Source of the DNA: an uncultured Hormoscilla sp.
GTDB lineage: Bacteria > Cyanobacteriota > Cyanobacteriia > Cyanobacteriales > Desertifilaceae
DNA length: 64,000 nt
NCBI GenBank assembly: GCA_963921275.4
Contig: OZ001293.3
Span: 1,536,001 to 1,600,000, forward strand
Direction of reading: 5' to 3'
Shown here: positions 1 to 64,000 of the stretch, piece after piece
Layout of the letters: each line of letters starts with the position of its first letter
Position numbering within the stretch: the first letter of the stretch is position 1
The notes under the pieces: model-generated
Seen by the model: only the letters and a program-made list of their open reading frames with translations
What the model was told of the DNA's origin: nothing
Database searches by the model: none
Translations under genes and position numbers: made by a program

Positions 1-578
1 CCCCTAAGATGATCGGGATTATCTAACACTTCCACTTCGGCATTGGGACGATAAATATAGACCATTCTATTATTTCGGTCAATCAACCAGCCCAAGGACG
101 TACCATTGTCAATATATTCCTGCATTTTCCGTTGCAGAGTTTGCAGTCGGTCACTGGGAGAACGCAACTCTACCACAAAATCAGGGCAAATGGGGGCAAA
201 TTTAATTTGTTGTTCTCGGGTGAGGGAATTCCATTTTTCCAGTCTCATCCAAGCTAAGTCCGAAGATTTAGTCGCCCCGTTGGGTAGGATAAACCCAGTG
301 GAAGAGTCAAACCCGACTCCAGTGCCATCCTGTTTTACCCAAATTGCGAATTGCCCAATTAGATCGAAATTCCGATTTCCAGTTTCCGAACCAGTCGGTG
401 ACATGATAATAATTTCTCCTGATGCTGTGCGTTCGATGCGATAATCGCGGTTGAGTTGACAGAAGTCAAAAAATTGGTCGGCAGTCATTTCAACTACTGG
501 ATAAAATTTTAACACCATTGGTGCTAATTCTGGATAATCTATCTCCTGAACTGGATTCTCTGTTTTGGCGGCTGTCAT
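1..578 (-). CDS. Uma2 family (DUF820) endonuclease, copy 1, 3' end runs off the window
   Basis: Near-identical to 611-1237 with a 659-bp offset; ATG at 578; PICPDFVVELRSPSD motif. Confidence 0.85.
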   Translation of the reverse strand, partial: MTAAKTENPVQEIDYPELAPMVLKFYPVVEMTADQFFDFCQLNRDYRIERTASGEIIIMSPTGSETGNRNFDLIGQFAIWVKQDGTGVGFDSSTGFILPNGATKSSDLAWMRLEKWNSLTREQQIKFAPICPDFVVELRSPSDRLQTLQRKMQEYIDNGTSLGWLIDRNNRMVYIYRPNAEVEVLDNPDHLR

Positions 579-610
579 TTTATGTTACCTCACGATATTT
601 ATTTTGAATT

Positions 611-1237
611 TTACCAGATAGTTGATAAATCCAGGACAAATCCTGGTAAAACGCTTTCCTCCCTAAGACGCGCGGGATGATCTAACACTTCCACTTCCGC
701 ATCGGGACGGTAAATATAGACCCTTCTATTATTTCGGTCAATCAACCAACCCAAGGACACACCATTATCAATATATTCTAGCATTTTCTCTTGTAGGGAT
801 TGCAGTCTGTCACTGGGAGAACGCAACTCTACTACAAAATCAGGGCAAATGGGAGCAAATTTAATTTGTTGTTCTCGGGTGAGGGAATTCCATTTTTCCA
901 GTCTCACCCAAGCGGCATCGGAGGATTTAGTCGTTCCGTTGGGTAGGATAAACCCAGTGGAAGAGTCAAAAGCGATTCCAGTGCCATCTCGGTCTGTCCA
1001 GTTGGCAAGTTGTTGAATAAGCTTAACGTTCCGATTTCCAGTTTCCGAACCAGTTGGTGACATGATAATAATTTCTCCTGATGCTGTGCGTTCGATGCGA
1101 TAATCGCGGTTGAGTTGACAGAAGTCAAAAAATTGGTCGGCAGTCATTTCTACTACTGGATGAAATTTTAACACCATTGGTGCTAATTCTGGATAATCTA
1201 TCTCCTGAACTGGATTCTCTATTTTGGCGGCTGTCAT
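611..1237 (-). CDS. Uma2 family (DUF820) endonuclease, copy 2
   Basis: FDSSTGF, PDFVVELRSPSD and LGWLID motifs. Confidence 0.9.
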   Translation of the reverse strand: MTAAKIENPVQEIDYPELAPMVLKFHPVVEMTADQFFDFCQLNRDYRIERTASGEIIIMSPTGSETGNRNVKLIQQLANWTDRDGTGIAFDSSTGFILPNGTTKSSDAAWVRLEKWNSLTREQQIKFAPICPDFVVELRSPSDRLQSLQEKMLEYIDNGVSLGWLIDRNNRRVYIYRPDAEVEVLDHPARLREESVLPGFVLDLSTIW

Positions 1238-1269
1238 TTTATGTTACCTCACGATATTTATTTTGAATT

Positions 1270-1896
1270 TTACCAGATAGTTGATAAATCCAGGACAAAT
1301 CCTGGTAAAACGCTTTCCCCCCTAAGACGCGCGGGATGATCTAACACTTCCACTTCCGCATCGGGACGGTAAATATAGACCCTTCTATTATTTCGGTCAA
1401 TCAACCAACCCAAGGACACACCATTATCAATATATTCTAGCATTTTCTCTTGTAGGGATTGCAGTCTGTCACTGGGAGAACGCAACTCTACCACAAAATC
1501 AGGGCAAATGGGGGCAAATTTAATTTGTTGTTCTCGGGTGAGGGAATTCCATTTTTCCAGTCTCACCCAAGCGATGTCCGAGGATTTAGTCGCCCCGTTG
1601 GGTAGGATAAACCCAGTCGAAGAGTCAAACCCGACTCCAGTGCGATCCTGTTTTACCCAAATGCCGAATTGCACAGTTAGATCGAAATTCCGATTTCCAG
1701 TTTCCGAACCAGTTGGGGACATGATAATAATTTCTCCTGATGCCGTGCGTTCGATGCGGTAGTCGCGGTTCAGTTGACAGAATTCAAAAAATTGGTCCGC
1801 AGTCATTTCCACTACTGGATGAAATTTTAACACCATTGGTGCCACTTCGGGATAATCTATCTCCCTTTCTATGTTTTCGGTTTTTGCCGCTATCAT
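1270..1896 (-). CDS. Uma2 family (DUF820) endonuclease, copy 3
   Basis: Same motifs; tandem paralog. Confidence 0.9.
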   Translation of the reverse strand: MIAAKTENIEREIDYPEVAPMVLKFHPVVEMTADQFFEFCQLNRDYRIERTASGEIIIMSPTGSETGNRNFDLTVQFGIWVKQDRTGVGFDSSTGFILPNGATKSSDIAWVRLEKWNSLTREQQIKFAPICPDFVVELRSPSDRLQSLQEKMLEYIDNGVSLGWLIDRNNRRVYIYRPDAEVEVLDHPARLRGESVLPGFVLDLSTIW

Positions 1897-2201
1897 TGTT
1901 GTCGATCCTGCTATTATAGTTATGGTCTACTTCTAAGATGATAACTTAATGGGGGCTAGGCTGCAATTATTAAGGCGATCGCGGCTTTGGTGCCAGTCCG
2001 GGATACAAAACAGACAAGCAGTCGCTCTTGAAGACGAGCAGATGAGTAGATTTATGCGTAAAATGAGATGATGGCGCTGGATCTGGATTAGCAAAATCAG
2101 GGTCAATCAGCTTACCGCTAACCTTGAATAACTGCTCGCTGGCAGTAGCGGTTAGTGCAAGATAGAAGAAACACAGAGTCCTTCCCACTTCTGGACAAAA
2201 C

Positions 2202-4071
2202 GTGATGGCCATCAACACCAGACAGCAAACAGTTATCATCGGTACTAACCTCTATCCTTACTTGGAGTGCAACTATCTCGGGCAGAAATTACGCCTGGAT
2301 CTCACAAAAGATGAGCAGATCTTAGGGCGGGACGCCCAGCAGGCAGACTTGGTAGTGGATAATAGCTGGCGGGTAGTGAGTCGTTGTCAGGCGGTCCTGC
2401 GCCGCTGCGGCTCGGAATATCAGATATACGATGGTAATGGGTAAACAGCCTAGCACAAACGGCTTGTTTCTCGATCGCACTCGTATTACCCCATCCCAAG
2501 GTATCATTCTGAACAATGGCATGGAATTGCGGCCAAGACCCCCAGAACCAGGTGCGCCTCACCTATTTTAACCCCTCTAGCGGACTGATCGCTAGCCCGA
2601 TCGCTCAACATAGCATTTCCCTGAAAAACGGACAATGCGAACTGGGTCGCAACCCCAGCGCTACTTTGCAACTAGATTCTCCGGTAGTTTCCTGGCGTCA
2701 CGCCATGATCTTGATGTCGGTGAGGTGGTGGACAAAACCCTGGAAGAAATTGAAATGAGCGATCGCCAGGACGTGTTAGTCAGTCAACTGAGTGGCGGTC
2801 AGCGCAAACGGGTGAGTATTGGAGTGGAACTGCTGCTGTTTTTCCTGGACGAACCGACTTCTGGTCTGGACCCGGGGTTGGATAAAAAGATGATGCAGTT
2901 GCTGCGCAAGTTGGCCGACCAGGGACGTACCGTTATCCTGGTCACCCATGCTACCGCCAATATCACGCAATGCGATCGCATCGTCTTTTTAGGACGTGGG
3001 GGACGTCTCTGTTACTTCGGACCTCCCCAGGAGGCGAGTAAATTCTTTACCCTGACCTCTGGTGAAGACTTCGCCGACATCTATATCAAACTAGAACAAG
3101 GGGAAGATATTATCCAGCAATGGGCTAGTCAATTTCAGAGTTCGGACTACTACCAAGATTATATCATCAATCATCTGAGTGCGGGCCACCAGCCCCAGTC
3201 GGTGGTAACATCTCCTCAACAGGTTAAACCTTCTTTCTTTTGGCAATTATCTCTGCTGAGTCAACGCTACTTGCGACTCCTCTGGCGCGACCCCGTTAAT
3301 CTGGGATTATCCCTGTTTACCGCCTCTATTGGCATCAGTCTAATTACTCTCGCAATTGATAAAGAACCTTTAGTTCTCCCCGATACACCTGATTCTACCC
3401 TGGCCCCTTTAGCCTTGCGAGTATTATTTGTCTTTACCTGTGCTGCTATTTGGGTAGGACTCTCCAGTTCCTTGCAAGAAATTGTTAAAGAATCAGCAAT
3501 TTACCTGCGCGAACGGTTGGTGAACCTAGGATTATTTGCCTATCTGGGTTCAAAACTGTTAATTCTTTCGGGGTTAGCGCTGTTGCAAACTCTGTTAATC
3601 TGTGCAGTAATTCTAGTTGGATTCAAATCGCCCTCGCCGGAATTGATCCCCTGGTTTCTGGGGTTGGGTATCACTACCTTCGGGACATTATTAACTAGCA
3701 TGAGTCTGGGTTTGACGATCTCGGCCCTGGCCAAAAATGGCACTCAGGCCAATAGCACTTTACCCCTGCTGTTAATCCCTCAGATTATTTTCTCCGGGGT
3801 TTTGTTTAAGATGGAAGGTCTTGCTAGTAAGATCTCTTGGTTGATGCTGAGTCGTTGGTCGATCGGGGCCTATGGGGCCTTAGTAGATGTGAATGGAATG
3901 GTACCCAAGGGATTTGATGGCGAACCTCTGCCCTACCTGCCCTTCCAGGGAAGCCATGTTTATGCTGCCACTTGGGGTAATCTGGGCTTAAATTGGGAAA
4001 TGTTGTGCCTGCATACCTTAGTTTACCTGGGAGTGACCTGGTTGGTGCAGAAGCGGAAAGATATTTTTTGA
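2202..4071 (+). pseudogene. FHA-domain / ABC transporter ATPase-permease fusion, frameshifted and internally deleted
   Basis: FHA-like pieces (LGRD...VSRCQA; LGRNP...VSWRHA) in separate ORFs; LSGGQRKRVSIG and FLDEPTSGLD plus permease helices, but no Walker A. Confidence 0.8.
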
Positions 4072-4258
4072 GTGCGAATGGTGAATTGCGAATGGTGATG
4101 CTATTTGTTGGGCGATCGGGTATAGTGGGAGATGAGACGATCGCGACCTACCGATCGCCGGTCTGCGCTTCATGTAGCAGAAAATACATGGCTCCATAAG
4201 TAAGGAAGAGAGAGAAGATGGCTCTGGAAAATTTTCTGGCAAAAATGTAGAGTTTGAC

Positions 4259-6146
4259 GTGCGATTCGTTCTAGCCTAAGGTGGTCAAACACGGAACGCT
4301 AGTCTAGGAAACTAGAAACTCTAGTACTCATGGGGGTTAGATTCCCGTGCGATGAGTTCCAGCCTAACGTAGTCATATACGGAACGCTGGCCTAGGAAAC
4401 TAGGAACTCTGGTAATCATGGGGGTTTAATTCCCCCTCCCCAGGTACAGGGGTAACCGCGTGAGGTGCTGCGAAGTAACATCATCGTGGTGCCAAGCGAG
4501 GACTCAAATGTAGGATAACTGGCAGCCCAAGCCGGTGACTCTGCTAGGAAAGATGTCCATGGCTAGAACAAGCGAACCTATGTAAACCTCGTTAAACCCA
4601 ACCAGCGAAATAAGGCTTAATGCGCTGGAACAAAAGTTAATGCAGTTAGTGTTAATTAGGGAATTGGCTAACATTGTACCCAAATAACTGCCGGGGAAAA
4701 GTAGGGGCCTAAAGGCATCGTGAAATGATACCAGGGAACGAAGTAACCTCAGCGAGAGGAACGAAGTAACCCCCGTGGTGCTGTCCTCATTTGGACAAGT
4801 CAGATGTGCGTCCGCGTAGCGTGCGCGCAGCGCATAGCGCATGCCCATGAGGGGAGAGATGGCCCGAGAAGCTAATGCCTAGGCGGTGTCTGGAGCATGC
4901 CTTGGTGTCTGGAGCACACCGAGTCCTTCAGGACAAGAGTGTGCGGAAGACGCCAAAGTCCTTCAGGACAAGAGCATGCGGAAGACGCCGGTAATGCCTA
5001 TGGATACGCAGACGCGGGTCGGTGATACTAGTAAACTATTGGTACAAGTAGCTCTAAAATGTCATAAGCCCATTTACAGCGTTAGCGAAAGCGAGTTGAG
5101 GATTGAGGAATATTTAACTGGTAAAACGGAGTGTTAAATGGTGATACTAAAGGTTATCCGGCAGATCCACTCACCAACCAGGAAAGGGGCGGACGTGCAA
5201 GTAGTAAGGGACAATGGGAGTAATCCCTAGTAATCCTACCCGTGAAAGGGGCCTAGTACCCAGTAGCCGTGTGCGGTGAAAGTCGCATGCACGGTTCCGA
5301 AAGGGAGGGTTGTCCCGCGAGGGACAGCTCGACCCCGACTTCTCCCCAGGCGCGGGGGTAACACCGGTTGGAGGTGCTGCGGAGTAACATCGCCGTGGTG
5401 CTAAGCGAGGACTTAAATGTAGGATAGCTGATAGCCTAAATCGGCGACGCCGCGCTTGTTAGATGTCCAAGGTCAGAATAAGCGAATTCATGTAAACCTC
5501 GTTACTACGAACCAGCTCTAAGGCTTAATGCGCTGGCCCAAAAGGGTGAAGTAGTTAGTATTGGTTATGTCAACTGACCAATATCGTGCTCAAAGAACTA
5601 CCGGGGTAGAGTGAAGACCTAAAGACAGCATGAAATGATACTAGGGAACGAAGTAACCTCTCATGAGCTGTCCTCATATGGACAAGTTAGATGTAAAGCG
5701 GAAGCTATGAGGGGAGAGATGGCCCAAGAAGCAAAAGCCTGGGGTAATTCCTATGGATATGCTGACGTGGGTCGGTGATAGATAGAATCTTTGGGTGAAA
5801 GTAGCCTTAATGTTTTAGATCAGGAGAAATCCTAGATAATTAATGTTGGACTAAAGACCTGACCGGGTAAAACTTGGAGAACCTAGTAAATTAGGTAAAT
5901 GTTAGTAAAGAGCGGTTAATATGGGTTGGTACTGTTATCCCCCGCGAACCTTCCGGAGTTAGGCATATATGTAGTCTGAGACTAACCATAAGGGGTGAAA
6001 TTGCATGAAGAAAGGGACAAAGGGAGTAATCCTGAGTAATTCTACCTAGGACAAGGGCTATCTACCCAGTAGCCGTGTGCGGTGAAAGTCGCATGCACGG
6101 TTCCGAAAGGGAGGGTTGGGAGGCGACTCCTAGCTCGACCCCGACT
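4259..6146 (+). mobile_element. ORF-less group II intron (outer member of twintron; 894 nt without the inner intron)
   Basis: Starts GTGCG; D5 AGCCGTGTGCGGTGAAAGTCGCATGCACGGTT near 6071; D6 ends ACCCCGACT; EBS1 GTCAA (5569-5573) pairs with exon TTGAC. Confidence 0.93.
4347..5340 (+). mobile_element. ORF-less group II intron (inner member of twintron; 994 nt)
   Basis: Second GTGCG at 4347; own D5/D6 at about 5265-5340; EBS1 GGGAAT (4659-4664) complements upstream ATTCCC; removal restores ATTCCC|TCTCCCCAGG as in the 48-kb intron. Confidence 0.93.
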
Positions 6147-6557
6147 CCGGATATTGTGGTAAAAGATGGAGACGATCGTCCCATGATGTTTGTCGCTGTC
6201 GTAGCCTCGCAGGTATATAGATCTGAGAAATTGAAAGTTCATTACCTAGAGAATTATCAACAAGTACCTTTTCTGATGTTTGTCAATCTCACACAAGTGA
6301 GAATATATCAATCGGGAAATTATCATCCAGTCATGATATTAAATCCTGGAGAAATTTTTCCAGTTTACGACCCTGACTATCAAAACCATGAGGTTGTTTT
6401 TCAGGATTATTTAGTTGGATTAATGGATGCTTGGTTAAGTGATTTATCTTATCATTGGAAAAGCGAGCATCCTCCTTTTGAAACGCAAGTTAATGAAATC
6501 GGTTTGATTTCTCTGCTAGAAAATGGTTTTCTTGAGAGAATATTGGAGTGGGATTAA

Positions 6558-7160
6558 ATGTCGATATTTTTGTATATTGAAACAAATGGGATCGTGTCTT
6601 TGGCTCAAAAACGAAATCAAGCAATTGAGTCATTGCTGGAAAACTTACCTAATGATGTTCAGTTAATCTTACCCAGCATTTGCTACATGGAAGCGCTATT
6701 TGCTTTTCAACAAGATAAAAAACGGAGAGATATCTTTAAGCAATCTTTGGTTATTGAGATTAATGAAGCAAGACGAAGCAATTTGAACATTTCGCAATTG
6801 TTGATGAATGACTTAGAACAAAGTCAAGTGAAATATAATTTCCTCTCACAACAGTTAAATGATGAATTCATTGAGGCTTTGAGAATTTTGCAATCTCGTC
6901 TGACTTTGATCCATCCTCAACCGGATACGTTAATCAGAACTTTAGTCGCTCCAAATTTGAATAAATCGACAGAAAAGAGAGATGATTTTATTTTGCGGTG
7001 TATTTTAAGACTACGCTCAAAATTATTCGCACCTTAGGAAAACCTTTTTTAGTGAAAATACGAAACAGTTTGGACAGCAACCTGTTCGAGAGGCTTGTCG
7101 AGAAGTTGGCATTACTTATTTTGGGAATATAGAAAATTTGCAAGGTTGGTTGCGATCGTG
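6558..7160 (+). pseudogene. PIN-domain protein, frameshifted near the C-terminus (end approximate)
   Basis: YIETN, ICYMEAL and DDFIL motifs; extra A near 7009 relative to the paralog at 7766. Confidence 0.65.
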
Positions 7161-7303
7161 AGTAGCGTCCCTTGCAACCAATGCTTTACAATATCTAGTA
7201 ACCTTGCCTCCCGATCGCCAGTTCGCCAGGGCAAATGTAGCGTAAGATACATTTGCCAGAGGAAATCATGTATATCAAGTAAGAAGAGAGAGGAGATGAA
7301 TCA

Positions 7304-7765
7304 ATGCTGGACAATTTTATCGCCAAAAATATAGATTTTGACCCGGCGATCGTGGTCAAAGATAAAGACGATCGTCCCATGATGTTTGTCGATGTCAGAT
7401 CTTACCGGACATTTAGCTCTGAAGACTTGACAATCCATCACCTGGAAGATTATCAACAGGTGCTTTTTCTGATGTTTGTCAATCTCAAACAAATCAGAAA
7501 ACAAATCAGAATATATCGGTCTGGTAATTATCAGCCAATAACGATCTTAAAAATAGAAGATATTTTGTCATTTTATGCTTCTAATTATCAAGAATACGAA
7601 GTAATTTTTCAGCATTATTTGGTGAGCTTAGTAGATAGTTGGTTAAGTGACATATCTTATGATTGGAAAAGCCAAAATCATCATTTTGAAACGCAGATTA
7701 ATGAAGTCGGTTTAATTTCTCTGCTAGAAAAAGGTTTTGTTGAGAGAATATGGGAGTGGGATTAA
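7304..7765 (+). CDS. Hypothetical protein, intron-free paralog of the twintron host
   Basis: 153-aa ORF aligning with the spliced 4218-6557 product. Confidence 0.75.
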   Translation: MLDNFIAKNIDFDPAIVVKDKDDRPMMFVDVRSYRTFSSEDLTIHHLEDYQQVLFLMFVNLKQIRKQIRIYRSGNYQPITILKIEDILSFYASNYQEYEVIFQHYLVSLVDSWLSDISYDWKSQNHHFETQINEVGLISLLEKGFVERIWEWD

Positions 7766-8369
7766 ATGTCTGTTTTTTTGTATATTGAAACCAATGGAAT
7801 CATGTCTTTGGCTCAAAAGCGAAATCAAGCAATTGAGTCATTGCTATCAAACTTGCGAGCGGATGTTCAGTTAATCTTACCTAGCATTTGCTACATGGAA
7901 GCGCTATTTGCTTTTCAACAAGATAGAAAACGGAGAGATGAATTCGATCACTCTTTAACTATTGAGATTAATGAGCCGAAGCAATTTGAGCATTTCGCAA
8001 TTGGTGATGAATGGCTTAAAACAAATGGAAGAGAGATATGATTTACTCTCACAACAGTTATATACTGAATTAATTGATGCTTTGAGGGTTTTAGAATCTC
8101 GTTTGACTTTGATACATCCTCAACCTGATACCTTGCGCAGAACTTTGGAGCGTGCCAATTTGAAGAAATTGACAGAAAAGAGAGATGATTTTATTTTGCG
8201 CTGTATTTTAGACCAAGCTCAAAATAATTTTTCCGAAAGGAAAGCCTTTTTTAGTGAAAATACGAAACAGTTTGGACAGCAAACTGTTCGAGAGGCTTGT
8301 GGAGAAGTTGGGATTACTTATTTTGGCAATATAGAAAACTTACAAAGTTGGTTGCAATCTCTTCAGTGA
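7766..8369 (+). pseudogene. PIN-domain protein, frameshifted
   Basis: Split into ORFs 7766-8041 and 7962-8369; about 5 nt missing near 7975 relative to the first copy. Confidence 0.65.
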
Positions 8370-8409
8370 GAATAATGAGATAGGCGATGTCCACCTCATC
8401 AGCAGACCT

Positions 8410-10460
8410 TTAGTCATTGCGGGCATGCTCAAATTCGTACAGATAGAAGAGTCGGCTGAACTTTTGCAGTAGATATCCCACCACTGCTAAGAAGATGGCA
8501 ATTATAGTTGGCCACCAGAAACTAGCCGTGGGCGTAATTGCTAAGATAGAGTCTGATGTTGATATTTCACCCATAGTCGCCAGTATGGCGATCGCCCGGG
8601 CATCCAGCAATAGGCCCAGAACCAGAAATACACCAGCAGCAACATAGCTTAACAGAGCAAGGCGATTAATTTTGTTCAGGGCCTTCTGGCAGACCTGGCA
8701 ATGTTGGGTATGTGTCGTCCAGATATCAAACAACTGCTGCTTGTCCCGTTCCGCTGGCGGCAGGTCCGGGTTACATCCCTCAGCCCAGCCCATTTCACCT
8801 CCCGCTTTCAACTCCAGCCATTTACGGAAGGCAATTACCATCTTATCTTGAGGATTGGGAGTGTAGACTTTTTCCAACCATTTACCTTTTCCCTGCTTGG
8901 CCAGCAGCTTTTCTTGATAGTGGAGAAACACTAGTAGGTTGTCAAGGAATAATTGATGGGTAAAGCCGCTTAAGTTTGATGCGAGCATCTTCGGTGGTAA
9001 ATTGCCAGTCAATTCTGCTATATTGAGCATTTCTGCGCGATTCCCAAGCACTTACTTCTCGTTTCAAGCTCTCCATGTCGGGAATGCGACGGTCTAGACA
9101 CTGACGAGTTAAAACACTCAGTTCAATTTCTGCCATGTTGAGCCAACTACCATGTTTAGGGGTATAATGGATTTCTAACTTATCGAGAATCGGTTTGGCT
9201 TCAGCAGCAGGAAAAGTTGCATATAAAGCAGAGGGACTGTGGATGTTGAGGTTGTCATGAATGACTATAATTCGCTCAGCTAATGGATAGCAGACATCTA
9301 CTAAATATTTCATTTGATGAGAATAATCTTGTTTACTGCGACGCTCGGTAACTTCTACATGTCGCCATCCGCCCAAGGGTTCAGAGAACATGAAGATATT
9401 ACAAACGCCATTTCTTTCATATTCGTAGTCATAGCGTCGGGGTTGACCTGGTAAGGATGGAAGGGGAATTTTGGTTTCACTTACTAACTGCTTACTTGTC
9501 TCGTCAAAACAAACCACTGGATAATTTGGCTCGTAAGGACAAGTATAAAGGCTTAACACATCTTCCATATGGTAAACAAACTCGGCATTTTCTTTAGGTG
9601 GAATTACCCAACAGTCCTGTAACCAAGGCTTTAGTTCATTTTTTTTTAAGGTTTGACGCACGGTTTCATGAGAAATACTCTCGACATACCCTAACTCAAC
9701 CATGCGATCTGCCAACAGCCTCAATGTCCATGAACCTTGGCCTTCGGGAGGTTCTCCACAGGCCAGGGCAATTAAGTGAGCTTCTTGTTCCCCATCTAGT
9801 AAACGAGGTTTGGTACGAGTGGGCGATTGACGGGACAACGCCGCTAATAGACCTTCTTCTACAAAACGCTTAGCTTATCGTTCAATGGTCGAAACGCTGA
9901 TATCTAAAGCTTTATTAATCTCCAAGTCACTCCAACCACTTTGTCTGAGTTATCGGCATCTTCAAGTTCCTGCACCAGGCGCGGCCTTCTCAACTTACTT
10001 TCCCGCTGCCCTTGTATAATCTTCTGGCCAGATCCACAGCAAACCTTGACGTTCCTGGGTGGGATAAACCACTGCACTGGACTGCTGGTTGGCACAATGC
10101 TTCGCTTCAGTCTGCCGATCTTGAGATTGGGGAATTTTGACACATTTTCCCTCACGGTCAAACCGCCAAGCATGGTAGGCACACAACAGAGTCCCATCCG
10201 ACTCAACTCGACCTTCGGACAGAGGTGCAAGTCTGTGGGGACAATAATCTGCAAAGCAACGCCATTTCCCTTCCGCATCTCGCCATAAGACTAAGTCTAA
10301 CCCCAGTAACTGTATGGCATGAGGACGAGACGGGTCGAGGTAGTCTACAACTGCTACTGGATACCACTGTTTTGTCCACTCAAATATATCTGACTCTGCT
10401 GCTGGCAGCAGCTGGTGAAGATTCTCTTTCTTCTCTTCCAGAATGTTCTCCGCAGTTATC
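8410..10460 (-). pseudogene. Rieske 2Fe-2S / pheophorbide a oxygenase family protein, disrupted by IS630 with loss of its central part (start approximate)
   Basis: CPHRLAPLSEG...CAYHAW Rieske motif in 9995-10525; HTQHCQVC PaO C-terminus in 8410-8937. Confidence 0.85.
8934..9940 (-). mobile_element. IS630-family element, 5'-truncated, transposase with an internal stop
   Basis: VVCFDE, DNLNIH and WLNMAEIE motifs; end TTGACAACCTAC next to TA at 8932-8933; upstream frame ...TIER*AKRF. Confidence 0.88.
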
Positions 10461-10533
10461 TTACTCCTTCCTACATTAGTTAAATAGTGGGCGATGCCTA
10501 CATTCTCATGGTGGGCGATGCCCACCCTACGTT

Positions 10534-11067
10534 CTACTTTAAGTCAAGTAAGCCCTTTTCCTTGAGTTTGGGGTTAAAGCGAATTTCCTCTCGGACTCCA
10601 CGTTCGGCAAGTCCGGCTTTAATTTCCGCTTCCACCCGCCTCGATACATTTTTCAACAGTTTCATTTGCCCCAGTTCGTCACTCGCCGCATAACTGCTTT
10701 GTTCTTCATCTGTCATGGTGATTTTCGCATCAATAGGTTCAGTCCATTTGCCTGCCTCAGCACCATTCCCAGGTGGGGTAGTACCATTTTCCGCGATCCA
10801 AGCATCCCGGATATTTTCTAAGGTTGTCCGCTTGGGTCTGTCAATAGTTTGCACCTTCAACCAATAGCACCTCTGGGGTTGACGGACTAAATGTTGCTTC
10901 AAGCTGACAAAGACATCACGAGAATAGTTGACAAGTTGCAGATATTGCGCTTCATCAAAGATAGCGTAAATCCCAATTTTGCCTTGCAACTGCTGAGGCA
11001 AGTGACCAGTTTCGTCAAGATAGGGCAGATATGTTAGACTAGCGAGGGCTGGAATATTATTTGTCAT
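10534..11067 (-). CDS. GIY-YIG nuclease-like family protein
   Basis: GIYAIFD motif; resembles a conserved cyanobacterial family. Confidence 0.7.
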   Translation of the reverse strand: MTNNIPALASLTYLPYLDETGHLPQQLQGKIGIYAIFDEAQYLQLVNYSRDVFVSLKQHLVRQPQRCYWLKVQTIDRPKRTTLENIRDAWIAENGTTPPGNGAEAGKWTEPIDAKITMTDEEQSSYAASDELGQMKLLKNVSRRVEAEIKAGLAERGVREEIRFNPKLKEKGLLDLK

Positions 11068-11074
11068 GGCCTAG

Positions 11075-11383
11075 TTACTTAATTTTGCGGTAAATAGCAC
11101 AGAGGCGACTGGGTTTGAAGATTTTGGCTTTGAACATGAAGTTGGGCGGGACGTTAACGATCGCATGTTCTTGGGAGTCATGATACTTTTCAAACTCCGG
11201 GGCCATGCCTTTGGGTGTCCCGGCGCTGTAGGGTACGGGTTGAAACAGGAACTCCGTAAACTCTACGGGAACTCCATTGAGTTGTTGACTCACTTGGTTT
11301 AAGAAAGCTTCACTTTGGAGTAAGCTAAAGAGAGTGGCTTTAGCCTCCGGGTCCAGGGTAAAGCTGAAGAGCAAAATTTTCAA
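11075..11383 (-). CDS. Conserved hypothetical protein (start uncertain)
   Basis: 102-aa ORF co-oriented with and 7 nt from the GIY-YIG gene. Confidence 0.55.
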   Translation of the reverse strand: MKILLFSFTLDPEAKATLFSLLQSEAFLNQVSQQLNGVPVEFTEFLFQPVPYSAGTPKGMAPEFEKYHDSQEHAIVNVPPNFMFKAKIFKPSRLCAIYRKIK

Positions 11384-13806
11384 TGATTCTCAGAGACATT
11401 TACGGTATATGGGCGGCTGTAAGTACAGGTAGACAGGCGGATAAGCAATACCTCGCTGGGTCGATTGCTCAATCTTACCACAAGTGGTGTTGTCCAGAAA
11501 CCGGTAACTTCTGCGAAACCGGGTTTCTGATGATGAGGACGCGCACCAGTCGGCTCAAAGTAGGGGGAGGGGTGTCTGTCGTATTTGAAAAGACTGGCGC
11601 TGGCAAGAAGCAAGCCTATGCCCTCTGCACGGAAGCACCATCGGACGGCAGTCTCGCAAGCTGGCAGTGGTATCCTGCCAGTACAGAGTCCCAATCTACG
11701 GGTTTTTACCATGCTATCTATCCCCGCAGCTGGTATGTTTATGAAAATGTGTTGAGTGCGGCTCTGACTTGCGAGCAGTTTTCCCCGATAATACCGGGAA
11801 ATTACCAGGAAACCAGTTACCCAATTGCCATCTTTGAATGGACGGCCCACAACCCCACGGATACGCCCATTACTCTCAGTATTATGCTCACCTGGGAAAA
11901 TACGGTGGGTTGGTTTACCAATCAGCTGAAGTCGCCAGAGGTGACTGTAAGGGATGATGGCAGCCCAGTATATGATTATCAGCCCCGCTGGGGGGAAAGT
12001 ACGGATAATTACAATCGCTGGATCGAGAATAACTTTCGCGTCGGCTGTCTGATGAGTCGCTTGTCTACGACAAATATCCCCGTGGAAGGGGAAGGTCAAT
12101 GGGCGATCGCGACGGTGAGCAATCCAGCGGTAGAGGTATTCTATCATAGTCGCTGGAAGCCAGGGGGGACGGGAGCGCAAATCTGGGAACCCTTTGCCAC
12201 AACTGGGGAGTTGAGTGACTCGGAAGATGAAAGTCCGGCAGCTGCGGGGGAACGAATAGCTTGCGCGATCGCGGTGCGGTTTACGATTAGACCGGGACGG
12301 ACTCGGAAAATACCTTTTATTTTAGCCTGGGACTTCCCGGTGACGGAGTTTGGGGTGAAGACTCAGGACTTGGCCCGATCGGGAGAGATGCCTTCGACGC
12401 AAATTGGGACGCAGATCGGTTATTATCGTCGCTACACGGACTTCTTCGGGCGGAACGGCAAAAATGCCTGGTCCATGGTTCGCACGGCCCTGAAGCACTC
12501 GGACAGTTGGAAAGAACAGATCCAAGCATGGCAGAAACCGGTGCTAGAAAACTGCGATCTACCGAACTGGTTTAAAATGGCCTTGTTTAACGAACTGTAC
12601 CTGTTGACGGGGGGCGGAACTCTCTGGACTTCGGCGTCAGAAGATGACCCGGTAGGTCAGTTTGCAGTCTGGGAATCGGTAGATTATCGTTGGTATGAAA
12701 GCCTGGACGTGCGACTGTACGGTGCCTTTCCCTTGGTATACCTGTGGCCGAAACTGGAAAAAGCAGTGTTGCTGGCCTATGCCCGGGCCATTCCCACCTT
12801 CGATCGCAGGACTCGGGTCATTGGTTATAATCAAGTAAAAGCCGCGCGCAAAGTCATGGATGCGACTCCTCATGACTTAGGTGCGCCCAACGAACATCCC
12901 TGGGAGCAAACCAATTATACCAGTTATCAAGATTGCAATCAATGGAAAGATTTACCCTGTGATTTTGTCTTGCAAGTCTATCGAGAGTTTGTGCTGACAG
13001 GTAGCACGGATATAGAGTTTTTGCAAGAATGCTGGCCCGCTATTGTCGGAACTCTGAATTATTTGAAGACTTTTGATAAGGACGGGGATGGCATTCCGGA
13101 AAACTCAGGGGCACCAGACCAAACCTTTGATGACTGGCAACTGCAAGGTGTGAGTGCTTATTGTGGAGGGTTGTGGTTGGCGGCCCTGTCCGCAGCAGTG
13201 GCGATCGGGGAAATGGTAGGTGATGCTGCTACCATAGCTGAATATCAAACATGGCTAGAACAGGGGAAAGAAATCTATCAAGAGAAACTCTGGAATGGCG
13301 AATTTTACCAACTGGATAGTGAAAGCGGTTCGGATGTGGTCATGGCAGACCAGTTATGCGGTCAATTTTACGCCCAACTGCTGGGATTACCAGATATCGT
13401 ACTCCGATCGCGTGCCCAATCAGCTCTGAAAAAGATATACGAAGCATGTTTCGTGAAATTCAATCAGCAGCACTCCGAGAAACTGGGAGTAGCAAATGGC
13501 GTGCGATTGCGCTGCGCGCACGCTACGCGAACGGACGGCACTGCGTCAAACCCGGATGCAACTCATCCATTAGAAGTATGGACGGGAATAAACTTTGGAC
13601 TAGGGGCATTTATGCTACAAATGGGAATGAAAGAGGAAGCAATGACAATTGCCGAAGCAGTAGTAAGACAAATATACCAGAAGGGGTTACAATTTAGAAC
13701 GCCAGAAGCGATAACTGCGGCAGGGACATTTCGTGCGAGTCATTACTTGCGGGCAATGGCAATATGGGGGATGTACGTCGTGGGGCAGGCGTCTCGCCTG
13801 CCCTAG
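11383..13806 (+). CDS. GH116 family beta-glucosidase / glucosylceramidase; first ~65 aa atypical, possibly truncated
   Basis: YESLDVRLYG, DQTFDDW, DQLCGQ and FRTPEA motifs. Confidence 0.85.
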   Translation: MILRDIYGIWAAVSTGRQADKQYLAGSIAQSYHKWCCPETGNFCETGFLMMRTRTSRLKVGGGVSVVFEKTGAGKKQAYALCTEAPSDGSLASWQWYPASTESQSTGFYHAIYPRSWYVYENVLSAALTCEQFSPIIPGNYQETSYPIAIFEWTAHNPTDTPITLSIMLTWENTVGWFTNQLKSPEVTVRDDGSPVYDYQPRWGESTDNYNRWIENNFRVGCLMSRLSTTNIPVEGEGQWAIATVSNPAVEVFYHSRWKPGGTGAQIWEPFATTGELSDSEDESPAAAGERIACAIAVRFTIRPGRTRKIPFILAWDFPVTEFGVKTQDLARSGEMPSTQIGTQIGYYRRYTDFFGRNGKNAWSMVRTALKHSDSWKEQIQAWQKPVLENCDLPNWFKMALFNELYLLTGGGTLWTSASEDDPVGQFAVWESVDYRWYESLDVRLYGAFPLVYLWPKLEKAVLLAYARAIPTFDRRTRVIGYNQVKAARKVMDATPHDLGAPNEHPWEQTNYTSYQDCNQWKDLPCDFVLQVYREFVLTGSTDIEFLQECWPAIVGTLNYLKTFDKDGDGIPENSGAPDQTFDDWQLQGVSAYCGGLWLAALSAAVAIGEMVGDAATIAEYQTWLEQGKEIYQEKLWNGEFYQLDSESGSDVVMADQLCGQFYAQLLGLPDIVLRSRAQSALKKIYEACFVKFNQQHSEKLGVANGVRLRCAHATRTDGTASNPDATHPLEVWTGINFGLGAFMLQMGMKEEAMTIAEAVVRQIYQKGLQFRTPEAITAAGTFRASHYLRAMAIWGMYVVGQASRLP

Positions 13807-13819
13807 GGCGGGGGTCTCG

Positions 13820-14080
13820 CCTAACTACCTTCAAACCTCGCCAACAATTCTTCACGAGACAATTCCAGCAGTATCGGGATATATTCTGCTGCCGATAATG
13901 TTAATAATGGCGGGATAATTGCTTCTAGTTGTGGATCGATTTCACCAAAGCGTATACGCAGGATACATGCATGCGATCGCTGACTGGCGTTCTCTCATGA
14001 TACCTTGCTGGAAACCTTGCTGGAAACCTTTATCCGTAGCATTTTCCAGTCGTTTTAAGTACAGAGGAGATAATTTCATC
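13820..14080 (-). pseudogene. C-terminal remnant of a paralog of 14228-15154
   Basis: Near-identical to about 14227-14480 (CTTCAAACCTCGCCAACAATTCTTCACGAGAC...). Confidence 0.75.
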
Positions 14081-14227
14081 GATTTTATCTTGGTCGTCTT
14101 CATCGGACTGGTTCAGTTGGATTAATTTTTTTCTTTTTTGCTCGATTGACCCCAAAGACAATTCATGTTTATGGGGTCAGTTCTCGATGTCGGTTGTCAG
14201 ATGTCGGTTTCAGTTATCCACCAACCG

Positions 14228-15154
14228 CTAATTACCTTCAAACCTCGCCAACAATTCTTCACGAGACAATTCCAGCAGTATCGGGGTATATTCTGGTGCC
14301 GATAATGTTAATAATGCTGGGATAATTGCTTCCAGTTGCGGATCGATTTCACCAAAGCGCATACGCAGGATACTTTCGATCGTGTACTGGCGTTCCCTCA
14401 TAAGTTGCTGGAGACCTTGCTGGAGACCTTGCTCGGTAGCTGTTTCCAGTCGTTTTAAGTACACGGGAGATAATTTCATAATCAAATCTTCGTCATCTGT
14501 ATCCAAATCTGCTTCATTCCGTTGACGTGCTTCTAAGACAAAAAGCAGGTCATACACTAATTCTAGCGTATTCTCTCGTAATGGGTTATCCTCTGAGAGT
14601 GCTTCTAGTTCCCTCATTGCTTGTTCTTGAACCTTACCCCTCCCTAAAATTCGCAACCACATTGTTTCTGGGGTACGGGGCAGTTGATGAATAGCTATCA
14701 GACCGGTTTTCAAGCCTTCTCCCAAAGAATATATGCCACTCATCCCAATTGCTGTATCCGGTTGGGCCGGAAAGCTTTGCAGCATTTCCTGAGAAATTGT
14801 CGGAGTTATTATCCACACCTGAGGGTATTCCGCTTCTGCTATGGTCACATTTTCGCGCCTGGCCCGGCGTGCTAATAAAGAATGATAGTCATACATTTTC
14901 CCCATACATTCGCGAATTTCATTTTTTTCGACAGCATTGCGGAATACCTCAAAACCCGCGGCACCTTTAACCGCCAGTTGTCCCAGTAAACCTATCTGTT
15001 CCGCCTTGGAGGCCGCGTCAGCAGCAGGGATAAAGAACACATCTATTTGTCTGACTTCCGATGTAATTTTTTTGCTGATTTCTACCTCTCCCAGGAGATT
15101 TAATAATTCCCAGAGATATTGTTTGGCAAATTGATCGTGGACTAAGCGAGTCAT
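14228..15154 (-). CDS. Cyanobacterial Rpn-like / PD-(D/E)XK-type hypothetical protein
   Basis: HDQFAKQYL, QIDVFF and WLRILGRG motifs; EQGLQQGLQQ repeat. Confidence 0.7.
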   Translation of the reverse strand: MTRLVHDQFAKQYLWELLNLLGEVEISKKITSEVRQIDVFFIPAADAASKAEQIGLLGQLAVKGAAGFEVFRNAVEKNEIRECMGKMYDYHSLLARRARRENVTIAEAEYPQVWIITPTISQEMLQSFPAQPDTAIGMSGIYSLGEGLKTGLIAIHQLPRTPETMWLRILGRGKVQEQAMRELEALSEDNPLRENTLELVYDLLFVLEARQRNEADLDTDDEDLIMKLSPVYLKRLETATEQGLQQGLQQLMRERQYTIESILRMRFGEIDPQLEAIIPALLTLSAPEYTPILLELSREELLARFEGN

Positions 15155-15598
15155 TTATTGTAGCATCATGTCTGATTAATACCCATCATTATCTCATCTG
15201 TAGGTTTGGTTGACCCACGTTACCCAAGGAATAAAGAATAAATTTTATCGCAATCTGGACTATTGAGAATAGTTACTATTTTTGGGATTAAGGACAAGGC
15301 AGGCTGGTTGTTGGAAATTACGGCGGCGATCGCCCTATTGCTGATACAGAGGCTTACGTATTTAACCGGTGTGACAATGGCCGATCGCTCTAGTATCACC
15401 GGCACATGCACAGAGTTGATACCTGCCTCCTTGCCAAGCTTTGTCTATGAACCGGTGGTTGCTGCTGCCCGATGAGCGATCGCCTTAATGGGCGACAGCT
15501 TATGCTATAGTAGAAGAATGGCACTGAAATCAACTTGTCAGTGGTCAGCGGTCAGCGGTCAGTGGTTAGTAGATGAGTAATTAGCATTAGCAACAGGA

Positions 15599-17394
15599 AT
15601 GAGAAAAAGACGAAATTTGTGGTTATTTGTATTGAGTTTGGCATGCGTGCTGCTGATCCAAGTCCATGCGATCGCCAAAAAGCATGTGAATGCAGAAGTA
15701 GGGGTAAAGCAAGTAGCAAATCTAGAGGAAATAGAGAAAAAGGTAGAGGCCGTGCCCCCCGGGTTTTCGCCGTGCGTCCGGGGGGCACGGGAGGAAAGTG
15801 ATGAAGAAGGGCAGCTAAAACGATTTGAGGAAGTAGTCAAAGATGCCGAGAAGTTAGAGGGTTTATTCACAGTTTACCGCCAGGATAAAAAAGGTAAACT
15901 ATATCTAGAAATAAAGCCAGAACAGCTGGATAAAAACTACCTGGGGGTGATAACGCTATCCACAGGTATAGGGGAGGCCGGGATATTAAAGGGCATGCCG
16001 ATCAGGGAAATATTGTTTCAATTTCGTCGGTTACAGAACAAAGTGTAGTTTGTGGTTCCGAATATCAACTTTAGGGGGAGTGAAGACGATCGGGTGCAGC
16101 GAACGATCTCTCGATCGTTTAGCGACTCAGTGCTGTACAGCATAAAAATAGAAAGTATTCATCCAGAACGAAAGACATTGCTGATCGATCTGGGGAGTCT
16201 GATGCTAGGACAAAGAGACATAGGTAATTTGTCATCGGTAGTGAGAAAAATGTTAGGAAATAGACAGAAATAAATCCTATTTCGGCGAGGCCAAAGCCTT
16301 TCCATTAAATGTAGAGATAGAGTCAGTTTACGGGTTTAAGAGTGCGTCCGGTGCAGGTGCAGATATTCCCAGCTTGCCAGACAGTCGGGCCTTTAGCCTA
16401 TCAGTACATTATAGTCTGTCAGAACTGCCAGTCAATAACGGCTACCGTCCCCGGGTGGCGGACGAACGGGTGGGCTATTTTGTGACAGCATACAAGGACT
16501 TAGGCAACGATAACCGGAAAGATCCATTTGTGCGTTACATCAACCGCTGGCATCTGGAGAAAAAAGATCCATATTCGCCGCTGTCGCCGCCGAAACAGCC
16601 GATCGTATTTTGGATTGAAAATACGGTGCCAGATGAATACCGGGAGGCGATCGCTCGAGGCGTGCTAATGTGGAATCGGGCATTTGAAAAGGCAGGTTTC
16701 TCGAATGCGATCGAGGTGCGGCAGATGCCAGATGATGCTCAATGGAACCCGGAGGACGTGCGCTACAATACGATCCGCTGGACGACTGCCCTTTGAGGTG
16801 ATTCCGGTGCAGAAACAAAGGGAGGCATTGAGTGCTATTGCAGAGTACGTGTTTGCATCAGATGCCTTTCAATTTTCACCCCAACTGTTGAATCAGTTAG
16901 CACCGTCCCGCTGGTGGCACTGGGGAACAGTTCCCGCCGTGTTCCGACTGGATTATCCGATTAGCGATCGCCTGTTTTTCGTGCAACGGGTAGTGTTGCG
17001 ATCGCTCTTAGCGGCACCGCGTTTGAGCAGGATGCGAGACTTAGAATTGAAGGCAGCACCCGAAGAGGTCTTGATGCTGCCTGAATTATTTGATACATTG
17101 CAAAACAGTATTTGGACAGAAGTAGCGCAAAAGGACCAAGAGAATATTTCCAGTATCCGCAGATCCTTACAGCGAGAGTATGTAGAAATATTAAGTGCAA
17201 TGGTGCTCCGTAAATCCCGAGTTCCTGAAGATGCACGCACCCTGGCATGGTATCATTTAGGTCAACTGCGTTCGGACATCGACAAGACCTTGAGAAGAAG
17301 GGGCCGGAGTTTCGATACCTATACCAAGGCCCATTTGGCCAAAACCCGCGATCGCATTGACAAAACCTTGTCTGCCCCCCTACAATCCAATTAA
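15599..17394 (+). pseudogene. Secreted zinc metalloprotease (DUF5117/DUF4953-type), fragmented
   Basis: Signal peptide; RVADERVGYF, IVFWIENTVP and DVRYNTIRW motifs; stop at 16046-16048; no HEXXH segment across the ~16790 junction. Confidence 0.8.
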
Positions 17395-17474
17395 TTTTGT
17401 GAATGGCTAATTGTTAATTGCGAATGGCTAATTGCGAATGGCAATGAACAACTATCAACAAAGAAGGGAAAATC

Positions 17475-17789
17475 ATGGATTTAGGAATCATAGCAGCGAT
17501 CGGGTATGGAGTGCTGGCCCTGGGAGGTGGTATCATGGGATACGTGAAAGTCAAGAGCAAGATTTCTCTAATTTCCGGTACCGTTACCGGTTTATTGCTG
17601 CTGGTAGCTGGGGCGATGCAATTAATGGGAATGTCAGTGGGGCTAATTTTAGCCGAAGTAGTAACAGGGATCTTAATAATTACATTTGGAATGCGGTTGT
17701 TCAAAACCGGCAAATTTATGCCTGCCGGGTTGATGATTATAGCTGGTGTGGTAGCCTTAGGGGCGATGCTTTCCCCGATGTTTATTTAA
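17475..17789 (+). CDS. TMEM14 family small membrane protein
   Basis: GGIMGY..KSKISLISG and KFMPAGL motifs. Confidence 0.85.
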   Translation: MDLGIIAAIGYGVLALGGGIMGYVKVKSKISLISGTVTGLLLLVAGAMQLMGMSVGLILAEVVTGILIITFGMRLFKTGKFMPAGLMIIAGVVALGAMLSPMFI

Positions 17790-18113
17790 GTGCTGGTCGT
17801 GCCGCCTACAATGGCAAATCCAATCTAAAACCAGGTAGAACATTTTCCCCAGATAAGCTGAGAAACCCGGTAAGTTAAGAGTTACCGGGTTTCTGGATCT
17901 TCGGTTTATTTATACCTGCCTACTTACCACCCCTGATCGCCATCGGGTGCCTTGCCACCACTGGCGATCGCTCTGCAATTCTTCACATAAGCGAATCCAG
18001 CTGCCGATTTTGCAGCTGGATTCGCGTGAGAATATGGCGGTTAATGCCGCGAGTTTCCCTTTACTTCGACCAATAATGAATCCTGCTTCGACGTTTTCCT
18101 TACCCTGCTTCCG

Positions 18114-18458
18114 CTAGGAATAAGTGAAGTTTTTTAAGGAAAACTGCTTGCTATCAGCTGTTGCCAACGCCTCACCGTTTTCTTTTTGATAGGTCGTTTC
18201 TGGTTGCTCAAAACCCTCTTGCCTGCCATGACTGTACGACCAGCCCCACCTATAAATACACGGCCCTATCTCCCCTGGGACAAGAGCTCTAGCAGAGATA
18301 TCGAAGTACCTGCATGTCCAAGGATTACTACAGAACAGCGCAAATTCCCCATTATTTACCCTGTTTTGAGCTACGGAGGTAGCACCCGTAATAGCTAGCA
18401 TGGTAGTTGCAATCGAAGTAGCTATCAAGCTTTTCTTGTTGATTTTCATGTTTTTCAT
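18114..18458 (-). CDS. Possible secreted protein or fragment
   Basis: Signal-peptide-like N-terminus only. Confidence 0.35.
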   Translation of the reverse strand: MKNMKINKKSLIATSIATTMLAITGATSVAQNRVNNGEFALFCSNPWTCRYFDISARALVPGEIGPCIYRWGWSYSHGRQEGFEQPETTYQKENGEALATADSKQFSLKNFTYS

Positions 18459-19489
18459 AGGTTATCAACCTCTAACTTCCCTGATTTGTTTTATCCTATT
18501 CGGACCGAACGCCCGCCTCGACATCGGTGGGTCGTTTTTGGGCAGTACCGCCGACAGTCTACTGTTTGATGATGGTAGCTTCTACAGTGCTACCAATCCA
18601 GAAGCACGGCCATTACTGACGATTAATGTTCCCATCGGTTTGCAGTTGGGACCGAACTCTGGTTCAATTCGAGTGCTGGGACCAGGACATAATCTGACCC
18701 AACAAAGTTTCGCCGTGATTCGAGACAACAGACCTACCGGTGTAGCAGTAGCACCAGGCAATACCTTAGTTGGTCATGAAGTTCATCTCGAAGGAGGTAA
18801 TCTTACTGCTATTGATGGACGAGTCGAACTGGGTGGGGTAGTCGAAGGGAGGGTAGAAATTGTCCCAGCATCAGGCGGTTTGAAATACGACTGTGCTATC
18901 TCCAAAGGAGACATTCGGCTGTCTGGGGCTGCATCGATAGATGCAAGTGGTGCTGGGGGTACAGTGCAGTTAGTGGGACGACAGATTCAGTTGCGAGAAG
19001 CTGCGGCGATCGTTTCCAATGCCACTGGCCCTGCTGATAGTGGTCCGTTTGTCGTGTGTGCCACCGAGTCAGTGGAAATGATTGGAGATTCAAACCCAGA
19101 AGCCTTCCCCACTGGTTTGTTCAATCAAGTGGAACAGGATGCCACTGGCAACAGTGGTGAACTAACGATCGTCACGGGGCGGTTGAGGATCGCGGATGGG
19201 GCCCTGGTGATTAACAGTACGGCAGGACTTGGGAGTACAGATCCTCTCCAGGTGACGGCAGATGTGGTGGAACTCAGCGGGAACCAGGGAATTAATGTAT
19301 CGGGTTTGTATTCTCAGGTGCTTCCCCTTGCTACGGGAGGCAACTCTGGGAACATGACAATTTTTACTGGACGCCTGCTACTTCTTGATGGCGGCGTCAT
19401 TAGTACAGGTACCTTTGGGGAGGGAAATGCAGGAGATTTAATAATTCGAGCAACTGAGTCCGTAGAACTGAGAGGTATAGATTCGGGCA

Positions 19490-20432
19490 GTGCGAATCGT
19501 TTTGGCGTAAGTCTGAAATATGGCGATCGCCGGGCTGGTTAATACCAGCAACTCTGGTCATCATGGGGGTTCAATTCCCCTTCCCCCAGGTACGGGAGTG
19601 ACCGCGTGAGGTGCTGCGGAGTAACATTACCGTGGTGCCTCCCGAGGACAAATGTAGGATAAGGTCTCAGCCCAGAGACCGACGCCGCATGGCTGCGCCA
19701 CGCTGCGCGATCGGAAAGAGGCTCATGGTTAGAGCAAGCGAATCCCTGTAAGCATCGTCATCTTAAACAAGCGAAAAGAGGCTGACACGCTTGGTGCAAA
19801 ATGCGCACGCAGTCCGCGTATCAGTGGTTGCACGTCACTGATATCGTACCCGAAATGACTGCCGGTGTATAGGGGAGACCTAAAAGCCTCGTGAAATGAT
19901 ACCAGGGAACGTTCCGGACAAGAGCGGTGCTGTCCAGATGGACAAGTCAGATGTGCGTCCGCGTAGCGTGCGCGCAGCGCCTAGCGCATGCCCGCGTGGG
20001 GAGGGAGGTCCTAAGAAGCTAATGCCCGGGGTAATGCCTGTGGATATGCAGACGTAGGACGGATATGGTAAAAAGCTCTAGGAGATAGTAGCCCTCTAAA
20101 CGTGCTTAACCAGTGGCAACACTAGGTAGTAATGATGGACTGAAATCCTAACCGGGTAAAAAATTTAGAGGCCCCATACGGGCACCTGTTAGTAAAGAAC
20201 GGTCATAGTGGTTTTCTAGTTCTCCCCCGTAAACCTTCCGGAGTTAGGTACTCAACTAGTTCATGACTGACCATAAAGGGGCTATATTTCATAGGGCAAG
20301 GGACAACGGGAGTAATCCCTAGTAATCCTACCCGTGACAAGGGTTTACCAACCAGTAGCCGTGTGCGGTGAAAGTCGCTCTTCAGGTTCCGAATGGGAGG
20401 ATTGTCCCGCGAGGGACAGCTCGACCCCGACC
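19490..20432 (+). mobile_element. ORF-less group II intron (943 nt), D5 partly degenerate
   Basis: GTGCG start; D5 AGCCGTGTGCGGTGAAAGTCGCTCTTCAGGTT; ends ACCCCGACC; EBS1 TGCACG versus exon CGGGCA (5/6). Confidence 0.9.
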
Positions 20433-20682
20433 ACTTATTTGGTGAAACCCTGGTGAGAGAGTCTAGCAGCATTTTCAGTACTGGCGGTTTTTCTCCTGGC
20501 AGCAGTAAGCTGCCCGACACGGTCACGGGCAGGGCAGGCAAGATCATGATCGATACGGGACAGTTAATCCTCTCAGATGGTGCTTTAATTGTGTCGTCAA
20601 CTGCCAGAAATCAGGACGGTGGCAACTTAACAATTCGAGCCACTGATTCCGTAATCCTTAGAGGAAACAATCCCTCTGCTAA

Positions 20683-22372
20683 GGTGATTTATGAAAAAGA
20701 AAGTACCAGCCGAAACAAGTACATAAAAATTCAAAAACATGTGTTAGGCGGATGTTTTGCACGTCACGGGAGAGTCGCATAAATAACTTAACAAAAATTT
20801 ACAGCCGTTGCGCTGCGCTCACCTACTTATCCTTAAAAGGTTATAATTGAGCAAAAGGAAGTCTGTGGATTACTAGATGAGTCAAGCTCTTTCCCCCCAA
20901 GAATTAAGTTCTGAGCAAATTGCTGACATTCATTTGGCAACGCGCGAAGATGCATGGAGCAGAGCGCCGATAGCGCTGCGCTGGGGGCGCAGCCATGCTT
21001 TTCAGGCTGAAATGGCAATCAAATACTGTCGAGGAAGTGCTCGTCAAAGTGAGAGAGTGTTTGGCTGGAAACAAACCGCTGTCGCTTTGGGACTAGCAGA
21101 ACGGCGAACAGGCATTACCTGTGTGGGAGCCCAGTCAGCCCATAGCGGCAGAAAACCCTGGGAAGAAAAGTATCCCTCAGCAGCCGAAGCTCTACGGCAG
21201 TTAGCTGAAGCTCATGTCCAACAGCGATCCACTTTTAACAGCACCATCGGCTATACCAGCGGAGGTGCAACTGAAGCGATCGCACAATTAAAAGTTCTCG
21301 AATTTCCAGCAATTACCCGGGAGCATCTCAATGCAAGCCTTTTGGCATTAAACACTGCTAATTGCTAATGGGTGCATCTAAATTTAGCTTTCGATATCTC
21401 TGCTCCTTGCTCTTGTCCCAGGGGACTCGGCACACAGGAGACATCGCGTCTTCAAAAATTATCAGGAATTACTAATCCCTCCTTATCTTCGGAGTCCCCC
21501 TTGTCCCCCTTGTCCCCCTTGTCCCCCTTCTTTTTGCTTCTATGAGATGCACCCAATTACCCTCTGTCAGCACTATGGCGGAGGTACTTAATCCTATGGG
21601 CTATCGCCTGGATCCAGTGGTGAAAGCAAAGCCTCAAAAAACAATTCTCCTTACTGATGCAATCTTTGACAATATCAAAGCTAAAGCTAAAGAGCTATCC
21701 TCTGAATATACCTCATGTCAAGTCAGACGTTTGTCTGTAGACTCTAAAGCCACTGTCAAGCTTGGCGATTATTCTCCTGGGGGTTTGACACGAGGAAATA
21801 CTCAAGCAGCAGACCATGATATGGGGAGTAAAGAAGCCGATATTCCCAAAGGAATCCTTGAGGAAGATAGTGGGCAACTTTTCATTACTTTTGGTAGCGA
21901 CTATAAAACTAGCGACTGAGAGCGTTGATTGTTTTGAAGAATGGTGGCAATGTCCACCCAAGAGCAAAAAGACTGTGAATTGATTCAAGGAAAAATTGAC
22001 AACATAAAGTAGTGGTGTAAGGACTCAATTTCTCAAGGAAATGGTGGAATAAGTTGACACAATTGGCAAGACCATTCAATTACTCTACTATCCCCCTTAC
22101 CATAGCAAGTATAATCCCATTGAACGCTGTTGGGGCCTTCTCTCATGGGAATGGAACCTTGCTGTCAGATGTTGAAACTATGCTGGGCGTCTAGTATGAC
22201 TTGGAAGGGACTTCATCCGATTGTTAACTTGAGCTTGAAGCTTTACCAAAAAGGAATTTCCGTGATCCTTAAAAGCGATGCGCTCGATTGAAAAACGACT
22301 TGAAGGTAATCCCCTTTTGCCTAAATGGGACATTCTGATTCGTCCCGGGTACTTTCTTTTCTGTAAATCACC
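20683..22372 (+). mobile_element. ISAzo13-like IS, degraded
   Basis: Imperfect 25-bp IRs GGTGATTTATGAAAAAGAAAGTACC / GGTACTTTCTTTTCTGTAAATCACC; TAA duplication (20680-20682, 22373-22375); SVDSKATVKLG, YPPYHSKYNPIERCWG and LPKWDILIRP fragments. Confidence 0.88.
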
Positions 22373-23796
22373 TAACCCTTTCAGGGAAACGAAAAGCTCT
22401 TTCTTGTCGTCAGGAGTCAATTCACTGTCATTGAGTGGAAATCCATTTCGACCCAGAGCTAATGGCGGTGATATTACTATCGACACGGGATGGTTAATCC
22501 TTGCCGATGGGGCGCGGATATCTGCGGAGACTCAAGGGATTGGCAATGCAGGGAATTTGTCCATCCGGGCCTCTGAGGGAGTACAGTTGAGGGGAGTTGA
22601 CAATGAGGGTCAGGGCAGTTCCTTGCTTACCACAGTCTCACAAAGCGCGATCGGGGATGCGGGAGCCATCACCATAGAAACAGACAGGTTAATGGTCGCT
22701 GATGGGGCGAGCATTTTATCGGAGACTCTGGGCAACGGCAATAGCGGTAATGTAGTAGTACGGGCCCAGTTTTTGCGCGCTCAAAATCAGTCCCAACTCA
22801 GTGTCAGCTCGCAAATACCAGAGAATTTTGGGGCGGGGACTTTGGAGATTGTGGCGGACAAAATAGAACTGGAAAATCAAGCTAGTTTCCGGGCCGAAAC
22901 AGCAGCAGGCGATCGGGGGAACATTAACGTCGAAAGCCAAGATTTGCGATTGCGCCGCGATGCCTTTATCAGCACGAACGCTACCGGAACGGCAACGGGG
23001 GGCAATATTACCATCAATGCTGATACGATCGTCAGTTTGTCGAACAGCGATATTAGCGCCAATGCTATACAAGGATCGGGGGGAAATATATTTATTGGGA
23101 CTTCTGGGATATTTCTATCTCCTGATAGCGAAATAACGGCTACTTCTGAGTTTGGGGTGACGGGAACGGTGACCATCTTCAACCCCGAGGCGGATACTAG
23201 TGGTGGGTTATTGAAGCTGCCAGAAAACCCAGTTGATGCGTCCAGTCTGCTGGGAAAAGACTTCTGTGAAGTGAGTAAAGATAGCTCTTTCATCATTACT
23301 GGACGAGGTGGCATACCTGCGAATCCCCACGACTATCTCTCTCCTAACTCTGTGAGGGTTAACTTGGTGGATCCGGTAATCTCTGATGATTCTGCCACAT
23401 CATCTTCAGAAAATGTCTCTCGTCGAAGAGTGCGACCTGAAGTCAATTGGAAAAGGGAAAGGCCGATTGTCGAAACCACAGGTTTTGTGCAACATCCCGA
23501 TGGGACGATCGAGCTAGTTGCCGATGCGTCCGCTGGGCCAAGTGTGTTAAAACCCGTTAATTGTCATGATTTAGCAAGAGATGGCTAACGAACGCTCTCC
23601 TTTTTTTAACAGGAGTTACCGCACAAGTTTAACCATCGCGACAGGCGATCGCCCCATTAGGGTGCTGCTATCATCTAATACCAATGCCAAGATGCTAATG
23701 ACTAATATCTATTCTCTATTCTTGTATTATATCAACATATTAATCAATGTAAATGGACTGAATATAAAAGGCGCTCGCGCCATCTCAGACAAAAGA

Positions 23797-26300
23797 TTAA
23801 TCAGCTTCGCCAATGAGAGTGAAAGCTGCCCAGTCTTCGGGGTTGGGGTATTGTTGCATGGTGGCGAGAATTGCCTGACGCAGGGCTTGGGCTTTATCGG
23901 TGGTGCGCTGAAGATTTTGATAAAAGGAGACCATCAAATATTTGGTAGGGTCATCGAGGACTTTCCACAGAGAGACGACTAAACTGGGAACCCCTGCGGC
24001 AATAAAAGAACGAGATAGTCCAATCACCCCATCGCCACTGATGCGCCCCCGGCCCCTGTCGCAGGCACTCAGCACTACAAGTTCAGCAGTTAACTTCAAA
24101 TTGATGATTTCTCGCGCTGTCAAAAAGCCATCCTCTTTACCAGAAGGGGTGAAGGTAAGGGCACTTTGAAAGCCTCCAATTTTATCCAGCAAGCCATGAG
24201 TAGCCAAGTGAATATGCCTTGCATCTACCATCTGTTGTACTACTGCCGGTTCTGTAGCTTGGCTGCCAATCAGGGGTTGACTGCCCAGCAAGGAAGCGAT
24301 CGCCTTTGCTTCTGCTTCGGCCCCAGGCAAACTAGATAGCTGTTTCATGGGCTCATTGAGCCTAGTCTGCAAACTGGGCATGGCAGGATTGCCTACCACC
24401 AAATTCTGTCCCGAACTGCTTTGTGGCAAGCGTTGTCGTTGTTGGCGAGTTAAGTCCAGCACTTGAATTGCTGGTGCTGTCAGGAGCGTATGCTTTTCAA
24501 TCAGATATTTGTTGTTGGCATCCAGCAAAGCCGGAAAAGGTACCAGAAATAAGCCATCTTGAGGGATAAGGTAACGCGGGCTTCTGGGTTTGGGGGCAGC
24601 AAATCAGCAATAGGTGCAATCAAAACTTGATGCAGTTGCTGGAGTTGTTGTTTGTGTCGGCAAGACCGACGCCAGAAGCAACGGGCCCGAGAAATTACTT
24701 TTGTTAAGGTATTATCCAGCTGGCTGAGGTTGCTGCGACGAAAGGTGATTTTACCATCAGGCTGAATTACCCAAATATACAGGCCGATCGCCCGAGGTGG
24801 CGATTTACTAAATTTGAGCAAACTTTGCCTGGGGCGATCGTAGATAACGGAGTATTGCACCAAAGTCGAATTCTGGGCTTTAGCAATGTCTCGCAGTTGG
24901 CCGATAGTTGGCGCAGGTGCGAGGGATTGAGATTTGGGGTCAGCCCCTAAATTAAGGGTTAATAAATCCACAAAAGCACGGGCGCGACCTGCTTCTGCAA
25001 GCACTAAAGCTTCATCAGTGCGGTTTTGAGCCACTAACATTTCTTGCTGGGTCCGGTAGATATCCGATGCCCATTCCCGGATGTTAATATTCAGGTCATC
25101 CCGACTCATCGCGAACAGATTAGTATTGCCCAATACTTGGCTTAGCAAGCGGGCGTGAATTTTCAGGGCAGACTCTAAATTTCGGCCAGCCGCTGTAAAC
25201 TTCCCTGCCCGAAATTGAATAGTGCCTAAATGTCCTAAGGCCCAGGCTTGAGAAATATCAGCATCCCCTGCAGATTCCTGGTTCATCTCTTGATAAAGCC
25301 CGAGACTTTGCTTTTGTAAATCGATCGCCTTTGGATAATTTTCCAGATGGGCGTAGGTGCGGCTGAGATAATCTAGAGATTAAGCTTGCCGGAATTGGCT
25401 CAAATATTGGTTGTCGCTATTTTTGGCGATCACCAAACTTTCTGCTAACAGAGAAATCACCTTCTGAGAGTCACCCAAGGGGGCATAGAGTAGGGCCAAT
25501 TGTTGCAATGCTTGCCATTGACCTTGGATGTCTCCCCCCTGTCGCGCCAACTGCAACGCTTGTGTTTGAGATGCGATCGCCCGGTCAGCTTCATTAATCA
25601 CGTGAGACCAACTACTTTGGGTTTGCAGGACAATAGTTTCCAACCGAGGGTCTCCCGATGCTCGGGCAACTGCTAGCATGCGATCGAGGGTAGCTTTCAG
25701 TTTGGTTTTCTGTTTTGCTGCCCCGTAAGCACTCGCTAACTGACTTAGGGTTAACACCTCTTGCAAGGGGTCATTCAGTTCCTGCACCAAAGGTAAATAT
25801 TGTTCGTAAGCTGCAATTGCTTTTGGATATTCTGTATTTGCCAGATAAGCTAGAGCCAGCTTTCCTAAGACAATGCGTTCTATGTTGCGATCGGCACTCC
25901 CTCTTGCCAGTTGTAACTGTTCTTCGTAGAATTCGATTCCCTGGTAATCTCCCAACTTGCTGTAGGCATTACCTAGCATAGTCAGCACATTTTCTATTAT
26001 CGCATATTCTTTAATTTCCGTCGCGATCGCCCAAGCTTTTTGATAAACTGCAACTGCTTTCTGGTATTCCCCCATGTATTGATAAGCCTGTCCTACCCCT
26101 GTCCACACCCGTAATTCTTGCAGTCTCTCTCCCGATTGTCGTGCTATTGCCAAATTGCTTTCAAATTGATTAATTATTTCCCGATAATATTCTCGTAATT
26201 GTTCCGATTCTTGGGCAACAATCATCTGCCTATATCCCAAACCAAACAGTAAAACCACGAGACTAATTAATTTGATTAATGTATGATTTTTCCTTGCCAT
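23797..26300 (-). pseudogene. TPR + CHAT domain protein, split in three
   Basis: IHLATHG, LVVLSAC and WAAFTLIG motifs; TPRs upstream; stop at 25380 and frameshift near 24530-24560. Confidence 0.85.
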
Positions 26301-26461
26301 TTTATTTCCTCAAAAATCTTCTCAATTTTTCATTCTCAAGTTAAACATTAAGCTGTCGTTCATTTAAATTGCATAGGCCGATCTGCTGAGATCCTTGCTC
26401 TCAAAGACTTTCCCAATTTTGAATTTTGAATTTTGAATTGCTTAGGTGCCCACCCTACTAT

Positions 26462-28330
26462 TTATTCTCGACTGAGGCGAATTTCACGAGCTTTGTCTAA
26501 GCTAGCACTAGCCTCCTCCGGGCGATCGAGTGACTGCAACAGATGACCCCGAACCTCCCAAGCTTCATAGTAGTCAGGTTCAATTTCAATCGCTTTGTCT
26601 AAGCTAGCGATCGCCTCTTCTAACCTATCCAATTTTTCTAGAGCCTGACCCAGATCGTACCAAGCTTCTGGGAGGTTTGATTGCAATTTAATCGCTTTAT
26701 CAAAACTCTCGATCGCCTCTTCGTAGCGTTCCAACTCAAATAAAACCTCACCTCTGCTATACCAAGAAAGGTAAAAATCTGGTTTCAATTCTAGCACGCG
26801 ATCGAAGCTAGAGAGGGCCTCATCGTAGCGTTCTAAATCAAACAGAGTCTTGCCTCGATTGTACCAGGAATCTTGGTTATCTGGTTTATATTCAATGGCG
26901 CGATCGAAGCTAGACAGCGCCTCTTCATATCGGCTTAAATCGTATAGAGCAAAGCCACGATTGTGCCAGTAAAGGTAGTCCGAGGGATTAATTTCGGTAG
27001 CTTTATCCCAGCTAGCGATCGCCTCTTCGGGACGTGACAAATTAAACAAGGCCATGCCTCGGTTTAACCAAGCAGACTCGTCATCCTCTTGGCAAGCAAT
27101 GGCGCGATCGAAGCTAGAGAGTGCCTCATCGTAGCGTTCTAAATTAAACAGTGCTACGCCTCGGAATTTCCAGACTTGGCCGTCCGATGGTTTAATTTCC
27201 AGAACCTTGTCCCAGCTAGCGATCGCCTCATCCGGGCGTCCTAAATTAGTTAGCACGTAGCCCCGCATCTGCCAAGCTGCATGTAAGTTTGGTGAAAGGG
27301 CGATCGCCTTATCTAATCTCGCGATAGCCTCCGAGAAACGTCCCAAATTCGCCAGGGCCACCCCTCGGTTGTTCCAAGCATCAGGAAAATTAGGTTGAAT
27401 GGCGATCGCCTTCTCATAGCTAGCGATCGCCTTATCAAAGCGTCCTAAATTCATCAACGCCAAGCCCAGATTATTCCAAGCTTCTTGCTTGTCAGCTTTG
27501 ATCGCCAGGGCCCGCTCGTAGCTTGCGATCGCCTCTTGGTACTGTTCTAAATTCATCAGCGCCAAGCCCCTATTATACCATGCTTCGTCGTAGTCAGGTT
27601 GAATTTGACAAGTTTTTTCCCAACTAGCAATAGCAGCAGCCAAATCACCCGCATTATATTGTTTATTACCCTGATTGAACCAAGCAGTAGCTTCATCAGT
27701 AGCAGCAGGCTGTCGAGCGATTATTGTCTGAATAATTACTTGTGGATCTGTAGTTTCAATTCCTAGCTGCTGCGCCATTTGCGCAACTAAGTTGGAGTCT
27801 TGCTGCAACAGCACCAATAATTCATCCAGACTAATAGGTTTGGTCTCTGGTACAGTCGAATTAGCATCAGGTCCGTCATATTCCCAGATTTCAGCATCCT
27901 CCTGGTTTGGTCTAGACAGCTGCATCCCGATTTCATAAGCCGTCGCTCCAATTTGCTGGATAGAAGGGATAGCCCTCGTCTGGTCCCCCAGCTGCATCAT
28001 CCGCGCTGCCAACTGCTGATTCGGTGCCGGTGCGGCGTCCCCTGGGTAGTGCGAGTAGCGCTCCCAGGGGACGCCGCACGCCAGGAGCTTTTCTCCAAAG
28101 CGCCCCAGCCATTCTACCCATTGCTCCGGCTTGCCCCGGTCCGACAGCTTCTCAAAAAACTGTAATATGCGATCGGGCTGCCAGCCCCGTGCCACCCCTT
28201 CTAGCAACTGCTCGAACAAAAATTCATAATCAGCATCCGTCAGGGGCGGGGACTCTCCAGGGGATTTTGTGGACTCTCCGGACTGGTTGGTGTCGTCCCC
28301 GTCAAACAACCGCTGCCATAATTTAATCAT
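26462..28330 (-). CDS. Tetratricopeptide repeat protein
   Basis: Many AWxNRG...EEAIAS(Y/F)D repeats. Confidence 0.9.
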   Translation of the reverse strand: MIKLWQRLFDGDDTNQSGESTKSPGESPPLTDADYEFLFEQLLEGVARGWQPDRILQFFEKLSDRGKPEQWVEWLGRFGEKLLACGVPWERYSHYPGDAAPAPNQQLAARMMQLGDQTRAIPSIQQIGATAYEIGMQLSRPNQEDAEIWEYDGPDANSTVPETKPISLDELLVLLQQDSNLVAQMAQQLGIETTDPQVIIQTIIARQPAATDEATAWFNQGNKQYNAGDLAAAIASWEKTCQIQPDYDEAWYNRGLALMNLEQYQEAIASYERALAIKADKQEAWNNLGLALMNLGRFDKAIASYEKAIAIQPNFPDAWNNRGVALANLGRFSEAIARLDKAIALSPNLHAAWQMRGYVLTNLGRPDEAIASWDKVLEIKPSDGQVWKFRGVALFNLERYDEALSSFDRAIACQEDDESAWLNRGMALFNLSRPEEAIASWDKATEINPSDYLYWHNRGFALYDLSRYEEALSSFDRAIEYKPDNQDSWYNRGKTLFDLERYDEALSSFDRVLELKPDFYLSWYSRGEVLFELERYEEAIESFDKAIKLQSNLPEAWYDLGQALEKLDRLEEAIASLDKAIEIEPDYYEAWEVRGHLLQSLDRPEEASASLDKAREIRLSRE

Positions 28331-28461
28331 TTGCCCTCCTAGAACTCATTGCTCCTTAATTTTAAGCGCGAGCACGATAACGAAAGATGAGCAGTCACAT
28401 ATAAAATAAGATAAGATACAATTCATTGTATGAACCAGATTTGATTGACAGAATATAAGTT

Positions 28462-29823
28462 ATGGCACTGCCTATAGTAGCGATTATTGGACGCCCGAAT
28501 GTAGGAAAGTCCGCGATGGTGAATCGTCTGGCGGGCAATCAGCAGGCGATCGTACATGACGAACCGGGAATAACCCGCGATCGCACCTATCGGACCGCCT
28601 TCTGGCAAGACCGGGAATTTCAGGTGGTGGACACTGGCGGCTTAGTATTTGACGATGATACCGAATTTTTGCCTCTGATCCGAGAACAGGCAATGGCAGC
28701 ATTAGCAGAAGCAAGTGCGGCCCTGTTCGTCGTGGACGGACAAGCTGGACCAACCCCAGCAGACGCCGAAATTGCCCAATGGCTGCGCCAACAATCGGTA
28801 CCAGTGCTGCTAGCGGTGAATAAATGCGAATCGGTAGAACAAGGACCGATCCAGGCGACCCAATTTTGGGAACTAGGTCTAGGGGAACCCTTCCCCCTGT
28901 CCGCCATTCACGGCAACGGTACCGGGGAATTGCTGGACGAGTTGATCTCTCACTTGCCTCTGGTATCAGAAATTCCAGACATCCAGGAAACCAAAGTCGC
29001 GATCGTCGGACGCCCGAATGTCGGCAAATCCAGTTTATTGAACGCCTTTCTGGGGGAAAAACGGGCCATTGTCAGTCCCATATCAGGCACTACCCGGGAT
29101 GCCATTGATACTGTAGTAGAACGGGATGGGAAAAGATACCGATTAATTGACACCGCAGGGATTAGAAAAAAGAAAAACGTCGAGTACGGTGCAGAATTCT
29201 TTGGCATCAATCGTGCCTTCAAAGCTATTCGGCGCTCGGATGTGGTATTGTTGGTAATCGATGTTATAGATGGCATCACCGAGCAAGACCAAAAACTAGC
29301 CAGTCGCATCGCCGACGAGGGACGGGCATGCGCGATCGTGGTCAATAAATGGGATGCGATCGAGAAAGACTCCTACACGCTCTTCGATTATCAGAGACAT
29401 GTCAAAGACCGGCTATATTTTCTCGATTGGGCAGAAAGCATTTTTGTCAGCGCCATCACGGGTCAGCGAGTCAAAAAGATTCTGGATCTGGTGGACAAAG
29501 CGGCAGAACAGCACCAGCGGCGGGTGAGCACCTCTGTAATTAATGAAGTGCTACAGGAAGCTATCAGTTGGCACTCTCCCCCAACCAACCGACAAGGACG
29601 ACAGGGCAAAATCTATTATGGCACTCAAGTCAGGAGTCAGCCACCGACGATCGCCCTATTTGTGAATGACCCCAAACGCTTTAACGAAAACTACCGGCGG
29701 TACATAGAGGGTCAGTTACGGCAAAATCTGGGCTTTACCGGGACACCAATACGCTTGTTGTGGCGGGGCAAAAAAGCAAGGGATGTCGAAGATGTGACCG
29801 TCAACAGAGCCGTCCGCGTATAA
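28462..29823 (+). CDS. der: Ribosome biogenesis GTPase Der (EngA)
   Basis: Two GRPNVGKS G-domains with DTGG/DTAG and NKCE/NKWD. Confidence 0.97.
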
Positions 29824-30238
29824 GCTATGGTAAACGGGGAGCATCCATATTTGCCAAAATAGCCTCCGGGGATCTCGCGCAGTGCCCGACAGGGCATGCA
29901 TTCGGGCGAAAAAATTATGACATAAATCGACAAATAAACGATTCCGTTTGCTTCGCCCGCCGCGTCGTGAGATGCACCTTCAGTGGCTCATACTTGTAGA
30001 GAACTACCCCATTTTATAAATGGGCTCTGATTTATGCTAGCTATAACCTAAGTTGCTACCTATAGAAAATCAAGGTCAAAAGCAACCAAAATCATCCCAT
30101 ATCGCCTTGTAATTTACCAAAATGGCATTTTGGTGGATTCAATTGCCAAAAATGGCTGTTTCGGACGGAGAAATTTTTATAGGTAGCAACTTGAGTTAGC
30201 TATAATATAAATTATTATCTGCTGAAGTGGTGCGAGTT

Positions 30239-30748
30239 ATGGCAAACAGGTCAAATATAAAAATAATTGTAGGTGCAGGAGCTACCATCATCGCGGCTCT
30301 AATACCGCTGATATGGAATCAGTGGATAAAGCAGAAGCTGTCTAGTCTTGAAAAGGTTTATCAGATAAAAGATCAATTTGTGCTCCGATGTAATAGTCAA
30401 GGTCAGACTTGTGACAAAATATACGAACGAGAAATCCCTACCAGTGGAACGATCGAAATAGAGTATCGGGTTCCTTCAATCCCCGGCTCCACCCACTGCT
30501 CACCTATTAAAGTCACTTTCTTGCTGAACGGGAAACAATTTTACACGAGTTCAATCTTGGGTTGGTCGAATGCGCCCGATGAGTTCTCGCAGTGGCCACT
30601 AACCACGAACTTGATTTCAGCGCCAGAAGCACCGTCGGGCAATAATATGATTGGTATCCGGGCGACGGGAGAGCCGTTTGGGTGTAACAAGGGACGTCTT
30701 TCGGGCTGGGGAGGAGATGTGCGAATCCAGTATTCGCTACCTGATTAA
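30239..30748 (+). CDS. Hypothetical membrane-anchored protein
   Basis: N-terminal hydrophobic helix; Cys-containing domain. Confidence 0.6.
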   Translation: MANRSNIKIIVGAGATIIAALIPLIWNQWIKQKLSSLEKVYQIKDQFVLRCNSQGQTCDKIYEREIPTSGTIEIEYRVPSIPGSTHCSPIKVTFLLNGKQFYTSSILGWSNAPDEFSQWPLTTNLISAPEAPSGNNMIGIRATGEPFGCNKGRLSGWGGDVRIQYSLPD

Positions 30749-30846
30749 TTAAGGTCAATCATGGGGCTCATTAATCGCCAGTCACCAGTCCCCATTCCCC
30801 AGTCCCCATTCACAAATCACCAGTCACCATTCAAAAATCTTAGTCA

Positions 30847-31737
30847 ATGGACTTACTGCGTAGTCTCCCGATCGGGCTATATCTCGAACAACCGGTTACC
30901 TGGCTGCACCGGATAGACCCCAGAGTGAAACTCGGCTGGTTGCTGAGCTTTCTACTGGCTCCAATTTTAGCGAGCACGGAGTTTAGAATCATACTGGTGG
31001 TGCTGCTGATGCTGCTGACCCTGACAGCGTCAATACCTTGGCGGGTGTGGCGTCAGCAGTCAGGTTGGCTGCTACTATTAGCCGTGTTTGTGGTCATCAT
31101 CACCGCGATCGCTGGGGATGGACTGGTAATCCCATCTCAACCCCGCCTCCCGGCCAACGATGTAGTTTATCCCCAGCCTACCGACTACCACTATATCTTG
31201 TTAGACCTGGATCTGAAGCTATTCGCGATCGAAGTTACCCGCCGCTCCTTGGATCTGGGCCTGCGAGTTGCTACCTTAATCTTTACAGTCATCTACAGTA
31301 CCAACCTGTATCTGCTGACCACGGCCCCAGAGGAAATAACAGCCGGTCTTGAGGACCTGATGGCACCCCTGAAGCGGGTGAAGGTGCCAGTAACGGAAAT
31401 AGCCCTCACCTTGACCCTGTCCCTCAGATTTATCTCCCTAGTGCTCGAAGAAGTACAGAATTTAGTTCGCTCTGTACAGACACGAGCCATCAACTGGAAA
31501 AAGCTCGGTCTCAAGCGTAGTGCTCGGGTTTGGTTGATAGTAGCCCAGCGGCTGCTGGAAAATCTGCTATTGCGGGCGGACCAAATTGCCAGTGCCATGA
31601 CAGTGCGCGGCTTTACCAGTCCCGATCGACATCGGGTACAGTGGCACCAGCTTCGCTTAAAATGGGGTGATTGGCTAGTGTTAGTTCTGTTGGCTATACT
31701 TTGGGTCACTCGCTTAATCTGGGGCACTCAGGCTTGA
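30847..31737 (+). CDS. ECF transporter T component (CbiQ/EcfT family)
   Basis: MDLLRSLPIGLY, DPRVK, LSLRF and AMTVRGF motifs. Confidence 0.9.
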   Translation: MDLLRSLPIGLYLEQPVTWLHRIDPRVKLGWLLSFLLAPILASTEFRIILVVLLMLLTLTASIPWRVWRQQSGWLLLLAVFVVIITAIAGDGLVIPSQPRLPANDVVYPQPTDYHYILLDLDLKLFAIEVTRRSLDLGLRVATLIFTVIYSTNLYLLTTAPEEITAGLEDLMAPLKRVKVPVTEIALTLTLSLRFISLVLEEVQNLVRSVQTRAINWKKLGLKRSARVWLIVAQRLLENLLLRADQIASAMTVRGFTSPDRHRVQWHQLRLKWGDWLVLVLLAILWVTRLIWGTQA

Positions 31738-31826
31738 TGACAGTGTTGCAGACAAGCCTAGGGCAGGCCAGGGACAGCAGGTCGATCTGTCTGTTTTCAT
31801 TGATTGTCCTCCCTTCCTGAACTTGA

Positions 31827-32093
31827 ATGTCGGAAAATTACCTAAATCATCCCACTTTTGGTCTACTTTTCAGAATATGTGTAGTGGAAGCAGGTGGGGA
31901 ATTGTTTACAACACTCTATGCTCAACGCCTGTTCTTTGTGGTCACGAACAGTCCAGATGGGCTAAAATTCGATCCAGTCAGTCGCAACGAGGCTCGCATT
32001 ATGGTGGAAAACCGCATGCGCTCTCTGCGTCGCACCGGTGAATTAAGCGAATACGATAAACTTCAGGTTATTCATAAGCGCACGTTCCAATGA
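31827..32093 (+). CDS. pipX: PII-interacting protein PipX
   Basis: ENYLNHPTFGLL and TLYAQRLFF motifs. Confidence 0.95.
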   Translation: MSENYLNHPTFGLLFRICVVEAGGELFTTLYAQRLFFVVTNSPDGLKFDPVSRNEARIMVENRMRSLRRTGELSEYDKLQVIHKRTFQ

Positions 32094-32767
32094 CAGGCAC
32101 CGTCGCCCAACGCATCGCAAACATTCGCTCCCAACTCCCGACCTCAGTCCGGCTGATAGCCGTCACCAAGCAGGTGCCAGTTGAGACTATGCGGGCAGCT
32201 TATGCCGCTGGCCTGCGTGATTTTGGCGAGAGTCGCATCCAAGAGGCGGCCACAAAACAGGCTCAGCTTCAGGACCTGCCAGATATCACCTGGCACCTGA
32301 TCGGACATCTGCAAAGCAATAAAGCCCAAAAGACCTTAGAACAATTCCACTGGATCCATTCCATTGACAGCCTCAAACTCGCACAAAGGCTCGATCTGCT
32401 GGCTGAGGGTCGATCTCGGAAGCCGCAAGTTTTGCTACAGGTAAAAATCCTCAGGGATCCCAATAAATCAGGTTGGACGATCCCAGAGCTGATGGCCGAC
32501 TTGCAGCAACTGGAGCAATGTCGGAACCTGAAGATTCAGGGTCTGATGAGCATTCCCCCTTTGAGACTAGAAACTGCCGAAATCGAAAAATTTTTTGAGC
32601 AAACTGCCCAATTAGCTGATAAAATAAGACAGCAAAACTGGTCCCATATCCAAATGCAGCATCTGTCTATGGGTATGTCGAATGATTACCAGTTGGCGGT
32701 GAGGGCCGGTGCGACAATGATGCGCTTAGGACGAATTTTATTTGCCGATGGCAGTAATGAGACTTAG
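32090..32767 (+). CDS. pipY: PLP homeostasis protein YggS/PipY
   Basis: IAVTK, WHLIGHLQSNK and LSMGMSND motifs; follows pipX. Confidence 0.93.
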   Translation: MTGTVAQRIANIRSQLPTSVRLIAVTKQVPVETMRAAYAAGLRDFGESRIQEAATKQAQLQDLPDITWHLIGHLQSNKAQKTLEQFHWIHSIDSLKLAQRLDLLAEGRSRKPQVLLQVKILRDPNKSGWTIPELMADLQQLEQCRNLKIQGLMSIPPLRLETAEIEKFFEQTAQLADKIRQQNWSHIQMQHLSMGMSNDYQLAVRAGATMMRLGRILFADGSNET

Positions 32768-32903
32768 TAGACGGCTTGCTGTAGTAGCACTTCTAAAAAG
32801 AGGTGGTATAAGTAAAATAAACTTCCCGATCGCATCTTTTATGCTAGTGGGCGCTCTAGGGTAGAAGGGAAGTATGATGTAGATTTTGGAGGGTTTGTCA
32901 ACC

Positions 32904-33482
32904 ATGAACAATCTGTTTTCTAAGTTACGAGATTTCGTAGGTATCAATGAACCAGCTTATGATTACGGGTATGAGGAAATGGATCCCGAAGATTACCAAA
33001 ACATTTACAGAGAAGAGCATCCCGAACCAGAGGAAGAACCACGTCCGAGACGTAGGTCGCGGGAACGCTTAGATGTAGCACAGGAAACAGGAGTCACGCA
33101 AAACATGAATAATGTAATCGGGATGCCAGGAGCGGTAAACGGCATGTCAGAAGTGATGGTAATGGAACCGCGTACTTTTGAGGAAATGCCTCAAGCGATT
33201 CAAGCGCTACGGGAGAGGAAGTCTGTTGTCCTGAATCTGACGATGATGGACCCAGATCAGGCGCAACGAGCTGTAGATTTTGTGGCTGGTGGCACCTATG
33301 CTATTGACGGTCACCAAGAACGGATAGGGGAAAGCATCTTTCTGTTCACTCCCAGTTGTGTCCAGGTGAGAACTCAGTCGGTGGGCGAGGGTCCCCAGTC
33401 GCAAATGCGCCCAGTGCGTCCAGCGGTGGCGGTGACTCCATCCTCGGCATGGACAGATGAACCGGCACGGATGGCTCAGTAG
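32904..33482 (+). CDS. sepF: Cell division protein SepF
   Basis: [11 protein letters not shown]...IFLFTP motif; ATG at 32904. Confidence 0.93.
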
Positions 33483-33543
33483 GACAGGAGATCGGCCCGT
33501 CCTACGCGCCCGGACAACTGACAAGTATCAATTAGCAAAAAAA

Positions 33544-34341
33544 GTGTCTGTAAAACTTGGCATAATTGGTGGCGGGGTAATGGGAGAAGCTCTCTTATCC
33601 TGCTTAATTGCGCGGCAGATATATCTTGCTTCAGAGATTTTGGTGAGCGAACCGATGCCGCAAAGGCGCGATTTGTTGGCGCAGCAATATGAGGTGGAAT
33701 TGACGACGGATAATCATGCGGCGGCGGCGGCGACCGAGGTGTTGCTGTTGGCGATTAAACCCCAGGTGTTTGCAGTGGTGGCGGCAGATTTGGCAGGGGT
33801 AAAGGTGCCAGTAGTGGTGTCAATTTTGGCGGGCGTGCCTTTGAGTAAGTTGGAAGCGGGGTTTCCTGAACGACCGGTGGTGAGAGTGATGCCGAATACT
33901 CCTGCAACGGTGGGGGCGGGGATAAGTGCGATCGCCTCTGGTAAGCATGTATCCCCGGACCAGGTAGATCTGGTCAAGAGAATTTTGCAAGCTGTGGGTG
34001 AAGTGGTGGAGGTGCCAGAATACCTGATGGATGCGGTGACGGGTTTATCTGGCTCGGGCCCTGGCTATGTGGCAATTATGATCGAAGCTTTGGCAGATGG
34101 GGGCGTTTGTGCGGGGCTGCCGAGGGCGATCGCCTCCCAGTTGGCGATCCAAACGGTACTGGGAACGGCCCAGTTGCTGCAAGAAACGGGGATGCATCCA
34201 GCCCAATTAAAAGACCGGGTTACCAGTCCTGGGGGTACTACAATTGCAGCAATTGCGAAACTAGAACAAGGGGGTTTCCGTTCGGCGTTGATAGAAGCGG
34301 TGCGAGAGTCAAGTAGGCGATCGCAAGAATTAGGAAGTTAA
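33544..34341 (+). CDS. proC: Pyrroline-5-carboxylate reductase
   Basis: GIIGGGVMG, RVMPNTP, TGLSGSGP and VTSPGGTT motifs; GTG start assumed. Confidence 0.95.
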   Translation: MSVKLGIIGGGVMGEALLSCLIARQIYLASEILVSEPMPQRRDLLAQQYEVELTTDNHAAAAATEVLLLAIKPQVFAVVAADLAGVKVPVVVSILAGVPLSKLEAGFPERPVVRVMPNTPATVGAGISAIASGKHVSPDQVDLVKRILQAVGEVVEVPEYLMDAVTGLSGSGPGYVAIMIEALADGGVCAGLPRAIASQLAIQTVLGTAQLLQETGMHPAQLKDRVTSPGGTTIAAIAKLEQGGFRSALIEAVRESSRRSQELGS

Positions 34342-34533
34342 GTCAACTTCTCATTTCCTCAAAGATATCTCGTTCCCTGACTCTGGCAGGGAACGTCCCT
34401 CTGGAGGCAGAGCCTCCCGTGCATCAACCGCAATGAAAACCCCAGACACCCGTCTGGCAGTTCCTCGTTGCGTCGCAGTGAAACTAGCAACGAGTTCCTG
34501 ATTTTCCTTAAGTTGACAGTCCTGGATGCACTC

Positions 34534-34803
34534 CTATCCATCATTGCTATCTCCCCAGTAAAACAATTCAAGTAAACCAACTGTACCGACAAAAAAAGTA
34601 TATGTTTCATAGGATATCTGGTTTTTGGGTTTGACAGAGAAAGCTGCGATCGCGGCTTCGAGTAAGTGCGAGATCAGAGCAAAGCGTTCGATCCAAAAAA
34701 TGATCTTCATAAATATGGGAATAGGCTTTGTAGGCTGCATAAATATGCCATAATTATAAGGCGATCGCGCTAGCGATGAGAACTGTAGAGATAATTTTGA
34801 CAA
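34534..34803 (-). CDS. Small hypothetical membrane protein or remnant
   Basis: HLLEAAIA...TFFVGTVGLLEL hydrophobic pattern. Confidence 0.4.
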   Translation of the reverse strand: MSKLSLQFSSLARSPYNYGIFMQPTKPIPIFMKIIFWIERFALISHLLEAAIAAFSVKPKNQISYETYTFFVGTVGLLELFYWGDSNDG

Positions 34804-34847
34804 ACAAGATAATTTGTTCTTTGTGGTTCTGTTTGAATTTCATTTAA

Positions 34848-35470
34848 CTAAGATTGAATAACTCCCATAAGAATGTATAACAAGTTCTCCAAATCTGCTG
34901 GCGATCTGTAGAGATTAATATCCTGAACCACAGATTTTTTATCGCGCTGCAAGAGACCGAACTTCCATATATCTCCAGTGGTCACGGAGCAATAAAGTAT
35001 GGGAACATCCAAGGTTGTCCACCGATCCAGAGCAATTAACTCGACTGCAAGCTGTGTAAATCCTCTTGATAAATCTGCATTTTTTGCTGACAGGACTAGC
35101 AAGTTATTTTGTGAGATAACGCAGTAGTCTATAATTCCTTGCAAAAAGTTATTCACTAAGACGGGATAATGGATCTTCAATTTTGCCTGAGATCAACGAC
35201 AAAGTTCTAACAGGTTGGTGCAATCAAGACCTCTCGACGTGCCGTTTCACTGGTAAGATAGACGTAGAGGATATCTTGATCTAATCTCTTTTTCAGATCG
35301 GTGCAGTCCAAATGTCCGGCAAATTGGGGAAGCTGTAGATCGGCCTTTTCTAAACTAAAACCTAACTCAGCCAGAATATCCTCTGGGTCAAAGGTGAGTT
35401 CGGCGTATCTGCTAAAGCTGTAGCTTTCCTCTGGATTCAAAATCGGAGGTCTAGTCATAACATTACTCAT
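34848..35470 (-). pseudogene. Cyanobacterial restriction-endonuclease-like hypothetical protein, frameshifted
   Basis: ETARREVLIAP in one ORF; RGFTQLAVELIAL and VTTGDIWKF in the next. Confidence 0.7.
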
Positions 35471-35531
35471 TGTACATACGTTAAAACCAAAACCTCTTCT
35501 CTAAATCTACGGGTAAGCATCGCACTGGTAA

Positions 35532-36056
35532 TTAATCCCACCAATAGGCAACAATGACGGCATCCCGGTCTTCGCGTTCGCGATCGCCATATATTCCCCC
35601 TTGCAACCGAGTTTGAAGTCGGCGCTGGAGGCGCCAACCGTAGTTTTCATTCGTGCCATCTGCCACCTCCACCGAATCAGCTTGCCACTTTTTGCCCAAG
35701 TCCATCAGCTGAGCTACTATTGTATCTTGGTTTTCTGTGAGAATGTATAGGGTATCGGCAGGATAGGCAACGAAATGCATAATGCTGGTTTCCGGCATCG
35801 GACGATAGTTTGCCATTGCTAGCAGGGTATCAAGCAGGCCATTAAAGCTCAGTGCATTGGGGTCTGGTGCAAAAATCGGTTTTGTAAACATAAAGCTTGC
35901 CCATAATTCTGGGTGGTGGGAGAGGTCGGTAATGACTTCTTCTCCGTTAAACTGATTAAACCGACGCTGCCAAACCAGTGCGGCAAAGAGTTCTTGCGCC
36001 GAATAGGATTGAGCGATCGATTTAATTTTGGCTAAGTCCAGCATTGCGGTAGTCAT
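35532..36056 (-). CDS. Hypothetical protein ending in YWWD
   Basis: Intact 174-aa ORF. Confidence 0.7.
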   Translation of the reverse strand: MTTAMLDLAKIKSIAQSYSAQELFAALVWQRRFNQFNGEEVITDLSHHPELWASFMFTKPIFAPDPNALSFNGLLDTLLAMANYRPMPETSIMHFVAYPADTLYILTENQDTIVAQLMDLGKKWQADSVEVADGTNENYGWRLQRRLQTRLQGGIYGDREREDRDAVIVAYWWD

Positions 36057-36339
36057 GTGATTGATGCTCTGATTCTACAATAGCGCTAGGTTCGTAGTAA
36101 GGACTAAAGTCCTTCCGGTTTGTAGTTTCGTAGTATTTACGGATTGATATTAAGTGATCTAGTTCACAAATAAAATCTGGCGTTGCACAATCACGGGATG
36201 ATGGTTGCAGCACTTTTAAACTTAGAGTACAAGCTATTTTCTGTCATGTGCAAAAAAGGGAATCATCCCCAAAATGTGCAACGCCTAAAATCTAATTGCT
36301 ATATTATAGTAGATCAAAACTACAATCAACTATACCAGT

Positions 36340-36712
36340 CCCAACCGAAATCGCCCTTAGTGGGCGCGTTCGGGAAAGCTTGACCAAAAATTATGGTGTT
36401 TCCTTGTTAATCACGCACCAGACTTTTCAGCGCTTGCAGGACTCTAACCGGTATGCAATCCGCCTGCTCGATCGGGCAAAAGTGAAGGGCAAATCAAAAG
36501 AAGTGACTGTCTATGAAGTGTTTAATGCGGATCCGCCTCCAGTGCGAGAGGGGAAGTTAGTGACGCGCACGGCTTTTGAAAGAGCGTGGTTGCTATATAA
36601 TATGGGGATATGTGGAGAGGCGGCACAACTGTTTGCAGATTGTTTGCGGCAAAACCCCTCCGATAAGGTGGCTAAAATATATCTGGAACGTTGTCAGCTT
36701 CCAGGTTCGTAG
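36340..36712 (+). pseudogene. C-terminal remnant of an adenylate/guanylate cyclase
   Basis: RVRESLTKNYG and KVKGKSKEVTVYEV motifs; no catalytic N-terminal part. Confidence 0.7.
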
Positions 36713-36896
36713 TAAGCACTTTAGTGCTTCTCTGTTCGTAGTAAGCACTAAAGTGCTTCCGGGATAGTAAAATTGCTTAAATTAAAGGCCCGGGCAAATC
36801 TAAGTAAGATTACATAAGATGCAGGCCCGGGCAATTCTAAGTACAATTGCGCAAGCTGGAGGGCAATTCTAAGTACAATTGCGCAAGCTGGAGGCT

Positions 36897-37289
36897 TTAT
36901 GCCCTGCTAGGGATTGCTATGGGCTTGGATAGTTGGGAATCGTGCCGCTGTTTGACAGTATCGCGCAGCGAACCTGCCTTTTCTCCAGGTTGGTGCTCCT
37001 GCCGAAACCAGAATACTGGTTCGGCGTCGGAGGCGCGGGTAAACACTATGAGGCGTCCGCAGTGCGGGCACTCATAGATTTGAGGAAACTCTGGGTTCCT
37101 TAGATAAAGAATGCGATAGACTTTATCCTCAAATTCGGAATCAGATGTTGATTGTTTGCGTGCAGACGCTAGCTCTTCTATTAGTTTTTCCATGAGGGGT
37201 TCCCAGAGCAACTTGAACCCTTGGGGATTGGGAATTGGCGATAAACTAAAGCTTTCGCCACACAAACAAGATAGTCTCGGCACAATCAT
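36897..37289 (-). CDS. Small CxC/CxxC protein, candidate immunity protein
   Basis: SCLCG...ECPHCGRL; AGGAGG RBS; lies just downstream of 37402-37902. Confidence 0.6.
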   Translation of the reverse strand: MIVPRLSCLCGESFSLSPIPNPQGFKLLWEPLMEKLIEELASARKQSTSDSEFEDKVYRILYLRNPEFPQIYECPHCGRLIVFTRASDAEPVFWFRQEHQPGEKAGSLRDTVKQRHDSQLSKPIAIPSRA

Positions 37290-37401
37290 CCCTCCTATTG
37301 TCAGTGATCGGCGATCGGTGGTCAGTTCCCAGTGCTTGAAATCAGTTTTAGATGTCCCACCGCGCCTGCGGCCTTGGTCTCAAAATTTTCGCTATGCTGT
37401 A

Positions 37402-37902
37402 CTAGCGAGAACGGTCAACAATTATTTTGCTTTCTTTAACAACAATTACTCGCTCCACCTCGTGACCGGGCGTAGCGATGACTGCTTCAGCCATCGTTAT
37501 AGCTCGCTCTAGGACTATAGTAGCATTTTCTCCGCGACCGAGTTCCACTACAACAATCTCGGCTTGTTCACTCTTATTAATAATATTGATAGCTATACTT
37601 CTGGTGTTTGAGGTTTCTGGTTGCATCAAGTCAGCCGATGTTTGGCTGCCGTCAGCAAGAATAAACCGATAATCGCCACTTCTCTTGTTTAGCACCTCGG
37701 CGGATCCTTCTACCCGTGCTACTCCTGGCAGTTCGCCAGAAAGGGCTTTGCGGCCTAAAAACTCGCCGATCCGGATTTCATCGTAGGTAGCCCTTGGATT
37801 ATTGTTGATATACGGTTGGCTGCCATCCGAGGTTTCACCAATAATCTGATTTGAGTTATTGACCATTCCTCTACCTATCTGTGGTAAGATTATTTGTTGC
37901 AC
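37402..37902 (-). CDS. Possible CdiA-CT-like PD-(D/E)XK toxin domain protein
   Basis: E...GDY...ADL...KSEQAEIVVVEL pattern recognised by eye. Confidence 0.5.
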   Translation of the reverse strand: MQQIILPQIGRGMVNNSNQIIGETSDGSQPYINNNPRATYDEIRIGEFLGRKALSGELPGVARVEGSAEVLNKRSGDYRFILADGSQTSADLMQPETSNTRSIAINIINKSEQAEIVVVELGRGENATIVLERAITMAEAVIATPGHEVERVIVVKESKIIVDRSR

Positions 37903-38294
37903 GTTTACAGTATATTATAACACAAGAGTCGTAAATTGCGCTGTCCTCTGGAGCGATCCACGGGCGCGATCGGATAAAGGCGATGCCCCCTATGCCCTCG
38001 CGCAAGGAATTATGTACGCTAGCGCCGATCCACGCTAGCGCTGCTACGCGAAACACGCTTTTCCTTCACGCACTGGCGATGTGACATCAAACCCCATTAG
38101 GTCGGGCATTTCCAGAAAATGAAATAGTTCTAGTATGGTCAGAAGATGGCAGGTGTTGTGCAGATGTTGTAGAATGAGATAGGGGGGCGATCGCCCACTA
38201 GCTCTGCTACAATATGAGAGAGAGAAAATTATCAAAATATAGTCCCAACAGATGACTGCATTATTCAAGATAAATAGATTGAAGTAAAAAAAAT

Positions 38295-38923
38295 ATGCCT
38301 TATAGTAAATTTACCCTCAGTCAAGCTGTAGAAGATTTTCAACTCACTCTCAGGGAAGGCGATCGCTTTTTGCCAGAGGTTTCGCCAGTCAATCCCACGG
38401 CCTTGCTGAAAGATACCCTGAAAGAAACAATTCCTTGGGCGATCGCGGTGAGTAGTGAAAAGGCGCGTTCTGAAGGCATTATCAATCCAGTATTGTTAGA
38501 AGTAACGTCAACTAAAATGAGAAATAAGTGTTTTTTCGGGTGAAGAGTTTACCGTGCAACCAGAGGTTGATTTGACTGGGGATGTCGATTTTCTGATTAG
38601 CCGCTCTCCAGAGCAGTTATTTATTAAGGCTCCGGCAGTAGTGTTGGTAGAAGCGAAAAAAGAAGACCTCAAACCAGCACTGGGGCAATGTTTAGCCGAG
38701 ATGGTAGCCGCTCAACGCTTTAATCAACAGAAGCAGCAGTCTATTTCAACAATTTACGGAACGGTGACCAGTGGTACGGTTTGACGATTTCTCAAGCCGC
38801 GTAGCGTTGCGAGGCACGAAGCAATCTAGAAGGACAAACTATTGCGATCGATCTAACAGATTATCCACTGCCGCCGGTCGAGCAAATTTTGGGCTTTCTG
38901 GTTTGGATGGTGCTCAATGGCTG
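38295..38923 (+). pseudogene. Restriction-endonuclease-like hypothetical protein, frameshifted with an internal stop
   Basis: [15 protein letters not shown] and [12 protein letters not shown] motifs across split ORFs. Confidence 0.7.
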
Positions 38924-39007
38924 ATTTGCTAGAGAATTAAATGCGATCGGCCTCTATCTCGGTTACAATATGAGAAAGATAAAATTATCAAAAGTCAGTC
39001 TAAACAG

Positions 39008-39259
39008 ATGAATGCATTAGTGACTAAAAATAGAGTGTACGACGAAGTGATTGACTTCATTGCGGCGGGAACAACACCTCTTAGCGTGATAAACTTTCAA
39101 TTGTCCGATCCTGCCAAAGAGCGTTTAGAAGACCTCGTTTATCGAGCCAAGACCGCAGAACTGTCACCAGATGAAAAGAGCGAACTTGACAAGTTCCTGG
39201 TAATAGAGCATATAATGAGATTAGCCAAGGCTAAAGCCCACCAGTACATCTCTGTGTAG
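39008..39259 (+). CDS. Small hypothetical protein, antitoxin-like
   Basis: YDEVIDFIAAG...EHIMRLAKAKA. Confidence 0.6.
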   Translation: MNALVTKNRVYDEVIDFIAAGTTPLSVINFQLSDPAKERLEDLVYRAKTAELSPDEKSELDKFLVIEHIMRLAKAKAHQYISV

Positions 39260-39414
39260 TCGTTATACCATTTTGATTTAATGATGATACAGTTAGTCAC
39301 TTCGCTGTTATCCCGCCGGGGTATGCTTACCCCCGCGTTACCAGGCGGGAGCCAGGTAACGAGGCTGAAGTCGGTTAAAACCGACTAATAAATAATGTTG
39401 GAAGTAATTGTAGC

Positions 39415-39987
39415 ATGGTTTTTCCAAAATTGTATTACATTTCCACGATCGAACAAATCTATCAACGCCTTCAAATCTCCCCTGCTACTCTTGCCAAAGT
39501 CTGTAAACAGTGGCAAATTACTGAACTGGCTGTTTTTGGTTCCATCCTCAGAGATGACTTTAATCTCAATAGCGATATCGACCTTCTGGTTACTTTTCAC
39601 CCCGAAGCGAGAATTACCCTGTTTGGCCTCGAAGCTATTGAAATTGGATTCCAAAAAATCTTTCAACGCCCAGTCGATCTGGTCACTAAACGCGCTATTG
39701 AACGCAGTCATAACTGGATTCGTCGCCAAAATGCTAAAACTATTATGTCACAAGACCACGAAATTTTACTCGATCTCGATCGCGCTTGCCGCTTAATCTT
39801 AAATTTCACCGCAGGCACGACAAAAGACGACTTTGAAAATGATCTGAAAACCCAATCTTCGGTTCTTTATCAAATTATTATCATTGGTGAAGCCGTGAAT
39901 CGACTCTCGGAAGCATTTAAGAATGCTTATCCAGAAATACCCTACGCAGAAATACGAGGTATGCGAAACCGCATCACTCACGAATAG
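39415..39987 (+). pseudogene. MNT nucleotidyltransferase fused to a truncated HEPN/DUF86 domain
   Basis: FGSILRDDF...SDIDLLV followed by IIGEAV and RNRITH, then a stop. Confidence 0.75.
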
Positions 39988-40365
39988 ACAGTGACCCAAG
40001 GATCACAGGACTCGTGACGGGACCATGCAGCTTTGGGCCAGTGCTGATTGAGAAAGCGATCGCGACAGGTGCAATTTTCACTCACTTGCAGCCGCCTGAA
40101 ATAAGATATCGCCTTCTCACTTGCTATAGTAAATCATAGCTTCTGTCATGAAATATCCTCTTCAGACACAATCGATCGCCCGTTTCCGGCATTGCCGCTC
40201 AGAAATTGCTTGAAGCGATCGATTCTGGCAACGCAGTGGTAAACGATCAGATGCTTGCCCTAGCCAAACGTCTTGCTGCTCGTCGTCGCCAGAAAGCTCT
40301 GAAGAATGGCTAATTCCGGTAAATTTGATGGAGATGCACCCGATCGCAACCCTATATTCAGGGCA

Positions 40366-40788
40366 TCAATCATCCATGCTTCTGAACAAAATCACAAAGC
40401 CTTCCTGAGTAAAGTGTTTGTCATGAGTCAGCACTTCAGTAATCCCCAGTCGCCCCATAGTAGTCATAGAAATACAATCCGTCAGACTGTATCCCTTATC
40501 GAGGCGATTTTCATACAAGTTAAGACCAGACAGAAAAGATTCATGGGTCTGTTCAATCACCTGGACCTCTGGATCGTTTAGAAGACCTCTGACTAGCTGC
40601 ACTGCACGTCGCCGCATTTGAGGACCGTAGTTTGAGTAGAAGGCGAGAACTTCTACTAGCACTTCATCTGTTGTTACTATACGGGTCTGACCAAGCCTGC
40701 TGGTGACATCTATAATTCTCGGATACCACTCATTTCTTGGATTGATTGAAGATATCCAATAAAATGTGTCTGCAAACACCATCTTCAT
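40366..40788 (-). CDS. VapC-like PIN toxin
   Basis: FADTFYW, SLTDCIS and LTHDKHFTQEGF motifs. Confidence 0.88.
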   Translation of the reverse strand: MKMVFADTFYWISSINPRNEWYPRIIDVTSRLGQTRIVTTDEVLVEVLAFYSNYGPQMRRRAVQLVRGLLNDPEVQVIEQTHESFLSGLNLYENRLDKGYSLTDCISMTTMGRLGITEVLTHDKHFTQEGFVILFRSMDD

Positions 40789-41117
40789 TGTTTTCTTTTA
40801 GGGGTTCCGTAGATGTAATGGTCGTGTTGTTCTGCACCATCGGTGGGCAGTTGGCTAAGCTCCTCCTCTGTCATATCTTTGACAATGTCTTCAAACAGCT
40901 TCAGGATGGAGTGTGCTGATGAATTATTTGCTTTCTCCTCTAATGAATTATTTGCTTTCTCCTCTAGTTTTTTCAAGTCAAGTTTGACCGCTTCTTTTAA
41001 ATCATCAAAGACTCGATCGACTGAAGAGCCCTGAAATTTCCCTACCGCTAGCTCAGGAGAATAGGCACTATAGCCATCTTCAGTCTGTTCTAGCTGAATG
41101 CTAACTCTGTACGACAT
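40785..41117 (-). CDS. Antitoxin with HicB-like N-terminus
   Basis: EDGYSAYSPEL; LPTDGAEQHDHYIYG tail; 4-nt overlap with the PIN gene. Confidence 0.75.
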   Translation of the reverse strand: MSYRVSIQLEQTEDGYSAYSPELAVGKFQGSSVDRVFDDLKEAVKLDLKKLEEKANNSLEEKANNSSAHSILKLFEDIVKDMTEEELSQLPTDGAEQHDHYIYGTPKRKQ

Positions 41118-41217
41118 GATAATTCGGTTCCTTGCGAAACATCGATACTGACTATACCCGAATCGCGTATTGGGTAAGATATACTTGATTATAGCAGGTT
41201 AAGCCAGTAGTTGGGCT

Positions 41218-41676
41218 GTGCATCACCAGCCTCGTTACCACTTGGGAGAAAAAATGCTGTACGAAACTGACATTATCGAATGGGTAGAACAACAAGTTAA
41301 CCTCATCCAAGCACAACGATATAGTGAAGTAGATTGGGTTAATATTATCGAGGAAATTGAAGATTTGAGTAAACGAGAACGCGACCGTTTTTTATCTTCT
41401 ATTCGCTTAATAATTCAACATCTGTTAAAATGGGAATATGAACCAGAAAAACGATCTAAGTCTTGGGAAATCACCATCAAAAGAGAACGCAATCACCTGA
41501 AACGCTATCTGAGAGATGCTCCCAGCTTAAAGCGATCCTGGGCAGATATATCAAAAGTATATGGTGATGCGAGAGCAGATGCTGCTAATGAAACCGGAAT
41601 TGACGATTGGGATTTTCCAGAAGATTGTCCTTACTCCCCCGAACAAATTCAATCGGATTGGTTTCCCCTAGAATAG
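41218..41676 (+). CDS. DUF29 family protein (probable ATG start at 41254)
   Basis: YETD..W, DWVNIIEEIEDL and HLLKW motifs. Confidence 0.88.
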   Translation: MHHQPRYHLGEKMLYETDIIEWVEQQVNLIQAQRYSEVDWVNIIEEIEDLSKRERDRFLSSIRLIIQHLLKWEYEPEKRSKSWEITIKRERNHLKRYLRDAPSLKRSWADISKVYGDARADAANETGIDDWDFPEDCPYSPEQIQSDWFPLE

Positions 41677-41999
41677 CGAATAGGTTGGGTTAGCAACAGC
41701 GTAACCAAACCTACAGGTCTAGAAAAACCTTGTACAGAGGATGGAGAAGATAGGGAGAGTAGAAGCAATCGTGAAGAAATTATGAATTTTACACGGGAGG
41801 TGAATTAATTAGGTGTATGATGGGAATGGGAAAAGAAATAGAATGCAATTGCTCCTACCCTTTTTCTTAATATCGTAGAGTGCATCTCATATAATATCGT
41901 ATATCCTAAGCCCGAGAAAGTAACCTTTATCAGACTTAGAGGGTATTGCCAAGGAAATGCGGTACAATTATCAGTAGTCGATCGGAATAATGAGAACAA

Positions 42000-44900
42000 A
42001 TGAGCAAGGACATAAAACAACTTAGCAACCCTTTTTCTACCGGAGGGGGTGGCCCACATTTTGAGGCCCATGTTCAAGCAACGTTTGTTGCGCTGATGCT
42101 GACTGGTGGATATGCACCATGCTTGCCATGTTGGCCGATTAAGAAAATCAGGTTGCAAGGTAAATCGGCAGGCTATAACACAGATGATGTAATCGTTTTT
42201 GTTGAAAATCCTGGTACAGGAGAACAAAGCAAGCTCCTCGGTCAAATCAAACGCTCGATCAACATCACTAAGAATGACGATACTTTTGGTGAAGTCATAA
42301 AGGCTGCTTGGGACGACTTCAATAATCCAGAAGTGTTTATTAAAGGTCGAGATAGATTTGCTCTAATAACTGGGCCATTAAATGTAACAGACACCAAGGA
42401 TACTCGTACAGTTTTGGAATGGGCTCGGTCGTTAGATAACGCTGATGAATTCTTCAAAAATATATATCTGGCTAAAGTCAGCAATGATGGCAAACGTACA
42501 AAACTAGAGGCATTTAAGACAAACATCAAGAAGGCAAACGACGACAATGATGTAGAAGACAAAACTATTTATGCTTTTTTAAAGCACTTCCATCTGTTAG
42601 GGTTTGATCTGGATATAAAATCAAACGTAACCCTCGCACTAATGCATTCATTGATCGGTCAGTATTCCAGGGATAATGCAGCTTATATTTGGACACAATT
42701 AGTTGATGAAGTGCAATCGACCAATAAGAATGCGGGAACAATCACCCCTGAAAAACTTCCCGAAGACTTGAAGGAAGCATTCAAGCAACCAGCCTTTGCG
42801 CAGATTCCTACAGAACTTACCGTGCCCCCGTCTGAAACAGCGGAAACAGACTGGAGTCAGCATCAATATGCCAATGCTCTTGCTTTGGCGAATTTAGTTG
42901 GTGCATGGCACGATCAAAATGAGGCAGACATCTTAATTATGAGCCAAATAATCACTGAAAATTACTCAAATTGGATCACAAAAATTATAGATGTTATTCA
43001 GGCTTATGACAGTCCAATTTCGCTTCAAAACGGAATCTGGAAGATTGAGAAACGCAGCAGTCTGTGGACTGCATTAGGTTCGCGTATTTTCGACGAACAT
43101 CTGGATACTTTCAAAAAATTGATTGTTGCGATACTAACCGAACGCAATCCATATTTTGACCTTCCCACAGAAGAACTATATGCGGCGATCTTTGATGAAA
43201 AAGTGCTGACGCATTCGCCAGCTCTGCGAAAAGGTCTGGCAGAAGGTCTAGCCCTACTCGGCAGCAGAGCTAGCGAGTTAATCAACTGCTCGCATGGTAA
43301 AGCAGAGAGCACGGCTGTTATGGCTATTCATGAAATTCTCGCAGACGCTGATTGGGTACTGTGGGGCAGCTTGAATAGCCTGCTCCCTATATTAGCAGAG
43401 GCAGCTCCAAATGAATTTTTGCATGCAGTAGAAAAAGCGTTGCTTTTATCTCCTTGCCCGTTTGATGAGCTTTTCTCTCGGGAAGGTGATGGCATTACTG
43501 GTGGTAACTATCTGACGGGCCTGCTTTGGGCACTAGAAGGACTCGCATGGGATGAGAAATACTTCGTCCAAGTTTGTCTCGTCCTTGGGGAACTCGCTAG
43601 CCATGATCCAGGAGGAAAGTGGGCAAACAGACCTGCCAACTCACTATCAACTATCTTACTGCCATGGCGCCCGCAAACCATGGCATCAATAAAAAAGCGC
43701 AACGTAGCAGTTCAGACACTCCGTAAAGAGCTGCCAGACATCACTTGGAGACTCATTATCAACCTGTTACCCAATCAGCGACAAACATCAATGGGCTCAC
43801 ATAAGCCTTCATGGCGTAACCCAATACCAGACGATAGGGAACAAGTTGTTACTCACCAGGAATATTGGAAACAAATCTCCTCTTATGCCGAACTTGCTGT
43901 TTCAATGGCAAGTCAGGATAATTCCAGGCTTGGCGAACTTATCGACCATTTCGATAAGCTTCCCAAACCTTCTTTCGATCGCTTGCTTAAAGTATTATCG
44001 TCAGATGCCATTACAGGACTACCAGAAAATGAGCGTTTACCTGTTTGGGACAGACTCACAAAATTCACCTCCGAACACAGGCGTTTTTCTGATGCAAAAT
44101 GGGCGCTGAACTCCGATTTGCTATCTGCCATTGAGGCGGTTTCCAACCAACTGGCCCCATCAAATCCTCTGAACCTGTATCAACATTTATTTTCCGATCG
44201 CGACTGGGAACTTTATGAAAAGAATGTGAATTTGGATGAGCAGAGGAAGAAACTCGACGATCGCCGCCAAAAAGCCATTAGGGAAATATTGAATATAGGT
44301 GGTATAAATTCAGTAGTTGAATTTGCCGAAGCTGTCAATTCGCCGATCGACGTTGGGTATTCTATCGGGTGTATTGCCGATATTGCCGATAGACGCCAAA
44401 TTGATGAAGTTTTACTGCCAGCATACCTGGAAACAGAAAACCGGAAGCTCTCGTTCTTCGCCAGCGGGTATGTCTGGAGCCGTCACTATACCAATGGTTG
44501 GTCGTGGGCAGACAGATTGAACAAGTCGAAATGGAGCGCCAGTCAAATTGGACAGTTTTTGAGCTACCTGCCGTTCACAAAGGAAACCTGGGATCGAACT
44601 GCCGATTGGTTGGGAGAATCACAAGGCGAATACTGGGCAAAAACCAATGCTAATCCCTACCAGGCAAAGGGTGACTTAAGCATCGCCATTGACAAACTTC
44701 TCGAACACGGGAGACCCCACGCCGCAATCAACTGTTTATATATAATGCGCTACCGCAAGCAACCCATCGATGTAGCCCAAATTGTCAATGCTCTTCTTGC
44801 TGCTTTGTCTTCATCAGAGCCATTCTATTCAAAGGATCCATATAAAATAGTCGAACTCGTCAAGATTCTGCAAGAAACTCCCGAGGTAAGTCCGGATGCT

Positions 44901-45565
44901 CTTTTTGTAGAGTGGGCTTATTTGCCGTTGTTAAATCGCCATTGCGGGGCTACCCCAAAACTGCTGGAAAGTCGCCTTGCTGGAGACCCGGATTTTTTCT
45001 GCGAAATCATTCAGTCAATTTACCATTCAAACAAAGGCGGCAAGATCGCCGATGAACCATCCGAAGACAGGAAGGCGATTGCCACAAATGCTTGGCGATT
45101 GCTCCATGAGTGGCGTACCCACCTGGCATGCAATCGGATGGTAGTTTCAAAAATGATGAATTCTCAAGTTGGCTTCAGCGTGTGAAAGAGGTCTGTACCG
45201 AATCAGGGCACCTAGAAGTCGCGCTCACCCATGTAGGACAGGTGCTTATCTATGCCCCAGCTGATGCAGATGAGTTGTGGATCAATCGCACGGTTGCCGA
45301 TGCACTGAATTCTGGGGATTCAGAGGAAATGCGAAACGGTTACTACCTGGGGTTTTTGAACTCACGTGGAGTTTATTGGGTCGATCCTACAGGAAAGCCG
45401 GAACGGGAACTGGCTGAAAAGTACAGAAAAATGGCCCATGAGGTCGAGAATGAAGGATATCAACGCCTTGCTGTCACGCTCAAGGGCCTGTCAGAAGATT
45501 ACGATCGTGAAGCCGAACGTATCGTTGCCGAACATAAAGGTGATGATTATGACAATGAATGTTGA
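42000..45565 (+). CDS. Large (~1190 aa) protein with an N-terminal PD-(D/E)XK-like nuclease, frameshifted near 45115; possible defence protein
   Basis: STGGGGPHFE...DDVIVFVE...GQIK N-terminus; ORFs 42000-45185 and 45110-45565 overlap. Confidence 0.6.
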
Positions 45566-45829
45566 GCACCATCTGTCGGCAGTTAGTTCAGTTCCTCTTC
45601 TGTCATATCTTTAATGAAATTTTCAGCCAGTTTCCAGATTGATTGACCAACATTATCATTTTTGTTGTCATACTTGACTTATTTAAAATTTAGTCTGACA
45701 GCTTCTTTGAGCTTAATAAATATCAGGTCAATAGTATCAGCTTTAAATTCGCCTATGGCAAGTTCAGGATAATAGGCATTATAGCCAGATTCAGTCTTTT
45801 CCAGCTGTAATGCTGACTCTGTACGACAT
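45566..45829 (-). pseudogene. Degenerate copy of the HicB-like antitoxin at 40785-41117
   Basis: Shares CTCTGTACGACATGATAATTCGGTTCCTTGC-AAACATCGATACTGAC and coding similarity. Confidence 0.75.
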
Positions 45830-46138
45830 GATAATTCGGTTCCTTGCTAAACATCGATACTGACATTATAGCTGATCGGCTCGTGCCTTGACAAGGGATA
45901 CTGGTCAGTATCTAGACTTTTTTCAACTCGATATGGAACTGCGGCGAAACCCAACATCAACATAGTATGGTTGGGTTTCGTTCCTGATGCTGTTGGCGAA
46001 ATCCATCTCGAAAGACGAATAAGAGCGTGCTACAAGAACGAGAAATCTTTACTTGGACGATTAGTAATACTCAATGTAAGATGCTTGGTAGCACATTCGC
46101 CAATAGTATCCGTTCCTCAACCCAACCTACAAAAATTA

Positions 46139-46801
46139 CTAGCTTTCCAGAGTCGGTTCAGACGGGGATAGCTTTTGTCCCACCTTTGGTTCAGTCCCGG
46201 CCAGCAACCGTTGGATATTACTGCGGTGCAGCCAGATCACGTACAAACTAGCCGCGATCGCGAACAGTTCGTAAGCCAAAGGTTGACCTAGCAAGAACAT
46301 GATACCCGATAAGGCGATCGCCCCGGCGATGGAGCTGAGGGAGACAATGCGGGAAATAGCCATTCCCACGCCAAACACCACCATAGTTAAGAGTCCCACT
46401 TGCCAGGACATAGCCAGCAAAATCCCCAGACTGGTAGCCACAGACTTACCGCCTTTGAAATTCAGCCAGATGGACTTACTATGACCTAAAATCGCCCCTA
46501 AGCCTGCCAAAGTGACCATCCAAGGCTGCCAGGACGCGATCGCCTGCAGTGGGTCAAAAGCGTAAACCAGATCCACAAGGGCGATCGCGAAGGCACCTTT
46601 AAGCAAATCAACCAACAAAACAGCGATCGCGGTAATTTTTCCCAGAGTCCGGAGCACATTAGTGGCCCCAGTAGAACCGGAACCATGCTCGCAAATATCA
46701 ATACCTTGCAGCCAGCGTCCTGCCAGATAGCCCGTGGGCAGAGATCCTAGCAGATAGGCAAGCAAAAGTAAAACCCCATTGATAGCTAGCCAAAGCGTCA
46801 T
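46139..46801 (-). CDS. plsY: Glycerol-3-phosphate acyltransferase PlsY
   Basis: GSGSTGATNVLR, FKGGKSVAT and HRSNIQRL motifs. Confidence 0.95.
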   Translation of the reverse strand: MTLWLAINGVLLLLAYLLGSLPTGYLAGRWLQGIDICEHGSGSTGATNVLRTLGKITAIAVLLVDLLKGAFAIALVDLVYAFDPLQAIASWQPWMVTLAGLGAILGHSKSIWLNFKGGKSVATSLGILLAMSWQVGLLTMVVFGVGMAISRIVSLSSIAGAIALSGIMFLLGQPLAYELFAIAASLYVIWLHRSNIQRLLAGTEPKVGQKLSPSEPTLES

Positions 46802-46818
46802 TACTCTTTACTCCATTG

Positions 46819-48069
46819 CTAATAAATCATTGGTGGCGGTGCTTCCGGATCGGCTGCAAAAGCCAACCAGAGAGGAAATTGCAGCATGGACAGACTAACT
46901 TTATTTTCCGACTCATCCACGACAATGAGTGGTAGTTCCCCTTGCTTGTTCAAGCGCTCAGCTTTCACCGCCAAGGGTTCCGGTTCCTCAAACAGCACTA
47001 TACCCCCATCGGAACCAAAATCACTGCGAGAAATGCCCAGGCAATCTTGCAAACCCCGCCGCCATTCTCCCAGTCGTTCCGGCGAGTTTACCAAGATCAG
47101 ACTCCGCAGGTGATCGCCATACAGACTGCGCAACACCGAAATCACCGCCGAAGTAATCAGAATATTTTGCAAGCGACTCCCCATACTCTGCACTGCACCC
47201 TTGCCCCCTTGAGTAAAAAACCAATTCGATACACGTTCGGCATGAATTGGTTCAAAAGTGCGGCGCAACTGCCAAGCTGGACCATAGTAATCTGGTTGGG
47301 TGCAATATTGGTCCAAAATCCGGCGAATTTGCCTCCTTTGTTCCGTAAAACCCTGTGACGCAAACTGCGGACCCTCCGATGCTTCCTGACTGACTCTCCT
47401 GCCATCTGGCCGTACTGCTGGCGCTGTTTGAGGATATTCCGAGCGATCGCTCACCAATTGCAGCTGTTCTGCCGCGCTGGCCAACTCCTGTAAACTCCCC
47501 ACCAGATAGTCCTTAAACCCCTGAATTCTAATTGCCAGATCCTGGGATACCCCGGCAAAACTCGTGCGCATTTCCGATCGGATCCTCTCCGATCGCCTTT
47601 CCAACTGTTCTACATTAATTTGCAGCTTTTTCTTCCGTTGTTCTAACTCACTCACACCCTCTTGCACTAGCTTTCCCATCGCCGCTTGCGTAGATGCGAT
47701 CGCCTCTTGCCAGCGTTTCAATTCCGCTTCCTTAGCAGCTATCTGTTCTGTAAGTTCTCGTTCTTGCCGCTTTAAATCTGCTACTCGTTGCGCCAAACCA
47801 TCTACTTCATCCGACCTTGTCTCGTCAGATGCTTCTGCAGCAACTGCTGACTTTTCTGCTTCTAGGTTTTCGGACGCAGATGCTGGCACATCTGGAGATT
47901 CCACCTCTGTCTCTATCGTCGCTGCTTCTGGTGCTAACTCTTGTCCTTCACTATTGGGATCTCCCTCAGATGCTGAGTTTTCCTCTGCTGTCACTTGGTT
48001 ATTGTTTGCTTCCTCAACAGCTAAATTTTTATCTTCTTGTTCTGGGCTTGTGGTATGTTCTGAATTCAT
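46819..48069 (-). CDS. DUF3086 domain coiled-coil protein
   Basis: FAGVSQDLAIR and PDYYGPAWQLRR motifs; position upstream of plsY. Confidence 0.85.
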   Translation of the reverse strand: MNSEHTTSPEQEDKNLAVEEANNNQVTAEENSASEGDPNSEGQELAPEAATIETEVESPDVPASASENLEAEKSAVAAEASDETRSDEVDGLAQRVADLKRQERELTEQIAAKEAELKRWQEAIASTQAAMGKLVQEGVSELEQRKKKLQINVEQLERRSERIRSEMRTSFAGVSQDLAIRIQGFKDYLVGSLQELASAAEQLQLVSDRSEYPQTAPAVRPDGRRVSQEASEGPQFASQGFTEQRRQIRRILDQYCTQPDYYGPAWQLRRTFEPIHAERVSNWFFTQGGKGAVQSMGSRLQNILITSAVISVLRSLYGDHLRSLILVNSPERLGEWRRGLQDCLGISRSDFGSDGGIVLFEEPEPLAVKAERLNKQGELPLIVVDESENKVSLSMLQFPLWLAFAADPEAPPPMIY

Positions 48070-48137
48070 CTGGTAACTTGCGACTAACGACTATACTCCG
48101 AACGGTCATAAACTGCGCTTTTTGGGACAGTTAATAA

Positions 48138-48299
48138 TGTCATTGCGAGGGGAGGGAGATAATTGAGAGATCCTTGTGTTCCCTGAGTAACTCCCCCCGA
48201 AGCAATCTTCGGCAGTCCTGTTCTTTGGGAGATTGCTTCGGGGGGTCTTCCTGTTGTGCTGACCGCAGTTACTGCTGCCATAGCCCCCTCGCAATGACA
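48138..48299. repeat. REP/MITE-like element with nested inverted repeats
   Basis: TGTCATTGCGAGGGG ... CCCCTCGCAATGACA; inner CCCCCGAAGCAATCT / AGATTGCTTCGGGGG. Confidence 0.75.
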
Positions 48300-48378
48300 C
48301 CAACAATGCCTCTTTCGCGCAAGTCGATCCCTTTCAAAGTATAACAAATAATAGCATATCCTAAAATTACTCTCCGTT

Positions 48379-49243
<865 letters not shown>

Positions 49244-49252
49244 AATCCAATA

Positions 49253-49717
49253 CTATAACTCATTGATGCTTGACTTTAATGGATAGCGTTGTTCCAGACA
49301 AGTCCTCAGCATCTTGGGGTCAAACAGAATCGGCAAAAAGTGGATACTCTTGACCTCCTTAAAATAAAACAGGATGGGCACCGGATTCCAGAAAATCCGC
49401 CAGTTCTGCCAATCGCTGTAGGGAAAGCTTCGCAATTTAGTCGAGGTCAGGTAAACTTCCATTGCCTTGGGCGTGAATACCAGGCGGATCCTGGCCGTCT
49501 GAAACATTAAGAATAACCCCAACAGGGCGATCGGCAAGCTCAACCATACTTGTACCAATGCCAGGGCCGGGGCAGCAACTACCAACACCAAAGGCAGCTT
49601 ATAGCTAGGAGTTAGTTCAATTGTCTCAGTTGATTCAATAGTAGCAGTAGTAGTCACGGGCTTAATTCCTTTCTTTATTTCTCTAGCGGCTGGGCTGGGG
49701 CGGCTGGGCTGGCCCAT
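49253..49717 (-). CDS. DUF3119 family protein (true start probably near 49657)
   Basis: LFYFKEVKSIHFLPILFD motif. Confidence 0.85.
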   Translation of the reverse strand: MGQPSRPSPAAREIKKGIKPVTTTATIESTETIELTPSYKLPLVLVVAAPALALVQVWLSLPIALLGLFLMFQTARIRLVFTPKAMEVYLTSTKLRSFPYSDWQNWRIFWNPVPILFYFKEVKSIHFLPILFDPKMLRTCLEQRYPLKSSINEL

Positions 49718-49732
49718 AGGGATGGGTTAAGT

Positions 49733-50500
49733 TCAGACATTTCCCAGGGAAGAGGAGCCCAGTCCTTGAAAGAGCAACCAGGAAAGAAAGAAGTTAGCAA
49801 TAAAGATCGCCAACATCGCAGTTACCACAGCCGTTGTGGTAGATTGTCCCACACCCTTGGCTCCACCAGTGGTAGTCAAGCCCCAGCTGCAACCGATCAC
49901 TGCCAGTAAGGCACCGAAGACAACAGCTTTAATCATCGCACTGACAATATCCCAAGGCTGTAGGAAATTACGGACAGAATCTAGAAATAGGGACGAGACG
50001 ATTCTAAAATTAGCGCTTGCCACCAGCAGTCCCCCCGCCAGACCTGTAATCAAGGATAGAATCGTCAACAGCGGCAGCATCAGGCAACATGCTATCACCC
50101 GGGGGATGACTAAGTAATCAACCGGGTCGGTTTTCAGCATATAGAGGGCGTCGATCTGTTCGGTTACCTGCATGGTACCGATTTCCGCCGCAAAGGCCGA
50201 ACCGACCCGGCCCGCTAACACCACTGCTGTGAGTACCGGTGCTAGTTCTCGGGCTAAGGCCAGGGCCAGAACCCCGCCCACCGCCGCCGTCGCGCCAAAG
50301 TTGATAAATTCTCGTGCTACCTGAATGGTAAACACCATGCCCACAGAGCCCATCGTCATCAGAGTGATCGACAAGCTCGCCGGACCTACCAATGCCATTT
50401 GTTCCAGGGTGTTGCGGCGGTTAATCTTACCGGCAAATATATGCACTAGCACTTGTCCTGCCAATAAAACCGCCGCTAGTAACCGCTTACCCCATGCCAT
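49733..50500 (-). CDS. MlaE family lipid ABC transporter permease
   Basis: RELAPVLTA, AEIGTMQVTEQIDAL and GAKGVG motifs. Confidence 0.92.
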   Translation of the reverse strand: MAWGKRLLAAVLLAGQVLVHIFAGKINRRNTLEQMALVGPASLSITLMTMGSVGMVFTIQVAREFINFGATAAVGGVLALALARELAPVLTAVVLAGRVGSAFAAEIGTMQVTEQIDALYMLKTDPVDYLVIPRVIACCLMLPLLTILSLITGLAGGLLVASANFRIVSSLFLDSVRNFLQPWDIVSAMIKAVVFGALLAVIGCSWGLTTTGGAKGVGQSTTTAVVTAMLAIFIANFFLSWLLFQGLGSSSLGNV

Positions 50501-50810
50501 AAGCTACAACTCCATTTTCCCGCTCGGCTCGATCGGCTGTTTGGGCTCGATCGCCTTGGTCTATCATAGCGCTCTTATTTACGTTCTGTAATATTCTATC
50601 ATTTTTTACTCATTAGCAAAAATATCCTTATTTTGACTCTCAAGGTAAAAATATTAAAATTTTGCTACATATCTTCACAAAGATTTGGTAAGTAAAATTT
50701 AAGATTTATAAACTCTCGGTAATGGTATGGCATTGAGGCGTATGGTAGAGAAACGGGTGCAGCAAGTGACCTGCATCCAGAATAGTCAATTTAACTGGAG
50801 TAACATAGAA

Positions 50811-51104
50811 ATGAGCAGCTTGCCGGTTTTTATCCGCTCCCTGCTGTTGACAACTGTCCTCAGTTTTGTCGCCCCCCTGGTGTTAATTAGTGGCATAATG
50901 GTAAGTATATTCCTGAGTGGTTATCTGCCGGGCATGGCAGGAATCTCTCAAGCGGGGGCAACAATAGTCTGGAATTTTTTGGCGACCTTCGGCAGTGGAT
51001 GTCCCATGGAAGGACTGGTGACGATCGGTCTGGCCTGTAGTTTTGTGGGAGCCTTGTTTGATACCTACGCTTTCTATCGCAATCAAATCCTCCATGGCAA
51101 TTAA
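50811..51104 (+). CDS. Small hypothetical membrane protein
   Basis: SFVAP...FLATFGSG...VGALFDTY; ATG at 50811. Confidence 0.65.
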   Translation: MSSLPVFIRSLLLTTVLSFVAPLVLISGIMVSIFLSGYLPGMAGISQAGATIVWNFLATFGSGCPMEGLVTIGLACSFVGALFDTYAFYRNQILHGN

Positions 51105-51619
51105 CGTGGCACCAAATAGGGTATTGGCCATGATATTTGGGGTCGAGTTGGCCCCAAATTTGTGCTCCGATCCTAGAGTGAGGAGTAATTCTTATGGGAG
51201 ATAAAAAGAGCAGACCTGTGTTGAGATTGAGATCGTGGTGGTCCTTGCTAGCGCTCGTCATGTTGTTGGCTTGGGGAACTCTCCCCACAACGACGAGCAC
51301 CCGGTTACCGTTCGGCCTGGGATTGCAAAATTCGACAGATCCAACAGCCGATCGCATCGGCCAGGATCTGGAACGAATAGAAAAGCAAGTCCGAGAATTC
51401 ACTCTGGACAATGGGTTAAAATTCATTGTCATGGAACGCCATCAAGCGCCAATTATATCATTCATTACCTATGTAAATGTCGGGTGTGTGAATGAACCAG
51501 TTGGGAAAACGAGGGTGGCTCACTATTTAGATCATTTAGCTTTCAAAGGTACTACTCGCATCGGCACCAAATATTACGCAGCCGAAAAACCTCTACTAAT
51601 TAAACTGGATCGATTATTC

Positions 51620-53795
51620 GTTGGTGTCTTTAGTTTTTCGCCACCTTTGAGCGGTTGTGTAAGGCATGATCTCGTTGGACGACAAGGAAGAATAACGTCA
51701 GATAGCTGTGCTCATTCGGGAAAGCTCCTATTTCATCAGACTTCCTGGGAAACTTTCCAAGCGTTCGAGTAAGTTAGAGGTTCTCATCCTACAATGTAAC
51801 TCAGGCGCCAATTGGTAGAAAGTCAAGGTCAACTCAAGAGCTCTCTGGAACCTTTGCACTGCCTTATATTCCAGAACTTCCCACTTCAGGAAAAACGCTG
51901 CCAAGCGCTGTTGTGCTTCCTGTGAGCGAGGGCGCAGCGTAAAGAGCATAAGCATCATTTTGAAGAGGATAACGACGCTGTTGTTTGGCTTGGGAGTGAG
52001 TTAGCTGTTGTCCCATCTCATCATGTTCGGGGAGTTGTTGATAGCTCAGATCGTCTTGGAGCCGTCCCACAAGGTGGGTGATGCATCGCTGTTGCTTGGC
52101 CTTGGGCAGATGTTTGGTCATGGCAGCAGGCAAACCTAAAGTCCCATCACTCACAACTACTTCAACAATTTCTGCTTGCAGACCCCATGCCATTAAGTTT
52201 TATATGAAGTTTTCCCAGGCCAGGATGTCAAGACAGTTGGGCAATTTCGTAATGTATAAGTTGGTAGCTGCCATCTGGCCAGACAGCCATCGCCGCCAAA
52301 ATTACACGCTCTTGAGCTTGCCCCATCTGGCGGAGATGTCCTGCAGGGTCTACTTTGGATGGGGTCGAGCCGGGAATCGCTTCCCGACCCTCCCTTGAGG
52401 AACCGGACTTGCGATTTTCACCGCATCCGGCTACTGGGTACTAGGCCCTTTTCATAGGTAGACTTAATAGGAATTACTTCCGTTAGCCCTTGCCGCCTGT
52501 CTTTTCTTCCCTTTCCTGGTTTAGCGAGTGGTTGTTCTGATAACCGTTAGTATCACCATTTTCAAGTCAGTTTTACCAGTTATCCATACCTTATCCTCCA
52601 CTTGCGTTTCGGATTAGTTCCGTGGCTTTTTAGGATTACTCATTCCAGCAGCTTCCTAGTATCACCGACCCACGTCAGCGCTGGCTACCCAGCATCATCT
52701 ACATTACTGTAGATGTTATCCCAGGAATTACCCCGGGCATTCGCTTCTTGGGCCATCCCTCCCCCCGTGGCTTGCGCTTAACATCTAACTTGTCCTGATG
52801 GACAGCACACGAGAGGTTACTTCGTTCCCTAACAACATTTCGCGATACCTTTAGGTCCACACTATACCCCGGGAGCTATTTGAGTACTATATTAGCCAGA
52901 GTCTAAAACTAATACTAGCTACCATTTCCTTTTTAGGCCAGCGCATATAGCCTTATTTCGCTGGTTCCTTATAACGAGGCTTGCACATGTTTGCCTGCTC
53001 TAACCTTGGATATCTTTCCTAGCGGCGTCACCGGCTTAGGCTGCCAGTTATCCTACATTTGAGTCCTCGCTTAGCACCACGATGATGTCGCTTCGTAGCA
53101 CCGAGGACCGGTGTCACCCCCGTACCTGGGGGGAGGGGAATTTAACCCCCATGCGGTCAGAGTTCCCGGCTAATGAAACCGGGCTAGCGTTCCGTGTTTG
53201 ACCACGTTAGGCTAGAACGAATCGCACAAACTCTTCAAGGGTATATTGGATGTCCACCCAGACCCCATCTACAATCAAGATGGGGGGCGTCTTCTCAATC
53301 ACCGATTGACGATGTTTATCCATTTGCTGTTGAGCTTGTAAAGTAATAGGATTGATGGCACTCACAGATAGGACACTGCCCAGAAGAGGATAAAGTGCCT
53401 CTTGCAAGTCCCTGAAGGATAAACCCATCACATACAGACATAACCCCAAGTGAGCGAGATTCTACCTAGTAACCACAGCTTATGTGCGAGCATCACAAAT
53501 TTATTAAATTGACGCCGCAACTTTTTTCAATCGAGGACATTTAGGCATTCTGAGAACAACATTTTCACTCCTAGGGCGAGAAACCGTGATTCTTTCGTAG
53601 AAAGTTGCACCGAAGCGTTAAATTGATATACTGCTGTGGGAGAGCCCTCACTGCAGGCTATCGGGCCAAATCGCCAGAACCATTGAACCATAAGGGTTGA
53701 GCACCAGAATAGCCATTTTTCGATGTGTAATTTAAATGCGCGACAGCTTACTCCCATTAACAAAGGTAAGGTGGCGAAGAATTCCAGACACCAAT
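51620..53795 (-). mobile_element. IS256-like element (~1.3 kb without its intron), degraded
   Basis: 8-bp duplication GATTATTC (51612-51619, 53796-53803); imperfect IRs TTGGTGTCT...TTCGCCACCTT; LIVDG, VVSDG and QRCITH motifs. Confidence 0.85.
52357..53227 (-). mobile_element. ORF-less group II intron (871 nt) inside the IS256-like transposase gene
   Basis: GTGCG start; D5 AGCCGGATGCGGTGAAAATCGCAAGTCCGGTT; ends ACCCCATCC; EBS1 AGACTC pairs GAGTTT; splicing gives YTLEEF|KVDPAGH in frame. Confidence 0.92.
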
Positions 53796-55062
53796 GATTA
53801 TTCGATCGAATAAAGTCAGTCCAAACAGCCGGAGATGGGGCAAAATTGGCGGAAATCCAGGAGGAGTTCGAGCGGGTGCGATCGCAGGCATCAAGTTACG
53901 TAAAGCAAAATGAATTCGGTCAAATTATCGAGCGGGCAGGGGGAGTAGGACTGAATGCGACGACTTCGGCAGATGCCACCCGCTATTTCTTCAGCTTACC
54001 ATCCAATAAGCTAGAACTGTGGAGGTCTCTGGAGTCGGAAAGGTTTGGCGATCCGGTGTTTCGGGAGTTTTTTGCCGAGAAAGAGGTGATCCTGGAAGAA
54101 AGACGCCTGCGCACGGATAACTCTCCTATGGGTAAGATGATAGAAGCATTTCAAGATACTGCTTTCCAAGAACATCCCTATGGCCGTCCCATAATTGGTT
54201 ATGAACAAGATATCCGCAACCTGACGCGGCAAGATGTAGAAGAATTCTTTGCAACTTATTACATGCCTGGCAACATGACAGTGGCAATCGTGGGAGATGT
54301 GGATCTGGCAGAAGTGAAGCGGTTAGCGGAAATTTACTTTGGGAGCTATCAAGATAAACAGTTACCAAAAGATAAAATCCCAGAGTAACCGCCGCAAACA
54401 AAAACGAAGGAAGTGACGGTAGAGTTTCCTTCTCAACCCTGGTATTTGGAAGGGTATCATCGCCCAGCCATGAAGCATCCAGATAATGTAGTTTATGAAA
54501 TGATTGGCAGCATTCTCAGTGACGGTCGCACATCACGGCTATATAAGTCTCTGGTAGAAAAGCAGCAAGTAGCCCTGGGAGCAGCAGGTGAGAGTGGTTT
54601 CCCTGGGAATAAGTATCCTAATTTGATGCTGTTCTATGCCGTGACTGCACCCGGTCGTACTGTAGAAGAGGTAGCGGCAGCTTTACAGACAGAAATTGCC
54701 CGCCTGAAAACGGAACCGGTTTCCCAAACAGAATTAGACCGGGTGAAAACTCAAGCAAGGGCAGGTCTGTTGCGGGCGATCGGGTCTAACGCCGGTCTAG
54801 CTAGTTTGTTAGTAGAGTACGAAGCGAAAACGGGTTCTTGGCGGAACCTGTTCCGAGAAATAGATATGATTGAAAAGGTAACGGCAGCAGATATCCAGCG
54901 AGTCGCCCAGGCTACCTTTACCCAGAAAACCGGACAGTGGGGCGTCTGTTACCAAAATCTTAAGCAATTCTCTCATGCAAAATTCGTAGGTTGGGTTTCG
55001 TGCCTCAACCCAACCCCGCCGACGTTGGGTTTCTTCCCGTTATCAATTTTAACCGACTCAAG

Positions 55063-55917
55063 CTAAGGGTGGTCTTGAGAGTACTGCTGGACTTCTTCTA
55101 TGGTCAAGCTCAGGGTTTGGGCGACCTGCTCGGCGGTTAAGCCAAGAGCTAATAATCTGGGAACTGCTGCTCTTTGAGCCTGTTCAGCCCGAAAAGCCCG
55201 CTCCTGTTGTTGGTCCGCACGCTCTCGTTCGCGTTCGGCTCGTTCTTCTCCCAGCAGTAAGAGATTTCCCTGGGAGTCCCACCACCGCATCCACGGTTGA
55301 TTTTGGTTCTGATAGAAACCCCGCCATACTCCTAGTTCTACTCCCAAGGGCGGTATGGGATAATGTCCTCGTTCATTGGGTCTCATCTGCTGGTAAGATC
55401 CCCCTTGCAACTCATAGAATTCTAATGAACCGCTATTGACAAAATAGATGCCATAATAGGGAATATTCAATATTTGCTCGTAAACCCAGAATTTTCCCGG
55501 CTTGATGAGATTACCTTCCGAGTCGCGAGCCATTGGTGTATTGTTACGTTTGGCAGAACCATTACCACTGGCAAACTCTAAGACAATCTGCGGTATGGTC
55601 GGTTCCTTCCATAACACGTAGGAACGGCGAATCTGGGAGTCAATCAAGGGGGGCACCCCTGGTACATAGAACCAGTCCGGTGCTACGGCCCCTGCTTCTG
55701 GCGGATCTGCTTGGATCCAGTAGATACCGCAGTCTTGCCCGATCGCATATTGTCCGTCGGGGTGAAGTTGTCGTAATACTGGTCCAATTGAATCTGTGAG
55801 AATCAGGCTTTGGGGATGTTCTTGAAAATTCTTCACAAATGTGCCATCCGACTCTGGTAGCTGGGTGTGGTCTGGTAAAATCGGAGTCTTTACTATTTTT
55901 TCTGCTGTGGTGACCAT
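55063..55917 (-). CDS. Uma2 family endonuclease, array copy 1
   Basis: APDWFYVPGV, VLEFASG and GKFWVYE motifs. Confidence 0.88.
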   Translation of the reverse strand: MVTTAEKIVKTPILPDHTQLPESDGTFVKNFQEHPQSLILTDSIGPVLRQLHPDGQYAIGQDCGIYWIQADPPEAGAVAPDWFYVPGVPPLIDSQIRRSYVLWKEPTIPQIVLEFASGNGSAKRNNTPMARDSEGNLIKPGKFWVYEQILNIPYYGIYFVNSGSLEFYELQGGSYQQMRPNERGHYPIPPLGVELGVWRGFYQNQNQPWMRWWDSQGNLLLLGEERAERERERADQQQERAFRAEQAQRAAVPRLLALGLTAEQVAQTLSLTIEEVQQYSQDHP

Positions 55918-55947
55918 AGGATTTTACACTTATTTAGGTGATGCTGT

Positions 55948-56835
55948 TTATTGAGAGTATTGCTGGACTTCTTCAATGGTCAAGCTCAGGGTTTGGGCGA
56001 CCTGCTCGGAGCTTAAGCCAAGAGCTAATAATTTGGGAATTGCTGCTCTTTGAGCCTGTTCAGCCCGAAATGCCCGCTCCTGTTGTTGCTCCGCTCGCTC
56101 CTGTTGTTGCTCCGCACGCTCTCGCTCACGGTCCGCACGCTCTCGTTCGCGTTCCGCCCGCTCTTCTCCCAGTAGTAATAGATTTCCCCGCTCGTCCCAC
56201 CACCGCATCCACGGCTGATTTTGGTTTTGATAAAAACCCCGCCAGACTCCTAGTTCTACTCCCAAGGGCGGTATGGGATAATGTCCCCGTTCATTGGGTC
56301 TCATCAGCTGGTAAGATCCCCCCTGCAACTCATAGAATTCTAAAGCACCGCTATTGACAAAATAGATGCCATAATAGGGAATCTTCATGACTTGCTCGTA
56401 AACCCAGAATTTTCCCGCCTTTATTAGATTACCTTCAGCATCGCGAGATATAGGTGTATTGTTACGTTCGGGAGAACCATTACCACTGGCAAACTCTAAG
56501 ACAATCTGCGGTATGGTCGGTTCCTTCCATAACACGTAGGAACGGCGAATCTGGGAGTCAATCATGGGGGGCACCCCTGGTACATAGAACCAGTCCGGTG
56601 CTACTGCTCCTGCTTCTGGCGGGTCTGTTCGAGTCCAGTAGATACCGCAGTCTTGCCCGATCGCATATTGTCCGTCCGGGTGCAGTTGTCGTAAAACTGG
56701 TCCTAGAGAATCCGTCAGGATCAGGCTTTGGGGATGTTCTTGAAAGTTCTTCACAAAAGTACCATCCGACTCTGGTAGCTGGGTATGATCCGGTAAAATC
56801 GGAGTCTTTACTGTTTTTGCTGCTGTGGTGACCAT
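55948..56835 (-). CDS. Uma2 family endonuclease, array copy 2
   Basis: Tandem paralog. Confidence 0.88.
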   Translation of the reverse strand: MVTTAAKTVKTPILPDHTQLPESDGTFVKNFQEHPQSLILTDSLGPVLRQLHPDGQYAIGQDCGIYWTRTDPPEAGAVAPDWFYVPGVPPMIDSQIRRSYVLWKEPTIPQIVLEFASGNGSPERNNTPISRDAEGNLIKAGKFWVYEQVMKIPYYGIYFVNSGALEFYELQGGSYQLMRPNERGHYPIPPLGVELGVWRGFYQNQNQPWMRWWDERGNLLLLGEERAERERERADRERERAEQQQERAEQQQERAFRAEQAQRAAIPKLLALGLSSEQVAQTLSLTIEEVQQYSQ

Positions 56836-56865
56836 AGGATTTTACACTTATTTAGGTGATGCTGT

Positions 56866-57690
56866 TTATTGAGAGTATTGCTGGACTTCTTCAATGGTCA
56901 AGCTCAGGGTTTGGGCTACCTGTTCGGCGGTTAAGCCAAGAGCTAATAATCTGGGAACTGCTGCTCTTTGAGCCTGTTCAGCCCTTTCAGCACGCTCTCG
57001 TTCGCGTTCGGCTCGTTCTTCTCCCAGTAGTAATAGATTTCCCTGGGAGTCCCACCACCGCATCCACGGCTGATTTTGGTTTTGATACAAACCCCGCCAT
57101 ACTCCTAGTTCTACTCCCAAGGGCGGTATGGGATAATGTCCCCGTTCATTAGGTCTGTGAAGCTGGTAAGACCCGGACTGCAACTCATAGAATTCTAAAG
57201 CACCGCTATTGACAAAATAGATGCCATAATAGGGAATCTTGATGACTTGCTCGTAAACCCAGAATTTTCCCGCCTTAATTAGATTACCTTCAGCATCGCG
57301 AGATATAGCGGTATTGTTACGTTCAGCGGCACCATTACCACTGGCAAACTCTAAGACAATCTGCGGTATGGTCGGTTCCTTCCATAACACGTAGGAACGG
57401 CGAATCTGGGAGTCAATCAAGGGGGGCACCCCTGGTACATAGAACCAGTCCGGTGCTACTGCTCCTGCTTCTGGCGGGTCTGTTCGAGTCCAGTAGATAC
57501 CGCAGTCTTGCCCGATCGCATATTGTCCGTCGGGGTGAAGTTGTCGTAATACTGGTCCAATTGAATCTGTGAGAATCAGGCTTTGGGGATGTTCTTGAAA
57601 ATTCTTCACAAATGTGCCATCCGACTCTGGTAGCTGGGTGTGGTCTGGTAAAATCGGAGTCTTTACTATTTTTTCTGCTGTGGTGACCAT
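56866..57690 (-). CDS. Uma2 family endonuclease, array copy 3
   Basis: Tandem paralog. Confidence 0.88.
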   Translation of the reverse strand: MVTTAEKIVKTPILPDHTQLPESDGTFVKNFQEHPQSLILTDSIGPVLRQLHPDGQYAIGQDCGIYWTRTDPPEAGAVAPDWFYVPGVPPLIDSQIRRSYVLWKEPTIPQIVLEFASGNGAAERNNTAISRDAEGNLIKAGKFWVYEQVIKIPYYGIYFVNSGALEFYELQSGSYQLHRPNERGHYPIPPLGVELGVWRGLYQNQNQPWMRWWDSQGNLLLLGEERAERERERAERAEQAQRAAVPRLLALGLTAEQVAQTLSLTIEEVQQYSQ

Positions 57691-57720
57691 AGGATTTTAC
57701 ACTTATTTAGGTGATGCTGT

Positions 57721-58608
57721 TTATTGAGAGTATTGCTGGACTTCTTCAATGGTCAAGCTCAGGGTTTGGGCGACCTGCTCGGAGCTTAAGCCAAGAGCTA
57801 ATAATTTGGGAATTGCTGCTCTTTGAGCCTGTTCAGCCCGAAATGCCCGCTCCTGTTGTTGCTCCGCTCGCTCCTGTTGTTGCTCCGCACGCTCTCGCTC
57901 ACGGTCCGCACGCTCTCGTTCGCGTTCCGCCCGCTCTTCTCCCAGTAGTAATAGATTTCCCCGCTCGTCCCACCACCGCATCCACGGCTGATTTTGGTTT
58001 TGATAAAAACCCCGCCAGACTCCTAGTTCTACTCCCAAGGGCGGTATGGGATAATGTCCCCGTTCATTGGGTCTCATCAGCTGGTAAGATCCCCCCTGCA
58101 ACTCATAGAATTCTAAAGCACCGCTATTGACAAAATAGATGCCATAATAGGGAATCTTCATGACTTGCTCGTAAACCCAGAATTTTCCCGCCTTTATTAG
58201 ATTACCTTCAGCATCGCGAGATATAGGTGTATTGTTACGTTCGGGAGAACCATTACCACTGGCAAACTCTAAGACAATCTGCGGTATGGTCGGTTCCTTC
58301 CATAACACGTAGGAACGGCGAATCTGGGAGTCAATCATGGGGGGCACCCCTGGTACATAGAACCAGTCCGGTGCTACTGCTCCTGCTTCTGGCGGGTCTG
58401 TTCGAGTCCAGTAGATACCGCAGTCTTGCCCGATCGCATATTGTCCGTCCGGGTGCAGTTGTCGTAAAACTGGTCCTAGAGAATCCGTCAGGATCAGGCT
58501 TTGGGGATGTTCTTGAAAGTTCTTCACAAAAGTACCATCCGACTCTGGTAGCTGGGTATGATCCGGTAAAATCGGAGTCTTTACTGTTTTTGCTGCTGTG
58601 GTGACCAT
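57721..58608 (-). CDS. Uma2 family endonuclease, array copy 4
   Basis: Protein identical to copy 2; offset 1773 bp. Confidence 0.85.
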   Translation of the reverse strand: MVTTAAKTVKTPILPDHTQLPESDGTFVKNFQEHPQSLILTDSLGPVLRQLHPDGQYAIGQDCGIYWTRTDPPEAGAVAPDWFYVPGVPPMIDSQIRRSYVLWKEPTIPQIVLEFASGNGSPERNNTPISRDAEGNLIKAGKFWVYEQVMKIPYYGIYFVNSGALEFYELQGGSYQLMRPNERGHYPIPPLGVELGVWRGFYQNQNQPWMRWWDERGNLLLLGEERAERERERADRERERAEQQQERAEQQQERAFRAEQAQRAAIPKLLALGLSSEQVAQTLSLTIEEVQQYSQ

Positions 58609-58638
58609 AGGATTTTACACTTATTTAGGTGATGCTGT

Positions 58639-59463
58639 TTATTGAGAGTATTGCTGGACTTCTTCAATGGTCAAGCTCAGGGTTTGGGCTACCTGTTCGG
58701 CGGTTAAGCCAAGAGCTAATAATCTGGGAACTGCTGCTCTTTGAGCCTGTTCAGCCCTTTCAGCACGCTCTCGTTCGCGTTCGGCTCGTTCTTCTCCCAG
58801 TAGTAATAGATTTCCCTGGGAGTCCCACCACCGCATCCACGGCTGATTTTGGTTTTGATACAAACCCCGCCATACTCCTAGTTCTACTCCCAAGGGCGGT
58901 ATGGGATAATGTCCCCGTTCATTAGGTCTGTGAAGCTGGTAAGACCCGGACTGCAACTCATAGAATTCTAAAGCACCGCTATTGACAAAATAGATGCCAT
59001 AATAGGGAATCTTGATGACTTGCTCGTAAACCCAGAATTTTCCCGCCTTAATTAGATTACCTTCAGCATCGCGAGATATAGCGGTATTGTTACGTTCAGC
59101 GGCACCATTACCACTGGCAAACTCTAAGACAATCTGCGGTATGGTCGGTTCCTTCCATAACACGTAGGAACGGCGAATCTGGGAGTCAATCAAGGGGGGC
59201 ACCCCTGGTACATAGAACCAGTCCGGTGCTACTGCTCCTGCTTCTGGCGGGTCTGTTCGAGTCCAGTAGATACCGCAGTCTTGCCCGATCGCATATTGTC
59301 CATCCGGGTGCAGTTGTCGTAAAACTGGTCCTAGAGAATCCGTCAGGATCAGGCTTTGGGGATGTTCTTGAAAGTTCTTCACAAAAGTACCATCCGATTC
59401 TGGTAGCAGGGTGTGATCTGGTAAAATCGGAGTCTTTACTATTTTTTCTGCTGTGGTGACCAT
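58639..59463 (-). CDS. Uma2 family endonuclease, array copy 5
   Basis: Differs from copy 3 by 2 aa. Confidence 0.85.
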   Translation of the reverse strand: MVTTAEKIVKTPILPDHTLLPESDGTFVKNFQEHPQSLILTDSLGPVLRQLHPDGQYAIGQDCGIYWTRTDPPEAGAVAPDWFYVPGVPPLIDSQIRRSYVLWKEPTIPQIVLEFASGNGAAERNNTAISRDAEGNLIKAGKFWVYEQVIKIPYYGIYFVNSGALEFYELQSGSYQLHRPNERGHYPIPPLGVELGVWRGLYQNQNQPWMRWWDSQGNLLLLGEERAERERERAERAEQAQRAAVPRLLALGLTAEQVAQTLSLTIEEVQQYSQ

Positions 59464-59493
59464 AGGATTTTACACTTATTTAGGTAATGGTGT

Positions 59494-60360
59494 TTATTGA
59501 GAGTATTGCTGGACTTCTTCAATGGTCAAGCTCAGGGTTTGGGCTACCTGCTCGGTGGTTAAGCCAAGAGCTAATAATCTGGGAACTGCTGCTCTTTGAG
59601 CCTGTTCAGCTCGAAATGCTCGCTCCTGTTGTTGCTCCGCACGCTCTCGCTCACGGTCCGCACGCTCTCGTTCGCGTTCGGCTCGTTCTTCTCCCAGTAG
59701 TAATAGATTTCCCCGCTCGTCCCACCACCGCATCCACGGCTGATGAGAGTTGAGATAGAAACCCCGCCAGACTCCTAGTTCTACTCCCAAGGGCGGTATG
59801 GGATAATGTCCCCGTTCATTGGGTCTCATCTGCTGGTAAGACCCGGACTGCAACTCATAGAATTCTAAAGCACCGCTATTGACAAAATAGATGCCATAAT
59901 AGGGAATCTTGATGACTTGCTCGTAAACCCAGAATTTTCCCGCCTTTATTAGATTACCTTCAGCATCGCGAGATATAGGTGTATTGTTACGTTCAACAGC
60001 ACCATTACCACTGGCAAACTCTAAGACAATCTGCGGCATAGTCGGTTCGTTCCATAACACGTAGGAACGGCGAATCTGGGAGTCCAGCATGGGGGGCACC
60101 CCTGGTACATAGAACCAGTCCGGTGCTACCGCTCCTGCTTCTGGCGGGTCTGTTTGAGTCCAGTAAATACCGCAGTCTTGCCCGATCGCATATTGTCCGT
60201 CCGGGTGCAGTTGTCGTAATACTGGTCCAATTGAATCTGTGAGAATCAGGCTTTGGGGATGTTCTTGAAAGTTTTTCACAAATGTGCCATCCGACTCTGG
60301 TAGCTGGGTATGAGCCGGTAAAATCGGAGTCTTTACTGTTTTTGCTGCTGTCTGTACCAT
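59494..60360 (-). CDS. Uma2 family endonuclease, array copy 6 (first in transcription order)
   Basis: Tandem paralog. Confidence 0.88.
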   Translation of the reverse strand: MVQTAAKTVKTPILPAHTQLPESDGTFVKNFQEHPQSLILTDSIGPVLRQLHPDGQYAIGQDCGIYWTQTDPPEAGAVAPDWFYVPGVPPMLDSQIRRSYVLWNEPTMPQIVLEFASGNGAVERNNTPISRDAEGNLIKAGKFWVYEQVIKIPYYGIYFVNSGALEFYELQSGSYQQMRPNERGHYPIPPLGVELGVWRGFYLNSHQPWMRWWDERGNLLLLGEERAERERERADRERERAEQQQERAFRAEQAQRAAVPRLLALGLTTEQVAQTLSLTIEEVQQYSQ

Positions 60361-60778
60361 TTTATTTTACCCTTAGAGAGGGTAGCGCTTCTATTATATT
60401 ATTTTTGAGCTGCGCTGCACCGCGTTCCCATATTATATCATATCTACTGCGCCTGGTTACTAGTCGGCCCTCGATCGCGGTTGTAGCACCGGGAGCACCT
60501 TAATAGACCCAAACCGTTTGTTGACGTTCTGCAAGACTGATGTTAATCTAGTAAGTAGCCTGATATTGAACCTCGCGGGGCTGTTATGGTGCCAGAGGAT
60601 TGCCCTGGGTGCGAATGGTACGACTTAATGATAGAATGTAGGGAACATGTCCCGAATGACTCCAGAACAAAAAAAATTAATTCCGGTTTATCGGGAAAAA
60701 TGGATGAAAATCGTGCGATCGACTGAAAGAGTTTACCGCGATCGGGCATAAAAAAAGATCAAAGCTGCTTACGATCTG

Positions 60779-61640
60779 ATGGGTGAAAAAGAACCGGAAG
60801 TGATTTTCTGTGATAGTCCTTACGCGGCTTTGGATGTGGTTGATTGGTATGACGTAGAAAGTAGCTTAATGGTGCTGCCATGGGGACTACCAGGAAAATT
60901 TTATTCAGATTATATGATTGGGATAATAAACGACTTAATCTACAGTAGATTAATAGAGGTAGCATTTGAAGATTATCAAAAAGCAGAAAATAAACAATGG
61001 AAAGCGGGCCCATTGTACGATCCTGGCTATGATTACTGCCTAGATCCAGGCTTTTGTAGAACGGGAATGGGTTTTGATTTTGCACTCTCGGTTTTAAAAG
61101 AGGATTGTGATGTCAAGTCTAAGTTAGGCTTTAATTTGTTAGTTAACCTGGGAGGTTGGATTTTCGCTCATCAGAAGGCATGTGTAATATGGGATCGCCC
61201 GACAAAAATGTGCTTGGACGACAAACAACTCCTTCACAAGGTTTTCCTGCCATCCAATTTTCTGATGGGTTTAGCGTTTATGCCTATCACGGGGTGGGAT
61301 TACCAGAAAAATACGGTAAAATCCATCCGGATCAATGGCAATCTCAGTGGCTTTTAGAAGAAGAAAACGCGGAACTGAGGCGAGTGCTGATTCAGGGGAT
61401 TGGTTACGCAAGAATTAGCCAAGAGTTACAGGCAACTCCATTAGATGATTGGCGAGAATACACGCTGTTAAGAATAAACTTAAATGTAGATCGAGAGCAA
61501 ATTAACCTGTTAAAAATGACCTGTCCGAGTACGGGTTATATTCATTGCCTCAGAGTCCCGCCCTATTTCCAAAATGCCAGAGAAGCAATTCGCTGGGTGA
61601 ATTGGGACATAGATCCGGAAAGTTTCGCGATCGAGACTTA
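60779..61640 (+). pseudogene. DUF6745-like protein, frameshifted (start uncertain)
   Basis: WDRP, FSDGFSVYAYHGV, ENAELRRVLI and LKMTCPSTG...LRVPP motifs across two frames. Confidence 0.75.
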
Positions 61641-61731
61641 AAATATATGTGGTATATCAAAAAATGACGAGGAACCGATCGTGCAGAGGTTTTCACTTGC
61701 CAATTGGCTATCAAGGAGAGGTAGAAGAAGT

Positions 61732-63740
61732 ATGAGGCGTTATTTGTGGGCGGGACTGCTGGTGGTGACCGTGCTGCTATCAACACAGTTTCAGACAACG
61801 GCCACCGAAAGATGCGACATTATTACACGGAGTTGGAGTTTCCGCCTCTGCCAGAAATTCAGGTGCCCGACTATACCCGCTTTCAGCTAGAGAACGGCAT
61901 GAAGGTATTCTTGATGCCAGACCGGGAACTTCCTCTAATCAGCGGTACGGCCATATTCGCTACGGGCGATCGCTTGGAACCTGCGGACAAAGTAGGACTG
62001 GCCAGCATTGTCGGGGAAGTGATGCGTACTGGGGGCACCCGCACCCACTCGCCAGGGGAACTTAACGAACTGCTGGAACAACGGGCCGCTGCGATCGAGA
62101 CCTCCATCAGGACTACGGCGGGGGTTGCTATGTTTAATGCCTTGAGTGAAGACACCGACTTGGTGTTGGGGCTATTTGCCGAAGTGCTGCGAGAACCTGT
62201 TTTTGACGAAAGACAGTTCCAGTTAGCTAAAACCCAGCTACGGGGAGAAATAGCTCGTCGTAACGATGACCCTTCTGACATTGCCAGTCGGGAGTTCCAG
62301 AAACTGGTCTACGGACCTGCAAGTCCCTATGCTCGCACGATTGAATATGCGACAATCGACAATATAACCCGCGAGGATCTCGTCAGTTTCTGGGCTAAAT
62401 ATTTCCATCCCAACAATATGATTCTGGGAATAGTGGGAGATTTAAATCCGCTTTCAGCTAGAGAACGGCATGAAGGTATTCTTGATGCCAGACCGGGAAC
62501 TTCCTCTAATCAGCGGTACGGCCATATTCGCTACGGGCGATCGCTTGGAACCTGCGGACAAAGTAGGACTGGCCAGCATTGTCGGGGAAGTGATGCGTAC
62601 TGGGGGCACCCGCACCCACTCGCCAGGGGAACTTAACGAACTGCTGGAACAACGGGCCGCTGCGATCGAGACCTCCATCAGGACTACGGCGGGGGTTGCT
62701 ATGTTTAATGCCTTGAGTGAAGACACCGACTTGGTGTTGGGGCTATTTGCCGAAGTGCTGCGAGAACCTGTTTTTGACAAAAGACAGTTCCAGTTAGCTA
62801 AAACCCAGCTACGGGGAGAAATAGCTCGTCGTAACGATGACCCTTCTGACATTGCCAGTCGGGAGTTCCAGAAACTGGTCTACGGACCTGCAAGTCCCTA
62901 TGCTCGCACGATTGAATATGCGACAATCGACAATATACCCGCGAGGATCTCGTCAGTTTCTGGGCTAAATATTTCCATCCCAACAATATGATTCTGGGAA
63001 TAGTGGGAGATTTAGATCCGCAAGCAATGCGCCAACTTATTGTGCAAAAGTTTGGTGACTGGCCAGCTAACCGGCAGCTAGAAATACCTCCACTGCCAAA
63101 GGTTGAGCAAGCAAATATGGGGGGAATTTTTATGGTCGATCGGCCTCAGTTAAGCCAAAGTAACGTCCTCATGGGACATCTGGGGGGTAAGTTTAAAGAT
63201 CCCGACTATTTTGCCCTGGATGTGATGAATGGGGTGCTGAATGGTTTGGGGGGACGGCTGTTTAATAAAGTGCGATCGGCCCAAGGATTAGCTTACTCGG
63301 TCTACGGATTTTGGAATCCCAGGTATGACTACCCGGGCAAGTTTATTGCTGGCGGACAAACCCGTTCCGAGGCAACTGTGCCCTTTATTCAGGCAGTCCG
63401 ATCGGAAATTGAGCAGATCCGGACAACTCCTATTTCCCCAGCAGAACTGAAGTCCGCCCAAGATGCCGTTCTCAACTCTTTTGTCTTTAACTTTGCTACC
63501 CCCTCTCAAACCCGGTCGCGGCTGATGCAATATGAATATTACGGCTATCCAGAATATTTTATCTTCCAGTACCGTAAAGGGGTGGAAGGGACTACAGTCG
63601 CAGATATCCAGCGGGTCGCTAACCGTTATCTCCAACCAGATGATATCGTGACTCTGGTAGTGGGCAATGCTTCGGCAATTCAGCCACCTCTAAGTAGTCT
63701 CGATCGGGGGACTACTGTGACGAAGATCGATATAAAGTAG
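61732..63740 (+). pseudogene. Second M16 peptidase subunit with an internal 571-bp tandem duplication and frameshifts
   Basis: LENGMKVFL, MRTGGT, RRNDDP and RLFNKVRSAQGLAYSV motifs spread over several ORFs. Confidence 0.85.
61877..63017 (+). repeat. Tandem duplication 61877-62447 / 62448-63017
   Basis: Near-identical units bounded by CCGC microhomology. Confidence 0.9.
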
Positions 63741-63867
63741 GTTGGGTTAAAGGCAGTGGATACTGTTGGCGAGTTCGGTACGACAGCTACCAGACATTGA
63801 ACCGATGTGGGCAAATATCTCGTCACCTGCCATAATATAGCTTAAACCAGGTTGACAGGAAAAAAAG

Positions 63868-64000
63868 ATGGGTTTAGTTTACGCAGACATTGAACTGATT
63901 AACGGGGATGACCTCACCTTCTACCGCCGGGGCCACATCTCAACAGACCAAATCAAACGCTGCCAGGTCAGGGCGCTAGTTGATAGCGGTGCTTATCTGC
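63868..64000 (+). CDS. Clan AA aspartic protease, partial
   Basis: Manual translation MGLVYADIELIN...RALVDSGAYL (DSG motif). Confidence 0.8.
   Translation, partial: MGLVYADIELINGDDLTFYRRGHISTDQIKRCQVRALVDSGAYL

Follow-up and report, generated by a model that had tools for sequence, protein, structure and literature searches.

The nested introns at this locus raise the question of whether one group II intron fell into another by chance, or whether the inner one belongs to a lineage that homes into its own relatives. We addressed this in a 64-kb window (the whole stretch of DNA analyzed, 64,000 nucleotides) from an uncultured Hormoscilla sp., and then across the genome. The outer ORF-less group II intron spans positions 4259–6146 of the forward strand, beginning with GTGCGATTCG and ending with CCCGACT. 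The inner one, also ORF-less, spans 4347–5340 on the same strand (994 nt); it begins with GTGCGATGAG, ends with CCCGACT and reads ...CTCGACCCCGACT at its 3′ end at 5340. As an earlier note on this DNA had described, the inner intron lies 88 nt into the outer one, straight after GGGGGTTAGATTCCC (4332–4346), and this placement can be read directly from the sequence. Behind the inner intron, TCTCCCCAGG continues the outer sequence, as it does behind the motif in uninterrupted relatives, and excision of 4347–5340 joins ...ATTCCC to TCTCCCCAGG, giving a continuous sequence identical to those relatives. The outer intron measures 1888 nt with its guest and 894 nt without it.

The ends of the outer intron are set by an intron-less paralog of the host gene at 7304–7765. 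Excising 4259–6146 brings ...EFD next to PDIVVKD..., in register with ...DFD and PAIVVKD... in the paralog. The first exon ends at 4258, and the second is a small ORF at 6147–6557 (forward strand), followed by a PIN_12 gene at 6558–7037. Host gene and paralog differ by a one-base shift near the start, and a Pfam search of the host gene found no family. Both introns start with GTGCG, in keeping with the GUGYG 5′ end of group II introns, and both have domains V and VI that match Rfam RF00029 over its threshold of 40 bits (inner, 5262–5339, 47.9 bits; outer, 6068–6145, 48 bits; both forward strand). We found no reverse transcriptase (RT) ORF within 4259–6146, where the longest ORFs (66–160 aa) have no RT features. 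On these sequence features, both introns are classed as ORF-less derivatives of group II (IIB-type) introns.

The choice of insertion point is mirrored in the exon-binding sites of the inner intron. Within the target motif in the domain I hairpin of the outer intron (4332–4346, forward strand), IBS2 (GGGTT, 4334–4338) and IBS1 (ATTCCC, 4341–4346) are separated by a 2-nt spacer (4339–4340), and IBS3 is the T at 5341, the first outer-intron base past the inner intron. On the forward strand, inner EBS2 (AACCC, 4595–4599) complements GGGTT over 5 bp and inner EBS1 (GGGAAT, 4659–4664) complements ATTCCC over 6 bp. The EBS2 loop is homologous to the EBS2 loops of other subfamilies, in which the EBS1 and EBS2 loop sequences fit their own 5′ flanks. 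The outer intron carries GTCAAC (5569–5574) in the EBS1 loop homologous to the inner GGGAAT loop, and this complements its exon end, TTGAC. The EBS1–IBS1 and EBS2–IBS2 pairings of group II introns are therefore present as sequence complementarity.

Pairing of EBS3 with the first base of the 3′ exon (IBS3) is a hallmark of IIB introns. The earlier note had taken EBS3 of the inner intron to be A, and covariation across 357 introns agrees: the one domain I column that covaries in Watson-Crick fashion with the first exon base (mutual information 0.397, vs 0.157 for the next-best column) corresponds to inner position 353, an A at 4699 (forward strand) that would pair with the +1 T. The combinations of +1 base and EBS3 were mainly T:A (237), with T:G (39), A:T (32) and G:C (12) behind, and the outer intron has G at the homologous position 5609 and C at its own +1 position. 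Taken together, EBS2, EBS1 and EBS3 of the inner intron complement GGGTT-NN-ATTCCC followed by T. The recognition sequence of the lineage is 13 nt long, and 363 of the 375 perfect matches to the target GGGTTNNATTCCC in the genome fall in recognized domain I hairpins. As nearly all perfect matches lie in hairpins, the lineage is expected to land almost only in introns, making twintrons.

These hairpins belong to a large intron family. The genome (7.03 Mb) contains some 400 related introns, mostly ORF-less. Profiles run with nhmmer located 5′ ends 413 times and 3′ ends 434 times, always on contig C1, and 369 pairs of ends could be joined into introns (median length 871 nt). This load is well above both figures for Arthrospira platensis, for which available excerpts of two papers give 101 and "at least 150" introns, one of them naming it the richest of all genomes surveyed. 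Candidate helper proteins exist: the GIIM maturase domain is matched 75 times genome-wide, and one of these matches is an open frame of 609 aa carried by a twintron host, the intron at C1:6622023. Nested intron pairs number 20. The domain I hairpin, reached by 393 of the 413 5′ ends, consists of a 5-bp stem (GGGGG/CCCYY) and a 7-nt loop (UUNNAUU) found on nearly all introns of the family. Its target lies 74–90 nt into domain I, which ends near position 402 in the consensus fold. Five positions of the seven-base loop never vary among 204 unique introns, and pairing in the stem is kept through compensatory variants (GGGAG/CUCC and GAGGG/CCCUY). Judged by this conservation, the target is a conserved structure of the ribozyme. 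The loop may follow a T-loop-like UUNNA pattern, and no column was found to be a Watson-Crick covarying partner of the loop positions. The Rfam models of domains I–IV gave no match to one family member, the copy near 48 kb of the window, at E ≤ 1. We had also considered that the target AUUCCC is alpha and AGGGAAC near position 400 alpha′, with EBS1 mimicking the latter, an idea favored by six copies that combine ATTCCT with AAGGAAC. It was dropped because the consensus fold places AGGGAACGAAG in the 3′ strand of the domain I basal stem, pairing with 5′ UUCGUUC/GUUCC, and because the CCC of the target is also used by the hairpin stem.

Within the window, the earlier note had reported the motif in all five intron copies, and GGGGGTTNNATTCCC does occur five times (0.00 expected from 100 shuffles), each time about 75–90 nt into an intron copy. 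Besides the occupied site in the outer intron, the inner intron carries an empty hairpin motif of its own, GGGGGTTTAATTCCC, at 4420–4434 (forward strand). A related intron at 19490–20432 (forward strand) has the motif at 19565–19579, and another at 48379–49243 (reverse strand) has it at 49167–49153. A third, at 52357–53227 (reverse strand), is an 871-nt member of a 143-copy subfamily with the motif at 53150–53136. The copy near 48 kb was described in the note as an empty perfect site, and indeed has GGGTTAAATTCCC followed by T at 49152 on the reverse strand; the C that the note gave as the +1 base of the inner intron (4435), the 19-kb copy (19580) and the 52-kb copy (53135) can likewise be read from the sequence. 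Domains V and VI of the 48-kb and 52-kb copies also score over the Rfam threshold, and the corresponding region of the 19-kb copy scores under the 40 bits of RF00029.

To place the twintron in its genomic context, we surveyed the genome for further insertions at the motif, as the note had proposed. In fifteen hairpins an intron begins exactly past ...TTCCC, 13 times with the 5′ end of the inner type. In the profile-based set, 14 of the 393 hairpin-reaching 5′ ends run straight into a new GTGCG start, and independent pattern searches returned 15 junctions if any GTGCGA start was accepted and 13 if an inner-type 5′ end was required. This lineage made 13 twintrons, the window twintron among them, and an older relative made two more. 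The EBS1 loop TTAGGGAATTGG occurs 16 times in the genome, four times as a chance 12-mer in non-intron DNA. Thirteen copies with EBS1 GGGAAU are genuine; 12 of them occupy the hairpin of another intron, and the remaining one lies at a look-alike site outside introns, after ATATGAGGGCAAGATTCCT and before G. The earlier note had proposed an intron specialized on ribozyme sequence conserved among its relatives, a claim that copies lying mostly in unrelated sites would have undercut, and this distribution upholds it.

The inner copies are much more alike than their hosts. The inner intron of the window has three other intact copies elsewhere in the genome (99.3–99.8% identity) and three interrupted ones; the four intact 994-nt copies are 99.3–100% identical to one another, and three copies of a 754-nt form are 96–100% alike in domain I. 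Three of the 13 twintron copies of the lineage are interrupted by other mobile elements and three are truncated or rearranged. Among the uninterrupted copies the first 180 nt of the inner intron are 97–100% identical, whereas the host introns are 65–87% identical, apart from one pair at 99%, which argues that the insertions were independent. Repeated insertion at one conserved site of diverged hosts is the pattern that defines intron-into-intron lineages. At the level of sequence, the nesting, the exact junctions, the complementarity of exon-binding sites and target, the position of EBS3 and the repeated independent use of the site are established. Searches of 60 related genomes, including four congeners, returned neither the lineage nor any twintron junction, although many of these assemblies are fragmented and may be missing repeats. 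A search for the junction GGGTTNNATTCCCGTGCGA in 185,579 species genomes (records of or near the source genome possibly excluded) returned 23 loci, and these were rejected: five are tRNA arrays in which the match is the T-arm plus acceptor stem, and the others are without intron context.

The reading that we hold with considerable confidence is that of a young ORF-less IIB-type lineage, with exon-binding sites matched to the family hairpin, that homes into its relatives. EBS2 (AACCC) would pair with GGGTT, EBS1 (GGGAAU) with ATTCCC and the EBS3 A with the following T, and the intron would reverse-splice exactly past ...ATTCCC, in the 3′ strand of the hairpin stem. As the inner intron has no protein gene, its RT/maturase must come from one of the many ORF-bearing introns of the genome, whose protein would act in trans, probably through DNA retrohoming and not at the RNA level. 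Insertion breaks the conserved stem within its 3′ strand, and inner EBS1 and EBS2 need 11 of the 17 nt of the hairpin. The inner intron would presumably splice out first and thereby let the outer hairpin and domain I form; that it must do so for the outer intron to fold is, given this arrangement, reasonable to infer.

Several other origins of the nesting have to be weighed. Short-read contigs from four DNA runs over 4100–6300 stop at the intron borders (one ends at 4313, another starts exactly at 4347, and among the pieces listed none spans 4346/4347 or 5340/5341), as might be seen if the nesting were due to misassembly or if two repeats had come to lie together by chance. We regard this as extremely improbable, given the 15 like junctions in different contexts on one 6.88-Mb contig, the exact restoration of the host sequence once the inner intron is removed, and the excess of the motif in the window. 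It is also very unlikely that there was one ancestral insertion, after which the twintron spread as a composite unit or by duplication, so that the number of nested copies would say nothing of targeting. Both members of two same-subfamily host pairs are occupied, such as C1:4581401 and C1:4584451 (hosts 99% alike), as are all four copies of the host type ...CGTTATGAGGGTTAGATTCCC, and these cases would suit such a spread. At least seven host lineages are involved, however, with the disparity between host and inner identities given above; 14 hosts have differing 5′ exons, the 99%-alike host pair carries different inner forms (754 nt and 994 nt), and one copy of the lineage lies in a look-alike site outside introns.

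Reverse splicing into RNA is a known reaction of group II introns, and the target, a hairpin, lies exposed in an abundant RNA, so the lineage might have entered host-intron transcripts and reached the genome by reverse transcription and recombination. The present data fit this route and DNA retrohoming alike. We consider the RNA-level origin improbable, as DNA retrohoming is the experimentally demonstrated route for the twintron-forming introns of Thermosynechococcus elongatus in the available text of the report on them (PMC2882425).

If homing into relatives is the correct reading, the many vacant sites need an account. The earlier note had suggested that the lineage is partly immune to itself through IBS3, and this finds modest support: the hairpin variant of the inner family itself (+1 C) is present in 13 copies genome-wide, none of them occupied, and in low-copy host classes introns occupy 8 of the 52 sites with +1 T vs 1 of the 57 with +1 C (Fisher p = 0.013; copies non-independent), a skew that is confounded with host subfamily. 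A C at +1 may thus lower insertion. The three high-copy host classes are empty whatever the +1 base (0 of 251 sites occupied, 102 of them perfect +1 T sites), so the +1 base is not the main determinant of occupancy. A subfamily of 69 copies is among those left unoccupied. In all, 146 perfect +1 T sites are empty, leaving the site far from saturated, and together with the empty high-copy classes they indicate that occupancy depends on more than pairing. The lineage may spread slowly, may have died out, or may be held back by other features.

Alternatively, the lineage could be a relic that once targeted the hairpin and is now dead, its empty perfect sites reflecting lost mobilization and not site features such as the +1 base. 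The vacancy of the high-copy host classes, which are presumably young, would fit this, as would the interruption or truncation of 6 of the 13 nested copies and the failure to find the lineage in the four congeners examined. We judge it rather unlikely, since the near-identity of the 994-nt copies and of domain I in the 754-nt copies points to recent movement, and since occupied and empty sites of low-copy hosts still differ in their +1 base.

Intron-into-intron insertion has been put forward as one way in which group II introns could become numerous and yet spare their host, as it would create and reuse harmless sites. The closest known system is in T. elongatus, where, in the available text, ORF-less F3 (TeI3) introns lie inside F1 (TeI4) introns in five twintrons (Mohr, Ghanem and Lambowitz, 2010, PMC2882425). 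There, too, a cyanobacterial ORF-less intron has evolved to enter a conserved site of related mobile introns, with near-identical inner copies in diverged hosts, and mobilization in trans by the protein of a related intron, which we propose here, has been demonstrated. In T. elongatus, by contrast, the insertion point falls in domain IV, where it separates the first and second ATG of the protein ORF. The present lineage uses no such target: its site is the domain I hairpin, with 15 occupied among about 390 candidate sites in mostly ORF-less hosts.

Three other cases share part of this pattern, as far as the accessible portions of the sources describe them. The Tery_4732 twintron of Trichodesmium erythraeum (Pfreundt and Hess, 2015, PMC4649490), for which sequential splicing was reported, is likewise a cyanobacterial group II twintron and has its inner intron in domain I of a IIB host with the 5′ consensus GUGCGAUUC; unlike the present case it is a single locus of ORF-bearing introns, and those portions do not describe it as a lineage repeatedly targeting a conserved site in introns. 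The nested introns of Methanosarcina acetivorans (Dai and Zimmerly, 2003, as covered in the review PMC4424553) also home into introns, but they are archaeal and nested up to five deep in exon-less contexts, and their targets, going by the title of the cited paper, are intron ORFs. In plant mitochondria, a "hypermobile intron invading itself" copies itself into related introns (Zumkeller, Gerke and Knoop, 2020, PMC7049729), in one case (sdh3i349g2-twin) into domain I of its host; the events described there are mostly in domain IV and one-off, ectopic and organellar, with no hairpin-tuned lineage among them. Intron-into-intron homing is thus already known from Thermosynechococcus and Methanosarcina, and the domain I ribozyme hairpin as a homing site appears to be new. 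Whereas the homing sites in the published cases consulted lie in domain IV, a dispensable part, or in a protein ORF, here the site is a structural ribozyme hairpin that cannot easily mutate away, with about 390 potential sites in one genome, and a host intron should be disabled until its guest leaves. The system offers natural material for the study of ordered splicing, competition among selfish RNAs and the evolution of target specificity, including the exchange of whole domain I units.

Occupied hosts would be crippled until the inner intron leaves, so the lineage could act as a brake on its competitors. We tentatively raise the possibility, on balance somewhat doubtful, that the lineage acts on the intron family as a hyperparasite, with a portable domain I module as its targeting unit; were this true, variants with +1 C and subfamilies that expand fast would count as escapers. 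Domain I could have been exchanged by recombination at the conserved 3′ strand of its basal stem, possibly inside twintrons, which would carry target specificity from one ribozyme chassis to another. The domain I of the lineage (positions 1–402, with EBS1, EBS2 and EBS3) is at least 98.5% identical across three forms of 994, 754 and 895 nt, in which it is joined to three different bodies of domains II–VI. These bodies are only about 73–82% alike, and that of the 754-nt form shares 97.4% identity with the body of an intron whose domain I is different.

The outer intron, an ORF-less group II intron at 4259-6146 (+) that starts with GTGCGATTCG and ends with CCCGACT, is interrupted exactly 88 nt into its sequence by a complete 994-nt intron at 4347-5340 (+), which starts with GTGCGATGAG, ends with CTCGACCCCGACT and lies directly 3' of the target motif GGGGGTTAGATTCCC (4332-4346, +). 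The outer sequence resumes past 5340 with TCTCCCCAGG, uninterrupted relatives are identical there after the motif, and the nesting described in the earlier note can be read directly, the host being continuous once the inner intron is removed. An intron-less paralog at 7304-7765 defines the outer ends: excision of 4259-6146 joins NVEFD to PDIVVKDGDDRPMMF, in register with NIDFD followed by PAIVVKDKDDRPMMF in the paralog, and introns of this family therefore end in GACT, with the final T included. The inner (47.9 bits) and outer (48 bits) introns both exceed the threshold of 40 for the Rfam domain V/VI model, as do the related 48-kb (48379-49243, -) and 52-kb (52357-53227, -) copies; the 19-kb copy (19490-20432, +) falls below it. 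Inspection of the open reading frames in the inner and outer introns found no reverse-transcriptase ORF. Against an expectation of 0.00, the window holds five occurrences of the motif GGGGGTTNNATTCCC, in agreement with the five copies noted previously. The bases reported at +1, the first position after the insertion point, are as claimed: the outer intron and the 48-kb copy have T there, and the inner intron, the 19-kb copy and the 52-kb copy have C.

To define the exon-binding sites, domain I was aligned from all 409 5' starts and two loops were tabulated against the 5' flanks; their complementarity to the flank in subfamily after subfamily marks them as EBS2 and EBS1. The EBS1 loop of the outer intron, GTCAAC (5569-5574), pairs with the exon end TTGAC, and in the inner intron AACCC (4595-4599) can pair with GGGTT and GGGAAT (4659-4664) with ATTCCC, two segments of the motif separated by a 2-nt spacer. 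EBS3 was sought without prior assumption, using the mutual information between every domain I column and the first post-intron base. The top column, at inner position 353 (window 4699), scores 0.397 compared with 0.157 for the next best, and follows a Watson-Crick pattern (T:A 237, T:G 39, A:T 32, G:C 12). The A of the inner intron at this column calls for T at +1; in the outer intron the column holds G (5609), and the 3' exon opens with C.

We surveyed the genome (7.03 Mb, 7 contigs; the window is C1:1536001-1600000, C1 being contig OZ001293.3) for further insertions at the motif, which in its strict form occurs 329 times, always on C1. The inner EBS1 loop TTAGGGAATTGG has 16 genome occurrences, four of them chance 12-mers in non-intron sequence. 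There are 13 true copies of the inner lineage, and the suggestion that it is specialised on its relatives is strongly supported, as 12 of the 13 GGGAAT-bearing copies directly follow the hairpin motif of another intron rather than lying mostly at unrelated sites. The remaining copy (C1:5978581-5979574, 99.8% identical) is ectopic, in non-intron DNA between ATATGAGGGCAAGATTCCT and G, where 14 of 18 positions agree with the consensus target. Independent pattern searches returned 15 junctions when any GTGCGA start was accepted and 13 when the 5' end had to be of the inner type, and 14 of the 393 profile matches reaching the hairpin have a new GTGCG immediately after it. Two of the 15 junctions (C1:5258757 and C1:1809083) belong to a second, more divergent intron, whose EBS1 loop GAGAAU and EBS2 loop AAACC suggest an older relative of almost identical specificity. 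The sequence GGGTTNNATTCCC is found 375 times in the genome, 363 of these within recognised domain I hairpins, indicating that base pairing alone directs the lineage into other introns; two of the remaining 12 sites are in profile-missed or degenerate introns, and several resemble tRNA T-arms.

The earlier note also proposed partial self-immunity through IBS3. Among perfect IBS2 + IBS1 sites, 146 with +1 T are empty and eight occupied, 205 with +1 C are empty and one occupied (in a host with a small deletion at the junction), and three occupied sites have an undefined 3' junction; the +1 C class is mostly one subfamily of 145 copies, and the two classes are not independent. The 13 hairpins carried by the inner family itself, which have +1 C, are all empty. 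In low-copy host classes, occupancy is 8/52 for +1 T compared with 1/57 for +1 C (Fisher p = 0.013, treating related copies as independent). An EBS3 mismatch lowers insertion in IIB introns, and the low-copy difference indicates that +1 C probably does so here. The three high-copy host classes, however, are occupied at 0 of 251 sites, including 102 perfect +1 T sites. Self-immunity thus stands as a probable effect of the +1 base, but not as the main determinant of occupancy, for which host subfamily, or subfamily age, outweighs it.

Ten twintrons with definable junctions were compared host to host (88 + 300 nt) and inner to inner. The hosts are mutually 65-87% identical, except for one pair at 99% and a group of three at 88-92%, while uninterrupted inner copies share 97-100% identity over their first 180 nt. 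The 5' exons differ between hosts, and the 99%-identical pair carries different inner forms, of 754 and 994 nt. This pattern is as expected of recent, separate insertions into older, dispersed hosts, and the same argument from inner versus host divergence was made by Mohr et al. for T. elongatus (PMC2882425). The 994-nt form is intact in four cases (the window copy, C1:371227(-), C1:6223456 and the ectopic C1:5978581) and interrupted in three, by an antisense intron from a subfamily of 16 copies, a 1004-nt element and a 1981-nt IS-like element; there are also three copies of a 754-nt form, one of an 895-nt form, and three truncated or rearranged copies. The antisense intron (C1:5193482-5194422) occupies the hairpin motif of an already nested copy, so that nesting reaches three levels. 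The 1004-nt element, which has 83 near-full copies (e.g., C1:4583043-4584046, -) and carries ACTCAAGTTGCGACCTAT...ATAGGTCGCAAC as terminal inverted repeats, interrupts the inner-lineage intron beside the EBS1 loop, and another copy interrupts the older hairpin-targeting intron at C1:5258757.

In the consensus fold, the 5' UUCGUUC/GUUCC pairs with AGGGAACGAAG near position 395-405, placing the end of domain I at about position 402. Positions 1-402 of the inner lineage are linked to three different domain II-VI bodies, with chimeras at C1:6622111, 4581308(-), 2265897 and 1428685. These positions are 98.5% identical to the window copy in the two best-preserved 754-nt copies, and positions 1-410 of the 895-nt form are 100% identical to it. 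For the 754-nt body, by comparison, the closest 994-type body found is only about 73.5% identical, and intron +1436761, with a different domain I and different exon-binding sites, has a body 97.4% identical to it. The 895-nt body shares 90% identity with one other intron and about 82% with a 927-nt subfamily. These combinations indicate that the targeting domain has been transferred by recombination to other ribozyme bodies, in a modular exchange that seems to have taken place where domains I and II meet.

The consensus fold, built from 51 representatives mutually <93% identical, predicts that the motif forms a local hairpin, GGGGG-UUNNAUU-CCCYY, with a second hairpin next to it. Among 204 unique introns, loop positions 1, 2, 5, 6, and 7 are invariant and the three loop-proximal stem pairs are G-C in 191-201; rare stem variants are compensatory (GGGAG with CUCC, GAGGG with CCCUY), and the second hairpin covaries too (CUCC with GGAG, about 74 copies). 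The insertion point lies between nucleotides 3 and 4 of the stem's 3' strand, and IBS2 and IBS1 take up 11 of the 17 hairpin nucleotides. Given this overlap, we infer from the predicted fold that the outer hairpin would be blocked while its bases serve the inner intron as 5' exon, and that outer domain I would be restored only once the inner intron has left. Twintrons are generally expected to splice out the inner intron first (review, PMC4424553), and sequential splicing is reported for a Trichodesmium twintron whose inner intron is also in domain I (PMC4649490). The target hairpin, with its 5-bp G/C stem and 7-nt loop (e.g., 4332-4348 and 49167-49151, -), resembles a tRNA T-arm, and the junction pattern also matches genuine T-arms in other bacteria. 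A hairpin variant, GGGGGUUCAAUUCCCC, is present in 15 copies.

The homing of group II introns into other group II introns is established. It is described in M. acetivorans (PMC4424553), in T. elongatus, where five twintrons have an F3 intron inside an F1 intron, at a site in domain IV flanked by two start codons (PMC2882425), and in plant mitochondria, mostly in domain IV (PMC7049729). In contrast to the domain IV site of T. elongatus, the inner lineage uses a conserved domain I hairpin, and it does so repeatedly, whereas the Trichodesmium report concerns a single cyanobacterial twintron with its inner intron in domain I (PMC4649490). Full-text searches of papers outside subscription journals, most of them judged by title and abstract opening, showed no report of a lineage that homes to a conserved hairpin in domain I. 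The intron superfamily is present in four other species of the genus, with many matches in three and one in the fourth; in these congeners (one genome of 6 contigs, the others of 70-570) no match was >80% identical to the inner domain I and no intron junction was found at the hairpin. A junction scan of one genome per species across 185,579 species gave only chance and tRNA matches.

The host gene of the twintron is a small ORF, for which a Pfam search gave no family, directly upstream of a PIN_12-domain gene (6558-7037, E = 1.6e-8). A tandem repeat of the pair occupies 7304-8369, and the whole resembles a duplicated two-gene toxin-antitoxin-like cassette. In the second copy the PIN_12-equivalent region is divided between two ORFs that overlap (7766-8041 and 7962-8369) and appears to carry a frameshift. 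Compared with the paralog (4190-4258 versus 7290-7352), the host gene has one base fewer in an A-run just before the intron, which puts its ATG out of frame with the remainder of the gene; either the gene is a pseudogene or the assembly has a homopolymer error here.

Profiles of the first 91 and last 95 nt of the introns identified 413 5' ends and 434 3' ends in the genome, and bracket-style matching gave 369 paired introns (median length 871 nt), 20 nested pairs, and 40 5' and 38 3' orphan ends. A few subfamilies predominate, one with 143 copies and another with about 73. The intron load is very high, the paired introns being nearly all ORF-less, and far exceeds the published counts of 101 and "at least 150" for Arthrospira platensis. 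The maturase-specific GIIM domain has 75 matches, many in open frames of 486-609 aa; one 609-aa frame is located within the twintron host C1:6622023. Such proteins are candidate helpers for the ORF-less inner lineage. A second kind of twintron also occurs, in which the 871-nt intron of the 143-copy subfamily lies about 768 nt inside its own copy, inserted between AAGTAATTCCTATTAAGTCT and ACCTATGAAAAG; in the 52-kb copy this site, between 52460 and 52459, is unoccupied. The resulting units of 1741-1742 nt are found in five places, C1:1325884, 4743593(-), 5180205, 6031315(-), and 6411996(-).

Follow-up and report, generated by a model that had tools for sequence, protein, structure and literature searches.

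A covarying, non-coding domain IV in a family of small ORF-less group II introns from Hormoscilla

The stretch 4999-5263 of a Hormoscilla DNA sequence raises the question of what occupies domain IV in a group II intron without an ORF, and whether the sequence found there is an RNA kept by selection or the remains of a lost RT gene. The window, which is the whole 64-kb stretch of cyanobacterial DNA analysed, contains five copies of one small ORF-less group II intron family with lengths of 864-993 nt. All five start with GTGCG, in agreement with the 5'-terminal GUGYG criterion, and the longer 5'-end pattern GTGCG....GTTC.AGCCTAA has five matches in the window compared with 0.48 expected. The Rfam model of domains V and VI (RF00029) matches four of the five copies at its gathering score (cut-off 40) with 44.4-48 bits; the exception is the copy at 19 kb, which falls short owing to a replaced 3' strand in D5. 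An nhmmer profile built from the five copies shows D1-D3 to be homologous to those of the RT-encoding introns L002, L003, L008, L023, L033, L038, and L042 (E values of 1e-11 to 1e-19), and the Rfam models for D1-D4 stay below threshold on the window introns (RF01999, 16 bits compared with 36). The introns are group II introns of the chloroplast-like/IIB type and lack an ORF. As a separate observation, the sequence has a cyanobacterial character and contains motifs of the GCGATCGC type.

Two of the copies form a twintron on the plus strand (4259-6145), defined by the 5'-end pattern. The outer intron opens with a 5' piece (4259..4346) that starts with GTGCG, holds the start of domain I, and corresponds to positions 1-90 of the nhmmer model; it resumes at 5340, and the remainder (5340..6145) brings its total to 894 nt without the inner intron. 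The inner ORF-less intron (4347..5339, 993 nt) sits in domain I of the outer one and matches the full nhmmer model with 860 bits. Domains V-VI are placed at 5262..5339 in the inner intron (RF00029, 47.9 bits, gathering score 40) and at 6068..6145 in the outer intron (RF00029, 48 bits). The 19-kb copy (19490..20431, plus strand) lies in a TPS-domain (haemagglutinin-like) reading frame and has its domain IV at 20048-20355, whereas the two remaining copies are on the minus strand, at 48380..49243 (domain IV 48456-48688) and 52359..53227 (domain IV 52434-52679).

Positions 4999-5263 correspond to domain IV (D4) in the inner intron. Delimited from the motif GCWGACG to the CCAG just before domain V, D4 spans 5008..5263 in the inner and 5761..6069 in the outer intron, both on the plus strand. 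The sequence-only reading had put its length at about 260-320 nt and described ordered motifs common to all copies, and both descriptions are borne out. The D4s of the inner, outer, 19-kb, 48-kb, and 52-kb copies measure 256, 309, 308, 233, and 246 nt, respectively. GCWGACGYRGG has five matches in the window (0.10 expected), all at D4 starts; AC(T/CG)GGTAAAA also has five, every one inside a D4; and AGGGMYAA is found in all five D4s, this 8-mer itself not being rare in the window (10 matches compared with 9.3 expected). The division into two subtypes is likewise confirmed, with the inner, 48-kb, and 52-kb copies carrying a central module of about 90 nt, termed type A, and the outer and 19-kb copies one of about 150 nt, termed type B. 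The module lies between the two strands of helix P3 and in the inner D4 occupies 5113..5175, with islands ACTGGTAAAA (5117-5126) and GGTGATACTAAAGGTTATCC (5140-5159) that have identities of 0.78-0.88 among the six type A copies. In two copies that have the core, L020 (171 nt) and L048:472-653 (182 nt), the central module is absent, and it is therefore not required for a copy to persist. A comparison with Rfam, which had been proposed as a check, gives no curated family for D4, with no match at E ≤ 10 in 4200-6200 nor at E ≤ 1 across the whole window. Every D4 profile match in the window is one of the five intron D4s, and the modules are therefore not free-standing repeats.

The folding of D4 was derived from a MAFFT alignment, not fitted to structure, of 18 distinct D4s of 171-342 nt, five from the window and 13 from loci in Hormoscilla MAGs. 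The shared core given by RNAalifold comprises 30 pairs in six helices. Pairing is retained in 94.8% of 537 cells over the 18 D4s compared with a shuffle mean of 76.4%, with none of 500 shuffles as high, and with 33.8-54.5% when the partners are slid by 1-3 columns. Changes on both sides occur in 23 of the 30 pairs compared with a shuffle mean of 14.2 (again none of 500 as high) and 6-12 in the slid controls; the shuffle and slide comparisons are inflated because the consensus structure was taken from the same alignments that were used for the pair counts and because the copies are related.

The arrangement of the helices in the inner intron begins with the basal stem P1, the 5' strand of which (5021..5032) pairs with 5252-5261; eight of its 10 pairs are changed on both sides, and 98.9% of cells are paired. 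P2 (5035..5040 with 5200-5205) has six pairs, five of them changed on both sides, and P3 (5052..5055 with 5186-5189), part of the RNAalifold core, is preceded by an unpaired AAGUAG. On the 3' side of the central module, H4 (GGGA/TCCT, 5208..5211 with 5234-5237, three of four pairs changed on both sides) encloses the hairpin H5 (5217-5226), GGGA-GUAA-UCCC, with a GNRA-type loop. H6 (5239..5251) is a hairpin with the sequence CCC-GUGAAAG-GGG and a loop consensus of RUGACAA in the core alignment. H5 is the tetraloop hairpin for which compensatory changes had been claimed from the sequence, and double changes are present in all three of its pairs over the 18 distinct copies. Its cap is of the GNRA type in most copies (GUAA, GUGA, GAAA, or GCAA) and is non-GNRA (ACAA) in L018. 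Another hairpin, in module B, is capped by GAAA or GCAA, and its stems covary.

A model restricted to subtype B (nine copies) has 58 pairs in 13 helices, with 93.6% of cells paired and 32 pairs changed on both sides, compared with 27.7-51.1% paired and 3-12 doubly changed pairs in the slid controls. The central helices of type A are uninformative on covariation because they barely vary among the six copies. A second pairing put forward earlier, GATAAC..GGTTATC in subtype A and its equivalent TGACCG..CGGTTA in subtype B, is not upheld, in contrast to the other five of the six sequence-only observations. The first is paired in 72.2% of cells, a value matched by 107 of 500 shuffles, and is lost in two of six copies; the second is paired in only 59.3% of cells, and its 5' bases have another partner, CC..GGAGTT.AGG, with 97.5% of cells paired (helix 7 of the subtype B model). 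Single D4s are no more stable than their shuffles, with folding z values of 0.02 for the inner and -0.36 for the outer intron. D4 is a non-coding RNA with a conserved architecture whose helices are kept by compensatory substitutions, and the view of it as a selected, structured module stands on the six-helix core over 18 copies together with the 13-helix model of subtype B.

The conservation of D4 differs markedly from that of the rest of the intron. It is the least conserved part, with a mean pairwise identity of 0.58 compared with 0.71 for D1-D3 and 0.83 for D5-D6 (0.61, 0.73, and 0.80, respectively, for the five window copies alone). Islands within it nevertheless reach up to the D5-D6 level although the surrounding helices vary. 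The junction GCWGACG..CGG is at that level (0.86-0.90), the type A islands AACTGGTAAAAC and GGTGATACTAAAGGTTA have identities of 0.78 and 0.81-0.88, respectively, and the type B islands CCTAACCGGGTAAAA, TGTTAGTAAAGAG, and CGAACCTTCCGGAGTT are at 0.77-0.78. Unpaired bases are invariant in all 18 copies at the A, U, and A of AAGUAG and at the AG before H4. Directly after the 5' strand of P3 there is a hypervariable stretch (5058..5100, plus strand) with a pairwise identity of 0.08-0.43, which holds an ATG at 5059-5061, in the column of the L042 IEP start codon.

The distribution of the two central modules does not follow the descent of the introns that carry them. In a D1-D3 phylogeny built by maximum likelihood (18 rows, 17 of them different), type A needs four changes and type B five, of which at least two and at least three, respectively, are forced by well-supported branches, and neither type groups more tightly than labels shuffled over the tree (86 of 500 for A and 109 of 500 for B). 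The inner copy has a type A center, whereas its D5-D6 is nearest to those of the outer and 19-kb copies, both of type B (0.89 compared with 0.75-0.78). As the types do not follow the D1-D3 tree, the central module either passes from one lineage to another or has undergone repeated conversion. A speculative and rather improbable extension is that modules A and B serve as interchangeable cassettes for recruitment, born after the loss of the ORF and spread by recombination or template switching, which would match an intron to its driver IEP or, by means of their GNRA hairpins, would partly replace the protein in folding. If this were true, the cassettes would be a modular RNA answer to helper dependence of a kind undescribed for bacterial group II introns.

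The absence of an RT-like peptide, remarked on from the ORF track alone, is confirmed by further comparisons. Six-frame translation of the five regions between the end of D3 and D5 yields 51 segments free of stops over 20 codons or more, none of which matches an RT or maturase family of Pfam at E ≤ 10, the only matches being four unrelated weak ones with E values of 0.13-0.18. In the forward direction these regions stay free of stop codons for no more than 84 codons in the inner copy and 42 in any other, and a small conserved ORF in D4 is ruled out by reading frames that are broken differently in each copy. Six related intron proteins compared by tblastn with the 18 distinct ORF-less introns give a best E value of 0.49 (22 bits), with the matches scattered over both strands and all domains. 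No retroelement-type RT/maturase ORF was thus found in the D4 loop of the five copies by Pfam or tblastn, and within the 64-kb window no RT gene is found either, the best tblastn match (E 0.15) lying outside the introns.

The relation to introns that have an ORF was examined at the nucleotide level. The nhmmer D4 profiles align only the 5' end of D4 to the nine ORF-containing introns (L033 736-824, E 0.017; L042 607-668, E 0.077) and give nothing below E 1 in their ORF interiors. The D4s were aligned locally with two parts of L042, its D4 leader together with the opening 210 nt of the ORF and the last 260 nt before D5, using 200 shuffles. The leader alignments are confined to the first ~45-63 nt of D4 and beat all 200 shuffles in four of 18 copies, whereas those to the last 260 nt exceed all 200 in none of the 18. 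Judged by sequence comparison, these first ~45-63 nt are homologous to the D4 leader of L042 that ends at its start codon. In the inner copy AAGTAGCTCTAAAATGTCATAAGCC aligns with AAGTAGC...ATGTCTAAAGCC of L042, the IEP start codon included, and this match is a mere hint of a vestigial start because 50 of 200 shuffles reach it. In six of the 18 copies an ATG is present at the L042 start-codon column, where several others have ACG or AAG; the ATG may be a vestige and is not significant alone. The nine ORF-containing relatives likewise have P1 and H6, with compensatory differences, for example CAATGTG/CACATTG compared with CAGTGTG/CACACTG in P1, and TCCT/AGGA, TCCC/GGGA, and GGTA/TACC stems around the RTGACAA loop of H6 just before D5. 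The place of the ORF is filled by P2, P3, H4/H5, and the central modules. The description of D4 as an RNA domain instead of a decayed RT ORF thus stands in so far as a remnant of RT is missing at both the protein and nucleotide levels, and has to be qualified in that the D4 leader is homologous to that of L042 with a possible vestigial ATG. Among the sampled ORF-containing relatives no RT remnant is detectable, and a closer relative may lie outside the sample.

Relatives of the window introns were located by a D5-pattern scan of genome contigs, which gives at least 49 loci; the window itself is absent from those listed. Hormoscilla MAGs (family Gomontiellaceae) contain many ORF-less relatives of 754-970 nt, the closest among the matches listed being L037, which is 91.4% identical to the 52-kb copy. 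Introns of 2.5-2.7 kb with the same D5 pattern occur in Coleofasciculus, Allocoleopsis, Nostoc, Microcoleus, and Phormidium, and six of these among the matches listed have uninterrupted ORFs of 580-646 codons. The proteins of L002 and L042, the two examined for domains, contain RVT_N, RVT_1, GIIM, and HNH. At least two sets of three identical ORF-less copies are found at different sites in Hormoscilla MAGs (L012=L014=L041 and L019=L021m=L047), which implies recent retromobility and with it an RT provided in trans. The 5' flanks are similar within each set, with L012=L014=L041 following GATAAA/GATAAG. The window copies are not identical to one another, with a mean D1-D3 pairwise identity of 0.73. 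IEP-like genes are present in the same MAGs as ORF-less copies at L029 and L041, and both look damaged: three frames are needed to read the L029 gene (151-1782), and that of L041 (3062-1974, minus strand) matches the L042 protein with 57% identity across residues 31-392 before coming to a stop. A 2.5-kb insert in L027 was considered as an IEP gene and ruled out, being an ISL3 transposase; the central module of this copy is interrupted by the IS.

In Ll.LtrB, DIVa is the high-affinity subdomain for binding of the IEP. On balance, and with a confidence a little above even, we favor D4 as a selected RNA arm that closes the domain and docks a trans-acting intron-encoded protein. The D4 core would close the domain compactly, holding D3 and D5 in place, and D4 would provide a putative handle for an RT/maturase made by another intron of the genome. 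Docking of the RT/maturase could then lead to splicing and retromobility of the small hitch-hiker introns, by analogy with TeI3. Such a docking site, also raised by the sequence-only reading, is the usual published idea for introns of this kind and agrees with the present data. A purely architectural D4 is a serious rival, although we regard it as unlikely. In this explanation the loop left after loss of the ORF is a compact, nuclease-resistant arm that spares the folding of the ribozyme and has no specific protein role, with any helper binding D1 or the shared D4 leader. It agrees with covariation that shows upkeep of helices only, with a central module that is dispensable in L020 and L048:472-653 and tolerates the IS in L027, and with D4 being the fastest-evolving domain. 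It accounts less well for the unpaired bases invariant in 18 of 18 copies and for the islands GGUAAAA, GGUGAUACUAAAGGUU, and CGAACCUUCCGGAGUU, which are conserved beyond what upkeep of helices needs, and in all RNPs studied the high-affinity site is known to be D4a, as far as the available portions of the reports describe (PMC10190682, PMC8643678).

That D4 is an RNA substitute for a maturase, with its helices and GNRA loops docking on the ribozyme core to allow protein-free splicing, was the other possibility raised by the sequence-only reading, and it is hardly probable. The GNRA-type loops on H5 in most copies and on the module B hairpin, both with covarying stems, are weakly suggestive, and one protein-independent bacterial ORF-less intron, C.te.I1, is described in the portion of the report available (PMC4424553). 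No receptor for the D4 loops was identified, however, the L018 loop is not of the GNRA type, and two copies do without the module; related IEP genes are found in related genomes, and the identical ORF-less copies at different sites imply an RT in trans, leaving the substitute role without support. Neutral debris of a deleted RT ORF, with the likeness of the copies due to recent common ancestry only, would explain the possible vestigial start codon (ATG in six of 18, ACG/AAG in several) and the hypervariable stretch directly after it. It is very improbable, being contradicted by the covariation of D4: double changes in 23 of 30 core pairs and 94.8% of cells paired in a domain only 58% identical. 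In addition, neither six IEPs (best E 0.49) nor the interiors of the ORFs in nine ORF-containing introns show any similarity, and the L042 ORF-end alignments are not above shuffles beyond the D4 leader.

The docking reading has precedents in systems of the same kind. A literature search found no paper combining Hormoscilla with group II introns, and in the accessible parts of the literature on ORF-less cyanobacterial introns and domain IV no description of this family was found; the intron family and its modular D4 appear to be undescribed, and the kind of element and its proposed role are already known. The family is abundant, twintron-forming, and recently moved in MAGs, as seen in the window and the Hormoscilla MAG loci. 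Its D4 provides a map, backed by covariation, of the parts that a helper-dependent intron retains once its gene is lost, and a target for studying how a trans-acting RT/maturase recognizes foreign introns, a step thought to lead toward a common splicing machinery. Current models are unchanged by the finding. According to the available portion of one report, bacterial ORF-less introns nearly always share a genome with related IEP-encoding introns (PMC4424553).

The closest similarity is with the TeI3 introns of Thermosynechococcus elongatus, compared here by description from the accessible text of the report. These are also cyanobacterial CL/IIB-type introns of less than 1 kb that are ORF-less, multicopy, and found in twintrons, with a structured, covarying DIV (PMC2882425). 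The ORF-less TeI3 introns keep DIVa, with loops that covary and are pertinent to IEP recognition, and their splicing and mobilization in trans by driver IEPs have been shown experimentally (PMC2882425; Mohr et al. 2010). In a noticeable difference, TeI3 has clear N- and C-terminal ORF remnants around a shared 1.5-kb deletion (PMC2882425), whereas no such remnants flanking a deletion were found in the Hormoscilla family, in which only the D4 leader aligns. Another difference from TeI3 as described is the D4 of 171-342 nt, whose two alternative central modules are distributed at odds with the D1-D3 tree.

The arm beside the (former) start codon, proposed as an RT/maturase anchor, resembles the structured DIVa/D4a of EcI5 and the E.r. 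IIC RNP, D4a being the high-affinity maturase site in the solved RNPs and in EcI5 according to the parts available of both reports (PMC10190682, PMC8643678). In those systems the site lies within a D4 that has an ORF and takes in the translation signals, and binding was shown experimentally, whereas for the Hormoscilla D4 it is inferred. The organellar ORF-less introns served by trans maturases or host factors are, as far as the available text describes them, similarly splicing-only or helper-dependent and without an IEP; they are vertically inherited and often degenerate, in contrast with the identical copies at new sites in Hormoscilla MAGs that point to ongoing mobility (PMC4424553). The filamentous cyanobacterium Trichodesmium erythraeum has many ORF-less group II introns dependent on trans-encoded maturases and, like Hormoscilla, a twintron whose inner member lies in domain I of its host, and large non-ORF parts of D4 (215 and 317 nt); in the portion of the report available its twintron members carry IEP ORFs, whereas the Hormoscilla family is ORF-less throughout (PMC4649490). 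A second arrangement is seen at L041, where an ORF-less intron is inserted at the D3/D4 junction of the intron carrying that locus's IEP-like gene, a twintron of the kind described for T. elongatus in the accessible text.

The central module of domain IV (D4) occurs in two alternative types in this ORF-less group II intron family, with type A present in the inner, 48-kb and 52-kb copies and type B in the outer and 19-kb copies. Across 18 copies, drawn from the window and from the related loci found in the genome-contig scan with the D5 pattern (L numbers), the module type is discordant with the tree of domains I to III (D1-D3). The inner copy is itself a mosaic: its centre is of type A, and its D5-D6 region resembles those of the type B copies.

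The 19-kb copy has an altered domain V (20363-20395), in which the 3' strand is exchanged for other sequence (..GTCGCTCTTCAGGTTC), and the lower helix is broken as a result of this replacement. Among the matches listed, the same domain V variant recurs in L043a (L043:462-1386(-)), a Hormoscilla MAG copy that is otherwise divergent, and it is therefore not a product of random decay. The TPS-domain reading frame flanking the 19-kb intron is one base out of phase across the intron with the boundaries used here. A GC-rich 26-nt element has three matches in the window against zero expected, two of which lie in the domain III region of intron copies (4808-4833 in the inner copy and 19955-19980 in the 19-kb copy) and the third (13509-13534(-)) outside any intron, within a GH116-like ORF (11383-13806).

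The twintron (4259-6145) combines two ORF-less introns of one family, the inner (4347-5339) interrupting domain I of the outer, and the 5' ends of its two members register as an 88-nt "tandem repeat". The site apparently lies in non-coding sequence, flanked on one side by an ABC-transporter ORF (2635-4071) and on the other by a small ORF, after which comes one with a PIN domain (6558-7037). Just 5' of D4, the inner intron alone carries a 35-nt unit in tandem (4922-4989; 1.9 copies, 93% match). Four Hormoscilla MAG loci also have interrupted introns: an IEP-encoding intron has an ORF-less one inserted at its D3/D4 junction (L041:1974-4800(-)), one intron lies inside another in the opposite orientation (L021:3352-5149), an ISL3 transposase gene interrupts D4 (L027:3437-5924), and an IS630-type (DDE_3) gene interrupts domain I (L025:3863-4858).

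The 52-kb intron copy is followed directly downstream by a 109-aa fragment of a Mutator-family transposase (51864-52193(-); Transposase_mut, E 2e-8). Further along the window, a minus-strand pair of ORFs of 295 and 274 aa occurs twice (55948-59463), with matching plus-strand shadows in the ORF list, which suggests a tandem duplication of ~1.8 kb.

Follow-up and report, generated by a model that had tools for sequence, protein, structure and literature searches.

Five group IIB introns without an open reading frame (ORF), including a nested pair that forms a twintron, were identified in the 64,000-nt stretch of uncultured Hormoscilla sp. DNA analysed here (the window). These very probably represent an ORF-less IIB (chloroplast-like) family distributed across filamentous cyanobacteria, in which the intron ends eight nucleotides past the bulged, presumed branch-point A in domain VI (D6), usually with CY, at a position set by the gamma-gamma' and EBS3-IBS3 pairings. 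The last base (gamma', C or U) would pair with the purine of J2/3 in GGGAG[R]GA, while the first exon base (IBS3) would pair with EBS3, which lies in the strand immediately 3' of the EBS1 hairpin as the third base after CCGGNN.

Group II introns are bounded by GUGYG at the 5' end and AY at the 3' end, and the second splicing step is believed to involve a contact between G1 and the next-to-last A, the counterpart of the AG of nuclear introns. ORF-less proliferating introns, twintrons and CC ends are already known kinds and the biological advance is incremental, with no new mechanism; the possible novelty is the lack of the AY rule throughout a cyanobacterial clade and not in one intron alone. 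The same determinants of the 3' site have been described for other IIB introns (PMC6224600).

Introns of the window and their parts

The coordinates of the five introns and of their pairing elements are given in Table 1. The 3' ends are those of a preliminary description of this DNA and read in the sequence exactly as claimed there. All five introns start with GTGCGA, and the GTGCG of the group II 5' boundary (GUGYG) was present in the five window copies and in all 21 aligned copies. Their last two bases are CU, CU, CC, CU and CC, and none of the five ends in AY. J2/3 differs with the last base: GGGAG[A]GA (4857, 5717 and 48762) accompanies a final T in three copies, and GGGAG[G]GA (20004 and 52758) a final C in the other two.

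Table 1. Positions of the introns, pairing elements and 3' ends in the window
Feature	Position	Strand	Description
Outer intron A, 5' segment	4259..4346	+	First 88 nt of domain I; starts GTGCGATTCG
Inner intron B	4347..5340	+	994 nt, ORF-less, within domain I hairpin of A
B, D5-D6			RF00029 47.9 bits
B, EBS1	4659-4664	+	GGGAAT; 6/6 pairs with flanking ATTCCC
B, EBS3	4699	+	A; pairs with T 5341
B, gamma	4857	+	A in GGGAGAGA (J2/3); pairs with U 5340
B, 3' end	5332..5340	+	Bulged presumed branch A 5332 plus 8 nt, ACCCCGACT; next base T
B, gamma'	5340		Last base, U
Outer intron A, 3' segment	5341..6146	+	RF00029 48 bits
A, EBS1	5569-5574	+
A, EBS3	5609	+	G
A, gamma	5717	+	A
A, 3' end	6138-6146	+	ACCCCGACT; presumed branch A 6138; next base C
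I3	19490..20432	+	943 nt, in filamentous-hemagglutinin-like (FHA) gene
I3, EBS3	19870	+	T
I3, gamma	20004	+	G
I3, 3' end	20424-20432	+	ACCCCGACC; presumed branch A 20424; next base A
I4	48379..49243	-	865 nt, intergenic, begins 9 nt past stop of DUF3119 gene; RF00029 45.7 bits
I4, EBS3	48875	-	T
I4, gamma	48762	-	A
I4, 3' end	48387-48379	-	ACCCCGGCT, last four GGCU; presumed branch A 48387; next base A
I5	52357..53227	-	871 nt, in decayed Mutator/IS256-type transposase; RF00029 44.4 bits
I5, EBS3	52864	-	T
I5, gamma	52758	-	G
I5, 3' end	52365-52357	-	ACCCCATCC, last four AUCC; presumed branch A 52365; next base A

The window introns are 865-994 nt in size and do not contain the RT/maturase ORF of mobile introns. 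An RVT domain was absent from the 12 large window ORFs scanned, and for this reason the copies would presumably splice with a maturase supplied in trans from elsewhere in the genome. The 5' exon of the I5 host gene matched Pfam PF00872. The two segments of the outer intron (4259-4346 and 5341-6146) align end to end with family members with no gap at the join, and the 5' segment (4259-4346) shares 84% identity with the beginning of B. Folding of domain I of A would presumably require prior removal of B. Among the loci retrieved, no twintron at this domain I site was found outside the window.

The 5' motif GUGCGAUUC, a CL2/IIB2 criterion as used in PMC4649490, was present in A, I4 and I5 and absent from B (GUGCGAUGA) and I3 (GUGCGAAUC). 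Among the Rfam models for D1-D4 the sole match was to RF01999 and was sub-threshold (22 bits versus 36). The D5-D6 model RF00029, with a gathering score of 40 bits, matched four of the five window copies above this threshold (44.4-48 bits), while I3, which has a damaged D5, reached only 20 bits owing to four non-standard pairs in the lower helix of that domain. This D5 variant of I3 is also carried by a Hormoscilla copy.

Matches to RF00029 ended at 5339 (B), 6145 (A), 48380 (I4) and 52359 (I5), which is 1, 1, 1 and 2 nt short of the ends in Table 1, with the terminal 'Au' of the model aligned to AC, GC or AU. In most copies a C replaces the consensus A at the next-to-last base, giving a CY end that consensus-based tools therefore clip by 1-2 nt. 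For these introns AY- or Rfam-based calling places the 3' end 1-2 nt too early, and as a result the interrupted genes, including the FHA-like gene, the transposase and the twintron host, become frameshifted on paper.

Splice junctions in uninterrupted relatives

Comparison with intron-free relatives, which had been set beforehand as a check on the preliminary description, supported its junctions (marked here by a slash). A plasmid of Kovacikia minuta carries an intron-free transposase homologue that reads ..IQYTREAF KLDRAGHLRQ.. (DNA GCGTTT AAGCTAGACC) and the window transposase across I5 reads ..IQYTLEEF/KVDPAGHLRQ.. (DNA GAGTTT/AAAGTAGACC), so that the TTT/AAA frame proposed earlier gains or loses zero residues relative to the homologue. 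The GAC/CCG match claimed for the host of A was borne out by the DNA of its paralogue (7304-7765), which reads TTTGACCCGGCG where the host reads TTTGAC/CCGGAT. Restoration of the FHA frame was likewise upheld: the spacing from VELRGI to VRESS is exactly ten residues, as in all three close orthologues (75-80% identical over the query region), although the residues themselves differ and the length is therefore supported but not the sequence. A with B (4347-5340) removed aligns to I4 gap-free through the insertion point. These four independent lines (homologue, paralogue, FHA orthologues and A-I4 alignment) agree with the ends proposed from the sequence.

The 3' boundary follows from exon junctions only if the 5' boundary lies directly before GUGCG, and EBS1 was therefore located. 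It forms a hairpin loop approximately 35 nt upstream of the proposed EBS3 and makes at least five of six pairs with the last six exon bases (IBS1) in 21/21 full-length introns. The best of seven registers tried was identical in 21/21 and ends at the base before GUGCG. For EBS2 no consistent column was found in the family alignment.

The transposase that hosts I5 has stops and the host of A has a frameshift relative to its paralogue. With the locus of I3, whose D5 is damaged, three window host genes look dead, and present-day selection on their frame is therefore doubtful.

Covariation at the 3' splice site

The covariation alignment consisted of 21 full-length ORF-less copies, including 16 from other loci and the five from the window; nine close copies with a 5' end off the contig or not found within 600-1100 nt were left out. 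The J2/3 purine of GGGAG[R]GA and the last base formed a Watson-Crick pair in 21/21 (16 G:C and 5 A:U); the introns stem from a small number of genomes, and near-identical copies are not independent for this pair. A shift of -1 reduced the count to 16/21, with all five A cases failing, and other shifts gave 0-5, while 6 of 200,000 permutations reached 21/21. The J2/3 column was the best partner of the last base in a blind scan of all alignment columns and the pair appeared to change at least three times on a midpoint-rooted FastTree phylogeny.

EBS3 of these introns lies in a domain I internal loop and, instead of a delta base adjacent to EBS1, pairs with the first 3' exon base, as in group IIB. 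Between the third base after CCGGNN and exon position +1 there were 18 Watson-Crick pairs, two G:U pairs and one mismatch (T:T in L025) among the 21 introns, with four pair types represented. Shifts from -3 to +3 gave only 4-8 Watson-Crick pairs and 0 of 200,000 permutations reached 18. Near-identical copies inflate the gamma count; the EBS3 count escapes this, as every copy has its own insertion site. The window-level complementarity noted earlier, in which EBS3 bases A, G, T, T and T complement the first exon bases in 5/5 and gamma matches gamma', is matched by both family-wide counts.

In ORF-containing relatives EBS3-IBS3 was Watson-Crick in 8/8 copies where EBS3 was located, a count that leaves out L026, L028, L037, L039 and L044, which had sufficient upstream sequence but in which the anchor patterns missed EBS3. 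One of the ORF-containing copies (L013) reads UACC followed by exon U and has A as EBS3, placing its end after CC and not after AC. No partners for tail positions -2 to -5 were found by a mutual-information scan of the 21-intron alignment. Judged from these alignments, three determinants specify the 3' site: the constant spacing from D6, gamma-gamma' and EBS3-IBS3.

Relatives and their 3' tails

A domain V pattern scan of genome contigs identified at least 49 loci, all of them cyanobacterial (Hormoscilla, Nostoc, Coleofasciculus, Microcoleus and others), which together with the window made at least 56 distinct D5 copies, 53 with a readable D6 tail. Close relatives accounted for 30 copies among the matches listed, five from the window and 25, for the most part Hormoscilla, from the loci. 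With the exception of L046 they appear to be ORF-less and measure 755-994 nt, and their 3' end is UCGACCCC followed by four bases. Among the 30 listed these were GACC in ten copies, AUCC, UACC and UAAC in four each, AGCC and GACU in three each, and UAAU and GGCU in one each, giving a next-to-last C in 25/30 and A in 5/30. The ORF-containing L046 (RT, maturase and HNH domains; RVT_1, GIIM, HNH) has the long tail and ends UAAC, and its textbook AC falls at exactly the end position proposed in the preliminary description.

A second group comprised 23 copies among the matches listed, approximately 2.7 kb where complete, and the copy tested (L007) carries RVT_1 and RVT_N. Their tails consist of UCGACCC (UCGACUC in L038) followed by UACC in 13, UAAC in eight, UAGC in one and UAUC in one. 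Over all 53 tails among the matches listed the next-to-last base was a C 38 times, an A 13 times and a G or a U once each, the last base was always a pyrimidine and tail length was constant within each group. The earlier claim that AY is not constrained in this lineage therefore stands, with AY at the end of 13/53 of these listed tails.

A plasmid search with the twintron as query returned D5-D6 matches only. An ORF-less copy on a Chondrocystis plasmid (L003) apparently ends ACCCCUAAC and an ORF-containing copy on a Leptolyngbya boryana plasmid (L004) apparently ends ACCCUAAC. One Hormoscilla genome contained four copies of 970-971 nt at different sites that were 99.9-100% identical, and another contained three copies of 925 nt at different sites that were 100% identical. 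These near-identical copies have matching EBS1/IBS1 and their identity stops exactly at ..UACC and ..GACC. Judging by this identity, CC-ending copies have spread recently, which speaks for their being functional.

Domain VI geometry

The D6 consensus fold, built from 23 distinct sequences, featured a ten-pair upper helix, a one-by-two internal loop leaving GA unpaired and, below the bulge, three invariant G:C pairs (GGG/CCC) followed by a five-base unpaired tail C-N-N-N-Y. Seven of the 13 pairs keep pairing via double (compensatory) changes. The fold places a bulged A in the D6 helix near the 3' end, and A 5332 and its equivalents are the putative branch points, although the GGG/CCC bases never vary and covariation therefore does not prove the exact register around the bulge. 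Eight bases follow the presumed branch A here, seven in the ORF-containing sister group and six in the Rfam consensus. The usual spacing is given as "7-8 nt" in PMC1865049, in a count that may or may not include the A. As folded, the spacing either equals the largest normal value or exceeds it by one base and the geometry is near normal, such that the altered D6-to-3' splice site geometry suggested earlier amounts to hardly any change.

The preliminary description had also placed the splice site one nucleotide beyond a canonical AY, which did not hold, as the AC within GAC/Y is fortuitous. In I5 the AU lies two bases upstream, I4 is without an AY and relatives end AGCC, UACC and AUCC, while 5/30 close relatives among the matches listed end UAAC or UAAU with AY at the very position proposed as the end. 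As read from these tails, the splice site has not moved past an AY; the tail is fixed, and its next-to-last position accepts C and, in rare cases, G or U. The earlier observation was thus confirmed from sequence, well beyond chance, while its interpretation was partly supported.

Alternative readings of the intron ends

It is highly improbable that the introns end at the canonical AY found by Rfam (AC, or AU in I5) and that the extra 1-2 bases belong to the 3' exon. The alignment of the terminal 'Au' of RF00029 to AC, GC or AU at 5339, 6145, 48380 and 52359 suggests such an end, but this placement frameshifts the transposase, FHA and A-host junctions relative to uninterrupted homologues, meets GC and not AY in I4, and lowers gamma pairing to 16/21 and EBS3 pairing to 7/21 Watson-Crick. 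Moving both splice sites one base to the left, with a start before GUGCG, an end at AC and the same length removed, would keep the amino acid in the A and I5 products (GAT for GAC, TTC for TTT). There is scarcely any likelihood of this, since I5 requires a 2-nt shift to reach AU, changing F to S relative to the homologue, the homologue and paralogue DNA is TTT and GAC and not TTC and GAT, the EBS1-IBS1 register is fixed in 21/21 at the base before GUGCG, and gamma covariation fails at -1. The copies could also be dead relics with non-AY ends resulting from decay, as the broken D5 lower helix of I3 (20 bits versus the 40-bit threshold), the several host genes that are pseudogenes and the lack of a reverse transcriptase in the 12 large window ORFs scanned would suggest. 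We consider this improbable because CY ends are common to 25/30 close copies among the matches listed, from several genomes, and covary perfectly with J2/3, because identical CC-ending copies occur at several sites with matching EBS1/IBS1, because the D6 helix is kept through compensatory changes and because four of the five window copies are above the Rfam threshold.

A remodelled recognition in the second step, where the contact of G1 with the next-to-last A is lost or becomes a G1:C pair and the site depends, across a longer flexible linker, only on gamma-gamma' and EBS3-IBS3, is rather unlikely. Lower fidelity might follow from it, as has been argued for RmInt1. The next-to-last bases other than A (C 38, G 1 and U 1 of 53 tails among the matches listed), the unpaired tail of 5 nt and the reduced second-step fidelity of the CC-ending RmInt1 (PMC4238363) are consistent with such a change, but tail positions -2 to -4 showed no covarying partner in the alignment scan, AY-ending copies coexist in the family at equal spacing, and G1 is invariant. 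An ORF-less family with a fixed tail, as preferred here, could form part of a wider picture that we raise as a tentative possibility, namely that a cyanobacterial CL lineage of ORF-containing parents and ORF-less offspring abandoned the contact between the next-to-last A and G1 and defines the 3' site by the D6 distance and two single pairs. If this is true, RmInt1 would be joined by another, independent natural lineage, which would contradict the published uniqueness of the RmInt1 end and provide many natural A, C, G and U variants at -2 for testing the role of the G1 contact. With C mostly and A, G or U sometimes at -2 while gamma-gamma' and EBS3-IBS3 are strictly paired, these introns represent a natural mutational series for that contact.

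Comparison with known systems

The CC 3' end of RmInt1 from Sinorhizobium meliloti (IIB3/class D) has been documented and mutagenised (PMC4238363; also PMC3669008), and changes at the 3' end impair its second step (PMC4238363). The non-Watson-Crick contact of the next-to-last base with G1 is attributed to Chanfreau and Jacquier 1993, as cited in PMC4238363. RmInt1 resembles the window family in having CC instead of AY, a J2/3 G as gamma that pairs with C as gamma', and an EBS3 in a domain I internal loop that pairs with exon position +1 (PMC4238363). It differs in encoding its own protein, described as lacking an endonuclease domain (PMC4075523), whereas the ORF-containing relative of the window family has RT, maturase and HNH domains. 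RmInt1 also belongs to another host phylum, while the window family includes many ORF-less copies and AY-ending siblings as well. The HNH domain predicted in the ORF-containing L046 argues against class D, with only the CC end in common. A full-text literature search, with curated intron collections outside its scope, found no paper describing such ends for cyanobacteria.

Among cyanobacterial systems, the ORF-less TeI3 introns and twintrons of Thermosynechococcus elongatus (Mohr et al. 2010, PMC2882425) are similarly proliferating derivatives of approximately 0.8-1 kb, which insert into other introns and IS elements and presumably depend on a maturase from another copy. In the T. elongatus twintrons described there the inner intron lies in domain IV at the ORF start, whereas B lies in a domain I hairpin. 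The twintron of Trichodesmium erythraeum (Pfreundt and Hess 2015, PMC4649490) has its inner intron in domain I and the 5' motif GUGCGAUUC, like the window element, but both of its introns carry protein ORFs and it exceeds 5.4 kb, in contrast to the ORF-less pair of 1.9 kb in the window. Sequential splicing was demonstrated for the Trichodesmium twintron (PMC4649490), while the window element is known from sequence alone. Further altered 3' sites are listed in reviews, notably those of class B introns carrying a 3' extension (B.c.I4, 'domain VII'), where splicing takes place away from the AY that closes D6 (PMC4424553; PMC1865049). Their extension, as reported in these sources, is 50-70 nt and forms an added structured domain, whereas the window family has no added domain and departs from the usual spacing by at most 1 nt.

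Target site and insertions of the inner intron

The inner intron of the twintron, B (4347-5340), has switched its target to a hairpin conserved within the intron family to which B itself belongs (window 4331-4353). In B, base pairing joins EBS1 (GGGAAT) to ATTCCC and EBS3 (A) to T. The target string of B, AAATTCCCTCTCCCC, also occurs in the intergenic intron I4, where the site is unoccupied. Among the 49 matches listed in the genome scan there was no second twintron with an intron in the same family hairpin. Two insertions in B were private, being missing from its relatives (see table). A GC-rich domain II insert (GCGTCCGCGTAGCGTGCGCGCAGCGC..) was common to B and I3, the intron of the FHA-like gene.

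Features of the introns and their surroundings (window coordinates unless a locus is named)
Feature	Position	Remarks
ORF-less family relative, L003 (Chondrocystis plasmid)	1366-2194	between two annotated IS66 transposase pieces
Private insertion in B	~4735-4775	duplicated GGAACGAAGTAACC segment
Private insertion in B	~4880-4995	~110 nt block, two copies of GTCCTTCAGGACAAGAG..TGCGGAAGACGCC
PIN-domain gene (PF16289)	6558-7037	directly after twintron host gene
Intact paralogue of twintron host gene	7304-7765	comparison stretch 7304-7342 reads MLDNFIAKNIDFD|PAIVVKD
Repeated ORF pair, 295 aa	55948 and 57721	
Repeated ORF pair, 274 aa	56866 and 58639	
Repeated ORFs, 139 aa and 125 aa	within 55938-59463	other strand

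Domain V variant of I3

An odd domain V 3' strand, GUCGCUCUUCAGGUUC (window 20376-20386), breaks four lower-helix pairs of domain V in I3, which scored 20 bits with Rfam. GUCGCUCUUCAGGUUC recurs in a Hormoscilla copy on the minus strand of locus L047, which otherwise resembles I3 at only ~85%, and that over a short stretch. Different genomes thus have this variant in common, and it is not a private decay.

Relative on the Chondrocystis plasmid

The ORF-less relative in L003 lies on the strand opposite to the flanking IS66 transposase pieces and could not be spliced from the IS66 transposase transcript. Its candidate end, ACCCCUAAC, is a putative boundary obtained by reading the sequence.

Host genes and neighbouring regions

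Compared with the intact paralogue, the start of the twintron host gene (ATGGCTCTGGAAAATTTTCTGGCAAAAATG, window 4218-4258) is shifted by one base, within an A run, relative to the reading frame at the exon junction of this gene. The gene looks like a pseudogene or the site of a sequencing error. The Mutator/IS256-type transposase hosting I5 (51700-52356 and 53228-54400, minus strand) is itself decayed, with stops and frame changes on both flanks of the intron.

Neither the twintron host gene nor its paralogue had a Pfam match. The PIN-domain gene overlaps the stop codon of the twintron host gene and is followed just downstream by the paralogue of this unknown-family protein. The PIN-domain gene and the twintron host protein may be a small toxin-antitoxin-like pair.

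Further along (window 55938-59463), a set of ORFs is repeated 1773 nt away with the same lengths, which suggests a tandem duplication of ~1.8 kb.

Follow-up and report, generated by a model that had tools for sequence, protein, structure and literature searches.

The window, meaning the whole 64-kb stretch of DNA analyzed, contains exactly five homologous group II introns without an ORF (A to E in Table 1; 865–994 nt). All five start with GTGCG (5/5, in agreement with the group II 5′ boundary GUGYG) and all present a D5 of the type AGC...GAAA. A D5 motif search returns the five copies in the window and 0 in 100 shuffles. With the family HMM (E ≤ 1), the matches in the window are these five copies only, A being split exactly at B. 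With the Rfam Intron_gpII model suggested in the first-pass annotation (RF00029, covering D5–D6), 4/5 copies reach the gathering score (44.4–48 bits vs. a cut-off of 40). Together with the motif and the HMM, this bears out the five homologous elements that had been described there from their size, GTGCG start and D5. Owing to a degenerate 3′ strand in its D5, intron C reaches only 20 bits; this copy is probably defective. The sense orientation of the five copies with respect to the flanking genes, also proposed at that stage, is confirmed by the ORF/Pfam and host-gene analyses.

Table 1. Coordinates of the introns, their recognition elements and their host loci in the window.
Feature	Position	Strand	Remarks
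Intron A host, 5′ exon	4218-4258	+	IBS2 TGTAG 4246-4250, IBS1 TTTGAC 4253-4258
Intron A, outer intron of twintron	4259-4346 + 5341-6146	+	894 nt
Intron A, 5′ segment	4259-4346	+	GTGCG and first 88 nt, domain 1; family HMM positions 1-91
Intron A, 3′ segment	5341-6146	+	RF00029 48 bits; HMM positions 92-925
Intron A, elements	EBS2 CTACG 5505-5509, EBS1 GTCAAC 5569-5574, EBS3 G 5609, gamma A 5717		
Intron A, D5	6071-6104		candidate branch A 6138
Intron A host, 3′ exon	6147-6557	+	no Pfam family; PIN_12 gene next, 6558-7037
Uninterrupted paralogue of A insertion site	7330-7346	+	TATAGATTTTGAC/CCGG
Intron B, inner intron of twintron	4347-5340	+	994 nt; RF00029 47.9 bits; HMM match full length
Intron B, elements	EBS2 AACCC 4595-4599, EBS1 GGGAAT 4659-4664, EBS3 A 4699, gamma A 4857		
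Intron B, D5	5265-5298		candidate branch A 5332
Intron C, probably defective	19490-20432	+	943 nt; RF00029 20 bits (gathering 40)
Intron C, elements	EBS2 TCTTA 19761-19765, EBS1 TGCACG 19829-19834, EBS3 T 19870, gamma G 20004		
Intron C, degenerate D5	20357-20390	+	
Intron D, intergenic	49243-48379	-	865 nt; RF00029 45.7 bits
Intron D, elements	EBS2 ACATA 48981-48977, EBS1 AGTTCG 48915-48910, EBS3 T 48875, gamma A 48762		
Intron D, D5	48454-48421	-	
Empty target of B in domain 1 of D	49153-49165	-	GGGTTAAATTCCC/T; 12/12, all Watson–Crick
DUF3119 gene	49253-49717	-	
Intron E, in transposase gene	53227-52357	-	871 nt; RF00029 44.4 bits
Intron E, elements	EBS2 TAAGG 52971-52967, EBS1 AGACTC 52904-52899, EBS3 T 52864, gamma G 52758		
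Intron E, D5	52432-52399	-	
Intron E host, 5′ exon, transposase fragment	53228-53449	-	Pfam Transposase_mut; IBS2 CCTTG, IBS1 GAGTTT
Predicted exon junctions	A 4258/6147, B 4346/5341, C 19489/20433, D 49244/48378, E 53228/52356		

The host loci differ from copy to copy. The protein encoded by the 5′ exon of A resembles the N-terminus of a paralogue at 7304–7765, in which the junction TTTGAC/CCGG (7337–7346) is unbroken and fixes the boundaries of A; the host frame itself is shifted by the loss of one base in the A-run at 4241–4245. At C, the joined exons open a TPS-domain ORF to 479 aa, and with a splice site one base upstream the ORF stops at 367. Intron D begins 9 nt past the stop codon of the DUF3119 gene and lies upstream of a DUF3086 gene. 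Intron E, in a setting that had not been stated before, interrupts a transposase gene of the Mutator family (IS256-type) with 608 homologues at E ≤ 1e-5. Its joined exons align without gaps to 7/7 of the uninterrupted transposases examined (...YTLE(E/G)F-KVD..., the hyphen marking the junction). Since the host frame of A is shifted and the IS that hosts E is truncated, selection for splicing is doubtful at both loci. The window is cyanobacterial, with 50 HIP1 sites and PipX.

In D6, an unpaired A in CUCG-A-CCCC, followed by 8 bases, is the candidate branch point, as placed by the Rfam alignment and the consensus fold. The canonical 3′ boundary of group II introns is A-Y. Here, the 3′ splice site falls one base after ...GAC, a position backed by five independent lines of evidence, and therefore the last two bases are C-Y and not A-Y, in 5/5 window copies as in both Hormoscilla copies (with ends ...GAC-U, GAC-C, GGC-U or AUC-C). 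Compensatory changes occur in 108 of the 222 pairs of the consensus fold. When derived from the five window copies alone, the fold is 81% canonical (385/474 cells) in the two held-out Hormoscilla copies vs. 34–44% in controls with slid partners, and compensatory cells number 96 vs. 16–30. With the Rfam D1–D4 models, nothing reaches the gathering score (the best being RF01999, 22 bits vs. 36 in a local search). The 5′ end reads GUGCGAUUC in A, D, and E, GUGCGAUGA in B, and GUGCGAAUC in C. From the GUGCGAUUC start, the family resembles the chloroplast-like IIB2 type. The EBS3–IBS3 pair, the gamma contact at the last intron base, and the 5′ end all point, by the features given in PMC4649490, to subclass IIB (IIB2-like).

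The 6-nt EBS1, carried by a hairpin loop, would pair with exon bases −1 to −6; the 5-nt EBS2, which follows CUCGUNA in an internal loop, with −9 to −13; and EBS3, a single nucleotide of domain 1, with +1. The last intron base would pair with gamma in J2/3. The EBS1–IBS1 and EBS2–IBS2 pairings listed in the first-pass annotation are each recovered, in a fixed register (EBS1 of 6 + EBS2 of 5: A 5 + 5, B 6 + 5, C 5 + 3, D 6 + 2, E 6 + 5), and in seven copies they amount to 69/77 positions. In the register derived from the window copies, the pairing is 11/11 for L008 and 10/11 for L047, the two held-out relatives. With EBS3 included, the five window copies and the two Hormoscilla relatives pair with their own exons at 76/84 positions, which supports the claim that each copy has diversified its EBS to match its own site. 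Non-cognate combinations reach a mean of 4.8/12 and a maximum of 8. Shuffled pairings had been named beforehand as a test of the idea; the cognate total, far above them, is reached by only 1/5040 permutations in the five copies and two relatives. Over EBS1/2/3, B (12/12, all Watson–Crick), E (12/12) and A (11/12) are well matched. Introns C and D, already noted as partial, are weak (9/12 each, with three G-U pairs in EBS1 of D), a level reached by 1,228 and 920, respectively, of 127,972 window positions (about 1%).

The EBS3 segment is newly found. It corresponds to column 361 (G, A, U, U, U, U, U against C, U, A, A, A, A, A at exon +1) and gamma to column 472 (A, A, G, A, G, G, G against U, U, C, U, C, C, C at the last intron base). 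Each is one column of 925 with 7/7 Watson–Crick covariation with the first exon or last intron base, a score that holds partly by construction, because the columns were found by a complementarity scan, so that the sole independent check is the RT-bearing relative L009, which fits both columns alike.

No RT gene had been seen in the window. Pfam RVT families are indeed not found among 86 ORFs, including those inside the introns (86 of the 146 ORFs of at least 80 aa, the 60 overlapping longer ORFs being left out), and a tblastn search with three cyanobacterial intron RTs as queries over the six frames of the window gives neither an RT nor a remnant (best E 0.29), with no ORF remnant left in any intron copy. 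None of the five copies has the RT/maturase ORF in domain 4 of an autonomous mobile retroelement, and neither RT nor remnant is present in the three Hormoscilla loci. The search for an RT-encoding relative, also suggested earlier, leads to Coleofasciculus, another cyanobacterium, where L009 matches D1–D3 of the family by nhmmer (E = 1.3e-18) and encodes an IEP scoring 333.6 bits on TIGR04416 (best solved relative 6me0_C). At the Hormoscilla locus L047, psaJ is interrupted after codon 5 by a member of the family, and the 3′ exon covers PsaJ profile positions 6–37; this helps to fix the exact junctions and is the only, indirect, hint of splicing to ligated exons.

The ATTCCC taken as the "5′ exon" of B belongs to domain 1 of A, and therefore A and B form a twintron, a nesting that had not been spelled out. 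An unnested arrangement, in which a truncated 88-nt intron fragment (4259–4346), a full intron, and a third, 5′-truncated copy lie one after the other, has in its favor only that three homologous segments are found next to one another. The family HMM leaves the 88-nt piece at position 91 and resumes at 92 in the downstream piece, the junction is 12/12 Watson–Crick to EBS1/2/3 of B, and in silico removal of B makes the segments of A contiguous in the family alignment and restores the domain-1 hairpin and spacer of the other copies, so that the unnested reading hardly deserves consideration. In domain 1 of D, the equivalent target stands empty and is the sole 12/12 site for EBS1/2/3 of B among the 127,972 positions scanned; the corresponding hairpins of C, E, and B itself each match at 11/12. 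Intron B appears to target a conserved domain-1 hairpin of its own family and has inserted into copy A. It would have to splice out first, restoring domain 1 of A.

We regard the five introns, with good though not complete confidence, as diverged members of one ORF-less group IIB family in a filamentous-type cyanobacterial genome, retargeted via changes in EBS. Each copy would be transcribed within its host transcript and spliced via attack by the bulged A of D6. Splicing and past mobility may have relied on an RT/maturase acting in trans, the product of an ORF-bearing relative at another locus of the genome, as we infer from precedent only. With E in an IS transposase, the family would also have entered another mobile element. 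The earlier interpretation holds for EBS adapted to each site, for the window without RT and for the precedent in Thermosynechococcus elongatus; spreading in the present tense is not supported. The five copies show 62–74% pairwise identity without any near-identical pair; they carry five different specificities, without the near-identical copies per specificity family in the window that recent proliferation would leave, and nothing indicates recent movement. Copy C at least, and perhaps others, would today be decaying relics rather than active elements.

Precedents for every element of the proposed mechanism are described in PMC2882425 and PMC4649490; T. elongatus and Trichodesmium already provide published cases of diverged targeting, of ORF-less copies that depend on help in trans, of twintrons, and of IS insertion. 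The T. elongatus introns TeI3/TeI4 (Mohr, Ghanem & Lambowitz 2010, PMC2882425), aptly invoked in the first-pass annotation, are likewise described as a cyanobacterial IIB family, mostly ORF-less, whose EBS1/2/3 have diverged so that separate families recognize separate targets. Some of the copies occupy sites, for the most part intergenic, that they match poorly; insertion into an IS is described, as are twintrons, including an ORF-less intron in an ORF-less one (TeI3i in TeI3h). According to the same source, TeI3/TeI4 belong to IIB1 and are close relatives of one another, some families consisting of identical copies, whereas the more divergent window copies fit the IIB2 5′ consensus; their ORF-containing members mobilize the ORF-less ones, whereas the window family has no RT within 64 kb; and the inner intron of the window lies in domain 1, not in a domain 4 ORF. 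In the Trichodesmium erythraeum twintron (Pfreundt & Hess 2015, PMC4649490), the host intron is similarly IIB2, with a 5′ GUGCGAUUC, a stem-less EBS2, and an EBS3, and 10/17 spliced introns of that organism are reported as ORF-less and thought to depend on a maturase in trans. As described there, each of the two introns of that twintron has an IEP ORF, and their subclasses differ, whereas those of the window are ORF-less and of one family, the inner one targeting a hairpin conserved in its own relatives. The plant-mitochondrial "hypermobile group II intron invading itself" (PMC7049729) is likewise described as entering a member of its own family, but is organellar. C.te.I1 of Clostridium tetani is ORF-less and bacterial like the window introns, but is described (PMC4424553) as a single copy with an altered 5′ splice site and no EBS2, whereas the window holds a retargeted multi-copy family.

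The five copies could instead be immobile relics, old insertions inherited vertically, with EBS/IBS matches that record ancient homing (some preserved by selection for splicing) by an RT no longer acting. The 26–38% differences between copies, the perfect target of B left empty in D, the degenerate D5 of C, the eroded exon pairing in C and D, and the apparently non-functional or non-coding state of 3/4 host loci all fit this, as does the existence of IEP-less introns as splicing-only elements (PMC4424553). We nevertheless find it rather unlikely. Introns A, B, and E hold 11–12 of 12 pairings and an intact D5/D6, though splicing selection should be weak there because their hosts are pseudogenes or another intron. 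Moreover, four different specificities and, in addition, a target within the family itself imply that elements already ORF-less were retargeted and inserted repeatedly, the alternative being ORF loss five times over, with an ORF remnant in no copy.

More remote still is a self-sufficient ribozyme family, self-splicing without maturase and spreading by reverse splicing followed by host copying or recombination. It would accord with the lack of RT or remnant in the window and the three Hormoscilla loci, and with the report (PMC4424553) of the independent ORF-less C.te.I1 self-splicing in an IEP-less genome; we give it very little credence. That absence covers only 64 kb and about 12 kb of relatives, ORF-less introns of bacteria are, in the account of PMC4424553, nearly always co-resident with related IEP-encoding ones, and another cyanobacterium carries a relative of this ribozyme type that has an RT.

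Beyond the retargeted ORF-less IIB family that we favor, it is improbable, yet conceivable, that the copies represent an old RT-less IIB2 lineage, non-autonomous (SINE-like) or self-sufficient, shared by two or more lineages of filamentous cyanobacteria (that of the window organism and Hormoscilla), with a C-Y 3′ end, and still evolving its EBS1/2/3 specificities, including one for a hairpin of its own family. If a related IEP proved absent from the genome, the copies would form a group II ribozyme family that is multi-copy, retargets, and moves without a reverse transcriptase of its own.

Five homologous ORF-less group II introns (A–E, table below) occur in the window, a cyanobacterial stretch where the HIP1 octamer GCGATCGC is present 50 times and the gene content includes PipX, DUF3086, DUF3119, and Uma2 arrays. 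A D5 motif, derived from the first Rfam matches, is found five times in the window, against none in 100 shuffles. The family HMM gives six segments, with none further at E ≤ 1: four full copies, and copy A split into model positions 1–91 (4259–4346) and 92–925 (5341–6145). The first-pass annotation had described five ORF-less homologues of 865–994 nt, starting with GTGCG and sense to their hosts; motif and HMM return these copies only, the final coordinates give exactly that length range, and the GTGCG start and the sense orientation are present in 5/5 copies. Their pairwise identity is 62–74%. The Rfam models to which that annotation pointed behave unequally. With Intron_gpII (RF00029, D5–D6), four of the five sites reach the gathering score (44.4–48 bits vs. 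40), and at intron C (20.3 kb), degeneracy in the 3′ strand of D5 keeps the score at 20 bits. With the group II D1–D4 models, there is no match at E ≤ 1 over the entire window and none at threshold in a local search (best, RF01999, 22 bits vs. 36).

Coordinates of the introns (window positions), predicted exon junctions and branch points (unpaired A), and pairs formed with the exons; L008 and L047 are loci of Hormoscilla MAGs with related introns
Intron	Coordinates	Strand	Length (nt)	Junction	Branch point	EBS1	EBS2	EBS3
A	4259–4346 + 5341–6146	+	894	4258/6147	6138	5/6	5/5	1/1
B	4347–5340	+	994	4346/5341	5332	6/6	5/5	1/1
C	19490–20432	+	943	19489/20433		5/6	3/5	1/1
D	49243–48379	−	865	49244/48378	48387	6/6 (three G-U)	2/5	1/1
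E	53227–52357	−	871	53228/52356	52365	6/6	5/5	1/1
L008						6/6	5/5	1/1
L047						5/6	5/5	1/1

RNAalifold on seven copies yields 222 pairs, of which 108 display compensatory changes. In a test that reduces circularity, the structure was predicted from the five window copies alone and scored on two Hormoscilla copies. In these held-out copies, 385/474 cells (81%) are canonical at the predicted pairs, versus 34–44% with the 3′ partner slid by 1–3 columns, and double-change cells number 96 versus 16–30. The fold of intron E is more stable than 20/20 shuffles (z = −2.9). Domain 1 holds the motif pair CAUGG...CCUAAA, which we take to resemble a GAAA-tetraloop receptor. Judged by the 5′ consensus, the subclass would be IIB2-like.

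The true 3′ splice site is one base beyond ...GAC, on five independent observations. With the 3′ end at ...CCCCGAC, where the Rfam alignment ends, all testable host genes are out of frame by one base, and there is an extra T relative to the uninterrupted paralogue of the host of A. An alignment of 925 columns (the five window copies and two Hormoscilla relatives) contains a single column that is Watson–Crick in 7/7 sequences with the base that follows GAC: column 472 (A,A,G,A,G,G,G vs. U,U,C,U,C,C,C), part of the AGAGAU/AGGGAU joiner that links domains 2 and 3. This is as expected of γ–γ′, in which γ pairs with the last intron base. Similarly, a single column is Watson–Crick 7/7 with the second base after GAC: column 361 (G,A,U,U,U,U,U vs. 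C,U,A,A,A,A,A), located in domain 1 directly 3′ of the hairpin that holds EBS1, as expected of EBS3–IBS3. Both columns were picked by scanning; an RT-bearing relative in the Coleofasciculus locus L009, outside that scan, fits both (γ G with the terminal C, EBS3 A with T at +1). A 5′ boundary one base upstream, the alternative, is rejected, since the γ and EBS3 covariations assign the additional base to the 3′ end.

The host genes agree with this 3′ site. The uninterrupted paralogue of the host of A, 1 kb downstream, reads TTTGAC^CCGG in DNA (caret, junction), and the exons of A read TTTGAC + CCGG only under the corrected boundary. Joined at the corrected site, the exons of E align without gaps to 7/7 uninterrupted Mutator-family transposases (...YTLE(E/G)F^KVD...; the seven examined are from 120 listed of 608 found); with either of two alternative 3′ sites, joining produces stops or nonsense. 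With the corrected site, the TPS-domain (haemagglutinin-type) ORF around intron C is 479 codons long; with the other, it stops at 367. The introns thus end in C-Y rather than the usual A-Y, consistently across the family copies; a statement in PMC4424553 gives 5′GUGYG...AY3′ as the pattern in the great majority of group II introns. Cyanobacterial RT-bearing relatives, whose 3′ ends are themselves deduced, have equally many bases following the D6 helix (e.g., CCCCUAAC in L009), so that this geometry appears to be characteristic of the class.

EBS1 consists of six bases in a hairpin loop and pairs with exon positions −1 to −6; EBS2 consists of the five bases following CUCGUNA and pairs with −9 to −13. 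The alignment columns of both are identical in all copies. Over the five copies and the relatives of L008 and L047, cognate pairing totals 76/84 (69/77 without EBS3), and non-cognate intron/exon combinations have a mean of 4.8/12 and a maximum of 8. The first-pass annotation had proposed a comparison with permuted pairings; on these seven copies, 76 is attained by the true assignment alone among 5040 permutations. Its claim of site-by-site retargeting holds in part. Retargeting is solid for A, B, and E (11–12/12) and for the two relatives. Sites scoring ≥11/12 among 127,972 window positions number 2 for A, 10 for B, and 21 for E. For C and D, retargeting is weak, since both attain only 9/12 at their own sites (window positions at ≥9: 1,228 for C, 920 for D). 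A better EBS2 register for D or C, sought by hand, gives at most 3/5 pairs. The same mixture of well and poorly matched copies appears in excerpts of Mohr et al. (PMC2882425), where the poorly matched, mostly intergenic copies are regarded as rare retrotranspositions.

Introns A and B form a twintron and are not two neighbours, since the full copy B interrupts the copy A that the HMM splits. Close to its 5′ end, domain 1 has a hairpin that is kept by all family members, and this hairpin is the target of B (GGGUU, two bases, AUUCCC, then U). Besides the occupied site in A, the sole 12/12 site for B in the window is at the equivalent place in D, which is empty (49165–49153, minus strand). The equivalent hairpin in B itself, C, and E reaches 11/12, with IBS3 alone missing. 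Because B cuts domain 1 of A, A can fold only after removal of B; this model predicts that splicing would be sequential, with the inner intron first. Such an order was shown experimentally for a Trichodesmium twintron, where the inner intron is also in domain 1 of a IIB2 host, according to excerpts of PMC4649490.

Intron A is 13 codons into a small gene without known family, paired with a PIN_12 gene. The 5′ exon is one base short in the A-run 4241–4245 compared with the paralogue, so that the host gene looks broken, or the homopolymer contains a sequencing error. There are two tandem paralogous pairs (an unknown protein of ~150 aa followed by PIN_12), at 4218–4258 + 6147–7037 and at 7304–8369; the first holds the twintron and the A-run frameshift, and the PIN_12 of the second is split in two ORFs. 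Intron D starts 9 nt past the stop codon of the DUF3119 gene, upstream of the DUF3086 gene. Intron E is within a Mutator-family transposase gene, with the first 113 codons in frame missing and an early stop. This transposase appears to be inside a peptidase M16 gene, which seems split by the IS; DUF5118, DUF5117, and Met-zincin are on separate ORFs. Overall, the window looks pseudogene-rich, with many genes apparently broken (51194–51772, 53846–55066, 15599–17394). Tandem arrays of the Uma2 family (putative restriction endonucleases) occur at 3–1896 (three genes) and 55063–60360 (six genes, alternating 274- to 295-aa forms).

There are other variations within the family. In B (4806–4846) and C (19953–19993), a GC-rich palindromic insert of ~41 nt (GTGCGTCCGCGTAGCGTGCGCGCAGCGC...) is present in place of the domain 2 tip. 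A third copy of the palindrome is at 13509–13536 (minus strand, two mismatches in 28), within the GH116 gene region, and the insert may be a small dispersed repeat. At ~4884–4990, in the region aligned to domain 3, sequence of intron B is duplicated locally in tandem (GGTGTCTGGAGCA... and GTCCTTCAGGACAAGAG..GCGGAAGACGCC, two occurrences of each), a duplication that the other copies lack. The end of domain 3 and domain 4 (columns 561–790) occur in two forms, a longer one in A, C, and the Hormoscilla copies and a shorter one in B, D, and E. The similarities in domain 1 and D5–D6 group the copies differently, which hints at recombination between copies.

As the first reading had it, the window lacks an RT: no RT domain is found in 86 ORFs (of 146 with ≥80 aa, the other 60 overlapping longer ones), and tblastn with three cyanobacterial intron RTs gives a best E of 0.29 over the whole window. 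Over the three Hormoscilla loci, the best E is 0.52. Intron E has no match in a plasmid collection (blastn, distant mode). In genome contigs, the D5 pattern matches at least 103 loci across many phyla; the conservation of D5 is too broad, which makes the pattern generic. Among the matches listed, the rest of the ribozyme (D1–D4) is common only to L008, L047, and L093, from Hormoscilla MAGs, all ORF-less, with 56–62% identity to the window copies and 70% to each other. In L047 (2836–3893, minus strand), psaJ (photosystem I subunit IX) is split by the intron behind codon 5, the fifth of the observations that place the 3′ splice site: the 3′ exon covers positions 6–37 of 37 of the PsaJ profile (E = 5.6e-19), and the joined exons encode a 41-aa PsaJ. 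Such an interruption hints, indirectly, that splicing of this relative is required in vivo.

The distant RT-bearing relative in L009 starts with GUGCGAUUCG, as in the family, and its D1–D3 match the family HMM (E = 1.3e-18). Its ORF (595 aa) is a group II RT/maturase carrying an HNH-like tail (TIGR04416, 333.6 bits vs. 300); among solved structures, 6me0_C is nearest (E = 3e-101). In two Microcoleus loci (L022, ~3001–3100; L052, ~45–145), GTGCGGTTCGTTTCTA... directly follows D5. This resembles the start of a further group II intron (its 5′ end) inserted between D5 and D6, possibly a twintron of a different kind.

The window introns would splice, and would have moved by retromobility in the past, with the help of an IEP (RT/maturase) acting in trans. 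We infer this dependence from a statement in PMC4424553, that bacterial ORF-less introns are nearly always in genomes with related IEP-encoding introns, and from the T. elongatus experiments in excerpts of PMC2882425. All the behaviours described here are already in print for cyanobacteria. The precedent named in the first-pass annotation is borne out by the same excerpts: in T. elongatus, EBS sequences have diverged into target families, as here, and ORF-less copies are served in trans; there are also, as here, twintrons (including ORF-less in ORF-less) and insertions into IS elements. Trichodesmium likewise combines its domain-1 twintron with many ORF-less introns (PMC4649490, excerpts). A literature search on group II introns in Hormoscilla found no paper in the library covered. 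The window family would be IIB2-like by its 5′ consensus, whereas that of T. elongatus is IIB1, and the window copies are much more diverged than those of T. elongatus. Compared with the published cases, the inner intron aims at domain 1 of its own family, and the 3′ end is C-Y.

The picture of how such families work is unchanged by the present case. Multi-copy, target-diversifying families are the model for the possible multiplication of group II introns and for their possible dependence on shared splicing machinery. To these the window adds a second ribozyme subclass, apparently IIB2-like, with retargeting, nesting in a related copy, and insertion into an IS element. It also supplies splice junctions that are exact and testable and a clean set of natural EBS/IBS pairs.
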